Assembly: GCF_004010195.1 (NCBI RefSeq)
Contig: NC_057718.1
Span: 84,855,968-84,919,967, forward strand
Direction of reading: 5' to 3'
Length of the DNA stretch: 64,000 nucleotides
Origin: Chiloscyllium plagiosum
Taxonomy: Eukaryota
The translations under genes were made by a program, and so were the position numbers. Below the pieces are notes generated by a model that ran no database searches, had not been told where the DNA came from, and saw nothing but the letters and a program-made list of their open reading frames with translations. Of this stretch, positions 1 through 64,000 are shown piece by piece; position 1 is the stretch's first letter; each line of letters opens with the position of its first letter.

Positions 1-169
1 TATCTGTTTACCTGTGACCTTTGCATTCCATGAATTTCCAACAATTCATTTTCTTTCAACCAGCTCTGAAGCATATATTACAGCTGTTGGCTGTAAAATT
101 ATATATGAAATAGAATTGCTTAGAACATACAACAAAGATATAAGCCAAATGAAAACCAAAAGAACTGTG

Positions 170-357
170 CATGTTGTAAATCAGAAACAAAAATAGAAGT
201 CACTCAAAGCTCAGCAGGTCTGGCAGTATCTGTGGAGAGAAATCAGAATTAACGTTTCAGGTCAGGTGGGCCTTTCCTCAGAATGCAAGCAAATGTTGTG
301 ACGAAGGGTCAGTCAACCTGAAACATTAACTCTGAACTCTCTGCACAGATACAAGCC
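170..357. mobile_element. Fold-back element made of two inverted Penelope-like termini
   Basis: Arms gtatctgtggagaga..cagaattaacgtttcaggt and acctgaaacattaactctga..tctctgcacagatac are reverse complements. Same sequence family as the PLE 3' end at 26035-26160. Confidence 0.7.
248..284 (-). ncRNA. Minimal type I hammerhead ribozyme motif (PLE-associated)
   Basis: Minus strand reads ATT-CTGAGGA-A-AGGCCCACCTGACCT-GAAA-CG-TT-AAT. It has the CUGANGA and GAAA cores, stem I ATT/AAT, stem II AGG/CCT, a palindromic ACGU helix III and a GUU site. Confidence 0.65.
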
Positions 358-959
358 ATTTGGCCCAACTGGTCTGTCTTGGTGTTTATGCTCTTCCGCA
401 ATACTATCACCAACATCTTTCAATCCTTAGTCTCTTTTTTTTTTTTAGTTTTCCCTTCAATATTTTTATGCTGTTCATCTCATCTGCTCCACATGGTAGC
501 AAGTTGCATATTTTGACCTCTCTCTGGGTAAAGACGTTCTCCTGATTAGAATGTATTGGTTTTCATCTTATATTTATGACCTCAATTTTTTGGATTCTTC
601 CACCCAATCATCCCGCAAGAAATGTGGAAGTATCTTTGCTATGTTAGCACTGTAAAAGCCCTTCATAATTCTAAAAGTGCTTATCGGGTCACATCTTCAG
701 CAACCTCTCTCTCAAAAAATAGCGCTCAGCTATTTTATCTTTTCTGATGGTTACAAACTCTCAGTTCTTACAAACCTCTTTCTCATCATATGCAGTTATA
801 CTTGTGTCCTTTTTGCAATATGGGCACCTATGCACAGAGTTCTAAATAGTCCGACAAAGTTCTATATAAGTTGAACAACTTCTCTGTCCATTTCCCTAGA
901 AATGAGCTTTAGTGCTTTGTTTGCAAAATGTTGAACTTCATAGCTATTTTTTTGAACAG

Positions 960-1081
960 ATGAGACATCCCTAGAAAGTGAATGTGCCAACATTAGCATC
1001 CAAACAGAGATGGCAATGGAGCAACTCAGAAGGCAGCATCAAGAGGAAGTGCAAGACCTTAAAATACAATTGGAAACAAAG
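960..1081 (+). CDS. NINL: Ninein-like protein, internal exon (..ETSLESECANISIQTEMAMEQLRRQHQEEVQDLKIQLETK)
   Basis: Acceptor tttgaacag at 951-959. Open frame joins in phase 0 to the next exon, giving QLETK|VNYYERE as I recall from vertebrate NINL. Donor is the non-canonical AAG|gcaagt. Confidence 0.85.
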
Positions 1082-1424
1082 GCAAGTAATTTTAGTCTTT
1101 TCACACTTCTTCACTTCCTACCCTTCCCCTATACAGTAACTATGCATAATTTTTAGACCAAAGGGCAGCCTCATGACAACAAGTTCCAGAAAATCAAATA
1201 TATCCATTTGAAAATGCATAAAAAGCTTTGGATTTAAATACAACTTATTCATGCTACTGAAGCCAACAAGATTGAGGGTTAATGGGACATCTCCTGGGGA
1301 GAGAAAGAAAACATTTTACTTAGTGGAAAAACTGAAAAGCATTAGTTGCTTTAGTCCAATTCTGCTGCAATCGTTCTGCAAGTTTCGAAATTAAAGGTGG
1401 GATAATGTTGTGCTTATTTTGCAG

Positions 1425-1945
1425 GTAAATTATTATGAGAGAGAAATTGAACTGATGAAGAGGAATTTTGAGAAAGAGAGGAAGTACGTAGAACAAAGCT
1501 TTAAGATTGAGATCGGCGAACTGGAGGACCAGCGTGTTACCAGGGAACATGAAATGGAGCGGCTTCAGGGTGTGGTGAATGAGTTGCGTGTTCAACAGCA
1601 AGATGCAGAAGTCCAGCAGGAGGAAACAATTGCTGATCTACTAAGGCGACATGAAACAGCCAAGCTAAACCTGCAAGAAGAGGTGAGGAAAGGACAGGAG
1701 GAAAAGTGCAAAATGGAGGAGCTGAAGAAGGACGCAGAGTTGACAAAAATGTTCAAAGCACAGTCTAAATCAAAATTGGCATTGCAAATACAAGAACTGG
1801 AAACAAAGTTCCAGTGGGAAAGGACAGCTCAACAGCAGGCCTTTGTCAAGGAGAAGTCAGAATTAGAGCTACGGCTGTCGAAGGAGAAGCTTGAAATGGA
1901 GAAGGAACTGAAACTCCAACATCAGAAGGAATTGCAGCAATTAAG
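1425..1945 (+). CDS. NINL: Ninein-like exon (VNYYEREIELMKRNFEKERK...ELQQLR)
   Basis: ttttgcag acceptor and AG|gtaggt donor. E/K/Q-rich coiled coil; VNYYERE..KRNFEKERK recognised from NINL. Confidence 0.92.
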
Positions 1946-2049
1946 GTAGGTTGTAGTGAACAGTATTTCCTTACTATAGACACAAGAGGGCATCATTAGG
2001 TCAAAGTGGGAACTGGAGATTAATATGCATATCTAGGTCAGTATCAGTT

Positions 2050-2228
2050 GTAGCAGCAAATTACTGTGGATGCTGGAATCTGTATTGAAAACGACATACG
2101 CTGGAGATTAGTGGGTCAGACAGCATCCATTCGAGCTGAAACGTTAGCTTACTCTCTCTCCCTCTCTCTCCCCCAGTGGAGGCTGCCTGACCTGTTGTGA
2201 TCTCCAGTGCTTTTTTGTTGTTGGTATC
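2050..2228. mobile_element. Decayed fold-back PLE-terminus element
   Basis: gctggagatt..gggtcagacagcatcca and tggaggctgcctgacc..gatctccagt form inverted arms; half hammerhead gctgaaacgttagc. Confidence 0.5.
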
Positions 2229-2623
2229 AATTGTAGCTCAGTTGGTGACCTTCTCACACTTGAGTCAGCATTTCCCAAACCTGAATCATCCAACCTCTGC
2301 AAGAATGAGGGCTGTAAGCATGGAAACACAATCTCCTGACTTGATCTGTTGTTATTCCTTCGTTGTTATTGAGTCAGAATCCTGTAAATTCCTATGTAAC
2401 AGCAAAGTTGAAGCATAAAGGAATGAACAGAAGCAGGAGTAGGCCACTCAGCCTTTCAAGCCTGCTCCACCATTCAGTTAGATTGTGACTGATCTTTTAT
2501 CATAGATACAGCTGCCTGCACTATCCACATACCCTTTGATTCCAGTGTTTAATATCCAGAAATCTATTAATCCCTGATTAAACTTTGCAAAAGGTTACAA
2601 CACTTTAAGTGAATAAATTTGAT

Positions 2624-2975
2624 ATAGAATAGAATGATATAGAATCCCTACAGTGTGAAAACCGGCCCTTTGGCCCAATGAGTCCACACTGACCCTCTGA
2701 AGAGTAACCCACCTGGACCCATTCCCCTAATCTACCCCAGATTAATACACCAAACCAACATATCCCTGAACACTGTGGGCAATTTAGCATGGCCAGTTTA
2801 CCTAACCTGCACATCTTTGGATTGAGGGAGGAAACCGGAGCACCCAGAGGAAACCCAAGCAGACACTGGGAGAATGTGCAAACTCCACACAGACAGTTGT
2901 CCGAGGTGGGAATCAAACCCGGGTTCCTGGTGCTGTGAGGCAACAGTGTTAACCACTGAGCCACTGTGCCGGCCC
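2624..2975 (-). mobile_element. tRNA-derived V-domain SINE (HE1-like)
   Basis: Minus strand: A-box ggcacagtggctcagtggtt, B-box gggtttgattccc, V-domain ctgtgtggagtttgcacattctccc..ggtgctccggtttcctccc, CR1-type tail ending in (TTCTA)n. Confidence 0.85.
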
Positions 2976-3739
2976 AACTTTCTCCTCAATTTGGTCCTAA
3001 GTGGCTGATTGCCTCATTCTGATATTATGACTTCTAGTCCTAAACTCCCCGGCCAAAACAAATGACCTGCACCTTAAGCCATACTGACTGCAGTAGTTCA
3101 AGAAAGCCTAGCACGTCTACTGAATCCTGATTCAGCAATAAATACTGGTAACACCATGCCCAAGAATTAATAAGATAACTGGTCTGTATATTTTCTTGTG
3201 ATCGATCGCACAAAAGTTAATTTTTCATCATTCTCTATACTTTGAGGAGCTATCCTTTGGGTGAGGCATTAAATTCTGTCCTCTTAGAAAAACACAAACG
3301 ATCCTGCACTACATAAACAGAAAAGGCAGGACCTTCCTGGTTTCTTGCCCATTACTTATCCTTCAACTAACAATTAATTATCTAGTTACTATTTCGTCTA
3401 CGTTCATGGAATCTTGCTGTATGTACATTAGCTGTACATTTCTTACATTAAAACAATGACTGTTCTTCAAAAGTATAATGTGCTTTGGGATATGCCATGG
3501 TTGTGAAATACTACCCTTTGTGAATGTTATTCATTTCTATTAGAATATTGGGGAATGGGGTGATTGGTATCATCAATTTGAATCTATATCTTGCTGTCTG
3601 ATCCAAGGTAATGTGACATGGAGAGTGCTTAATAGTCACTGCTGTTCTTGTAAATGCTATATTCCCAATACCCTTACAGAAATAATTGTTTTGAAGGTTG
3701 TTTTCTATAGTTTAATGAGAAGTATTTAAATATCCTTAG

Positions 3740-4393
3740 GAAGGCAACACAAGATGAATCTAACCTGAAGCTCTCACTTTTGGAAGCTGACCATGTTGCT
3801 TTAACACAAAAGTATCAGTCTGAGAAAACACAGCTGATCCAGGGATATGAGCTGAAAATTGAGGAGCTTACAAGACAACAGAGTCAAGAGAAAAGTCATT
3901 GGGAGTCTCATGTGCAGATGACTTGCAATGAGGCCAGGAAAGAAAAGCTAAACCTGCAGGAAAAGATGCATGAGGAACAGGCTAAGATCTGCAAAACATT
4001 TGCAATAGAGAGGGAAGAAATGGAAACCAAGTACAAAGAACAAATATGCAGTCTTAGTTGTGAGATCGAGAGCTTAAAGGCTCAGGTAAAAGAGCTAAGA
4101 AGAGTGAACGACATGGAAGATCTAACACATCCTGATGAAAAACCCACTGAGGACAACCCTTGCCTGTACCAAAGAATCCACATCCAGTCTTCGACCAATG
4201 AAGAGTGTTTTGCACTTTTAAAGAAAAAAGAAGATGAGATATTGGGTTTAAAACAGCAAAGAGATGAGATGGAAATAAAACTGAGGCAAGTAATGGATGA
4301 GTCAGAGAGAAAGGAGCAAGTGCTTCAAAATGAGGCAACGAATCTGCGGAGGTTGGTAACTAAGCTAGAAGCTGAGACTGAGAAGAAGTACAG
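3740..4393 (+). CDS. NINL: Ninein-like large exon (KATQDESNL...ETEKKYR)
   Basis: tatccttag acceptor and AG|gtttgt donor. Phase 2-2 is consistent with the neighbouring exons. Coiled-coil ORF 3780-4469. Confidence 0.88.
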
Positions 4394-5585
4394 GTTTGTC
4401 ATAATAATTATCTTCGAATCGCTAATGACCACATTACTTCTGCTACTAATCACAAGAATTGCATCCTAATCATGAACTGACAGTTAATCTCCTGTTAATC
4501 AAAATCGAGCATGCAAACCTTGTTTTCTTTTTGTCAACAATTAAAACTGATTTCTTCATCCTTGGCAACTGTTCAAGAATGAGGTTTCTGCAATGTCATC
4601 AGGTTTGCCTTTTCTGTGCCATTGTGCCTTGTCACTGCTAATTTGCAGGTTTACATGTAGTCACTTCCTACCTTTTCTGACTGCACTCTGGACCTATTTA
4701 TTTATATCCATTGCTCTCGCTGTGGATGAGCAGGAGAAGAGGTTAATCATACAGTGATCAGAAACTCTGCCAATATAAAGCAAGCTGCTCAGATTCCAAG
4801 ATGAAAATATATCTCAAAGACAATATGCTGTGGAATTTGAAGGACCCCTTGCATGGAAGCTGAGTGCTTTGGAGGTGCTCTTGTATCAGCTGCTTCAATT
4901 CATGAGAAGCATCTGTTAATCTCTAATTGGAATTTCTTGAAGCCCAAGTTATTTTCAGGCACTTTGCAATGTCCAATCTGATTTAGGTTAAAATTGAAAT
5001 TAGTAAGGGTGTTTGTTAATGCATTCATCTAAAACATTCCATTTGCAGGAATAAACTTATGAAAGTAAGTGAGCAAACATGGAATAATATAATCTCATAG
5101 CATGGCAGAACATTATTTGTAAAAGAGCTATCCAAATGGTCCCAATTTCTATTCTTTCCCCATGTCCTGCCTAACGTCTCCTTTTCAGGTGTTTGTTCAA
5201 TTTCCCTTTGAAAGTTACTATTAATTTGCTTCACCCAAGCTTTTCAAATGTCCTTATCACCCTCTAACACACATGACGTCAATGATGGTAGAATAGTCAA
5301 ATTTAACTTAATTTATGGATCATCTATGTCAGTTTTGGTGATGGTGGTAAATGTACTAAAAGCATGGAGACTATCTCTGCATGTCTGATATGATCACCAT
5401 GTCTTTCACTTACTTCCAATTCTTGCATTCTATGTCCATCATGATGAACAATATTAGACCAGATAAGAGTATCTGCAACATCAGGGCCAATATTTAGTGA
5501 TTCCCTAAATTCTGTACTTGGACCACTTCCTGAAATTCTCTAGAGGGTAGCTGTAGTTATTTGACAAGAATAATGTATTCCTTAG

Positions 5586-5690
5586 ATGTGAGTCTGAAAT
5601 GATCTCTGAAGAAAACTCTTCCTTGAAAAGAGAAATGGCGAAGTTTCATCAGGAGTTTCGGGATCTGGAAGGAGAAGTTAATGAACAAAG
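5586..5690 (+). CDS. NINL: Ninein-like exon (CESEMISEENSSLKREMAKFHQEFRDLEGEVNEQR)
   Basis: ttccttag acceptor, AG|gtaagt donor, 105 nt, phase 2-2; SEEN..LK motif. Confidence 0.88.
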
Positions 5691-5780
5691 GTAAGTTAGG
5701 TGGTGCTTTTGATGTTTTGCAAAACGCTTGTGTTTTTGGTGGCTGGAATTCCTTGTTTAAAAAAAGATTGTGCTGTGCAG

Positions 5781-5850
5781 GAAACAAGTGGAACACCTGC
5801 AAGATGAAAGAGAGCGCAGACGTAGAGAATCTGAAGAACTTCAGAAACAG
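5781..5850 (+). CDS. NINL: Ninein-like exon (KQVEHLQDERERRRRESEELQKQ)
   Basis: tgtgcag acceptor, CAG|gtaagg donor, 70 nt, phase 2-0 restores the frame for the next exon. Confidence 0.85.
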
Positions 5851-6224
5851 GTAAGGATTTGAACCTGTCACTGTTGGTTAGAAATGTTGTTTTGGGCTGA
5901 ACCAAAATCTGGTTTCACCGAAGCAATTTAGTGGAATAAGAATGACATTAATTGAATGTGATTTGACTAATCTAGTAGGTTAATTTGGTTCTTTGAAATT
6001 GACAGGTATTAAGTTACAGCTCTAATCTCTTGTCTATTAGGGTGTGATTATAAGTTGAACCCATGTAGATAAATTTAAAATGTTTCTTTGACATCTGCAA
6101 GAAAGTGATTTGAAGCTGTCTCATCCGTTCCTATTGGGTAGTTCTTTCTATGTTCAAAACCTCTGTGCCTCTTCCTCTGCCCTCTCTCGGCATTGTCTTT
6201 GGACCCCATGCAGTCTTATGTCTG

Positions 6225-7325
6225 ATAGGAACAGGAGTATGCCATCGAACCCATTGGGTAAGTTTCACCAATCAATGAAATCATGGCTGAACTTTGGCAT
6301 AATTCCATATACTTGCCTTTGGGCCATTCCCTTAAAACCTCTGCTTAACAAAAATTTATCTATCTCAGATTAAAAGTTAACAACTATCCTGCATCAAGTG
6401 TCATTTGTTGAAGAGAGTTCCAAACGTCTACCACCCTCTGTGTGCAGGAGTGCTTCTGAACATCTATCCTGAATGGTCTGGCCCTAATTCTCATACTATG
6501 CTCCTGTTTTGAGAATCCCTAACCAGTGAAAATAGTTGTCTTTTCCTGTTAATATCATGAAGACTTCCATCGGATTACCCCTTAACCTTCTAAATTAAAA
6601 GAAGCCTAATTTGTATAATTTCTCCTCCCAACCCTTGAAGTCCAGGTATCATTCTTCTAAACCTCTGTTGTATTCTCTCCAAGGCCAATATATCTTTCCT
6701 AAGGTGTGGTGTCCAGATCTGTTCACAGTATTTTCATAATTTCTGCATTTAATTAGCTGTCTTAATTATTTTCTGCACTTCTTCATGACATTTTAAAGAT
6801 CTGTGCACGTGTACCTCAAGGTCTCTTTGGCCAACTACTGTATTTAACTTCATACGATCTAGAGAGTACCCTGATCTATCTCTCACTCATTTACATTGAA
6901 CTCTGTTGGTCACGGTTTTGCCAATTAACTCGTCTATCAATATCCTTTGTATTTTTATCCTATCATCTGCAATGTCCACAATGCCGCATAACTTTGTGTC
7001 ATCAGCAAATTTGAATATATGACTTTCTATGCCATTATCCAGTGGTTAATAAATAATGTGAATAAGCTGGGCCCTAACACATACCCTTATTGGATACCAC
7101 TGGCCACATCCTGCCATTACCTACCCATTATCTGTACTTTCTGTTGCCTGCCTCTGAACCAATTATTAATTTGCCTTCAATTCTGTGGGTTTCTACCTTA
7201 ATTAACAATCTCTTATAAAGTATTTTATCAAATGCCTTCTGGAAGTTCATATAAATAACATCCACTGTCTTAATCTCTTCAAAACATTCAGTAAGGTTTG
7301 TTGGGCATGACCTACCCATCATAAT
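6225..7325 (-). mobile_element. Decayed CR1 LINE 3' part
   Basis: GRSCPTNLTECFE..VDVIYMNFQKAFDK RT motif in ORF 7128-7322; CR1-type 3' UTR near 6225. Confidence 0.8.
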
Positions 7326-7484
7326 CCCTTTTAGTAGTTTTTATAAGTTATTTTATAACCCTTTGCTAGTCTTTGTAGCTTTCCTATTCAGTCTAATCTG
7401 TGCTGTTTTTTGTAAGCCCTTTCTTTTAGTATTTTTCATTCCCTTATCTCTTTAGTTGTTCATGACCGTTAATACTGTGACTTA

Positions 7485-8240
7485 GAGTGTTTCCCTCTCT
7501 AGGGATCGAAAACAGGCAAAACAATTGTCTACTCGTTAACAGCTACTGCCCTCCCTCTGCTGATGATTCAGCATTGTTTCATGTTGAATGCCCACTTCTA
7601 AAGGGCACTAGGATTAGAAAGGGGCTCATTCTACTACGAATTGAAGATGCAGTTGTCCATGGTAGTATTAATTGGAGTGCCTCTTTATGGAGGCAAAGCC
7701 TTTCTTCACATTGAGGACACCCTTTTGTGTTGTGTGGTGCTAACACTGTGTTAAGCAGGGTAGATTCCAAACAGATCTAGGCATCCACAAGGCATAGATT
7801 ATGCCTGAATATAATGCTGCTATCACATTTGTTGACTGGCATTTCTATCACTTCCCATTACTGTCAAGGCAAGGAAACAACCTTGGTTCAAATGACAGTG
7901 CAAGAGAACTTGCCAACAGCAATATCAAGGGTTAAAGTAAAGGCAAAGTTGCCATAGTCCTACCAGACCATAGGATAACTCTCTCATCAGGTGGATGATG
8001 TTCAACATGAGGCTCATCAGACCTTGGGTGAGGGGAGAGGTTGAGAAGGAAGGTCGCACATGCTAACCTCAGTCACATCCCTAAAAGCAAAGAGCCATTC
8101 AGATGAAGCTGTAACATAAGACTACAAGTGTGCTAAACAGCAGAAGCAGTATATGATCAACAGAGCTAAGTGATCGCACAATTAACAGATAAGATCAGAT
8201 CTTTGCACTCCTGCCATATCCAGATGTGAATGATGGTAAA
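7485..8240 (+). mobile_element. Decayed CR1/L2-type LINE fragment (APE region)
   Basis: LLVNSYCPPSAD resembles the APE Y.PP motif; heavily degraded. Confidence 0.45.
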
Positions 8241-8960
8241 TAATGAAACAAGGTATAAGGGGTATTGTACCTTTAAGAGAGTTGAAAGCTAGCAAGGACT
8301 TAGAGAAGCACAGAGAGCCCAGAACAATGTAACAATGTAATGCTTGGTCAGAACAGCTAGCACTGGCTGGGTTGCTATGAGACAAAAACAAATTCAAATT
8401 CGGCCAATCAGTTAGAATTATGAACAAAGATACCAAACTCCAATCAAGTTTGAGTTTAGTATTTTGACAGTATTAAAACCAATGAAACGATCCAATGCTT
8501 TGGGAGTATAAAACTGGAAAAAAATTGAACAGTTGGGGGAGAACTGCCAAGAGACCAACAGATGTAGGCTGCTAGTAAGAACTCTCCAAGAGGTACCTGT
8601 CTGGAGAAGGAGTTTGCATTGAAAAAAAAATCGATCCCAAAGAGAAGATTCGACAGCTGGCTGGTTTTGAAATTTTGAATTTTTCTGTAAATCTTAATCA
8701 GGAGTTTTATCAGACCAGTACTGCGGAGGGAGGGGGGGGGAGGTAGAATGGTAAAAGATAGGTTTAGATAAGTAAGTTGTAAATAATTGTTAATTATTTT
8801 TCTCTATTAGACTTAAAATAAAGTTGTTAATTTTTACTTTAAATACTGATTTTTGGGATAGTTTTTGCCTCTCAAATTTTCACAGATGACTGCACGGAGT
8901 AAATCTTTTCTGTGTTGCTGGTTTAAATTAGCAGAGGGGGGCTTACCCCATGTTGTAACA
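8241..8960 (+). mobile_element. Solo LTR related to the LTR at 53682-54340
   Basis: Ends in ..tgtaaca. Blocks such as tgtacctttaagagag..aaagctagcaa and aaatcttttctgtgtt match the reverse complement of the 53682-54340 LTR. The 5' boundary is approximate. Confidence 0.7.
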
Positions 8961-9363
8961 GGATTGAGAAACACATCAGGTTTCTTTGACAGCACCAACA
9001 ATTCCTATGGCTTAGAAGAATAGGAACAGCAGGCATATAAGCCTGCCATCACTTACAAGTCCCCTTCCAAGTCATATCCTGACTTGCAGAGAGAGCACCC
9101 TTCTTTCACTTCCACTGGATTAAAATCTTGCACCACATTGCTGACTATAAATACTGGAAATTATACTAAAAATTGCAACAAGCATACCACCAGTTTGGTT
9201 TACTTTATCCATTTCTGTGTATTGAATGTTTTTTGATGGTTTTACACATATAGGTATTAGCTATTCTCTCTTTATCTAGATGTTCAAAGAATACAGTGTG
9301 CTAAAATCTGCTATTGTAATGTGAGATAAATATTGCCTGTTCTGTTGAATCAATCTTGTCTAG

Positions 9364-9648
9364 AACAAACAGTATGTGGCTGAAATTGCCCAGCTCAATA
9401 GCAAGAATGTACAGCTCAGCAATCAGAACTCACTATTCAGTGCCAAGGTAGAAGCTAATCAGCAGAGTATTCAGATGCTCAGTACAAGACTAGCTGAACT
9501 CTCCCAGCAGAAGGAAGAGGTGGTCAGTGTTACCAGACAACTGCAGAAGACTTCCAGCAAATTGGAGAAGGAGCATTTTCAACAGCAATCTATATGGGAA
9601 AAAGAGAAAGAGCTCATGCAACAGGAACTGCAGGCAACTAAGAAAAAG
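9364..9648 (+). CDS. NINL: Ninein-like exon (NKQYVAEIAQLNSK...ELQATKKK)
   Basis: cttgtctag acceptor, AAG|gtatga donor, 285 nt, phase 0-0, coiled coil. Confidence 0.9.
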
Positions 9649-10614
9649 GTATGATATGTTTCTTCTTTGTTCCTTATGGGTCTTTTGAGATAAGATGGAA
9701 CTTTGTGAGATTGTGAAAGCTCTATACAACGTCCCAAAGTGCTGTAAAGCTAATTAAGTACTTAGCAGTCACCATTCTAACATGGAGGAGTTTGCACACA
9801 GCAATCCCATAAATCTAATTGAATTACATGGCCAGGCCATAGGCTTTTAGTTAAAGTAAATTAGGTGATAAATGTTGACTAGAACAACTGAGAAAGACAA
9901 AACTTCTTCCATACTACACTGAGAGGTCAGCTAATCTAGATTGTGTGCTCAAGAATCTGAAATGGGACTTGAATCCTTAGTTTTTTAATAAGTTAAGAAT
10001 AATTTATGGTGTGCATAAATCCACGTTGTGCATGCTGCGACAAGACTCCAGACCAATGTGAAAGTGGGGACAAGGCCTTGGCCAATGCTGAAATTAATCT
10101 GGATGCTCCCACCGCAGGGACCTCTGTTTTCACCATTTTTAAAGGGTTAAAAAATATATAAAAATTTATATCTGATTATCGAAATGCAACCACAACTGGT
10201 TGACAATTTGGGATCACTCATAGTTTCAAATCCCAGAGGGAAGTGGGCCCAGGACCTGGGGGTTGGAGGGGTGGGGTAGGTGCTGCAACAAAGTGGGCCA
10301 GGAGATCCTCTCTCCTTCCGTTGGTCTCCCTTCTTCCGCACCTCCCATGACCCCCACCCTACCCAGATGGGGACATGCACAGACGCACACACATGTGCAC
10401 ACCTCCCCCCAGTCTTCCCTTTCCAGGATCCTGATCTCGCCCTCCCCAAGCCACATTTCTGCAAAACTGTTTGTATGTACACACAGTGCAAATATACTGA
10501 TATCAACAAACTCATCCTAGTGATTGAGACATTACACTAAGGCCTCTGTAAGGCGAGTGTAAGAGATTCCACTAATTTGTAAAAGAGGTGAGGATTTCAA
10601 CTGACCACTATTTA

Positions 10615-12806
10615 TTTAGAAACAGGAGAGGAGAGGTCACACTGCTTGGAGTTTTTTATAGGCCTCCGCAAAGTTCCAGGGAGGTGGAAGAGAGGATTGG
10701 CAAAATCATTCTGGGTAGGAGTGAAAGGAACAGGGTGATCATTATGGGGACTTTAACTTCCCCAACATTGACTGGAAATGCTATAACTCCAGTATGTCAG
10801 ATGGATCAGTTTTTGTCCAATATGTAGAAGAGGGTTTCCTGACACAGTATGTCGAAGGGCCGACAAGAAGGGAGGCCACACTGGATCTGGTGCTTGGTAA
10901 TGAACCAGGCCAGGTGTTTGATTTAGTTGTAGATGAGCACTTTGGAGAGAGTGTCCATAATTCAGTTATGTTTAGTTTAGCGATGGAAAGGGATAGGTAC
11001 GTGCCACAGGTCGAGTTATCGATAGCAAGGGCAATTATAATGTGATTAGGCAAGAATTAGGATGCATAGAATGGGGTAGCAAAATGCAGGGGATACAGAC
11101 AATGGAAATGTGGAGCTATTTTAAGGAACAGATATTGCATGTCCTGTCAGGCAGGGAGGAAATTATAAGGTAAGGGAACCATGGTTTACAACAAAAATTG
11201 CATCTCTTGTTACGAAGAAGAAGGAGGCTTATGTGTTGATGAGGCAAAATGGTTCAGATGAGGCGATGGAGAGTTACAGATCAATTAGGAAGGATTTAAA
11301 GAGAGTGTTAAGAAGAGCAAAGAGAGGACACAAGCAGTCTTTAGCCAACCCTAAAGCTTTCTATAGATATGTGGGGAATAAAAGGATGACAAGGGTAGGA
11401 ATAGGGCCAATCAAAGACAGAAGTGGGAAGTTGAGTGTGGACCCTGTGGAGATCGGAGAGGTGCCATACGAACATTTCTCATCGGTTTTCACTCACGAAA
11501 AGAATATTGTAGAGGAGAAGAATGAAGTATGAGATTTTAGACTAGAAAGGATCGAGGTTAGTTACGAATAGGTGCTATCAATTCTAGAAGGAGTGAAAGT
11601 AGACAAGTCCCCTGGGCCGGATGGGATTTATCAGAGAATTCTCTGGGAAGCTAGGGACGAGATAGCAGAGCCTTTGGCTTTGATATTTGAGTCGTCATTG
11701 TCTACATGTTTGGTACCAGAGGACTGCAGGATTGCAAATATTGTGCCCTTGTTCAAGAAGGGCAGCAGAGATGACCCAGGTAATTATAGACCAGTGAGCC
11801 TTACTTCTGTTGTCGGAAAGGTTTTGGAAAGGATTATGAGAGATAAGATTTATAATCATTTAGCAAGCAACAATTTGATTTCAGATAGTCAACATGGTTT
11901 CGACAAGGGCAGGTCGTGTCTCACAAACCTCATTGAGCTTTTTGAGAAGGTAACCAAGCATGTAGATGAGGGTAGGTTGATGTGGTATACATGGACTTCA
12001 GTAAAGCCTTTGATAAGGTTCCACATGGTAGGCTGTTGGAGAAGATGCAGAGGCATGGAATTGAGGGTGATTTAGCAGTTTGGATTAGAAACTGGCTTTC
12101 TGAAAGAAGGCAGTGAGTATCTTGGAGTCCATGTACATAGATCCCTGAAAGTTGCCACCCACGTGGATAATGCTGTTAAGAAGGCATACGGTGTGTTAGG
12201 TTTCATTCGTAAAGGGATTGAGTTCTGGAGCAGCAATATCATGCTGCAACTATACAAAACGCTGGTGCGGCGACACTTGGAATATTGTATACAGTTCTGG
12301 TCCCTATATTTCGGGAAGGATGTGAAAGCATTGGAAAAGATGCAGAGGAGATTTACCAGGATGTTGCCTGGTCTGGAGGGAAGGTCTTATGAGGAAAGGC
12401 TGAGAGACTTGAACCTGTTCTCATCAGCAAGAAGAAGGCTAAGAGGGGATTTGATAGAGACATACAAGATGATCAGAGGATTAAATAGGGTAGACAGTGA
12501 AAGTCATTTTCCTAGGATGATGACGTCAGCGTGTACGAGGGGGCATAACTACAAATTGAGGGGTGATAGATTTAAGACAGATGTCAGAGGCAGGCTCTTT
12601 ATACAAAGTGGTAAGGGCGTGGAATGCCCTACCTGCTAATGTAGTCGACTCAGCCACATTAGGGAGATTTAAACAATCCTTAGATAAGCACATGGATGAT
12701 TTTGGGATAGTGTAGGGGGACGAGCTGAGAATAGTTCATGGGTCGGCGCAACATCGAGGTCCGAAGGGCCTGTTCTGCGCTGTATTGTTCTATGTTGTAT
12801 GTTCTA
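10615..12806 (+). mobile_element. 5'-truncated CR1 (HER1-like) LINE, ORF2 APE + RT, frameshifted with internal deletion near 12113
   Basis: GVFYRPP, LDLVL, KSPGPDGI, NYRPVSLTSVVGK, QHGF..GRSCLTNL and LYKTLVR.HLEYC motifs; 3' (tgttcta)-type tail. Confidence 0.93.
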
Positions 12807-13434
12807 CTTTTCAGCCATTGCCACTAAAACAAATTATCGGGTCATTAGACCTGTGTTTATAGATCCTTGCAGTGTCTTAATTGCTGCCATGTTACCTTAC
12901 GTTACAAGAGTGAATATATTTTTAAATTATTTCTTACTGTAAAGCATCTTGCAACAGCCTAAAGTCATGAAGGCTGCCATAAAATGCAAATTCATTCTTT
13001 TTGTTACTTAATTAGTTACTACTGAATTCTATTGAAATGTCCTTTTTTTAGCCTTTTACAACAGTTTCATTGTATGATTCACTGATATTTGCTTTTACAA
13101 TGCCTATAATTGCAAGAAATTTCCATTAAGTTCCTTAGGATGTTATTTTTGCATATTTGGCTTTGTGTAGTATCTGGTTTGATGAGGGATGTTACTTTTA
13201 GTGAAATGCTTAGGGGACACACCAACTCACTATAACTCTTTCCTTCACTCATCCCCAAACTGTCCCCTTTGTCACTGTGGAGCAGGTGGGATTTTGTGTC
13301 TACTTTTTGCAGCCCATTCCTTAACATTACTTCTCCTCTTGTCACTATATAGTCTGTTAACATGCAGATGTGTAGGTGGTCTAGTAACAATGATGTAGAA
13401 GATTTGGACAAATAAGCCACAGATGTGACCTCAG

Positions 13435-13730
13435 TTGTATATCGTAATAGTTTAAGATTTTTAGTTCTGTTCTAAAATTCCAGAAGTAAAGTTCTGGTAT
13501 CAGTAAAAGAGACATGAAACTGTTAGGTTTTTGTAAAAGAAAGACCCAACTAATTTACTCATAGCCGTTGTAGAAAAAACACCGTCGTCCTTACCTGATC
13601 TTGTTTACGTGCAACTCCAACCCTGCACCAACTTGCTTAACTCTTAATGACCTCCTGAAATAGCCTACCAACTCCCACCAATTAGATTTCCATTTCCTTG
13701 GGGGCAACTAAGAATGAGCACCACCTGAGA
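13435..13730 (+). mobile_element. Decayed Deu-type SINE
   Basis: gtccttacctgatc..tacgtgcaactcca..ttaactcttaatgacctcctgaaatagccta resembles the copy at 32430-32705. Confidence 0.5.
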
Positions 13731-14603
13731 ATATTAGTGAGATGTGTATCTAATTTTATAGTTACAAATGTGCACTAGTATGATTTGTTCCCTTTTCATT
13801 TCTCTGCTAAGTGTCCCTTTTGCAATAATGTATTTAAGGAAATAGTGATTGTATTTCATTAACTGCTAATCGATTTTCAAACATACACTGAAATGTACCT
13901 CTGTTTGAGTTTCTTGCTCAGCTTGCTGGGAATTCCACATGCACTTACATTGTGGTTTTAAAGGCTAAGACTTAGTGAAAAATGACTATCTCAGAACCAA
14001 ACTTTCTGTACTTAAAACCAGCAAAATCTGTGGTCCTGAGATAATATCTCCTCTTAATATTAAGATCATACCTGTTTCTGACAATTCTTGTGGATTAAGA
14101 GACCAATTGGTTGATACCAAGTGATAAGTAACATGTTTATTAGTAGTTAGGCATGATTGACAAGGTGGGCATTTATTACCTATCTGCAGTTATCTGAGAA
14201 GGTGATAGTGGGTCACCTTCTCAAACGATGACTACGAAACAACATGATCATTTATGAGGGTATTTAGCTGTCATCTTAGTTGATGTAGCCGGTCAAAAGA
14301 AGGAATAGGAATAGGAATTGGCACATGCTTGGTGGGCTGAAGGGCTTGTTCCTATACTGTATTGTATTGTATGTAGGACTGGAGTCACATGTAGGCTACA
14401 ATGGATAAGGAAGGCACATTTCCTTAGTAAAGAGCCTCAGTGAAGATCGGTTTTCACAACAATTTATGACAAGGTTATATTAATGATCACTTTCTTAAAA
14501 GAAGATTGGATAAAAATTCCTAGCCGCCTTCCATTAGTCTAGTCCCCCGGAATCCTAGTTCAGTAATATAGTCATTAAATTTATATCCATTTCACACAAC
14601 TCC

Positions 14604-14633
<30 letters not shown>
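14604..14633. repeat. (TTA)10 microsatellite
   Basis: Directly visible perfect repeat. Confidence 0.97.
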
Positions 14634-14636
<3 letters not shown>

Positions 14637-15967
14637 TTTGTCATCTTTGTCTTCATATTTTATTCTCCTATTGCAGTGAGATTTTGTCCAAATTTTCCTA
14701 TTGCCAATGTTATTTAGTTTCTTGCCTAACAATGCCTCCTTGCAAATTGTTTGAGATAGGAGAACTTGGTTAGTTTTGAATGTCAAGCCATTCATGACCG
14801 GTGCCAATAAGTTAACACGTAAGTTAGTAAAACAGAAACAATTTCATTTGCCTTCTCCCTCAAGTCCCAGCCAACAGTCATATCCATTACCTGGTCAGTG
14901 ACCTCTGGATTTCTGTAGCTTGTGTAGGCCCCTTTCCATTCATTATGATCAACATTATGGCAGACCAACAGTCAAGGTTTTTAAGCAATGTCAAGGTTAA
15001 TTTATTTACAAGTTATTCACTGAAGATTCCTTGAGGATAAAGTTATTAATAAGTAATTGCAAATATCAAGGGTAACATAAGTACCGATGAGATAAAATAT
15101 TATTTCAACAATAAGTCCCAGTTAGTCTTTGTTGTATATCATTGGGGCCCTTTACTGGAGTTGCTTATTACTTCTTATTTACAGTAGAAGGCAGATCCAG
15201 CAGCTATGATTGAATTGAATTTATTGTCACATGTACAGAGGCACAGTGAAAAGCCTTGTCTTGCGAGCAATACAGGCAGATCACGTAGTTAAATAGCATG
15301 GATACATAAATAATAGGTAAACAGCGGCAAAAACCAAAACACAGGTTTAGGCAAATGCTAAGAGTTTGTGAGTCCATTCAGTACTTTAACAACAGTAGGT
15401 TAGAAACTGATTCGAAACTGGCTGGTGCGTGTGTTCAGGCTTCTGTACCTTAGTTGAATAAATTTTTATTAAAGGTAGGTTCCTCAGAATAGTAGATTTT
15501 GTGGGGGAGAGGGGAAGCCTCCTAGCTTCCAGTTAAAGGGTGAGTTCGGTAATATTATGCTCCCAATATGGGGCATCATTTGATTGCTTCCATACAGCAG
15601 CCCTAACTCTCTGGAACAAACTCTGTCAGTTGAGGCCTTGTTCAGTGAAAGAATCCGTTCTACATTTGTCTTACAATTAAAACATTTCTCTCTTGAAATG
15701 TACTTCTCTAACATCTGTAGTGGCAACTGAGAGACAAAACTGTTTTCCAAATTTGGCTTTGAAGAAGTAAATGTGCAAATAAGAGACATTTTGAATCTGA
15801 TTCTATCTACTCTCTGCGATAATAAAGGTGAATTCAGATTGAGTTGAGACAGTTAAAACTATGAAGGATTTTATAGGATAGATGTAGTTCAAGTTTTCCC
15901 ACTTTTGAGGGAGTCCAAAACTATGGGTCATAAATATAGAATGATCACTATTAAAGCCAATAAGGAA

Positions 15968-16480
15968 TTAGAGTCATAAAGTTATGCAGCACAGAAACAG
16001 GACCTTTGGCCCAACTTGTCCATGCTGACTAGGTTTCCTAAACCGAACTAGTCCCATTTGCCTGAATTTGGCCCATATTTCTCTACACCTTTCCTATCCA
16101 TGTACCTGTCCAAATGTCATTTAAATCTTGTATTTGTACTTGTCTCTATCAACTTTCTTTGGCAGCATATTCCATATATGCATCACCCTCTATGTGGGAA
16201 AAAGTTGCCCCTCAGGTCCCTTTTAAATCTTTCCCCTCTCACTTTAAACCTATGACCTCTAGTTTGGACTCCCTAATCTGGGGAAAAGAACTTGGCTATT
16301 CACCTTATCTGTGGACCACATGATTTTATAAACCTCTATAAAGTCATCCCTTAGCATCCTACATCCAGGGAAAATAGCCTCAGCTTATCTAGCTATTCCT
16401 TATAACACAAGCCTTCCAGACTTGGTAACATAATGTAAATCTTTTTTGCACCCTTGTCAGCTTAATAACATCCTATTTAT
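15968..16480 (-). mobile_element. CR1 LINE 3' fragment
   Basis: Reverse complement of the same 3' ORF2/UTR sequence seen at 29640-30350. Confidence 0.75.
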
Positions 16481-18643
16481 CCAGGGTGGGGTGAGAATGT
16501 GGAACACGTACCATATGAAGTGGTTAAATGAAATAACTCCAGGGAAAGCCAGATAAGCATGAGGGAAAAAGGAATAGAAGTTTTTCTAACTCATTCAGGG
16601 AATATGCACTTGGCTGACCACACCAGCACTTATTGCCTTTGAGAAAGTAGTGGTAAGCTGCCTTATTAAACTGCTATGGTCTGTTTTACATAGGTATACC
16701 AACAATGCCCCTGGGGAGTGAGTTCTAGGATTTTGATCCAGCAACTTTGAAGGTGCAGCAATTATAGTTCCAATTTTGAGTAATCCAAGATGGGGGACAG
16801 GAATAAAATTATGGCTTAAGAGCTGCTTTTTTTTAAGCATTTTCAGTTGTTGGAGCTGATTTCCTCAAGGTTTGGAGCAGGAATTACGGTTTTATAGGCT
16901 GTTATAAACTTTGAATCAAAATCTTAAAACAATAACATTTTTTAAAAAAGGAGGTAGAAAGCAGACACCACATGAGGGGCAATAAAACAGAGAAGTAAAC
17001 CTGCACGGCCATGTGACCCAGTAGTGAACCTGTATAGCTGTGTGACCAAGCAGTGACTGCCTCAGTTGTTTTAGTTTCAAGAATTTCTGGACATTGGAGT
17101 TCTTCTAAGTAAACAAACAGTGAAATTCACAGCTAACCTTCCAGAAACCTGTGTGGGAGCTCACAGCATGAGAGCAGCTAAGTGGGTTATTTTTAAAGTG
17201 TAACCTCAGTGTATTTTCTTGTAAGTCTACAGTGGTAAGTAGTAATTTTTTTATTAGATTATATGTTTAATTGAGATCTGTCTCCTGATTAAACTTTCAA
17301 AGTATAAAACATAGATATTAAGTTATCCTGAAGCAATGATTTTGAAGCAGTAAGACTCTGTTATTTTCTAGGTCTGTAGGTTAAGGTGCAAAGATGGCCT
17401 TCAGTAAAATGATGTGCTCTTCCTGTCAGATGTGGAAGGTTCGCGAGAGTTTCTGTGTTACTGATGATTATGTTTGTAGGAAGTGTTTTTGGTTGCGAAT
17501 CCTATCTATCGCATAGATCGGTTGGAGCAGCAGTTACAGGCAATGAGGGATTTACAGGAGTCTGGGAGTGATGATGGCAGTTCAGGAAGGGAGACAAACC
17601 GCAGATACAGACAGGTAGGTAGCTTGTAAGAGGAGTGGTCAGGTCATGCAGGAGTCTCCTGTCTCTCCATGTCAAACAAGTATGCTGTTTTGGAAAATGT
17701 AGGACTCTCGGGGCTATGTAGCACTGACAACCAGGTTTCTGGTACCAAGACTGGTAAAAATATAATGAGGAGTACATCAGGTTCCAAGCAATTCATTATG
17801 ATAAGGGACTCTTTAATCAGAGGCACAGATAAAGGTTTCTGTGGCTGACAATGAGATGTGTGTGTTGCTTCCCTGGTGCCAGGATCAGGGATGTCTTGGT
17901 GGGGGTGCAGAATATCCTGAAAGGAGAGATGGATAGCAGGTAGTCATTGTACACATTGGAAAACTAATGACATAGGATGAGAGAAGGACAAGTTTTTTGA
18001 AGAAGTAATGAAGAGGTTTGATGAGGGTATGTTGCTGAACAAAGAGATTTTGGAGTGCAGGTTCATTGTTCCTTGGAAGTGGCATCGCAGGAAGGTAGGA
18101 TAGGGAAGAAGGCATTTGGTATGGTTGCCTTTGTTGGTCAGGGCATTGTTATAGGAGTTGGGAGGTCATGTTGCGGCTGTACAGGATGTTGTTTGGGCCA
18201 CTTTTGGAATACTGCATGCAATTCAGGTCTCCCTGCTATAGGAAGGAGATTGTGAAACTTGAAAAGTAGCTGTAGGATGACTAGAGAAGTTGTGTTTTTG
18301 GTCAAGAATAAGAAGGAAGCATATATTAGGTATAGACAGCAGGGATCAAGTGACTCCCTAGAAGAGTATAAAGACAGTAGGATACTGAGGAGAAAAATCA
18401 GGAGAGCAAAAAGGGGACATGAGATGCTTTTGGCAGGTATGGCAGAATCCAAGGAGATTCCACAAATACATTAAGGACTAAAGAGTAACTAGGGAGAGAA
18501 TAGGGCCCCTTAAAGATCAACAAGCCCTCCTTTGTGTGGAACTGCAGGAGATGGGGGAGATACTAAACAAGTATTTTGTATCAATGTTTATTGTGAAGTA
18601 GTATATGGAAGATAAGAGGACATAGCAAAATAAATAGCAATAT

Positions 18644-18798
18644 NNNNNNNNNNNNNNNNNNNNNNNNNNNNNNNNNNNNNNNNNNNNNNNNNNNNNNNNN
18701 NNNNNNNNNNNNNNNNNNNNNNNNNNNNNNNNNNNNNNNNNNNNNNNNNNNNNNNNNNNNNNNNNNNNNNNNNNNNNNNNNNNNNNNNNNNNNNNNNN
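18644..18798. other. Assembly gap (155 N)
   Basis: Run of N. Confidence 1.
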
Positions 18799-18888
18799 AT
18801 TCTCCTGCTCCTTCGATGCTGCCTGACCTGCTGCGCTTTTCCAGCAACACATTTTCAGCTCTGATCTCCAGCAGTCCTCACTTTCTCC
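18799..18888 (+). mobile_element. PLE terminus abutting gap
   Basis: Reverse complement of ggagaaagtgaggactgc..ggagatcagagctgaaaatgtgttgctggaaaagcgcagc, as at 25127 and 48328. Confidence 0.8.
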
Positions 18889-19689
18889 TATCAGTTTGGG
18901 CATGTTTTTTGAGGGAATCCTGAGGGACAGGATTTACATCTATTTGGAAAGGCAAGGACTGATTCGGGATAGGCAACATGGCTTTTTGTGTGGAAAATAG
19001 TGTCTCACTAACCTGATTGAGTTTTTGAAGAAGTAATGAAAGTTCTGGGGAGTGTTGCTTAACAGAGAGACCTTGGAGTGTAGGTTCATAGTTTCTTGAG
19101 TTGCAGGTAGACAGGATGGTGAAGAAGGCGTTGAGTAAGCTTGCCTTTGCTGGTCAGTGCATAGAGTAAAGTAGTTGGGAGGTCATGTTGTGGCTGCACA
19201 GGACATTGGTTAGGCCACTTTTGGAATATTGCATGTAATTCTGGTCTCCCTGCTATAGGAAGAATGTTGTGAAACTTGAAAGGGTTCAGAAAAGATTTAC
19301 AAACATGTTGCCAGGGTTGGAGGGTTTGAGCTATAGGGAGAGGCTGAATAGACTGGGGATGTTTTTCCTGGAGCGTCAGAGTCCAAGTGGTTTTCCCCAT
19401 GGTAGCAGAATCCAAAACTAGAGAGCTTAGGTTTAAGGTGAGAGGGGAAAACTTAACTGGACGTAAGGGGCAACATTTTCATACACGGGGTGGTGCATGT
19501 ATGGAATGAAATGCCTGAAAAAATGGTGGAATCTGATACAATTACAATATTTAAAAGGCATCTGGATGGGTATATGAATAGGAAATATTTACAAGAATAT
19601 GGGCCAAATGCTGGCAAATGGGAGTAGATTTATTTAGGCTGTCTGGTCAGCATAGATGAGTTGGACCGAAGGGTGTATTTCCAAGTGAG

Positions 19690-20570
19690 GGTGCTTTGAA
19701 GCTTTGAGAAGAACTTGTGAATGATGGTGTTCCCATGGATCTGCTAACCTTGTCCTTTTAGATGGTTGAGAGTTTAGAATGTGCTGTCTGAAGCACTCTT
19801 GGTCAATTTCTGTCCTGCATCTTGAGGATGGTACCTGTTGCTGCTTCTGAGCATCAGTGGTGGTGGATGGGGTGCCAATCAGATAGGCTATTTGGGATGG
19901 TGTCAATCTTCTTAAGTACTGTTACAGTAGCATCCATCCAGGCAAGTGGAGAGTATTCCATAATATTCCCGACTTGGGCCTTGTAGATGGTGGACCGGCT
20001 TTGGGGAGTTAGGAGGTGAATTACTTGCTCCAGCATCCTGAGCCCCTCACCTGCTCTTGCAGCCGTGGTATTTATATGCCTAGTTCAGTTCAGTTTCTGG
20101 TCAACGGTAAACCCCAGGATGTTTGTAATGGAAAATTCAGTGATTCCAACACTACTGAATGTCATGGGATGATGGTTTGATCCTTTCTTATTGGAGGTGG
20201 TCATTGTCTGGTACCTGAGTAATGGGAATGTTACTTGCCACTTGTCAACCCAAGCCTGAATCTTGCCCAGGTTTCACTGCATTTTGCTATGGACTGTTTC
20301 AGCATATGAGGAGTTGAAGATTGTGCGATCATCAGCAAACATCCCCATTTCATACTATATGATATAGGGACAGTCATTGATGAAGCAGCCGAAGATGGTT
20401 GTGCCTAACACACTGTCGTGAGGAACCCCTGCATTGATGTCCTGGAATTAAGATCACTGACTTCCAGCAACTATAACCATTATCCTTGAATAGAAAGTTT
20501 TCTCATTAATTCCCATTGACCTTAATTTTGCTTGGGTAACTTTATGCTACATTCAGTCACATATGACTGC
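19690..20570 (-). mobile_element. Decayed CR1/L2-type LINE RT C-terminal fragment
   Basis: LLTPQSRSTIYKAQVGNIMEYSPLAW motif (YKA.V...MEY..AW). Confidence 0.7.
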
Positions 20571-21283
20571 TTGGGCAAGATGAATTAAGGGAAAAGACTT
20601 GTGTGAAACATAAACTTTAGCACAGACATATTGGGATGAATGCCCTATGACCATGCTGTAAATTCTGTTTATATTAAGGTGAGGTCCAATTTGCACACAA
20701 TTGAGAGATTCATAAAGTTTGATTTGTAACTTTCCAGTATGTACAAATGGTCAATTTATGCTTTTAAAGTGTAACTTGCCATTCCAATGAAATATGTATC
20801 TCTTATTTAAGAAAAGTAAATTCAACTGTGTATTGAATGCTCCATGGTATTTCATTTGCTTTAAAGTTTTGAGATGTAAGAGGTCCTGAGAAACAATATA
20901 TTCTCTTTTCATTAGACCTGCTTCAACTTAAGGTTCAACTTTTGAGCAGTTATTTACAACTTTTATGTTGCAGTGTAGGACATGTTGAGAGACATTAGGA
21001 TCATTATAAGCAAGCTCAATGGAATTTCAAAGTACCTTGGGTAACTTTTTAAAATTTCATGCTACAACAACATATTGAACTTAATAATTGCTGACAAATG
21101 CAAAGCTTGGTTACTTTTTCCTGCCTTTTCTGTTTGCAAACTCTTTCCTAATATTCTTCTTGCTTTTTAAAATTGATTTCAGTATTTACTAATATTTCTG
21201 ATCCCTGAATTTCTAAAGAGCCTCACTTATTTTAAATGTTTAATATGTCTCGTGTTTTGTTTCCTCACTGTATGCTCCCAAAG

Positions 21284-21397
21284 TTATTAGATCTAGATTC
21301 ACTGGCTAAGGAGACAAGTGTACTAAGGGCAGAGAAAAAGAGCCTAGATAGCCAATCTATGACAATGCTGCAACACCTTCAGGAGGCCAAAGAGAAG
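21284..21397 (+). CDS. NINL: Ninein-like exon (LLDLDSLAKETSVLRAEKKSLDSQSMTMLQHLQEAKEK)
   Basis: Pyrimidine tract plus cccaaag acceptor, AAG|gtattg donor, 114 nt, phase 0-0, heptad-like pattern. Confidence 0.75.
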
Positions 21398-22346
21398 GTA
21401 TTGACATTATCAAGTAAAAATTGTATATCATTGAGTTAAACAGTGTACAAACTGAACATTATTTGAACTGTACATTGCTCGGTTGTCCTGATCTAATATA
21501 TTTTAATTTAAGCATTCTAGAGACTTAGTCAACTCAATGATCCTTGTGGTAAGAATGTGAAGAAGTTCAACAATGATCTGACTGGCAGAACAAGCTTGAG
21601 GGGCTGAATGGTTTATTCCTGCTTGTACTTCTTGAGTTCTTAAGATCTCCATTTTAAATCACAAGTCTTTTGAAATTAGGTGATCGCCATTGTGGAGGTG
21701 CAGTTGGTACAATATCCTTTATGATGCAAAGCAAAATCAGCCAATGCTCCCACTCGCAAACATTGTTTGTAGGGCTTGTGTACAAAGCTCTTTAGTGAGC
21801 AGGATCCAATTTGGCTGTAATCCCTTGTGTTCAAAAAGAATGGTTGTTGCTTGTTGTTTTTATCTCACATGTAAGGCCTACAAGCCAAATATTCCAAACA
21901 TACCAAAATTCAACATTTTCGGAAGAGGGTGAAAGTATATCCAACTTAGAAATATATGTCCGTCCAAAATTGAACAAATGCAAATCGGACCAAATTCAAA
22001 TCTGGTTTGGTGCAAGGAAATAATTGAGTATTGTTTGGAGGAATTCCGACAAACATTTGAAGCTTACAAGGCTTTAACTTAAGATTGAAACCAGTTTGTG
22101 TTAGCCGGGGAGACAAGGCTGATTTGAGGGATCATTTTGCACAGAAACACTCCATTATGTCTTTATGTAGCTGGCAAACAAAGGTTCCATAAAATAAAGA
22201 TCCACTTCATAAATTCAACAAATCTTTGAGCTCCTATATTAGCTCCTGCTGATTTTAGTGAAACAAATTTATAACTATTTCTGTGCGGGGTGGGTGAAAA
22301 TAGCAAATGTGCAAATTACTAATCCCAAACACTGACTTAAATTCAG

Positions 22347-22493
22347 ATAAAGATCCTAGAATTGGGTTTGGATCAAGTGCATTCTAATCGAGACCATCTG
22401 AAGCTAGAACTTCAAGGAAAGCACCAAGAAAATTTGTCACTGACAAAGGAGATTGGATCTGTTACAAAGTCATTGCAAGAGGCAAAGAATAAG
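22347..22493 (+). CDS. NINL: Ninein-like exon (IKILELGLDQVHSNRDHLKLELQ...SLQEAKNK)
   Basis: attcag acceptor, AAG|gtattg donor, 147 nt, phase 0-0, coiled coil. Confidence 0.78.
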
Positions 22494-23237
22494 GTATTGT
22501 ATGTGCCTGTTAATTGGAGCACTGCAAATGATATTGAGCAATAAAACAAAACTTATTTTCTGGACATTAGCACCACTGTAGTTGCAATCAAGCTTTTCGA
22601 TTATTTTAATTATCAGTGGTTGCAGGAGGTGAAAAGCTTTTTTAGATTAAGGGTATCATAGAGAAGTAGCTTTTTCAAAAGTATCTAGAGCTTGAGTTAG
22701 ATTTCAGTGTAGATTAGGACACTGCAATTATACAGTAGCCATTTAGCTCCGCACTGAAACCTTGCAGTCAGCTCGAGGATTTTGAAATGTTTATTTTTAA
22801 GCTGAGGCATCCAGAAATGCAGAGCTGGGTAAATACACTATCTTCCCTTACTTACAAGTCAAGCATAATGTTTTGTTGCACAAGTAATAGTATAAAGTTA
22901 AAAAGCAGTTTGCAAAGTCAATTGAATTGTGGCATTTACAGCAAAGTAGTCTCTTTTTAAATGGGACAATGATAAGTCCATGGAATTTCATCAATATTAA
23001 TTAAACAAATAGATTTGTGTTTGTGTTTTCTGTTTGTATCTTCACTCACTCCAGCTGGACTAGTGTAATCTATAATACAGCTGGTGTGTTGGAACTGCTT
23101 ATAATCTGACTTCTCTTCTGTATGACTGCAGTTGCATTTCATTTGTTTATGCTACATGAATTTATAATGGTGTGCAATATTATGATTTAAAAACAATCCC
23201 CATATACAAGTTTCAAAGGACAAAATCTGTTATTATA

Positions 23238-23650
23238 TAAGAACAGAAGAACTAGGAGCAGTAGGCCATCTGGCCCTTTGGGCCTGCTCTGTCATTCAAC
23301 AAGATCATGGCTGACCTTTTTGTGGCCTCAGCTCCACTTACTTGCCTTCTCACCATAACCCTTAATTCCTTTATTGTTCAAAAAAATTTACATTAGCCTT
23401 AAAAATATTTACTGAAGTAGCATCAACTACTTCACCGGGCAGGGAATTCAATAGATTCACAACCCTCCGGGTGAAGTTCCTTCTCAATTCAGTCCTAAAT
23501 CTGCTCCCCTTAATTTTGAGGCTATGCCATCATATCTTAGTTTCACCCACCATTGGAAACATCCTCTCTATGTTAATCTTATCTGTTCCCTTCATAATTT
23601 TATATGTTTCTATAAGATCCCCCCCCATATTCTTCTAAATTCCAATGAAT
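23238..23650 (-). mobile_element. CR1 LINE 3' fragment
   Basis: Tail ataagaacagaagaactaggagcagtaggcc and ORF2 C-terminal remnant on the minus strand. Confidence 0.7.
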
Positions 23651-23761
23651 TATAACACTAAATTTAACGTTATCAAAATAATTAAAATATTGTTCTCTGA
23701 ACTATATATCTAACATGTTTTGATGTAATATCATGCACACATTATTGTAATATTGTTGCAG

Positions 23762-23875
23762 TTCAGCCAAGTGCGTATCCTGGAGACTGAACTGGAATCT
23801 ATGAAAAACGAATATCAGATTTTGCAAAACAAAGAAGTAAAGTTGGAAGCTGACCTGATGGAGTCGCAGAAACAG
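23762..23875 (+). CDS. NINL: Ninein-like exon (FSQVRILETELESMKNEYQILQNKEVKLEADLMESQKQ)
   Basis: tgttgcag acceptor, CAG|gtatat donor, 114 nt, phase 0-0. Confidence 0.82.
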
Positions 23876-25039
23876 GTATATTGCTGAAGTTTCCATGAAT
23901 CTCTTTGCCTCTGCCCCCTATTTTATAATTCCTCCTTAAAGTCCACCTCCCTAATAACACTTCTTTGAAGGACCTTTGGAAAACTGTCATGACCACATCA
24001 GGTATTTCCTCAGAGTACTTTGTGAACTGAGAATTTGTATAAGCTCGAATGTTAACCCCCTTTTTATTTTCCAAATGTTACAAGTTAAAAACAACCAGCA
24101 GCACAGTTTTGTGTTTTAAACAAGGTTTAAAAAGTTGGTTTAGTGCACAACTGGTGCCAAAGTAGTGCCAAATTTTGGCAACTTATACACATCTCACTGT
24201 ATTTTTATAAATACAAATGACAATAAATTGCTATTCTATTCTGAAAGCCACTTGGGTGAATGAGGTGGAGCTAATAGCTAGCAAAAAGTACATATTTGAG
24301 GAGTTAAAGTAACAAAAGATAAACACTATGTTGTTGCAGGTCTAGCTTGCTTAAAAATACTCTTTCTGAAGTGAAGGAGTTGAAACACAGACAGATTCAG
24401 TGAGGTGTTCCTATAGGTGAACTAAGCAGAGAGTAAGCAAAGACTCCTTTATTCCACGTCAATGGAACTGCTGATTGTGACTCTTGCTAACCTGGTTCAG
24501 TGCAAAAGGATTTAGCTGGCTTGTCCTGGAAGCCTCCCTCTTGAGAAAGAGATGATGTTTGAAGATGTCTCTCATTTGTGTTTAGATGGATCTCTTCTAA
24601 TTTTGATCAGTCCACAAAGCAAAATCAATTATTCTGGGATTCCTCCCTGTTTTTCTGTTTAGCACTAGAAATAGTCAATGACAATCATACAGTCATTGAA
24701 TTATTTAATGACTATTTGTGATTGAATCTTAAGATAGTCTGATTTTCTGCTTTGGCTACAGTTGAATCTAGAGAAATTATGTGGCTTTTGGGAGCTATGT
24801 TGTCAGATTCTTTGCGTCCATTTTAAACATGGCTTTGCTGCTAAACTTCTGACTATGCATTTATGGAATGGTAGATATTGTGTGTCCCATTGAATGCAAG
24901 TTATCTGAATGTATATAATTGTGTTTTTCTAACTAATAGTTTTGTTTGCATGCAGTTGGAAGTCAAATAACATATTTACTTTATATTTTGTGGTATTCTT
25001 GGATAATATCATCAGCACCTGGTTCGCAGTAAATAACTT

Positions 25040-25510
25040 TAGACCATAAGATATAGAAACAGAAATTATACCATTTGGCCCATCGAGTCCACTATGCCAT
25101 TTAATCATGGCTGATAGGTTTTTCAAGGAGAAAGTGAGGACTGCAGATGCTGGAGATCAGAGCTGAAAATGTGTTGCTGGAAAAAGGGCTCATGCCTGAA
25201 ACGTCGATTCTCTTGCTCCTTGGATGCTGCCTGACATGCTGCGCTTTTCCAGCAACACATTTTCAGCTCTGATAGGTTTTTCAACCCCATTTTCCCCACT
25301 TTCTCCCCATAACCTTTGATCCCCTTGGCAATCAAGAATCTATCTATCTCTGTTTTAAATATAATCAATAACCTGGCCACCATAACCTTCTGTGGCAATG
25401 AATTCCACAGATCCACTATTATCTGGCTAAAGAAGTTTCTCCTTGTCTCAGTTCTAAAGGGTCTTCCCTTTACTCTAAGGCTGTGCTCTTGGGTCCTTGT
25501 CTCTTCTGCC
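25040..25510 (-). mobile_element. CR1 3' fragment interrupted by a PLE fold-back
   Basis: TRTQEHSLRVKGRPFRTETRRNFFSQIIVDLWNSLP is the CR1 ORF2 C-terminus. Confidence 0.85.
25127..25273. mobile_element. Fold-back PLE-terminus insertion with target duplication
   Basis: Inverted arms atcagagctgaaaatgtgttgctggaaaa / ttttccagcaacacattttcagctctgat. ctgataggtttttcaa is duplicated at 25111-25126 and 25269-25284. Confidence 0.85.
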
Positions 25511-25619
25511 AATCTAATACTTATGGCACTCTGCCCAATTTCTATCAATTCAAAGCCGTCACGTCAGACAGTTTTGGACTGCAAGTTCTCTTGTCTCTAT
25601 AATTAAAATTTGATTTTGC

Positions 25620-26170
25620 CCTCAGGGTCTTGAACTTCCAATTGCCTGCCATTTTAACATGCCACACTGTTCCCTGGCCAGCATTTCTGTCTCAGGCTTG
25701 CTCCAGCGAAGCTCTAAGAACAACACCTCATTTTCTGCTTCGGGACCCCAAAGCCCTCTGGACTCAATATCAAGTTCAGTAATTTTAGGGCCTGAACTCG
25801 CCCATGTCCTAACCCCCTAACTCTGCACACTAGGTCTTGTTATCACATTGTCTGCCTTTACACACTGCCTATTATTAGCCAACTAGGATCCATTAACAGC
25901 TATTCACCCTCCCAACCAGATTGTTATCGACTCCTTTCTTCTCTCTTTGAGCTCTTCCCTACCTATCATTTACTCCTTACCCCTTCCCCCAATCTATCTT
26001 CTGCATATTATCTGACATTTTCCTAGCTATCATCAGTTCTGAGGAAGGGTCACCAGACCTGAAATGTTAACTTAATTTCTCTTCACAGATGCTGGTAGAC
26101 CTGCTGAGCTTTCCCAGCAACCTCTATTTTTGCTTCTGATTTACAGCATTCACAGTTCTTTTGTTTTTTT
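25620..26170 (+). mobile_element. Penelope-like element 3' fragment (GIY-YIG C-terminus + terminus)
   Basis: HLIFCFGTPKPSGLNIKFSNF is a typical PLE endonuclease C-terminus, followed by a pyrimidine-rich UTR and hammerhead motif. Confidence 0.75.
26035..26072 (+). ncRNA. Minimal hammerhead ribozyme motif, helix III CpG decayed
   Basis: AGTT-CTGAGGA-A-GGGTC-ACCA-GACCT-GAAA-TG-TT-AACT; stem I AGTT/AACT and stem II GGGTC/GACCT. Confidence 0.6.
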
Positions 26171-28870
26171 ATAAATGTGTTGCTGTACCGAGTTGACTTT
26201 GCTTATTTGAAATGTGGGAAAATGTTGTAAGCAATCCCATTAGATCTTCCACTGTCAATAAACTTGAGCTCATTCAAACTTCTGCTGCTTGTATTTTAAC
26301 TTGGATCAGGTCCCAGTCATGTAACATTCATGTGCTTACTGATTTATGTTGGCTCCTGGCCCACCAACACACCTCATTTTTAAATTTAATCCTCTCATTT
26401 AATCTGTCTATGACTTTGTCCCTGTGTTTATAATCTGGTCTACTGCTATAACCCTGCAAGATCTCTGCTCTATTACTCTTTTCACTCTGTAAACCTCTTG
26501 TATTCCTTTGGGACACTCCTTAAAACCTAACTCTTTAATCGCCTTCAGTTAGGGCTGGGTCAGATTGTTTGGTTTTGCTCTTGTAACATGCCTTGGGAAT
26601 CCTTTTTACTACATTATGTTTCTGAAATGGGCAACTTCAGAATTGAGTTGTAGTAGGATCTTACTGATTATTTTTTTTGTAAGGGGGTTCGTTTCAAGTT
26701 GGTTTGGGCTTGGTGGATCACGTCAAGTGGGGTCAAGGGTCACTTGGAACATAGCAAAAGTTAGTCAGTGTGCCAATGCTATTGTCCAATGTAAAATTTT
26801 AAAGATGTAAAGTAAATTTGTTATTTGCTAACATGGAAGAAAAACTGTTACGATTGTTCGATTATAAATTGGCTTTTTTTTAAACCTATCTGTGATTTCC
26901 AAAATCTGGGATCCATGAATTTTGATTATTATTAGGCAAAAAGTTATGTTTGATTGCTCAGAAAATGTCTTGACGTTTGTTTACTGCCAACTTTCTGATG
27001 GCTGGATGTAAGACACAGTATCTATTTAAATACAAGAGTTGAGATTCCAGCTTATACAAACAGTGAGAGGCTTGGAATGCTTCTCATTACTTGAAGCTAT
27101 TCCAGAGCTGCCATTCATTCCTTTTTTAGTATATGTCAATAACAGCTATATTATCAGCTGTTACTGGTGTGGAAAATGAATGATGGCTTTGAAACAGAAA
27201 GGATCCTGTTTGTAGTAGAGCCATTTTTTGTCGACAGTGCTTTCTTTTAAATTGTTCCAAATAGAACTTCCTTTTCACTTCTTTCATAGCTTGTAATTGA
27301 ATGTCATCTAGTGATAGAAGAAATTGATTAATCTAACAAACACATGTAGACTGGGACTGCCATAGTGTTAAGGGTTGGGTGGAGAGGAATTTGTTAAGTG
27401 TGTACAAGAAAGTTTTCTGATTCAGTATGTGGATGTACCTACCAGAAATGTATGTGAATGTACCTACTAATGGGAAATAAGGCAGTGACGTGTTAGTGGG
27501 GGAGCACTTTGGGGCCAGTGACCATAATTTCTATTAGTTTTAAAATAGTCATGGAAAAGGAGAGGATGATTTAAAAGTTAAAGCTCTAAAATAGAGGAAG
27601 GCCAATTTTAATGGTATTAGGCAAGAACTTTCAAAAGTTGATTGGGGGTGGATATTTGCAGATAAAACTGTAAGACACAGGAGCAGAAATTAGGTCATTC
27701 AGCCCATTGGGTCCGCTCTGTCATTCAAACATGGCTGAAAAGTTTGTCAACCCCATTGTCCCGCTTTCTACCTGTAACCCTTGATCCCCATGATACTCAA
27801 GAACCTATCTATCTCAATCTGAAACTTACTCAATAACCTGGCCTCCACAGCCTTCTGTGGCAATGAATTTCATAGATTCATCACTCTGGCTGAAGAGGCG
27901 TTTCCTTATTTCCACGCCAAAAGGTCTTAACTTTACTCTAATCTGCGTCCTCAGCTCCTAGTCTGTCCTACCAATGGAAACAGCTTCCCAACATCTACTC
28001 TGTCCAGGTCATTCAGTATTCTGTATGTTTCAAGTAGCTCCCCCTCATCCTTCTAAACTCCATTGAGTGTAGATGCAGAGTCCTCAAACGTTCCTCATAT
28101 GTTAAGCTTTTCATTCTTGGGACTATTCTCGTGAACCTCCTCTGAAAATGCTTCAGGGCTCAAAACCGCACACATTATTCCAAACGTGGTCTGATCAGAG
28201 CCTTATAGTCTCAGAAATACATCCCTGCTTTTATATTCAAGTCCTCTCAAGATAAATGCAATCACTGCCTTCCTAACTACTGAGTCAACCTGCAAGTTTA
28301 CCTTGAGAGAATCCTGAAGTGGAACTCCCAAGTCTCTTTGCACTTAAGACTTCAGAATCTTTTCCCCATTTAGAAAATAGTCCATGCCTTTATTCGACCT
28401 ACTAAAGTGCATGATCTCTCACTTTCCCACATTGTACATCATCTGCCACTTTTTTGCCCACTTTTCTAACCTGAACAAATCCTCATGTAGCCTCCCTGTC
28501 TCCTCAATGCTGCCTGTCTCTCAATCTATCTTTGTACTGTCTGCAAACTTAGCCAGAGTGCCTCAGTTCCTTCACCTAGATGATTAATGTATCATGTGAA
28601 AAATTGATAAAGGGATGGCTGGAAAATGGGAAGCCTTCAAAAATGAGATAACAAGAGTCCAGAGACAGTATGTTCCTAATAGTGTGAAGGGCAAGGCCGG
28701 TAGCTGTAAGATGACTAGAGAAGTTGAGTTTTTGGTCAAGAATAAGAAGGAAGCATATATTAGGTATAGACAGCAGGGATCAAGTGACTCCCTAGAAGAG
28801 TATAAAGGCAGTAGGATACTGAGGAGAAAAATCAGGAGAGCAAAAAGGGGACATGAGATGCTTTTGGCAG

Positions 28871-29221
28871 NNNNNNNNNNNNNNNNNNNNNNNNNNNNNN
28901 NNNNNNNNNNNNNNNNNNNNNNNNNNNNNNNNNNNNNNNNNNNNNNNNNNNNNNNNNNNNNNNNNNNNNNNNNNNNNNNNNNNNNNNNNNNNNNNNNNNN
29001 NNNNNNNNNNNNNNNNNNNNNNNNNNNNNNNNNNNNNNNNNNNNNNNNNNNNNNNNNNNNNNNNNNNNNNNNNNNNNNNNNNNNNNNNNNNNNNNNNNNN
29101 NNNNNNNNNNNNNNNNNNNNNNNNNNNNNNNNNNNNNNNNNNNNNNNNNNNNNNNNNNNNNNNNNNNNNNNNNNNNNNNNNNNNNNNNNNNNNNNNNNNN
29201 NNNNNNNNNNNNNNNNNNNNN
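28871..29221. other. Assembly gap (351 N)
   Basis: Run of N. Confidence 1.
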
Positions 29222-30026
29222 TATCAGTTTGGGCATGTTTTTTGAGGGAATCCTGAGGGACAGGATTTACATCTATTTGGAAAGGCAAGGACTGATTCGG
29301 GATAGGCAACATGGCTTTTTGTGTGGAAAATAGTGTCTCACTAACCTGATTGAGTTTTTGAAGAAGTAATGAAAGTTCTGGGGAGTGTTGCTTAACAGAG
29401 AGACCTTGGAGTGTAGGTTCATAGTTTCTTGAGTTGCAGGTAGACAGGATGGTGAAGAAGGCGTTGAGTAAGCTTGCCTTTGCTGGTCAGTGCATAGAGT
29501 AAAGTAGTTGGGAGGTCATGTGACTGCACAGGACATTGGTTAGGCCACTTTTGGAATATTGCATGTAATTCTGGTCTCCCTGCTATAGGAAGAATGTTGT
29601 GAAACTTGAAAGGGTTCAGACAAGATTTACAAACATGTTGCCAGGGTTGGAGGATTTGAGCTATAGGGAGAGGCTGAATAGACAGGGGATATTTTCCCTC
29701 AAGCGTCAGAGGCTGAGGGGTGACCTTATAGAGATTTATAAAATCATGAGGGGCGCAGATAGGGTGAACAGCTGAGGTCTTTTCCCCAGGCTGGGGGAGT
29801 TTATAATCAGTGGATGTAGGTTTAAGGTGAGAGGGGAAAGATTATCAAAGCAACCTAAGGGGCAACTTTTTCATGCAGATGGTGGTGTGTGTATGGAATG
29901 AGCTGCCAGAGGAAGTGTCAGAGGCTGGTACAATTACAACATTTAAAAGACATCTGAATGGGTATATGAATAGGTACAGTTTAGAGGAATAGTGGGTAGT
30001 GCTTTTACCTGTCAGAACTACTTTAC

Positions 30027-30158
30027 AGGGTAAAAACAATGACTGCAGATGCTGGAAACCAGATTCTGGATTAGTGGTGCTGGAAGAGCACAGCAGTTCA
30101 GGCAGCATCCAAGGATTTCGAAGCTCCTTGGATGCTGCCTGAACTGCTGTGCTCTTCC
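30027..30158. mobile_element. PLE-terminus fold-back with perfect 34-bp stem
   Basis: 30082-30115 and 30125-30158 are exact reverse complements with a 9-nt loop; begins with gactgcagatgctgga like the other PLE termini. Confidence 0.85.
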
Positions 30159-30612
30159 TCTGTACCAGCCTCTGACACTTCCTCTAGTACAATTGCAACA
30201 TTTAAAAGGCAATTGGATGGGTATATGAATAGATACAGTTTAGAGGGATATGGGCTAAGTGCTCGCAAAAGGGACTGGATTAGGTTAGGTATCTGATCAG
30301 CATGGAGGAGTTGGACCAAAGGGTCTGTTTCTGTGCTGTACATTTCTATGATTTAGGTGAGAGGAGAAAGATTTTAAAAAAATTGCCCCCATGTCTTTTT
30401 TGTGTTTCCTGTATGGAATGAAATTCCAGAGGTGGTGGTGAATGCAGATACAGTTACAACTTTTAAGACAGTCCAGTAAGTACATGAATAAGAAATATTG
30501 AAGTTACATGGGCCAAGCGCAGGCAGGTGGGATTAGTTTGGTTTGGGATTATGGTCGGCGTGGACTAGTTGGAACAAAAGGTTTGTTTCCATGCTGTATG
30601 ACTCTTATTAGG

Positions 30613-30919
30613 TTAGATTAGATTACTTCGTGTGGAAACAGGCCCTTCGGCCCAACATGTCCACACCGACCCCCCGGATGCACAACCCACGCAGACCCAT
30701 TCCTCTACATTTACCTCTTCACCTAACACTACAGGCAATTTAGCATGGCCAATTCACCTAACCTGCACATTTTTGGATTGTGGGAGGTAACCGGAACACC
30801 TGGAGAAAATCCACAGAGACACTGGGAGAATGTGCAAACTCCACAGTCAGTTGCCTGAGGTGGGAATTGAACCCGGGTGTCTGGCGCTGTGAGGCAGCAG
30901 AGCTAACCACAGTGCCGCC
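30613..30919 (-). mobile_element. tRNA-derived V-domain SINE (HE1-like)
   Basis: Same structure as 2624-2975; (TCTAA)n tail. Confidence 0.85.
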
Positions 30920-31035
30920 TATAAATGTTAAATATTTGTCAGATACTAATCCTATAAAGTGCCTTGGGATGCTTTACAATATTTAGGTTCTCTACTGCTC
31001 CACTAACCAATGCTCTCCTGTTTCTCCTCCCCTAG

Positions 31036-31248
31036 TTGTTAGAAGCTAAGACCAACTTGCTGCTCTCCCAGTCTCAACACCTGCATGAAGTGCAACAATT
31101 AAAGGAGCAAATTGGCAATACTGTGCCCAAAGCTCAGTTGACAGAATTACAGCTGAAACTAACAGTGGAAGAGCAGAAAGTACAGCAACTTCAAGAACAG
31201 ATCGCTGCTCAGGCTAAGGAAGCAAACAGTTTGATGTTTGAACAACAG
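31036..31248 (+). CDS. NINL: Ninein-like exon (LLEAKTNLLLSQSQHLHEVQQL...LMFEQQ)
   Basis: Strong pyrimidine tract plus cctag, CAG|gtaaag donor, 213 nt; SQHLHEV resembles the NINL AQHLQEV motif. Confidence 0.9.
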
Positions 31249-32429
31249 GTAAAGAACAAGTCCAGTGCTTTAATGTGATAAAATATCTCCAGTCAGTTCA
31301 CAGCAGTGCAGTCAGGCATTGAACTCCAAGCCAACAACACAGAAGAAAAAAATAAGTTTGAAAAAGGAAATGTAGAAGTTTCTCGAAAGAATTTGAAAAT
31401 CTGGATGGCTGAAAGTATAATTGTCAACAGTGGAGTAAGGTAAACAGATGTGCATGACATTGATACAACTGCAAAGATCTTACAAGGTTGTAGAATTGGA
31501 GAATGTTATGGAAACAAGGGTCAAGGAAGGATTTTAATGAGGCAGAGGTGGACCAACAAATGCAGATCAGTAAGAGCAAGCATGATTTAAAAAATATATA
31601 TACATGGTATGTTAGTGCCATTGGCAAGATCAGTAGACATTTTCCGTCCCGAATTGTCCTGGAGGGTTTCTCATCACCCCTGTACTCATTATTAACGTGT
31701 AGGTTAGCAATGCCTCAAATTTAAGAATCTCATCCTCTATCTCTAGTGTTTCAATTCCGCTTTCCTTTACGTCCTCCTTTCACCTCACCATTGACAGCCG
31801 TCTATGCTTTAAGCTTGAAATTCTTTCTCTAAATCATTTTGCTTCCCTGAAACAACTCACATCTGTGCCATTATCTTTGTGGTATTTTCACATTTTTGTC
31901 TGTTGAAGCTCCCATGAAGTACTTTGGCACAATTTAAAATATTAAAGGACCAAATATAAATGCAAGTTGTTGTAATGAGTTTGATTATTGAATGCAATCC
32001 CAAATTGCTTCATTCTGCGATACCTTGTAATATGAAGAAACATATCCTATTCACCATAGGCTTGACTCTCAGGATTTTGTTTAATTCTTTTGCTATTTTG
32101 AAATGAGATGAAGAACTTCAGTTAAGTGGAGAAATCAGAGGTTATGAGAGGTCATCAAAATTATGAAGCTTTTTGATAGGTGATGGGGAAAAACTGTTTG
32201 CAGTAGCATGAGAATTTATTTTTATGCAGAAAATTGTTACAATCTGAAATGCATTTCTTGACATTGAAAATGACTGTGGTGGAGATAGATCCAAAAGGGA
32301 ACTGGATATATACTTAAAACTAATTAATAGTACCTTCCAAAAGTTGGCATTGGCACGATAGGTTAAATGGCCACCTCCTTGTATTGGAAATGCAGTGGAA
32401 TACTGACACTTCTGGAATGATACAAGGAG

Positions 32430-32705
32430 AGATGATGACCTAGTGGTATTATCGATAGACTATTAATCAGAGATCTAGGTGTTGTTCTGGGGATCTGGGT
32501 TTGAATCCAGCCATGGCAGCTGGTGGAATCAATCTAATGGTGACCCAACCATTGTCAATAGTTAGGGAAAAAAAAATGCCATTCTTATCCGATCTGGCCT
32601 ACTTGTGACTCCAGACCCACAGTAACATGGTTGACTCTTAACCGTTAGAGACGAGCAATAAATGCTGGCCTACCGGTGACACCCACATCCCGTGAATGAA
32701 TAAAA
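32430..32705 (+). mobile_element. Deu-type SINE (SacSINE1-like)
   Basis: tRNA-like head, tctggcctacttgtgactccagacccacag..ggttgactcttaa core, aataaatgctggcc..cacccacatcccgtgaatgaataaaa tail. Confidence 0.65.
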
Positions 32706-32786
32706 CAAAAGCCAGGTTAAGAGTTTGGAAAAAGTGAAAAATTGATTTCTCTTATTCAAGAGACTGGACATTGTGTTCCATTTCAG

Positions 32787-32900
32787 GAGGAGTACAAAAG
32801 ACTTCTAAAGCAAATGGAGGAAAGAATGGAGGAGGTTGAACAAAAGCTGAAACATGTACGAATGATGCTTCAAGATAAGGTGAACCAGCTCAAGGAACAG
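32787..32900 (+). CDS. NINL: Ninein-like penultimate exon (EEYKRLLKQMEERMEEVEQKLKHVRMMLQDKVNQLKEQ)
   Basis: tttcag acceptor and CAG|gcaagt GC donor; joins in frame to YAKNAKSD. Confidence 0.88.
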
Positions 32901-33577
32901 GCAAGTAAATTTAGCTACAAGGTTAATACCAAATAATATTATGGCAGTCACAAACCACTGCCTTAGATCTTGATGTGAACAGAAATACATTACTAAAATA
33001 AAAGATATGCAGTGTTTATCAGACTTGCACACTTCAGAATATCTTAAATGTAGGATTTACAGGCAAAAATAAGCTAGTTTGCCTCATAAGATGCCCCTAT
33101 CTTCAATGCAACGACACCACTTTTTCATTATTAAGGTCCTTTGGGTGTTTCTCATCTGGCGACACATTTCTCTAGACTGTAAGGACTCCGCAGTAATAAA
33201 TTCAGGCTTGTTTGGGTGGTGTGAGGATTTTAATTAAATGCATTATTAATAATAGCTTGCTGATTGACATTGGTTGCTAGTCTGGAAATGCCATAGATTT
33301 TTACACACTGTTTTTAGAGTTTTAGTAAAATGGGGTTGAACTCCATGTGGGCCAAAACACCAAACAGTGCAATCAATACCAAGATTAAGTGAGTAAAGTC
33401 ACCTTGTGCTGAAAATAACTCCTTCAAACTCAATGTGACTTGCACTTACTCCAAAGAAAATTGGCCCATTGTGGCGGAGTGCTCCAGTGAAGCATCTTTG
33501 GACATGTTACTATGCTAAATACTGCATAAATGCAAGTGTTTGAGTGTAACAAATTGATTATCTTTTTTTGCCTGCAG

Positions 33578-33766
33578 TATGCAAAGAATGCCAAGTCTGA
33601 TTCGATATTGAAGGATCTGTATGTGGAGAATGCCCAGTTGATGAAAGCTTTGCAGATCACAGAGCAGCGGCAAAAAGGTGCTGAGAGAAAGAACTTCTTG
33701 CTGGACGAGAAAATCGCAGCTTTAAACAGAGTGTTAAGAAAAATTGCTCCAGCCTCTCTCTCTTAA
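33578..33766 (+). CDS. NINL: Ninein-like terminal coding exon (YAKNAKSDSILKDLYVENAQLMKALQ...KIAPASLS*)
   Basis: tttttttgcctgcag acceptor, conserved ninein-family C-terminal K(D/E)LYVENA.L..AL motif, TAA stop. Adjacency to GINS1 favours NINL over NIN. Confidence 0.93.
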   Translation, partial: YAKNAKSDSILKDLYVENAQLMKALQITEQRQKGAERKNFLLDEKIAALNRVLRKIAPASLS

Positions 33767-33859
33767 CTGTGTCAAAACACCACCATACTCAACATTTTGG
33801 GTTGATGGTCTTAAAATGGTAACACACTTTTTACAAAGCAAATAATAGTCCTCCATCCC

Positions 33860-33865
33860 AATAAA
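33860..33865 (+). terminator. Candidate polyadenylation signal for NINL
   Basis: First AATAAA after the stop; further ones at 34049 and 34769. Confidence 0.45.
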
Positions 33866-34534
33866 GTTATTTTGATTCTGATCTTTCCATGTGTAATCAA
33901 GTCCTCTCTTGGTATTCTATTCAGATTCTTTTCCTCTAAAATGCAATGCTCCAAGTCTTTGTACAATTCTGTTTTATGCACCAACTCCACTGCTTATTAG
34001 GACATCTGTTTTATACGACTTGACTGAAGATGATCAACTTTTCCCATCAATAAATCACACTAACGTGCTTGCTCCTATCTTTGAAAGAGACTTAAATAAT
34101 TGGTATGGATTTTCCTGAGGATAGATGCATCTATGACAATAATGTAACAGTAACAGCCCTCAAAAGACTTCACAAACACTCAAACCCTTGTTGGGGTCTG
34201 TACTAAGTACATTTTTGTATGTCTATATCATTCATCATACTGTTGAGTAAATGGGATATTGATGTTACAATTTTTTTTACATTCACTGTATTTCATCTTG
34301 TTTTGTCATATTTACTTTTTTCCTAAAGTAGCTTGATTACTGGAAGTGCAAAATGGAATTTTGATATGAGAACTATGTACAAATGTTCAGTTATTTGAAG
34401 ACAATTTGTAAATGCTGACCCTGCTGTGCAGAAACGATTTTTAAAATTTAACTGACTTTTGATACTATTGATAAACTTTTATAAAATTAAAAATTATCCA
34501 ATTATACTGATTTGAATTATTTACATACTTTCAA

Positions 34535-34900
34535 ATAATCTGTATAGAGATGTTTATGACACACCTATGGGGAGGGGGAACTGTGAGCGAGAAGGCCTGG
34601 GTTTAGAAGTATAGACACTACCACTGTGGCATAAACCAATTTATTCGCTGGATTTTTTTTAAAATCAACCTGTTCAGACATATTATTCACATCTTTGAAG
34701 AAGGTAGGACTCTAACCCAGGCCTTCTGGGGCAGAGATAGGGACACTTTCACTGTTCCAAAAGTGCCAAATAAATTCTATGGACATTTTCTAATCAATCT
34801 ATTAGAGTTATTATTACATACCACCTGGAGGAGGCATGAGGAAGAGAGAAAACTAAACCCAGGTGTCCTGACTCCGAATACAGCCAATCTCACTGCAACT
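34535..34900 (-). repeat. Three degenerate ~125 bp tandem units with tRNA/SINE-head-like core
   Basis: Recurring motifs (aatcaacct/aatcaatct..., ttatt/gacac, aacccagg, gacact..cactg). On the minus strand they resemble Pol III A and B boxes. Confidence 0.5.
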
Positions 34901-35400
34901 AATGAAAGTTTTTTTTATAATTCCCTTCATGTTATATAGATCAGTTCATGCAACTGAGGTGCAGACTCCCATAGCATGATCATGCTTTGTACCTTTGGTA
35001 AATATCCATATTCGCTTGAGTATACAATTGTAGTAACTAACAAATAGCAACCCATGTCTGTGATGTAGACTTAAAATTACAGATCACTGATCTCCAGTTT
35101 CTTATTACAATCTCCGATTTGTCTGATAACTACAAGGCCTATTATAATTCTCAATGCTCCTTAAACTATAAACATAAACCTCATGAAATCTTACATGAAA
35201 ATTAGTGTTTCTAATTATAAAAGGAGAATTAAGCTAACAGCCAAAGAATTTTAAAACTTGCTGAAAAGTTAAAGCTGATGTTCACAACTAAATCACATTT
35301 TAGTTCAACATCTACAAGATACTGCCAAGACACGTCAAAGCAGCAGTTTTAAGCAAGTAACCGAAAGGGAATTAAAAAGTAATTTTCTTTAAACTTGAAC

Positions 35401-35469
35401 TCAGGACAGCACGTGCTCCAGGATCCCCTGACGAATTAGCTGTTCACATTTCCACCTGGGCATAAAATG
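35401..35469 (-). CDS. GINS1: GINS complex subunit 1 (Psf1), last exon ([22 protein letters not shown])
   Basis: ttttctttcag acceptor and TGA stop; highly conserved Psf1 C-terminus. Confidence 0.96.
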
Positions 35470-36204
35470 CTGAAAGAAAACCAAACACCATAGATTAATG
35501 ATTTTATTTTCCTCTAGTGAGATCGAGAAAGAGAAAGATGGGGAAACCACCCATAAAGCTAAATCCTTAGACTTTCTCAATCGAATAAAATTGACAATGA
35601 CATTATTAATATAGGAAGGACCTGCTAAAATCGAATAGTTGGTCTCCCCCCACAATGAATGGCCTCAACTATCAGAACCAGAAATTGCTTCTGAAGAACC
35701 TCAAGTGACTTAAATAAGCTCTGGGTGATCAGGCTGTCTGCTGCCTTACATGGTAATAGGAATGCTTCAGGCAGCCACCCGCTGTCTTCCTGTGCTGTTT
35801 TGCCAAATTAAACAGGTCTCAAAGTTTAACTCCTTTGGTGGTTAAAACACTTTGGAATGGACCAAAAATCTTAACTGAGAATCATTACAGTGAATATAAT
35901 CTATAAATATTACAAATGTAGAACAGCAGTAGTTGGAAGAGCTCCTGTCATCTAATATTTAGGATTACTGGCCATTAAAGAAAAATACCTTCTGCTCCTC
36001 TGATGTTTTTATAGGATACTTTCTGTTCAAGTAATCCATTTTCTATCTTGTCCATAGTGGCATAGCTTTCATAGTTTGTGCTGTGTCTTAAATACTTTTA
36101 AAACTACAATCATTGACTTCTTATTTCTGAAATCTAGCTTCTATGGGAAAGAAGTTTTTAAAAAAAATCAAAACAAGATATATAGAAAGCAGTCTTAATA
36201 TTAC

Positions 36205-36279
36205 CTGGCTGTTTTTCTTCAGAAGCACTGTAGTACCATCATCAATTTCATATTCACCATAATCTTTCAAACACCTTAC
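36205..36279 (-). CDS. GINS1: GINS1 exon 6 ([25 protein letters not shown])
   Basis: cttttag acceptor, CAG|gtaata donor, 75 nt; Psf1 B-domain sequence. Confidence 0.96.
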
Positions 36280-36929
36280 CTAAAAGTGGGCAAGAAGACC
36301 CATAAAAAGTATCAAGTCTTGCATTTATACATGGCACTTTATTTGTTAAAAACCAAGAAATCCACAAGACTGATAACCAAAACAAATCAACACTCAACCA
36401 TATATGGAAACATTAAGACAGGTCAGCAAAAGCTCAGATTGGTTTTCAAAGAGCTTAAAAAGAAAGAGGAGAAAATTCCCAATTTGAGAGCAGAGACAGC
36501 AGGGGTCAGATCTGCAGAATAACTGATGACAAATCAGGGATGCATAGACATCAGACTTGGGAGAAGTTCACTGTTCCCAGAGGAATGAACAGGGCTAGAG
36601 TTGGGAGGGGAAGAGAACTTGAAAGGATTTGAACAAATGCTAATTGGGTTGATATACGCCAGAGAGTCTTGGGATGAGCATGAAGTCATGTTTTCTTGTT
36701 GCTTGTTTATTCAAGTAGTGTTATTACAAAGAAAATCTAAAAAGTATCAAAATGTATCATATAATGTGCCTAAAATAATTTTCCACTGCATTGTGAGAAC
36801 TAATTGCACTTTGAGTATTAATCTTGTCATACCACAATAAGGAGACACTGAACATAAGCCAATCAATATGCTTTGAAAGGAGCATAAATAACACTATCAG
36901 TCAAATTGACTGGCACAAAGATCCAGATT

Positions 36930-37510
36930 CTCTTCCCTTGGCAATTCTGCAGCAAAGATTTAGGAATATTGTCCTCATTGGTTGCAGGCCTGCTGGTGGC
37001 TAGTGAGGCTTATGACTGGCATGTTTTTCCACATTGGGTGCTGAAGGTGTAATTGCTGCTGGGAACAATGGATCTATCTTACTTATTTTCTCTTTCATAC
37101 TGGTTCTTCGTTCAATCTCAAAGGTTACCGTAGCATTCCCACCGTGTTATCTCCAAAAATCAGGATCTATGACTAACACCTCCCGATGGCGATGGTCAAC
37201 GTGACATAAAGGAGTGGGATTTGAAATACTTACGTGGGACCCCTCTGTTCTATTTACCCATGGTCAACTCACCATACAACACTATCTTGGCAGATGACCA
37301 TCCACCTGATGAACATGATCCATGCAACACAATTGGCATTGCAGGAGAAGGGCTGTTTCCAGGACTTCAATGTTCATGATGCAATTCTGCCAGCAGATTT
37401 AAAATAAGCTATGTAAGCAGTGCCGATGGAGCATGTGACAGTGATGGATCCCATGTCCTGGCACCACAGAGAAGGGTGATGAGGACTACAGCCTTATACA
37501 TTTTGATCTT
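36930..37510 (-). mobile_element. Decayed RTE-clade LINE 3' fragment
   Basis: Minus strand YKAVVLITLLCGARTW motif typical of the RTE post-RT region. Confidence 0.65.
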
Positions 37511-38435
37511 GGTCTGTTAGTTGCTCCACAATTTTTATTAGAGTCTTAAACATTGCTAGAAGTGAATAAGTAGTTGGAGCTTTTTATCCTATACTTACCA
37601 TTCCTAAGAAAAACTACTTCTAAACAAGGACACCAATTTGTACAGCATGAGAGAAGGCTGCTGGTTGGGCCATCGTTGGCATGGACATGCAGCAAGAACA
37701 GTCAACTGTAAACCTTGGTTCTTAGACTAGGTAGATAAGACGCTGGTCAGGTTGGTGCCATGGGTGTATAGAAAATATTGAAAAAATGGTAATGGAGACT
37801 CCTAGTACAAAACTTGCAATACATGTATAAATTACTTTTGCTTACATAAAACAGAGTCCTGTGTATTAACGCATGCAGAAGTGAATCACGCTGTGAGCTC
37901 AACTAATAGACTGGTTCCTGGCACAATTCTTAGGACAGTCCAAGAATCCAAATTATCATCATGCCAATACAGGCCAGCCAATCAACACCCTCTTATGTTA
38001 TATAAAATAGTACTCTGTTCCACTGCTCTAAACCCCTCCCCTCTGAACACAGTAAAGATAGTGTCTCAAAGTGGAGTGTATTATTTCCCCTTCCAACTCT
38101 ATTTTGATTTAACCCCTGCCCTCCCCTTCACTGTTTGATCATGCAGCAATGCCCCTCTGTGAAGGGCACTTGTCACTGGCCACCCTGGTGTTTCCTTTCT
38201 TCCTGGTGGTGGAAATCGAATAAAGGTTTGTACAGCTGTGGTCTTTCACTGTGTCTCACACCTGCACACACAACATGGGTGCTGGGGAAAATATAAGCAC
38301 TACCACAGTTAGGCAGTAGTGTAGGGGTTTCAAATAAAGATATATATGGTGATTTAGAGTTTCCTCAGTTTAAGGTACTGACTCTGTGCTGGCTGGTGCT
38401 ACAGTCAGTGTGATCCTGCTGTTGTTGGTTTCTGC

Positions 38436-39340
38436 AAAAATAAAAGTCTCCCTTGTCCTCACTTACCACCCCACCAGTCTCCGGATCCAATACATCATCC
38501 TTAAACACTTCCACCAACTCCAACTCAGCCCACAACCAAGAACATCTTCCTCTACCCATCCCTCTCTGCCTTCCGCAAGGACCGTTCCTTTCAACAGTCC
38601 TTGGTTTGTCTCATTCTCCCCACCAACCTCTCGGAAACCCGAGGTACCAGAAAAGATGCAAAACCTGCCAGTACACCAACTCCCTCATCTCCATCCAGGG
38701 CTCTAAATAGGCCTTCCAGGTGAGACACAGGTTCACCTGCCTCCCTTCCAACCCAGTTTACTGCATCAGGTGCTCCCGATGTGATATTTTCTACACCGGG
38801 GAGACCAAACGTAAACTTAGAGAATGATTCGCTGAGCATGTCAGCCAGGCCCGCAGGGGCTGATCGGACCTCCAAGTCACCACTCGTTTAAATTCCCCTT
38901 CCCGCTCCCTTTCCAACATGACCATCCTTGGCCTCCTCCACTGCCGCAATGAACCGAACTGCAAATTGGAGGAACACCACCTCATCTTCCACCTGGGCAG
39001 CCTACAGTCCGGAGGACTCAACAAGAGTTCTCCAATTTCAAATAACCTCCCTTCCTCCGACTTCCTTCCCAGCCCCTTCCACTCCTCCCAGCCACCTATC
39101 AAATTCATTCCTCCCAATGATCAACCAAGTATTCTCGGCTTGTCTTCACCTATCTCCACTTCATCACCCTGCCCCTGCCACCCCTTTTACCTGCAGCTCC
39201 CCCTACACCCATCCCTAGTCCTGAAGGGTTACACCCGAAAACATCGATTTCTCCACCTCTTAATGCTGCCTGGCTTGCTGTTTTCTTCCAGCCTCCTGTC
39301 TACCCACTTTGGATTGCAGCATCTGCAGTTTTGTTTTTTG
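38436..39340 (+). mobile_element. Penelope-like element 3' half with GIY-YIG endonuclease (pseudogenised)
   Basis: LVLTYHP, CKTCQY, FTCLPSNPVYCIRCSRCDIFYTGETKRKL..FAEH and EEHHLIFHLGSLQSGGLN. Terminus has a deleted hammerhead core at 39217-39250. Confidence 0.9.
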
Positions 39341-39369
39341 TCTCATTATGATAAGGAACCAGGATGAGT

Positions 39370-40250
39370 AGCCAAGCTTTAAGGACTTTCTGTTCAGTAT
39401 CAAATGCCTTGGTGAGGTATACAAAGGTGGCAAACTAGCCTTTATATTGCTCTCACATTTCTTAATATTTGTAGTTTGAAAAAAATAATGTCTGTGGTCC
39501 CTCTGTCAATCTCTGAAACTTCATTAGCTCTCAGAAGTTTTCTTCTGCAAAGATAGGTACAAGCCTGTTCATATGTATTCAAGCCATGATCTTCCCAGCA
39601 ATAGAACAGAGGGTGATACCACAGTAGTTGGAGAAGTCTGACTTCTCTGTTTTTGCACTAGTGTATAAGAGCAGCATCATGAGATCCAGTGGTATCCTGC
39701 TATTTCCAAAAGGCCATGGAGGTTGGCACATAGGATAAGCTATCATTGTTCAAAACTTCAGATGGAATTTCACAGACTCTGAAAGCTTTAGTGCTCTTCA
39801 TCTGGTTGATGCAGTCAGGTTCCTCCTGAGTTGGGCTCTCATCAAAATGACAGTTATTTGACACAGTTATTGTTCTTTTATATCCTTTGTGTTTGGTATC
39901 AAAAGTGCACTGACCAGCAATCCAGGACTAACTAACTGTCGATGTATAGCATCTTACTATTGTGGTCCACAATACAGTGTAGTGCACTTTTGATTCAAAA
40001 TAGGATGGTTATTTGAACCACTTGTAATCTTTCTGCCTTGATTGTTATCTTTGTCAAGGAGGACATCTAATCTGGTGGTGTTCATAATTTCTCCTATCAA
40101 TTTACCCATCAGATGAGACAACGGGCAGTTGGAGCCTGCAATGAGAGTTGGACATAGCTGAGGACCAATGATTCCAGTCCACCCTACATGTAGGATGCAA
40201 CTGATTGAAAACGCAAGGAGGCTACATCTAGCTGAATACCCCATACTGAT
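39370..40250 (-). mobile_element. Decayed RTE-clade LINE, RT N-terminal fragment (same element as 36930-37510, split by insertions)
   Basis: Minus strand EKSDFSNYCGITLCSIAGKIMA..MNRL motif. Confidence 0.65.
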
Positions 40251-40700
40251 CTATACAAACTCATTTAACATTTGAAGACCTCAAGAGGGGAAGGGAGTTC
40301 ATACCACATGGACTGGCTGTAAAATTTGAAATTTCATACTAAAGGGTATACTTGGGCTGCCTTACATATGAAGAATGTGATAGGAATATACTAGTTTAGT
40401 TTCTTCAGAGCATATGAAACCAACATTAGGGAGAAATTTTTTTTGCTGTTTCAGGAGTCACTGTCATTTTCAGAACTTTATTCAAGTGACAAAACTGTAA
40501 AAGAAATACATTTTATCACTGCTTCATGTGCAGATTTGTTAAAAATTATGAATAAGTTCATTAGACAATACACCACCTTACTTCAGATATTAGAATTTGA
40601 TGTGTATTAAGGATGCTTCTTCAGGAGCCACAATGATCAATATTCTTCAGTTTACAGTTGAAACTTATGCACTGGTCACTAAATTCAAGTTATGACTTAC

Positions 40701-40817
40701 TTCAATAAACAAACTTTTTGGAGGTTTCATATCTTGAGTTATATCCAATCCTCCTTCACCTCCAATAGACCTCATGTATGTGGCAAGTGACTTTTTGTAC
40801 TGGTTGAACCATTCAGT
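40701..40817 (-). CDS. GINS1: GINS1 exon 5 ([39 protein letters not shown])
   Basis: Poly-T plus ccactgcag acceptor, GAA|gtaagt donor, 117 nt. Confidence 0.96.
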
Positions 40818-41689
40818 CTGCAGTGGAAAAAAAAAAATCAAACTTACACAAAAGGAACTACTGAAACTGAATAATTACAAGAATAGCAGTGTTGCACAGA
40901 AAACCTCAGGAAAACTACCCCATGAGGAGAATACTTCAGGAATTCCCCAAACCCAACTTTACTGGCTAGGAACTCCACCTTTAAAAAAAGGTTCAAACAT
41001 TCTGTTTTGTGCCACACAGTTTATATGGTCAGCAATTTGATAAACTATCTAAAATGTTAAAGCCAGCATACATTGCCCTGCCTAGTAACCTTTTGTTATT
41101 ATTTTTGCAATGGTTTAAATGACTTGTTTGGTCACTTCAGAGACAGTTCAAGAGTCAACCATGTTGATATGGGATTGGTGTTACATAAAGGCTAAACTGG
41201 GTAAGGACACTAGGTTTCCTTTATGAACCACTTGGATTTCACAAGAATACAACTTCATGCTACTCAAGACTTTGCTTTTTCTAGATCATTAGCCAAGGTC
41301 ACTGGAATAATCTAGTAACATACTATAATATGATCACAGCCTTCAATGTAGAAATGTTAAAACTTAACAATAACATGGCATTTAAATAGCATCTTTAACA
41401 CTAAAATTATCAAAATGGAGAAATTATCAAACAAAATTAGACACTGAATCAGGTAAAGAGATCAACAAAAAATGTCAGGTGAATTCTTCAAGCGAGAACC
41501 AGGACAAATAGGCTAATTGGGGAATGTAAAGGAAAATAAGACTAGCAAATAAAAGCATTAGAACTGAATGGCAGTAACACAAAAGGGAACCCAGCAGTCT
41601 TCTACTGACAGTTAAGTGAGTAATAAGTAGTGGAGTGGGCCTATTGAGGATACAGAGTGTGACATATTTAGTGGTGAAGGGCAAGGCTG

Positions 41690-43345
41690 GAATACTTAGT
41701 AGACATCAATGCCAAACACTTTAGGAAATTACATGGTTTAGCTTGTATCTCAGGTTGCAGGAGTAGAGATAACAGAATGTTTTGCTGTAATCCTCTAACC
41801 TACCCTTGATATGCAGAAGGCCAGCAGATTTGTAAATGGCAGATACTGCTTCACTAACCTAATTGTTTTATTTTTGAAGTAGTAACAACACAGAAAGTTA
41901 AAAAAAAAGACAAAGAACTACACAAAATGTTGGTGAACTAAATTCTCTCACAAAATAGATCCTTAGTGCAAAGTTGGATTATAAATATTGGTTTAAGGAC
42001 AGAAAATATAGCAGTTTGTGCTAAGTGGTTAGTTTTCAAACTGGAGGATGGTAAACAGTGGTATTCCTGGAACAAGGAATAAAATTTCAAATCTAGTGAT
42101 CATACTAAATTGGGGAAGTGGCAATCAGTGAGGTTATTACTGATCAACTGCAACAATTGGGTAATCCAGCAGATTGGAAAGTAGTTTATGGAAATAAACA
42201 CAAAGAAATTGATTCACCCCAGGATTGGGAAAGAAAATACAGATTAAATGGCAGTTATAAAGAGTGTATAGGGACAGTGGGGCTTGACTGGGTGTATGGA
42301 GATAGTTCTTTGGTGGCAGGACAAATTGAGAATAATTAGTGAAGTAAAATCTAAAGAACTTCAGATGCTGTAAATCAGAAACAAAAGCAGAAGTTGCTGG
42401 AAAAGCTCAGCAGGACTGGTAATATTGGGTTCTGAAGAAAGGTCACCAGACTGGACATGCTAACTTTGATTTCTCTTCATAGATGCTGCCAGATGTGCTG
42501 GTAATTAATGAACATTTTAGGATCTCTTAGGTTTTATAAAGAAAGACACAGAGTTAGGAAAGTTATGCTAAATCTTTAGAAAGCTCTGGTTAGGATTTGG
42601 CCATAACTGTAATAGTATGTCAAGTTTCTGCCACTACACCTTATGAAGGATTTGAAAGTCCTTGCAGAGACTTACCAGAATGGTTCCAAGGCTGATGTAT
42701 GTTAGCTACAAGGTTAGTTTGGAGAAGCTGGGGTGGACATCTTGGTAGTGATATTAAATAGATCTGTACAAGATTAGACAGATTTGGAGAAAGTGACGAC
42801 TGCAGATGCTGGAGATCAGAGTCGAGGAGTGTGGTGCTGGAAAGGCACAGCGGGTCAGGCAGCATCCAAGGAGCAGGAATGTTGACGTTTTGAGCATAAA
42901 CTCTTTGTCAGGAATGAAGAGCTTAGGAGCAGGAGAGTCAATGTTTTGAGCATAAGCTCTTCATTCCTGACAAAGAGCTTATGCTCGAAACGTCGACACA
43001 CCTGATCCTTGGATGCTGCCTGACCCGCTATGCCTTTCCAGTACCACATTCTTCAAGACAGATTTGGATAAGGTAGACAAGGAAAAACCTCGCTGGCAGA
43101 TGGCTCAAGGATTTGTAGACAGACGTGCAAGGGGAAGAACATTTTTATACTGCGATTGTTAACGACCTGAAAATTGTTGTCCAAGAGGGTGTTGGAAGCA
43201 GAAATCAGTGATTTGAAAATAGAAACGGGATGGGTGCTGGTTGGAAACAAGCACTGAAGAACTAGAGGGATATAGTGAGAAGATGGAGTGGCTGGATTAC
43301 TCCAAGAGGAGATGGAACGAATGCCTTCCTTTTGTGTTGTAAATG
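41690..43345 (+). mobile_element. Highly decayed CR1 with two PLE fold-back insertions (42350-42500, 42786-43052)
   Basis: Degenerate RT motifs (cttcactaacctaatt, gttatgctaaatctttagaaagctctggttagg) and a CR1-like 3' end. Confidence 0.6.
42786..43052. mobile_element. Large fold-back PLE-terminus insertion with inverted hammerhead-like motifs and target duplication
   Basis: ~95-nt inverted arms. cctgacaaagagcttatgctcgaaacgtcga lies at 42966-42996 and its inverted copy at ~42882-42912. agacagatttgga is repeated at 42776-42788 and 43056-43068. Confidence 0.85.
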
Positions 43346-44454
43346 ACGATATGAGGATAAGTGATTAAACAATTGATTCAAAGTTTTTAAGGAGTATATT
43401 AAAATAGCAGTATGTGGTTGGAAGCTGTAAGGAGGAAATTGCAAAACTTAAGGATCTAAGCAGCTCAATCATGGAATGAAAAACACAATGATAAGCAAAA
43501 GGCCACAAATGGATGAATACAGAATTCTTAGAGGGCTGCATAGCTTGACAAGGTTATAAAGATATGGAGGGATGAATCTACAAATGGAATTGAAACAAAG
43601 TTGCACACTTTTAAAATCAAGGTGTGGCTGGACCAGAAAAATCAGCGAGCATAAGAATAATGGATGAACAGGGCTTGGTGTGAGTTTAAATACAAGTAAC
43701 GAAGTTTTCAATGAACTCAAGGTTATGGCTAATGCAAGGTCGGATGTGGACAGACAGAACACTGGAATTGTTTAATCTAATGGACAATGGGTGAGGCTTT
43801 CAGCAGATAAAAAATGATGAGACATAAATGTACAAAGCTACAGGTGGAAGCAGACAATCTAGGTGATTGAGAGTGGAATTGGGCTGACATTTCAACTCAG
43901 TCTAATGGAAGCCTAGGATGAGGCAGGAATAGGAGCACATACCCACAAGTCAAGACTGCTATTGCACCAAATCAAAATATTTAGCTCATTAAAAGGATAA
44001 TTCCTGGCCAGGTTGGGGAGGAGATGTAATGCTAAATATTTCTATTGCAGTTTTCTCATTCACTTATTCTTTAATTAGGCACAAATGGCTATTTTTAGTT
44101 TACTTGCAAAGATTGCAAAAGCAAAACTCTGGAGTTCTCTATAGATTCAGCTTTGGCTCTCTGACTTATTTCCCCTGTGCCATCAGACAAGGAGTCCATT
44201 TCCACATGGTTAAGGAAGACAACCAACTCCACTTTGCTAGATTTCTTTTTCCATTCTAATGTCCAACAAGCTTCTTGTCAAAACATCTAATCTTAAGAGT
44301 TACAATATGTTTCAACTACACATTGGAAAGACCAAAATTATCACCTCCAGCCTCTTCACAAGCACTGCGTTCTCATCACTGTCTCAGCTTGAACCAGTCT
44401 CTTTTTAATGCGTCCCTGACCGATGTCAACCCAAATGCTCAAAGTTCACTTTCA

Positions 44455-45330
44455 CAGAATCACAAAAGAGTTTTGGCACAGGTGATCATTTGACCCATAA
44501 TGTCTGTGCCAGTTCTTCAAATTCAAATCATTAGTCATTGCTAATTTACTGCTTTTCCCCCCCCAAACCCTGCAGGTAATTTTTATCCAAATAATCATCC
44601 AATACTCTGGAATGCCTTAATTGAATCTGCTTCCATCACACTACCAGGAGCAAGTGTGTTCCATACCCTAACTACTCACTGTGTGAAAGAGATTTTCTTG
44701 TATCACATTTGCTCCTTCTGTAAAATTCTCGAAACCCTTGACCTCTGATCCTTAATTCTTTTACAAGTGGGAATAGTTCCTCTCTAAGTTCTATCAAGCC
44801 TGTTTATGACTTTAAAGACGTACATCAACTTCTCTAAGACTTCTTTCCTTGAAGATGAACTGTGCTAACTTCTTCAATCTAGCTTCATAACTGAAAATTC
44901 TCATTCTTGGAGCCATTCTTGTAAATTGCTTCTGGACTCTCTTCAATGAATTAACATCCTTCCTATAATGTGGCATCAATTACTGTATACAACAATCCAA
45001 CTGAGGTCTAACAAGCGTTTTATATGCAACATAAACTCCTTGCTCTTGTACTGTATGTCCCTATTAATACAACTAAGGATTACTTTATTAATTACTCTTA
45101 AATATCATGCCACCTTCAGCAATCTGTGTACACATACACGCAGAACCCTCTGCTTTAGAATTGAATTCCCTATTTTGTACTGTCTTTCAATGTTCTTCCT
45201 ATCAAAATCTATCACCTCACACTTCTCTGCACTAAAAACCCATCTGCTACTCATCTGCCTACACCTGTATGTGTCCTTTTGAAGTTCTAAACTGATCTCT
45301 TCAGATTACAATTCTTACAAGTTTCATCAT
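44455..45330 (-). mobile_element. Decayed CR1 3' fragment
   Basis: Reverse complement of ORF2 C-terminal region and 3' UTR; many stops. Confidence 0.65.
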
Positions 45331-46187
45331 CACTAATCTACATTCACCTACACTTCACTGCTCACCTCTGTTCCATCGGAATTCAGTGCCAACTGAAATT
45401 CTCTCATGCGCTTTTATCATTCCTCCACTCATCTACAGTACATCAATACATTCCATATTGGCTTTCCACCTCTGCAGAAACTCTACCACACCCAAAACCT
45501 TTCTGTCTGTATCACCATCATATTAGTCATTTGTCACTACTCCTGGCCATTTAATCACTCAAATTTAAAAAAAGTCTTCCTCATGTTTAAATCCTCCCCT
45601 GTCCTTTACAGGTCATCACCCCTGCAAACCTCCCTGACACACCTATATGTTTTTAACACAATATCCTTCATATTTAAATCATAATTTGCATGTCAAGGGG
45701 AAGACGTGGTTTTAATTTGTGGAGTTATTTCAAGCTTGGTGCAGAAGATTCAGGTTTGTTTTGTTTACATCCATTTAATGAAGTTATAAATCCTTGACTT
45801 GTTCAGTATTGACATCAGCAGCAAATAATAACAACTGCCTCTCCTCTTTTGAGATCAGCTGCCCAGATCCCACTTCTCTGGAACTCTTTTCCTTGCTTTA
45901 AGGTGCTTCTTCAATCCTACACCATCATTCAAACTTTTCAGTTGCCTAATATGTATTGGCATAATATTAAAATGGAAGAGAATGAAGAACTAATAAATGG
46001 AACTACAGTCTTTACCCAAGGTGTGGAAAATGACCTGCTCTAATATTGAAATATCAATGATTCCATGAATGACCAAAACTAAATTAGTGTGCGACACTAA
46101 AAGAGTCCAGGCAGAGTTGGAAGGACTATAAACAGTTTTTCCTCATTCAGTTTTAGGCTCTGACATTCTATTATAAAACAGCCATAC

Positions 46188-46278
46188 CTCCTCAGCAGCA
46201 AAGTGGAACCGAATTCTCGATGGTAGAACACTTCCATATTCCCACCTCAATGATCGAATTCGCAATAGACGGTCATAT
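46188..46278 (-). CDS. GINS1: GINS1 exon 4 ([30 protein letters not shown])
   Basis: tcttctccacag acceptor, GAG|gtatgg donor, 91 nt, phase 2-0. Confidence 0.96.
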
Positions 46279-48037
46279 CTGTGGAGAAGACGACAAATTG
46301 TGTTTTAGCTGAATCCTTTATGCTCCAGTTTCTCCTCCTCTTTAAACGTTTGTTACATCGTGTAGGTGGTACCTACATCACTGCCTGAAATTTTAGTGGT
46401 AAACATGATGCTCATCAATTGGGCTGCTTAGTCCTGGACGACTGTCAAATTTCGTGAGTTTTGCTGGAACTGCACTTATTCAAGCAAGTTGGGAATATTT
46501 CAAGTAAAAACTGAAATGCTAGAAACACTCAGCAGTTCAGGAAGCATTTGTAGAGAGAAACAAATGGTATCTGACTTTTTGAATATTTATAAGATTTTGT
46601 TTTTATTTATGAATTCCTGTATCCACAGTAATTTGTTTCTCCACTTGAATATTTTATCTCTTTCCTGACTTGCGTAACTTGGAGCTGATGAATAGACTGG
46701 AGTCTAGTGCCAGTTACTCACTAAAATTCTTAGCCTATGATTTGCTTATGGTGTTAATATTTACGTGGCTGGTCCAGTTAATGGTAACCCCCCTTAATAC
46801 TGCTGGTGGGGTTTTCATCAATGGAAATGGTTAGACTCTCTTTTGTGATACAAGCGTTGGCTTACCTAGTCTCAGTCCAAGCCTGAATGTTGTCATAACC
46901 TCATTGCTTTCATTTCTGTTCTTCAGAAGACACCTATCCACAATGGCTTTCTTATTTAAAAAAAAAACTGCAGTACCTTTGTCAATCTATTTAACTCTGG
47001 ATCCCAAAGTTGTCCTTCCCTGACAACAGCCATGGAAATCAGTAGATCGATCCCTTCATAGTCCTTTTCAGAGAACCACTGTTGAAAAGCACCTCAATAA
47101 GGGTCTTAAAAGTCTAGTCTACTCCTTACCATCTTTATAGCCTGATCCAGTTTTACAATTCTGCATTCCTCCAATATTGGCCTCTCGTGTATCCTCCAAG
47201 TCCTTTGCCTCACCTTTATTGATCTGCCCTAGCCAAAATTCTAGAATTCCTTCCCTAAGTTCTTACATCCTTTTCTTTGGCTACTGTGAAATCATAAAAC
47301 AATCTATCTTCATATAGCAATACTAGATCACATGCAGAGGACAGCAATTTAAGATATTTGAGAAAAGATACAACAGTGACGTGAAGAAAACACTCTTTTG
47401 CTGTGTTTGTGTTTTAGACACAGCAAGTGATTAGGATATGGAATGCACTGAGAATGGTGTAGGCAGACCAAATTAAGGCTTTCAAAACACAATTGGATAA
47501 TCACCAGAAGAGAAAAAAACAAATGCATACAGGAAAAGGTAGGAATGTGAGATTACTTGAGTTGCAGAGTGCCAGCAGCAACTGAGGGCAGAATGGCCCC
47601 CTTCTGTGCTGTACCTTTCTACAACTTGTGATGGTGTGCATGGACTCTAGTATCTTATCCTAATATCAATGTTCCAGGTTCATGTTAGACAGAATTGTAT
47701 CTTAGCAAATGCCACTTTCTAAAAAGATTTCAAAATAATCTGTTAAAGGATGGTCCCTCAGTCACTGGTCATATCCAAAAATCTCCTAAAATCAAACTAA
47801 CAGTCACTAACTAACCAAACAGCAGCTGGAATAAATTTAATATGTATAGATGTCAATCATTAATTGCATGTTAGCAGCAGAAAGTTAAGGTGCTTTTACA
47901 ACTTGAAATAATGCGTAAAATTGCACCATGACGATTTACTTTTGATTATATTGCATTACAGAACTGAAGAATAGAAAGGCAATCTAATATAAAGATTAAG
48001 TTCAGAACCACAAGATCCCATAATAAATATGACATAC

Positions 48038-48136
48038 AGATATGCTAAAATACAGCGTTTATTCCTCAGCAAACAGCAGTGGCGAAACTTGATTGTTGGG
48101 ATTAAGTCTGTCCTGCCATCAGATTTAGCCTCATTC
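48038..48136 (-). CDS. GINS1: GINS1 exon 3 ([33 protein letters not shown])
   Basis: ttcctttgtag acceptor, CT|gtatgt donor, 99 nt; RNKRC.LAY Psf1 signature. Confidence 0.96.
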
Positions 48137-48327
48137 CTACAAAGGAAACAGAACACAATGTACAGACTTGTTTTGATTACTATCCTCACTGGCTGACAAT
48201 CTAACATTTTGTCTATGAAACAGGTACATTATTCCAGAACATAGTGAAAAGCTAGCTTCAAAGGCAGGTATTAAATATAATAAAAATACGCAGCACAGAA
48301 CAATTACAAGTCAAACAATGATCTTTA

Positions 48328-48880
48328 GGCGAAAGTGAGGACTGCGGATGCTGGAGATCAGAGCTTGAAAATGTGTTGCTGGAAAAGCGCAGCAGGTCAG
48401 GCAGCAAAGGAACAGGAGAATCGACATTTCAGGCATAAGCCCTTCTTCAGGAATGAGGAAGGTGTGCCAAGCAGACTAAAGATAAAAGGTAGGGAGGAGG
48501 GACTTGGGGGAGGGGCATTGGGAATACGATAGGTGGAAGGAGGTTAAGGTGAGGGTGATAGGCTGGAGAGGGGGCGGGGGCGGAGAGGTCGGGAAGAAGA
48601 TTGCAGGTCAAGAAGGCGGTGCTGAGTCTGAGGTTGGGACTGAGAAAAGGTGGGGGGAGGGAAAATGAGAAAGCTGGAGAAATCTGCATTCATCCCTTGT
48701 GGTTGGAGGGCTCCTAGGCGGAAGATGAGGCGCTCTTCCTCCAGGAGCTGTGTTGCCATGGTCTGGCGTTGGAGGAGGCCAAAGACCTGCATGTCCTTGG
48801 CGGAGTGGGAGGGGGAGTTAAAGTGTTCAGCTACGGGGCAGTTGGGTTGGTTGGTGTGGGTGTCCCCTGAAACGTTCTGC
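48328..48880 (-). mobile_element. Penelope-like element 3' fragment (GIY-YIG C-terminus + terminus)
   Basis: PVAEHFNSPSHSAKDMQVFGL..EEERLIFRLGALQPQGMNADFSSF in ORF 48544-48969. This links the ggagaaagtgagg terminus family to a PLE. Confidence 0.9.
48419..48454 (-). ncRNA. Minimal hammerhead ribozyme motif, helix III CpG decayed
   Basis: Minus strand ATTC-CTGAAGA-A-GGGC-TTAT-GCCT-GAAA-TG-TC-GATT. Confidence 0.6.
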
Positions 48881-51800
48881 AAGTTCTTTGCTTGTTTAAG
48901 GAGGTCATTGTGGGAAGTATGAAAAACTAAACATTGGATTACCTTCCAGGTAGAGATGAGCTGTCTCAATAAGAAGAAGTTGAATTGTTCCTATGGTTTC
49001 CAAGAACAAAAGGGCACGGGACATCCCAAGAATGTCACATTGCTATTGGGATAAATCAAGGGGAGGTTTTTTTTGTTTTTCGATTTTATCTGTGCGATTT
49101 ATTACAAAAAGCAGGCAGTTAAAATCTGAGTCTGGGGCAGGCGCTGGAGACCAGAAGCAGGAAGGCGGTCAGGAACCAGTTTTTTATCCCCCAACTTAAA
49201 GTTACTGCATGCTTTTTATTAACCAGCACCTATAGGAACAGGAGTGCGCTGGCTGATCGAATATTCCGGATAATCAAGAGATACACATAATCGCAGTAAA
49301 CCCTAACCAAGCAAATATCAATATCCCTCAAAATTCTATGTAAAAACATCAACACATCTCCTAAAATCAATGTCAAACACACAGTGAGTAACAGAATCTT
49401 AAGGAAGGGGGTTTACACATTACTGTTACACTTTATTTACAGCATAAATACTCTGACACTGTGGTATTTGAGGTATAAGATTTTAGCCAGTTTATCAAAT
49501 GTGCAGGTTGATAAAGGCACCTTTTAAAACAAAGTTTGCTTTAGTCAGCAAAACTGCAGTGATGCTCATGCTTGAGCAAGGGAGTCCCCAGTCATGAGGT
49601 GGTGAAAGGAGAATGAAATCGGTCATCCTTATATGTACTGGCATACACCTGTACGTGCAATCTCTGAACAAATAGTAATGTGGTTGACTCTTAAGTGTTC
49701 TTTGAAATGGCTTTGCATGCTTTCAAGGACAATTAGGAATGGGGACCAAATACTGGTATTTCCAGTGAAACCTATAGTTCTTGAAAGAAGAGTTGGAAAA
49801 TTAGGCTGGTCAAGTGGAAATAGAAGGATTTCGAGAAATAATTCAGAGACCGACAAGAACATGGATGATAATTAAAGTGAAGTTTGGAGATTTGTGGTAT
49901 AACTTATTTTGCTCCCACGTGAATTGAATGAATCTGCAAGATCTTGGAAAGGATACGGTAATTCTTGAAAGGCAATTCAAGTAGAATGAGGAGTGCTCTA
50001 TTGAGTTTTCAAGTGTAAAGTACAAGTGTTTGCAATTATGTTCGATTAAAAGTACTTTCCTTAACTCTTGTACAACACAAGTCTTTTTTTAAAAAGATGA
50101 AATCTTATAGTGTAATTTTTTCAGTTATTAACTCAGGGTTCAAATTAAATTATTGGCCTCAACAAAGATCATAACAGTATGGTTCAGTAATGCGTTTCAA
50201 GAGCTCAAGGGTCCTTGCCAAATTAAAACACTGCTTGATTTATAAGCCTTTCACCACAGGCATAATTATTCTAGCAATGTCCCCTCAGTGACAGCAGTAG
50301 CTCAAGGTCGGAGTGAAATACATACTTGTCTATCTCAGCACAATCCTTGGCTATAGTCAAACGTGTGGTGATTAACAATGCCACTTACTATAGTGACTGT
50401 GCTATAGTGTCAACCAATATGGAGTAAGGCTCCTCACCACCTCTCTTTCAAAAGTGGAAGTACATATTGACTGGCTTGTGCACAGCATTTGTACTGGACA
50501 TTACGGCCAGTGGAATTAATTTCAAAACACAATGAGGTTCAATTTAAACTTGAAGTAAATAGTAGACATAAAAAATCTGTCAAACTAAATTAAGATGCTA
50601 TTAAGCAAGGGTCATTGACACTAGCTGAACAATTCAAATTCTGTATTTATTTCAGTGGTAGTTTGAAGGGGACAGGATCCAGGATTTGTACTGATGTATT
50701 GGGGATCAAACTTGCAACCTCATTAGGTTTCTTTTTGACAAAAACTGGAGTTTCAAAAAAAAACAATGATCACTCACTGTCCCCTTTAAAGTGAGAAAAC
50801 AATTATTGCATAACTAACACTTTTGTTTGTCTACATACTTATACAAGATTCAGAAATTAACATTCTTAAGATATGAATGTTATTTCTCACAGTATCCAAT
50901 GTTTGCACTGATGAATCCATATGAAGTTCTATTAAGCTATCAATTACATAAGCACCAAAATACTAAATGGATCCTTCTCTGCATCAATGATGCATCTTAA
51001 TTGTCTGCTGTCCAATTAATGAATTTCTAAGGATAAAACCAAGACTTTGAAGGGATTTATAGATTTAAACAGTTCATACTGATTGTCAGTATTGGAAAAC
51101 TTGCTTGGAAAAGAGAAAAAGTAAAGCATGATTGCGAAGCATTGTTCAATACTTAGTTTAACAACTTGCATAGTTGATGGGGTTTTCAGACACTGAAAAA
51201 ATTAATAACCCCCTTATGAGATTTGCTCATTACTGTTCTATTTCGAAATAACGACCAGAATTGGGGAGTGGCAAAAAGAGCCTCTTTTATCCAGAAATCA
51301 CAGCCCAAGTTTGAAGAGGCAATAGAATCCCAAAATACAGTCCTTACAAGAGCCCCTTTATACAGTTTTACATATATTAAAATGCCATTACTATGGTGTA
51401 ACTTTTTAAAAATCTCTAGAACACAAAGGTTTGAAGGGCTTCTGTCCTGGGAGACAGGAAATGGTTAAAACATGTGCTAAGTGCTGGGTGTTACTTCTGA
51501 TGGGACATCTGTCTGATCTGCTTGCATAATTAGGTGTTAGTCCTTTTGTCTTTTAAGTTAATAAATATTAATAAAAATGCTAGGCCTATATGCTCTAAGC
51601 AAGTTAAAAATTGTACCTATACTTAATAAAAGAATAAAGGATATTAAACTGATTATTGCAGCTGGGTTGTGAGATTTATTTATTATTTGCTGGTATGAGT
51701 TTCATTCATCCAATTTCATGGAAGCACTGTTTTGACAGTTAGCTTCTTAAAGGGATAAGGGCCCGGTTAAAAGGTATTTAACTGGTACTTAATATATTCA

Positions 51801-52448
51801 GGTCCAGGAGATGGTTGGTGAGGCCTGGTTAATATTATAATATTTCGTGGACACTTGATGGGGATAGTATTGTTCTGTATGCTACACTTGTTCAGAGGTA
51901 AACACTGCTTGCAGTAAGGGCTGATAAGGTTGAAAATGCAGTAATAGGTTTGAAAGGGTTGTTTTTAAAAATCTGGACCGCAGTTTTATGCACAAATGAA
52001 AGAAACCAGGTGATAGTAAACATTGGGTTAGTAAAGGGTTATGAATGAATGAATGGGAACCTGGTATTAATGAATATAGCGCACTGGTGAGTGAGTTAAT
52101 AAAGATTGCCTATAACACGATATCTCATAACACAATATCTCAGTTCCTTGCAAAGAAAGTTCTGGTCTTGGTTTACATTGTCAATTTGGAGATTGCTTTT
52201 ACCACATGACATTCTTCAATTGAATAGCATTAATGAAACCACAAGTAACTTGCAATTTGCAAACCTTCCTGAGATAGATTTCTAGAAAGACAAGTTCTAG
52301 TCTGTTAGGGGCTGGAAGTGGCTGTTGAATGGTTTTTAAAAATAGTTGTTCTATAATTTTCATGCATTATCCTTGGTACTACACTTGAAAAATTAGTCAA
52401 CTCTCCACCAGGCAAATCAGTATATGAAGAGTTATAAAAAATACTTAC

Positions 52449-52513
52449 ACATCAGTTTGGTTCTGTTCATACAAAGCTTTCATCTCTTCAAGAACTTGTC
52501 TGATACCATCCTC
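52449..52513 (-). CDS. GINS1: GINS1 exon 2 (EDGIRQVLEEMKALYEQNQTDV)
   Basis: tttcttgcag acceptor, GT|gtaagt donor, 65 nt, phase 0-2. Exon 1 was not seen and is presumably beyond 64000. Confidence 0.95.
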
Positions 52514-53681
52514 CTGCAAGAAATAGATTCCATTCTGATAAATTTGAGATTTCTACAGTGGATTTCACATATTTTAATCAGATGCAGCATAACTTCAGCA
52601 CATGAGGCAGAGTGAATTTTCTCAACAGGCCACTTGGTTGAAATGGTCTAAACCAATGTTTCTTCTTTACCTTCCCTACATAACCTAATCGAAGAGTTAT
52701 TACTCTATTCCTCCCTCCCTCATTTACCCATCTATCTTGCCCCTAAGTATACATACAATGAAATTCTCAGAGCTGGAAGTTAACTCTCATTTTTTGGATG
52801 ACTAGAGACACAACCACTAGCCCAAGTGTTATATTGTTTACTAATATTCCCCCTTTACCCTTCAAATATTTTCAGTGCTAGATCACATTTTTAAACTATT
52901 AAGTCAGTTTATTATTTTACTTTAACAGAGAACTTATTTTACACACAACCCCAACAAGGAAATATATGCAACTCAAGCAAGGTATAGAACAGGCTGCTGG
53001 TTCACTACCTCAAAAGGTTCATTCTACCCTTACTATTGACAAAGCTGAGTTCTATAAGATCATAAAATTGGAACTTATTTATTATCAAGTACAATAGGTT
53101 TCTCATAATGACTTCTTTAAACAATGAATCCTTATTGGGATGGAGCACTACAAACACTAGATATCTGCTTATGAATTACCCAGGTGACTATTTGACAAGG
53201 CTTTACAAAGACAAAGACATTCACAAGCAAGCCCAATCCTGTTTATATTCTAAAGGCAGTGAAGGGCCAAAGAGCCTGAACCGTGCTGTCATGTTTAATA
53301 ACCTGTATTGACTTACGTGAAGAACATCCTCAGTTCAACCGTATATACTTTTAACCAGTTGGAAATTGTATTCCTGCCCTACTGTTGCAATTAAATTGAA
53401 AATACTTGAGTCTACCTGGCCATTCTATTTATTATCTTGCTAATCAATCTCCAGTGGCAGTGCACACCTGAAGACCAAAACTTAAGTCATTTTGGGAAGA
53501 TGAAAGATAGATTGGTTGCACTAAAACGTTTACAGATTCCTCTGCAGGTAAATTGAAGTGTTAGGAGATTCAAATCTAAATGCCAGTGTGTTTGGAATGA
53601 TATATGCCAAAAACTGATTAAGAAAGCAATTCACGATCACATACTCAATTAGGAATGGGTAATAAATGCTGGTCTGGCCAG

Positions 53682-54340
53682 TGTTACGAGACGGGGTAAA
53701 CGTGCCTGTTTAATGTAACACAGAAAAGATTTATCCCATGCAGTAATCGGTGAAAGTTTGAGGGGCCAAGAACTATTTAATGTAAAAATTAAAAACTTTA
53801 CTTCTTAAAGTACAACGGAATAATTAACAACTATTCACAACCTATCTTTTACTTTCCCCTCTACAATACTAGTCTGATAAAACTCCCTGATTAAGAATTA
53901 CAAAAACAAAACTTCTTATCTCAAAACCAGGCAGCTTTCATTCTTCTCTGTATTTCAGTCGTCTTTTCTTCTTCTTGGAGATCCTGCTTTACAGGTTACT
54001 GATCGATAAAGGTACCTTTCAAGAGAGCTATTTTTCAGGCAATCTTTTTACATGCAGATGGCTTGGCTCCCTGGTCTGATACCCCCAAAACACTGGATTG
54101 TGTAATTGGCTTTTAAGATTGTCAATATACTAAATTCAAACTGTTTGGCATTTTTCGGGGTTTAATTTAAACTGATTGATCGAATTCAAATCTGTTTTGT
54201 CATTTCCAGGCAACCAGCTAATCAAGTTGTTCGACCAAATGTTACTTTTTTTTTTAAAAAAAGTACACTAGGTTCTGTCAGGTAGTTTTGCTAGCTTTTA
54301 ACCCTCTTAAAAGGTACAGTACACCCACAACTTCATAACA
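53682..54340 (-). mobile_element. 3' LTR of Gypsy/Gmr1-type element A
   Basis: TGTTA...TAACA inverted termini, preceded on the minus strand by the polypurine tract aagggggagg (54341-54350). Confidence 0.85.
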
Positions 54341-55735
54341 CCTCCCCCTTAAGAAACAATGAAACATCATAATGGAAAGGTGGCTTCATTTTTTCCCTAC
54401 TTTTTAAACACATAACACTAAACTTCTTCCTATATACCTATGTTCGTGAAAAATACCACTAAATAAATGCAAATCTCATCTAAACTCAGTTAAATCCGCG
54501 ATAATGTATCTGCAATTACATTCTTATGACCTGCAACATGTATGATCTGTAAATTAGATGTCTGTAACAAAAGCCTCCAACGAAATAGTCTCCTATTCTT
54601 GTCTTTAAAGCATTCTATAATGTAAGCGGATTGTGATCTGTATACACAACAGTCTTTGACATATTGTTGTTAGGCCAGTATCAAATTCAATAGTTTCTTT
54701 TCGATTGTGGAGTATTTCCTCTGATGGATTTTGATTGTCTTTGAAAAGTAACCAACTGGCAGTTCAATCCCATCCTCATCTTCTTGGAGTACAGCTCCAA
54801 CTCCTATATCACTAGCATCGATGGTGACTTTAAAAGGTTTTGAAAAAAGTTTGGTGTAGCTAAAACTGGTTTGGTGATTAATATGGCTTTCAAATGGACG
54901 AATGCCTCCTGGCATTGTTCTGTCCACCGAAATTGTGTGATCTTCTTCAGCAAATCAGTTAATGGTGCCACAATGCTGCTGAAGTTTGGAACAAACTTCC
55001 AATAGAATCCACTGAGTCCTAAGAATCGAAGCACCTCTTTCTTTGAGGTTGGTTGTGGAAATTCCTCGATGGCCTTCATCTTTGCATTCTGCAGGATCAA
55101 TCTTCCATCACCTCTACTTTTGCGAATTCCGTTTTATTTAAGTTTATCACGAGTTTTGCTTTTCGTAGTCGTTCAAAAAGCTCTGCCAACTGTACCATGT
55201 GATCTTTCAAGAACTTATTAAAGATCACTACATCGTCCAAATAGACTGCACAGTTTGTTAACCCAGCCACAACTCTGTTCATGAGTCTTTGGAAAGTGGC
55301 GGGTGCATTCTTCATTCCAAAGGACATCAATTTAAACTGATATAGCCCATTTGGGGTGACAAACACAGAAATTTCTTTCGCTCTGATAAAGGTATTTGCC
55401 AGTAACCACACATTAAGTCAAACTTGGTGATGTAACTGGCTTGTCCGACTTTCTCGATACACAGTCCTCCAATCTAGGAACTGGATAGGAGTCCGATTTT
55501 GTAACAGCGTTGACTTTCCGAAAATCCACACAGAATCGTTGAGTCCCATCCAGTTTGGGAACTGAGACGATTGTTGAACTCTACTCACTCTGGTTTGATT
55601 CAATGATGTCCTCGTCGGGCATGGCCTCTAACCCCATCTGGTCCCATCTGGCTCTGAAAGGATTAAGCCGATAGGGGTGTTGTCTTATCGGAGTGGTATT
55701 CCCTATGTCTACTTCATGTACAAGAGCATGGACTC
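54341..55735 (-). mobile_element. Element A internal remnant: RT and RNase H running directly into the PPT/LTR
   Basis: FGMKNAPATFQRLMN, YLDD, RFLGLSGFY, DASDIGVGAVLQ, YSTIEK and ADTLSR*; frameshifted. Confidence 0.9.
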
Positions 55736-56582
55736 CCTCACCCCAGGAAAAAGACTTTGTCTATTTGTCTTATCCATGCCCCTCATAATTTTATAAACCT
55801 CTATCGCCCCTCAGCCTCCGACGATCCAGTGAAAATAGCCTTAATCTATTCAACCTCTCCCTATAGCTCAAATCCTCCAACTCTGGCAAATCCTTGTAAA
55901 TCTTTTCTGAACCCTTTCAAATTTCACTACATCTTTCCAATAGGAAGGACACCAGAATTGCACAGTATTCCAATAGTGGCCTAACCAATGTCCTGTACAG
56001 CCACAACATGACCTCCCAATTCCTGTATTCAATACTCTGACCAATAAAGGAAAGCATACCAAGCGCCACCTTCACTATCCTATCTACCTACGACTCTACT
56101 TTCAAGGAGCTATGAACCTGCACTCCCAGGTCTCTTTGTTCAGCAACACTCCCTCGGACCTTACCATTAAGTGTATAAGTCCTGCTAAGATTTGCTTTCC
56201 CAAACTGCAATACCTCACATTTATCCGAATTAAACTCCATCTGCCACTTCTCAGCCCATTGGCCCATCTGATCAAGATTCCACTGTAAACGGAGGTAACC
56301 TTCTTTGCTGTCCATTACACCTCCAATTTTAGTGTCATCTGCCAACTTACTAACTTTACCTCTTATGCTCACATCCAAATCATCCTTGTGGCACTCCACT
56401 GGTCATAGGCCTCCAGTCTGAAAAATGACCCTCCAACACTCTCTGTCTTCTACCTATGAGGCAATTCTGTATCCAAGTGGCTAGTTCTCCCTGTATTTCA
56501 TGTGATCTAACCTTGCTAACCAGTCTCCCATGGGGAATCTTGTCAAACGCCTTACTGAAGTCCATATAGATTACTCCTACCG
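55735..56582 (-). mobile_element. CR1 RT fragment
   Basis: MDFSKAFDKIPH, SGVPQG, KLADDTK and QRDLGVQVH motifs. Confidence 0.9.
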
Positions 56583-56588
56583 TTCTGT

Positions 56589-59500
56589 TGTCTTAAAAAA
56601 AAAGGTATAATCAAAAGGGTGTAGCAAGCATGCTGTGTAGCTAGCCTTCATTTAGATTAGAGTTTTTGACTTAGTGCAGCAGCAGTGCATGTAAAGAAAG
56701 GCTGCTGGGACAAGTCCACCCGGGTACTCTATCTCTCTAACTTAAAGCCTGTGAGCCCTGTTTTGCTTCATTTTTACTCTTTGTGCGAAGGGATGTGATT
56801 ATTGGGATTGTTACAAGTATGTTCAGAACAGCACCATTAAGTTGGAATAGTCTGTCGGGGTTTTTGATAGGATAAATTATCCAGTATTCTATTTTCTGTG
56901 CTGTGTGTTTCATTCCATAATTTTGTAAATAAATTGTTTGTTTAAAACCTGGCAGTCGAATTAGCTATTTCAATCCGGGAATATCCATTATACACTTACC
57001 CAAAACAAAGTTACAGTCTGGGCTACCTGCATACAAATGTTTTCAGGGATCGGGCCTGCTCCATAGCAGCGAGTGGCAGGTGGTACTGCCTTTTATTTCA
57101 GGTGTTGATATGGTTGGCTTAAACAGCACTTTGATAGCAATGGCTCTTTCAGTCACAAAGGAGATTATGGAGGTGGAAGAATTGACCTCTGGGAGCTTTA
57201 CAAAAGGCAAATAAAGACCAAGCTGTGGGAATTAGTAAACAAGCTGAAGTTACCTCCTAATGTGAGGAAATAGGAGATGATTGCAGCAGTCGCTCAGCAT
57301 TTAAATTTGATGGAAGCCCCATCAGGACCTGTAGAGATAACTAAAATTCAATTTCAAAAGAAGAAGCTTCAGTTAGAAGCAGAAATGAAACAGTTGGAGT
57401 TATGATGAAAATTGGAAAAGAAAAAGAACAAAGGACTTTTGACCAGGGAAGAGAAAGAAAAAGAGTTTGAACTTCAGAAAATGACATTGAAAGGAAAATC
57501 AGCTTAAAAAGATGGAGATGAAGGCTTGTGGTGTAAAATTCCAAGCAGTGGAATGTGGTGAAACGGTTAAAAATTATGTCCCAATACATGTGTGAATAAT
57601 AATGTAACACATGTATTGGGCCAAGCAATGGAATGTGGTGTAAGCCAGACCCGTTGTGCGACGCTGCGGGGAATAAAATGCCCATATTCTAGCAGTCTCG
57701 CCTCTTGGTCGTTTGTTCTGTGTCAGACTACTCTCCTACAAACCTGACCTTGAGAATTTTTTAAAACAAGGCTGAAGGTAGACTTAGTGAAGAAGAGAGT
57801 GAGGAGCAGCAAGCCCCTGGTAGTCAAAAGCCTGGTGAAAAACTATTTAAGTCCGTTCAAGCATTGCCTAGATTTGATGAGAAGGATATTGAAGCTTTTC
57901 TCATCTCACTTGAAAAAGTGGCTAAACAAATGCAGTGGCCAGTGACCATGTGGGTTTTGTTGATCCAAACCAAACTTCTAGGTAGAGCTAGTGAGGTATT
58001 CGCATAATTATCAGAGGAGCTATCTGGGGAGTATGAGGAAGTGAAAAAAGCTAGCTTAAGTGCATATGAGCTTGTACCAGAAGCCTATAGACAACGTTTC
58101 AGGAACCTAAGTAGGGACCCTGGTCAAACGTACATCGAGTTTGAAAGGATCAAACAAAGTAATTTTGATCGGTGGATAACAGCTTTAAAAAGAGCAAATT
58201 TATGATGCTCTTAGAGAGACAATTATATTGGAAGAGTTCAAAAATTCACTGGCTGATGTAGTGCAAACTCATGTGGAAGAGCAGAGTTAAAACGGCAAGG
58301 TTAGCAGTTGAAGTGGCTGATGAATGAGTTGCTCCATAAAACATGGTTTGGCTCCCAGAATCAATTTCAGTCCACAAGGGCTATAAATTGTGGCAAAGAG
58401 AAATCCTTACGTGGAAAGGGAAAGGTAGATCTCAGTGAAGATCATGAAGCTGACTCACCACAGGGTAAAAACGAAACCTTTGAAGGGGACAAAGGTGAAA
58501 AGCTCTCGTGTTTTCATTGTAATAAAGTAGGCCATGTGAAATCAGTGTTGGTGGACTAGGAACAAGCCAGATGGAGGAAAACCGAACAAGTCTGGGAGTT
58601 TTTTTTTGGAATGGGAGAAAGCTGCATCAGAGTTTACAAGCTGATTGGTTAAGGAGGAAGTGCCAGACCTGCTTAGAAAATATATCTGCAAAGGTAAAGT
58701 TTATTCACATAGGCCAGGAGTAGCGGGTTACAATATTAAGGGACTCAGGATCCTCTCAGCCCGTGATGCTGAAAGATGAGGAGATATGTATTCCTGAAGG
58801 ACTTTCGCCAGACAAGGTACGTGTAACGGGAATTCGTGGTGAGACAAAAAGCGCACAATTAGGTAAAGTGAGGCTAGACTGTCCAGAAAAGAGTGGAGAA
58901 TGTGTGATAGGAGTACTGGACAAACTCTCAGCTCCAAGAATACAATTTGTCCTTGCAAATGATACAGCTGATTCACCGGTAGGGGTACCACCTACTGTGG
59001 TTGAAAAGCCAGTGGAGACTCGGGTAACTGAAACAATGCAGGATTTTTACCCTAGAATCTTCCGATTGTGTTGAAACGAGGTCACAGAGTCACCAGTTGA
59101 AACAAGAGAGATCAAACGGTGTACATAAGGAATCTGAAGTGGCATGAGCAGAGACGGTGTTTGATCAGATCATTGAGACAAAACAGGAGCAAATAGGTAA
59201 TCATGCAAATATCTTTAGCTCTGCAAAACTCTGAGTTACAGCAGAAAGATGAAAATTTAAAGCAGTTATATCAAAAGGCATAAATAGAGAAGGAATCTGA
59301 ATGTATCCCTGAGTGTTATTAACTGAAAAATGATGTCTTAATGAAGAAATGGAGACCATCACACAATCAGGCAGATGAGAAGTCGGCAGAAGTTCATCAA
59401 ATTATCTTACCAGTGGGGTGGAGAAGGGAAGAGTTGCGAGTGGTGCATGTGCTACCACTTGGAGGTCATTTAAGAATGAGGAAAACACAGGCTAAAATAC

Positions 59501-62500
59501 AAAGACATTTCTACTGGCCTGGACCACTCGAGGATGTAGTTGAATTTTGCCAGATGTGCCATACATGTCAGGTAATTGACGGTAATAAAACCTATTCCAG
59601 CATTTAAGGACCCTTTTACAAGGGTCTTTAATTGATTGTGTAGGTCCCCTATCACAAACAAAAAAAGTGGAAATCAGTATTTGTTAACAATAATGGATGT
59701 ATTGACTAGATTTCCAGAGGCCGACCCATTACACTATCACAGCTAAAAAGGGTTGTAGAGAAATTACTCAAATTTTTTACTAGACACAGACAACAAATAG
59801 AGATATAGTCAGGTCAAGGGTCAAACGTCACATCCAAACTATAGTTCAAGGAAGTTATGGACTGCTTAGAAATAAAACAATTCAATCTACTGCATACCAT
59901 CCAGAGTACTAGAAAAGTGGCATCAAACCCTAAAGACCATGTTGAAGCTTTATAGTCAGGACTATCCAAATGATTGGGATAAGGGAATTCCATTTGTGCT
60001 TTTTGCGATTAGAGATGCACTAAATGAATCCACCAAATTCAGTCCACTTGAATTAGTTTTTGGGCATGAAGTGAGAGTATAAAAATTGATTAAGGAGAAG
60101 TTATTAAGTCAGAATTCAGAGACCATGCATTTGGACTGTGTGTCCAATTTGAGAAAATGAATAATTAGAGCTTGAGAGTTGGCTAGACAGCATTTAAAAA
60201 TATTGCAGCATGTAATGAAACAGGAAGCAGACAAGAAATCAAAAATTCGCAATTCTGCTGTTGGGGATAATGTATTAGTGTTACTTACAGTAATAGGTGA
60301 ACCTTCAAAAGAAAGCTTCAGTAGACCTTCTAAAATCAAAAGGAAATTGAGTGAGGTGAACTACTTGATAGGGACTCCAGACGGGAAAGGAAAGTAGAAA
60401 GTGTTATTGATTACAACACAGAGGGAAGAACCAAGTTCAGAGGATTCTGAATTGGACATTCCCTTAATTAAATTAGACAATGAGGAAGTTGTCAAAAATT
60501 GGGATAAATTATTGAATTACCTTCCTGAGAAAAATTGAAGTGACCTGAAAGAGTTATTACTATCATGCAGATATGTGGAAATTAGCTGGGAATTACTAAC
60601 CTAATTGTGCATGATGTAGATATAGAAGATGCTGTTCTGATTAAGCAAAATCCTTATAGCCATAACCCTCTAAAGTTGGCACAATTTCAGAAGGAGATTG
60701 AACTCATACTCCAAGACGACATAATCGAAGTGAGTTACAGTGACTGGAGCTCACCTATAGTAATGGTGCCAAAGCCAGATGATACCCAACAGTTATGTGT
60801 GGACTATCACAAAGTCAATGCAGTTACAAAGACTGATGCATATCCAATTCTGTGTTTGGAAGACTGTGTTGAAAAGGTGGGGCAAGCAACTTAGATTTCT
60901 CAATTGGACTTGCTCAGAGGCTACTGACAAGTACCACTGTCAGAAAGAGCAAAGGCAATTTCAGCTTTCGTAATGTCAAATGGACTGTATCAGCTTAAAG
61001 TCATGTCATTTGGTATGAAAAACACTCCAGCCACATTTCAGAGACTAACTAATAAAGATCATTGCGGGACTGCCCAACTGTCATGTACATCGGTGAGCTG
61101 GTGAATTTTAGTTACACATAGAAGGAACATTTACAACATTTATCAGACTTGTTCAATTGACTTTGGAAGACAAGCTTGGTGGTAAACCTACCTAAAAGTG
61201 AATTTGCCAAAGCCCAAGTCAGCTTCCTGGGCCATGCTATTGGAAATGAACAAATGGCCCCACGGGATGTGAAAAGAAAAGTAATTAGGGAATTTCCCAT
61301 ACTGTCGACAAAAAGACCAGTACTACCGTTCCTGGGATTGAGTGGATTTTATCAAAAGTTTGCGCCGAAGTTTAGCAGTGTGACTGTTCCAATCACGGAG
61401 TTGCTTAAAAAAAGACAAGAGGTTTCAGCGGACAGAAGGCGTTTGACAACCTGAAGACAGTATTAACCACTGCACCAGTATTAGCCACTTTGAAAGGCTT
61501 TGTATAATCAGGTGTGGTGATCGATGAGTGTGATGTGGGTGTCAGTGCTGTATTCCTGCAGGATGACAAGAAGATAGAAAGACTGAAATGTATTTCTCCA
61601 GGAAGCTGAACGGAATAGAAATATTTGACAATTGAGAAAAACACTTTGAGCTTGGTGCTGGCAGTACAACATTTCGGTGTTTATATTACCAGCAATGCAT
61701 CTGAGACAATTGTATACACTGATTATAACTCATTGAAATTTGTAGAGAAATTGAAGGACAAAAATGCCAGACTGTTTAAATGGAGACTGGTGTTACAGCC
61801 ATTCAATTTGAAAATTGTGCACGTGGCAAGTCGAGAAAATGTGACCGCCGATGCATTATCAAGACTCTAATGAGAGATGGCGGCATTCAGTGGTGGGAGA
61901 ACCACAAACTGAATCTAAATGTAATCGTGCATGTTTTCACGTTTGTAGTCAGTGAATATATGTGTGTGTTTTGGAGTTTTGAAAATTGAAACTAGCTTTG
62001 GATATTGATTGTTCACTTTTTTTTTGGGGGGGGGGGGGGGGAGGGTATCACAATGTTGGTTCTCCAGCCTAAGTCTTTCATGTCTTAACAAAAACCAGTA
62101 TAAACAAAGGGAAGTGGCAGCTCACTTTGATTAGAGTTTTTGAGTCAGTTCAGCAGCAGTGTGTGTGAAGAAAGACAGCTGGGGCAAGTCTAGCCGGGTA
62201 TTCTATCTCTCTAACTTCAAACCTGTAAGCCCTGGTAGGTTTTATTTTTAGGAGAAAGTGAGGGCTTTCATTTTTACTCTTTGTGCTAAGGGATGTTTAT
62301 TGGGACCGTTGCAGGTATTTTCAGAACAGCATCATTACGGTGGGATAGTCTGTCGGGTTTTTAGATAGGTTAAGTCATCTGGTATTCTATTTTCTGTTCT
62401 TTGTTTCATTCCATAATTTTGTAAATAAATTCTGTTTGTTTAAAACTTGGCAACCAAATCAGCTAATTCACTCCAAGAATATCCACTATACACTTACCTA

Positions 62501-62570
62501 AAATAAATAGCAAAGTTACGGTCTGGGCTACCTGCTTAAAATATTGAGGGGGTCAGGCCTGGCCCGTTAA
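56589..62570 (+). mobile_element. Near full-length decayed Gmr1-type Ty3/Gypsy retrotransposon B (LTR-gag-PR-INT-RT-RH-PPT-LTR)
   Basis: LTRs at ~56589-57068 and ~62046-62570. Gag FDEKDIEAFL..YELVPEAYRQRFR; zinc knuckle CFHCNKVGH; protease LRDSGSSQ (~58740); integrase HHCC (59440-59570) and core; RT 60607-61250; RNase H to 61870; poly-G PPT at ~62026-62045. Confidence 0.92.
57527..57768 (+). mobile_element. 242-bp solo LTR of a third family inserted in the gag of element B
   Basis: TG...CA ends, perfect 5-bp TSD AGGCT (57522-57526 and 57769-57773), internal AATAAA. Removing it restores MEMKAEGRLSEEESEE. Confidence 0.8.
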
Positions 62571-63464
62571 AAAATGTTATTTTCTCTTGACATTCTCTTA
62601 ACCATTCTGGTGAGAGCAAGACAAAAAGCTTTGTCTTTTTTCAGTAATAAAAAAGGAAGAAACTACAAAAACAATTTTGTGTCAACAGTTTCCATTTTAA
62701 CAAAAATAAAAAACTTGGAAAAATTACCACTTTAAATTAGAGCCGTAGCAACAATATGGAAACAGGAAGTAAAGCATTGTATAGGAGAATTATGGAAACA
62801 TACAAAATATTAAGATACACACGCATTATTCTAATCCTACCTTTAAGTTATATTTCTTCAATGTGGAAAAGCCCACATTTTTCATAATTTTCATCATACA
62901 TTAGTTCTTTGACAGAAGGGATATGCAACATTCTCATTTGATGATTATCCAATACTTTGATATGACAATTGTTCAAGAATAGCAAAGGCTGGACATTACT
63001 CCTGTTGGTATCTAAGCAAAGCATGACGTAGTTTGAGATGATTTCTTTCAGGTTACGTTTCAGATCATCTTCTATTATGGAAATTAAAAGTATGCTTTAA
63101 ATAACTGAACTTGCAATTTTATTTTTAAAAGGTAGAGATTGCAGGCATTGAAATAGTACATTAAGGCCAGCTGGTCGGATGCTACAGCTAAATCTTTGTC
63201 AAACTGCTACAATGAAGGTCAACTGCCAAATCCCAGACCAATCAGACAGTACTTTGTTATCCTGTCTTAAATGATCAGCAATTCTGAATAAACAATGTGG
63301 CAAAAAATTTCTGTTCATGCAAACACACACTATACTTTTCTTTGTTTGTAAATTCTTATCTCTGAAAGCAAATAATACGATGGCTGGGTGTAGTCAAGAT
63401 TTAAACAAGTGACAACGAAAGTGTATGCCAGAATATTGAATATCAGAACACCAATTTAAGAGGC

Positions 63465-63691
63465 AAGTAGTTGGCCCCTTAGAAAAGGAGGCTGGGGAAA
63501 TAGTAATGGGGAATCAGGAAACAGCAGAGGAATTGAAGAAATACTTTGCATGTGTTGTTAGAGTAGAAGACACTGATAGCATCCCAAAATTACTAAATAT
63601 TCAAAATACAAAAGGAAGAAAGGAAATAAATACAATAACCATCACTGGAAGAAAAGCGCTGGGGAAACTAATGAGGCTAAAGACCGATAAG
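63465..63691 (+). mobile_element. CR1 ORF2 fragment
   Basis: AEELKKYFACV..GKLMRLKTDK, the region just before the KSPGPDG motif. Confidence 0.75.
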
Positions 63692-64000
63692 ACAGAATCC
63701 CTACATTTTAGAAAGAGGCCAGCCAGTCTGCACTGACCCTCTGAACAGCATCCCACTCAGACCCTACCATATCCCCATAACCTCACATTTACTATTGCTA
63801 TTCCATGTAACTTGCACATTCTGGATGCTATAGACAATTTAGGATGGCCAATCCACCCAACCTGCACATCTTTGCAATGGGAGGATTTCGGAGCATTTAG
63901 CAGAAACCCAAGTGGATGTGGGGGGAACATGACAAGTCCACATTATCACCAAAGGCTGAATCAAACCCAGATCTCTGGCGCTAAGAGGCAGCAATGCTAA
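63692..64000 (-). mobile_element. Decayed V-domain SINE, cut by window end
   Basis: Similar to 2624-2975 (caatttag.atggccaatccacc.aacctgcacatcttt). Confidence 0.75.

Follow-up and report, generated by a model that had tools for sequence, protein, structure and literature searches.

Short two-armed inserts of a Penelope-like element in a shark genome are probably products of abortive double priming

The 64,000-nt stretch of Chiloscyllium plagiosum DNA analysed here (the window) contains seven short two-armed inserts, in each of which two fragments from the 3′ end of an apparently Neptune-type Penelope-like element (PLE) stand head to head. We think it probable that these stubs arose when autonomous Neptune-type PLEs began to insert and failed to finish: both target nicks would prime, synthesis would stop early and the products would be end-joined. 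They would then be the short extreme of the layout that combines an inverted truncated copy with a one-sided tail. A profile search of the window showed that in all seven stubs one arm reaches the element terminus and the other ends 30–77 nt short of it. The initial annotation had described six of these inserts as two opposed pieces of one repeat end each, which we can confirm with refined limits; the seventh lies at 46501–46646. Its statement that the inserts lack an ORF is correct in that they contain no protein-length frame, but several arms carry, at the same place, an ATG followed by about 25 open codons in frame, a candidate ORF start that is too short for a protein.

The tail-less arm ends at −30 to −38 in four of the seven stubs and deeper in three (−54, −63, −77). 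In E170 (148/152–352) a centre of 10–11 nt separates a tail-bearing arm at about 148–283 (PLE sense −) from a tail-less arm at 295–352 (+) that ends at about −77. E2050 (2057–2226) combines a tail-bearing arm at 2057–2127 (−) with a tail-less arm at about 2131–2226 (+). The arms of E25126 (25127–25273), tail-bearing at 25127–25184 (−1 to −58) and tail-less at about 25183–25273 (about −120 to −30), overlap by 29 nt that are identical at 29 of 29 positions. In E30027 (30027–30158) the tail-bearing arm at 30027–30115 (to −84) is followed by a 9-nt loop and an inverted copy at 30125–30158, which matches at 34 of 34 positions and ends at −54. E42346 (42346–42500) has a tail-bearing arm from 42346 to about 42428 (to about −72/−80) and a tail-less arm at 42429–42500 (−133 to −63). 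E42783 (42786–43057) contains an extra antisense piece (42925–42961) between its tail-bearing arm (42786–42924) and its tail-less arm (about 42962–43057, end −37), and one identical non-native junction occurs in both arms just upstream of the ribozyme core. The seventh stub is degraded, with a tail-less arm at about 46501–46572 (−) and a tail-bearing arm at about 46600–46646 (+; profile E values 8e-6 and 0.11).

Several copies are 15–30% diverged, so junction calls are accurate to within a few bases, and the sample is seven copies from one window. No inner junction is common to any two of these stubs, and their lengths also all differ. At least four sequence subfamilies are represented, each with its own junction, and the arms of older copies are 13–29% different from each other. 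The earlier claim that every copy turns at a different point holds for the inner turns as such, but five arm ends in three copies turn within 2–5 nt upstream of one motif, the ribozyme core. Each arm has sequence that is absent from its partner in four of the seven stubs (E25126, E2050, E42346 and the degraded copy), and the arms of E170, E30027 and E42783 are near-symmetric. Measured by upstream reach, the tail-bearing arm is shorter than the tail-less arm in four stubs, about equal in three and never longer. The two arms overlap by about 10–100 nt in all seven.

The PLE origin proposed in the initial annotation is borne out by three 5′-truncated copies in the window on which tblastn detected a GIY-YIG domain, linking the stub-type end to a GIY-YIG remnant. 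The copy at 38447–39343 (+) contains this remnant, an upstream Cys motif, a pyrimidine-rich 3′ UTR, a degenerate minimal hammerhead and the same kind of terminus; an inverted end was not found at this copy. The copy at 48328–48897 (−) belongs to the E25126 subfamily and comprises a GIY-YIG end, 3′ UTR, hammerhead core (48450) and terminus (48328), and the copy at 25632–26168 (+) has a GIY-YIG end, 3′ UTR, hammerhead core (26039) and terminus of the 170/42346 subfamily. A young PLE end of the E25126 subfamily at 18799–18888 (+) has its 5′ part hidden in an N gap (18644–18798). A word-based protein search with the GIY-YIG remnant gave no match; a full HMMER search returned 1173 relatives, the matches being C-termini of proteins of 810–880 aa, and two of three such relatives contain both RVT_1 and GIY-YIG. 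Against Pfam, P0001 matched GIY-YIG with an E value of 0.003, below the curated cut-off, and frames not read through stops gave no PLE domain. The CxxC-type stretch before GIY-YIG is degraded in the 38447 copy and intact in its close relatives P0002 and P0008. A Cys motif upstream of GIY-YIG separates Neptune and Nematis from Poseidon (PMC8557442). Judged by these sequence motifs, the stub ends belong to an endonuclease-positive PLE of the Neptune type, an assignment in which Neptune and Nematis are not split by a tree. This lineage carries the family in great abundance: at the terminus, the summed depth of contigs exceeds that of unique flanks about 100,000-fold, a depth ratio and not a copy number. 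Pattern scans gave no matches in metagenomes and none in viral contigs. A looser pattern found four loci that are similar only across the 22-nt pattern, and these were dropped as chance matches.

Five of the six originally noted stubs are flanked by duplications of 11–16 nt; an identical search at 400 randomly chosen pairs of positions served as control. The two target-site duplications (TSDs) reported initially, of 16 and 13 nt, are both exact and do overlap the element end; three more (at E170, E2050 and E42346) had been missed. Scores as high as those at E25126 (25111–25126 and 25269–25284, 16/16) and E42783 (42776–42788 and 43056–43068, 13/13) were reached by 0/400 controls. The duplications at E170 (133–147 (+) and 344–358, 13/15, right copy overlapping the arm end), E2050 (2041–2054 and 2224–2237, 13/14) and E42346 (42333–42343 and 42502–42512, 10/11) were equalled by two, one and seven of the 400 controls, respectively. 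The 8/8 match around the degraded copy (46493–46500 and 46647–46654) is weak, the 8-mer also being present in the stub centre. The first 5 nt of the right TSD copy at E25126 are identical to the element's own sequence; such outer target microhomology is partial at E170, E2050 and E42783 and absent at E42346. A paralogous host repeat (27671–27975) contains the E25126 16-mer once and represents an empty site. A short TSD was not found at E30027, where the best candidate was matched by 371 of 400 controls. This stub is followed by a perfect inverted host copy of 25 nt (30161–30185 (−) = 29908–29932; the longest chance match in 491 controls was 16 nt) and by an 80-nt host duplication (85%; 29925–30003 vs 30184–30263), a host inversion and duplication that we take as a sign of a DNA-templated switch. 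A search for TSDs of the three ORF-bearing PLE copies (38447, 48328, 25632) gave no credible candidates.

A pattern search, which also produced two false hits, located a hammerhead core with helix II and a short palindromic closing motif at 281 (−), 26039 (+) and 48450 (−), and a variant at 42967. Read by eye, helix II varies in sequence and keeps its pairing. The predicted motif fits the description of a minimal type I hammerhead in the pLTR (PMC4209133), and we predict such a ribozyme for the pLTR of this family. Rfam returned no hammerhead match at E 5, only sub-threshold miRNA matches on the E42783 hairpin and two weak matches elsewhere. Single-strand folds of four ribozyme motifs were not better than shuffles (z −1.0 to +0.35). 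Minimal hammerheads reportedly need dimers, so this null result says little. The earlier suggestion of a ribozyme-processed template finds no support in the arm ends: among the arms of six stubs, none of 12 turns at the predicted cleavage site, and seven continue past it and enter the motif's 5′ half. The inner end of the degraded copy lies somewhere between about −93 and −107. An intact core is present in only one of the six stubs (E170).

How may such structures arise? In abortive double priming, the GIY-YIG endonuclease would nick the target strands with a stagger of about 8–16 nt. The first nick would prime cDNA at the outer start site, which becomes the tail end, and the second would prime either around −30, at an inner site, or deeper in the element where there is a short match. 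Both cDNAs would abort after 45–135 nt. Homology at the joining of their 3′ ends would be slight or absent, a short snap-back would in some cases precede the joining, and gap filling would create the TSD. The template would be uncleaved PLE RNA and the hairpin a by-product of the overlap between the two cDNAs; E30027 would be an exception that requires a DNA-templated switch. Support for double priming comes from the three ORF-bearing copies that tie the terminus to GIY-YIG, from the private sequence on both arms of four stubs, from the single 16-mer at the paralogous empty site and from the four tail-less ends at −30 to −38. Contigs of other loci pile up at the PLE terminus (1156 in X1, 1277 in X12 and 927 in X18), and a second pile, with loose letters that are element-like to about −30, comprises 521 contigs in X12 and 406 in X18 and is absent among the rows listed for X1. 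The protein of a PLE from Anolis cleaves both strands in vitro and extends them, two adjacent internal start sites set the tail and ribozyme cleavage is dispensable (PMC11167929); this support comes from a Poseidon-clade element, not from Neptune. L1 twin priming has the same geometry, with overlapping cDNAs in 42% of germline cases (PMC12016303), and the corresponding arrangement, two inverted segments within one TSD, is seen in five to six of the seven stubs, where it would fit priming on one RNA as well as on two. Some observations count against double priming. The stub overlaps are longer than the 12-nt median of L1, which makes it necessary to assume strand displacement or a second copy of the RNA. 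E42346 lacks outer microhomology, three ends (−54, −63, −77) do not coincide with the second start site, and E170, E30027 and E42783 fit a snap-back equally well.

In a self-primed fold-back, a cDNA would turn back at a short palindrome close to the ribozyme core and serve as its own template, and the asymmetric copies would result from a later one-sided deletion of the centre. PMC3846280 makes a similar proposal of self-priming and reports palindromes at inverted junctions. It would suit E30027, where the second arm lies wholly within the range of the first, and E42783, where both arms turn at the same point beside the core, at a 3-bp inverted match (CAT/ATG), and loose ends continue into native sequence; a 4-bp inverted match occurs at the same place in the 170/42346 subfamily. 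However, the E42783 arms themselves read CA at the pairing position, so that its 3-bp match is that of the family majority, and the E170 turn contains 10–11 extra bases. Fold-back would also require an additional one-sided deletion of 35–60 nt in four of the seven stubs, always in the tail-bearing arm and even in the young E25126 with its perfect overlap and TSD, and by itself it does not predict the pile of second ends near −30. Stubs with private sequence on each arm cannot be built from a single self-copied cDNA. We consider fold-back rather unlikely as a general explanation; of the initial proposal of target-primed reverse transcription with fold-back or switching, target priming with a strand switch stands, but pure fold-back fits at most three copies.

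It is improbable that the stubs are a self-propagating non-autonomous class, in which linear or circular, ribozyme-processed stub transcripts are recopied by the PLE protein. The terminus is indeed complete in every stub, presumed start sites included; pLTRs are capable of mobilising sequence in trans (PMC3846280), and they are also the origin of retrozymes (10.64898/2026.07.22.740005). The non-native junction in both arms of E42783 is expected if the template already had it, and this copy may be a recopied stub. But the absence of shared junctions, the spread over at least four subfamilies and the lack of tandem units speak against a class, as does the lack of any arm among the 12 that turns at the cleavage site, and in X12 as in X18 some 500 contigs depart from E42783 at its junction into native sequence. 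The retrozyme-like class suggested initially finds no support: the copies are single and head-to-head, and five of six cores are not intact. A MITE, in this case a DNA transposon whose terminal inverted repeats stem from a PLE, would also be short, non-coding and flanked by duplications, yet the inverted repeat never occupies both ends, the duplications vary between 8 and 16 nt, and lengths and junctions all differ; this origin has a negligible probability and is ruled out in this window, in agreement with the initial annotation. Artefacts of assembly or library preparation at a high-copy repeat are very unlikely. The window does contain N gaps, one of them next to the young PLE end, and there is a block duplicated at 98% near E30027, which is the most suspect stub, with its perfect arms and perfect inverted host copy; read bridging covered E42346 and E42783 only. 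None of the contigs listed bridges an inner junction, and the 15 joints listed, of 1825, all lie between two repeat copies. Against artefacts stand the TSDs, the paralogue with an empty site, the divergence between the arms of older copies and the outer junctions of two stubs, which are bridged with more than 30 letters on each side: both junctions of E42346 in X1, the left one also in X18, and the right junction of E42783 in X1, X12 and X18, under three organism labels (the sample of X1 may be that of the assembly itself; the labels of X12 and X18 name other organisms).

The initial annotation also placed long dsRNA hairpins in pre-mRNA. Such a hairpin exists at E42783 (about 110 bp from 111-nt arms, fold z −23), but it is the only long one of the set and lies beyond the NINL stop codon. 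The other stubs form stems of about 29–58 bp (z −3 to −13; −7/−9 for E170 on 205–352 and −3.9/−3.3 for E2050), except E42346, whose 150 nt did not fold better than shuffles (z −0.1 and +1.2) and gave no stable hairpin. The host gene NINL (ninein-like; 956–33763, +) was mapped by ten coding exon matches, the last of which ends at the final residue; a PDB search with a host exon gave no match. Only E170, E2050, E25126 and E30027 lie among or just before the mapped exons, and E42346 and E42783 lie more than 8 kb past the last coding exon. In the poly(A) single-cell run X21, most bins of unique flank had no coverage. The reads that fall on the stubs derive largely from other copies (69 of 4065 match at ≥99%), with A>G at 47 and T>C at 48 places. 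A long-armed minority of stubs might serve as substrates for ADAR or Dicer.

Insertions of endonuclease-positive PLEs are known to carry an inverted truncated copy, a one-sided tail and a variable TSD (PMC3846280; PMC8557442, legend to Figure 2). The inverted-pLTR insertions of Pen2a_Av (PMC3846280) share with the stubs the head-to-head truncated copy, the tail on one end and the variable TSD; their tail is 30–40 nt, their TSD 8–10 bp, and the pLTR spans the first ORF codons (PMC3846280, PMC8557442). In contrast to Pen2a_Av, both copies in the shark stubs measure only 45–140 nt, the ORF is lost and the tail-less end is further inside than the tail in three cases. Twin or dual priming of L1 (PMC12016303, PMC2837659) also yields two opposed, overlapping cDNAs in one TSD, with microhomology at the second site and an inner join of weak or no homology. 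The stubs differ from L1 products by the absence of poly(A) and of the L1 endonuclease motif, by a preferred second start near −30, and by longer overlaps that occur in every copy. The Anolis Poseidon system resembles the stubs in its two start sites in the ORF start and in the extension of both strands, albeit in another PLE clade; inverted genomic products are not discussed in the accessible part of that study (PMC11167929). Animal non-LTR retrozymes, one chondrichthyan genome included, are likewise pLTR-derived and non-coding with a type I hammerhead (10.64898/2026.07.22.740005), but they form head-to-tail tandems with a complete ribozyme per unit, whereas the stubs are single and head-to-head with mostly broken or partial cores. 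We found no description of this minimal two-armed form in sharks, and of the three papers found to name both Penelope and twin priming, none is on PLEs by title or abstract. The stubs are PLE debris of an already described layout in its shortest form and carry little weight as a class.

Their value is that of a data source on insertion: within 150–270 nt, a stub shows its two ends, the inner join and the TSD. The inverted pLTR and tail of PLEs have been explained by self-priming (PMC3846280), by endonuclease resolution (PMC8557442) and by two-strand extension (PMC11167929). Tentatively, and with considerable doubt, we propose ordered double priming on one RNA, in which the second strand would prime the inner site ahead of the trailing, displacing first reverse transcriptase. 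The stubs follow two rules of such an order: the tail is on exactly one arm in all seven (about 0.002 under independent site choice by each strand, at the ratio of loose ends), and the upstream reach of the tail-bearing arm in no stub exceeds that of the tail-less arm. A possible hard stop just upstream of the ribozyme core could be the RNA 5′ end, which would make these arms strong-stop-like products. If true, ordered priming would account, in all PLEs, for the inverted pLTR as well as for the tail on one side only.

The initial annotation had described six short inserts, each composed of two opposed pieces of one Penelope-like element (PLE) end. All six are present, and we refer to them by their starts: 170, 2050, 25126, 30027, 42346 and 42783. 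A profile of PLE ends matches the window 19 times, covering these stubs, a seventh stub, three one-armed copies and one end by an N gap. The seventh (46500) is degraded, in mirror orientation and outside the range annotated initially, at about 46501-46646 (46493-46654 with duplications). Flanking duplications were sought near the boundaries, and the identical search at 400 random position pairs served as control. The duplications at 25126 (16/16) and 42783 (13/13, inside a 17/19 match) were equalled by none of the 400 controls, those at 2050 (13/14), 170 (13/15) and 42346 (10/11) by one, two and seven, respectively. Near the boundaries of 30027 no duplication was found, 371 of 400 controls being as good. 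The 8/8 duplication at 46500 is weak because 7/400 controls reach its score and the same 8-mer recurs in the stub centre. A paralogous host repeat (27671-27975) contains the target site of 25126 once.

At 25632-26168 and 38447-39343 (both plus strand) and at 48328-48897 (minus strand), an end of the same kind follows a GIY-YIG remnant and a UTR rich in pyrimidines. The best remnant falls under the Pfam cut-off for GIY-YIG (E = 0.003, two stops read as X) and has 1173 relatives at E ≤ 0.001; among relatives scanned for domains, 7/7 contain GIY-YIG and 4/7 RVT_1 as well. Judged from sequence, a Cys motif preceding the GIY-YIG domain points to the Neptune type, a criterion taken from PMC8557442. 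A minimal hammerhead motif, of a kind described for PLEs in PMC4209133, is predicted about 125 nt from the PLE terminus; Rfam did not detect the hammerhead motif of these ends. Promoters in pLTRs and dimeric cleavage are treated in PMC6765202 and PMC2377424. One relative (P0002), a predicted 272-aa protein, fuses a DUF4518 domain with a PLE GIY-YIG end; it could be a captured sequence or a chimera produced by gene prediction.

In 7/7 stubs exactly one arm carries the tail. Positions were counted back from the PLE terminus with an error of a few bases. The tail-bearing and tail-less arms span -1 to -132 and -133 to -77 in 170. In the other stubs the tail-bearing arm extends to -78 (2050), -58 (25126), -84 (30027), about -72/-80 (42346), about -130 (42783) and -44 (46500), and the tail-less arm covers, in the same order, -113 to about -33, about -120 to -30, -86 to -54, -133 to -63, -130 to -37 and at least -93 to -34. 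A 37-nt antisense piece separates the arms of 42783. The ribozyme-processed template proposed initially does not agree with these positions: hammerhead cleavage is predicted after about -96 to -100, where 0/12 arms of the original six stubs turn and which 7/12 cross. Five arm ends, belonging to 170, 42346 and 42783, fall 2-5 nt upstream of the hammerhead core; since short inverted or shared matches also occur there, a hard stop and microhomology look alike at this point. As candidate retrozymes, which are tandem with complete ribozymes according to 10.64898/2026.07.22.740005, the stubs fail on both counts.

Exon 1425-1946 is 100% identical to the ninein-like protein (NINL) named for Chiloscyllium plagiosum by NCBI, and ten NINL coding matches extend over 956-33763 (plus strand), the last ending at the protein's final residue. 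The stubs had been expected to place long hairpins in pre-mRNAs. Folds were scored as z against shuffles. There is one long hairpin, 42783 (z = -23, plus strand), past the NINL stop; the others, the longer of which were folded over 148-150 nt only, score -11/-13 (30027), -7/-9 (170), -5/-6 (25126), -4/-3 (2050) and -0.1/+1.2 (42346).

The surroundings are animal DNA of 35-46% GC with CR1, SINE-like and gypsy-type remnants. Degraded fragments of a gypsy-type reverse transcriptase lie at 54800-55417 (minus strand; RVT_1 E = 3e-18 for 55100-55417) and, oppositely oriented, at 60586-61046 (plus strand). A SINE-like repeat occurs three times (2653-2962, 30630-30916, 63835-64000), its copies being 69-76% alike. 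Blocks 18266-19381 and 28700-29711 are 98% identical with an N gap at the same point (18644-18798, 28871-29221), and a young PLE end (18799-18888) adjoins the gap of the first; they may be a recent duplication or a single locus that entered the assembly twice, and the gaps may conceal a hairpin insertion. Within 57541-57640, the two copies of a direct repeat (57541-57560 and 57621-57640, 19/20 matching) flank a perfect inverted repeat of 14 bp (57580-57593 and 57607-57620); PLE similarity was not found here, and the structure resembles a small insertion, templated or hairpin in origin, that carries a long duplication. An AT-rich imperfect palindrome (59590-59645, 75% over 56 nt) also lacks PLE similarity.

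We compared 42200-48950, a stretch that leaves out stubs 170, 2050, 25126 and 30027, with three contig sets (X1, X12, X18) and one raw RNA run (4/24 listed runs). Contigs of X1 bridge both outer junctions of 42346, and contigs of all three sets the right junction of 42783, with more than 30 letters per side; among the pieces listed for this stretch none bridges an inner junction. The RNA run has no depth on most unique flanks and is therefore silent on these loci. Loose ends belonging to other loci accumulate at the PLE terminus (1156 in X1, 1277 in X12, 927 in X18). Just outside it (42786), all four runs share about four loose-end bases, which may mean either that the true outer start site is displaced outward by a few bases or that the target has a short preference. 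A second pile at 42827 (521 in X12, 406 in X18, not among the rows listed for X1) has loose letters that are element-like to about -30 and mixed beyond, and we read it as a second end, present across the genome, where the tail starts.

Double priming is probably the main route to the stubs. Their geometry matches twin or dual priming as set out in PMC12016303 and PMC2837659, and fits an Anolis PLE protein that, according to PMC11167929, cleaves both strands and extends them, initiates at two neighbouring internal sites bounding the tail and uses uncleaved RNA as template. In four of the seven stubs each arm holds sequence absent from the other. Three points weigh against double priming: the cDNA overlaps exceed those of L1, three of the tail-less ends do not fall at the -30 site, and the symmetry of three copies would also suit snap-back. 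The less likely route is self-priming followed by deletion, an explanation close to the self-priming proposal of PMC3846280. The non-autonomous class suggested initially is improbable; the one point in its favour is that both arms of 42783 pass the same non-native turn beside the ribozyme core (42900-42975), beyond which the tail-less side runs 37 nt and the other 8 nt. In X12 and in X18 alike, about 500 contigs depart from the sequence of 42783 at 42964 into sequence that we take as native, which shows this junction to be atypical of the family. The shared turn arose either by snap-back of both cDNAs at a single place or from a template that was already a stub.

Stub 30027 combines perfect arms with 25 nt of host DNA repeated exactly in inverted orientation (chance matches in 491 controls reached 16 nt at most) and with a host stretch of 80 nt duplicated at 85%. 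Its origin requires a DNA-templated switch, and it is the only stub not clearable of artefact.

The literature searched, which included few subscription papers and few repeat databases, yielded neither a description of the minimal stub form in sharks nor a model of twin priming in PLEs. A bolder reading of the seven copies, which we offer tentatively, is that double priming is ordered on one RNA, the second strand priming at the inner site ahead of the trailing first reverse transcriptase; four of the seven are informative on arm-length order, with a chance of 1 in 16 for the result. The PLE described in PMC3846280 has an inverted pLTR next to it, a tail of 31 bp on one inverted end and a TSD of 9 bp, and PMC8557442 generalises the inverted-pLTR layout with its one-sided tail. 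The stubs are real and PLE-derived, a fresh instance of this already known layout.
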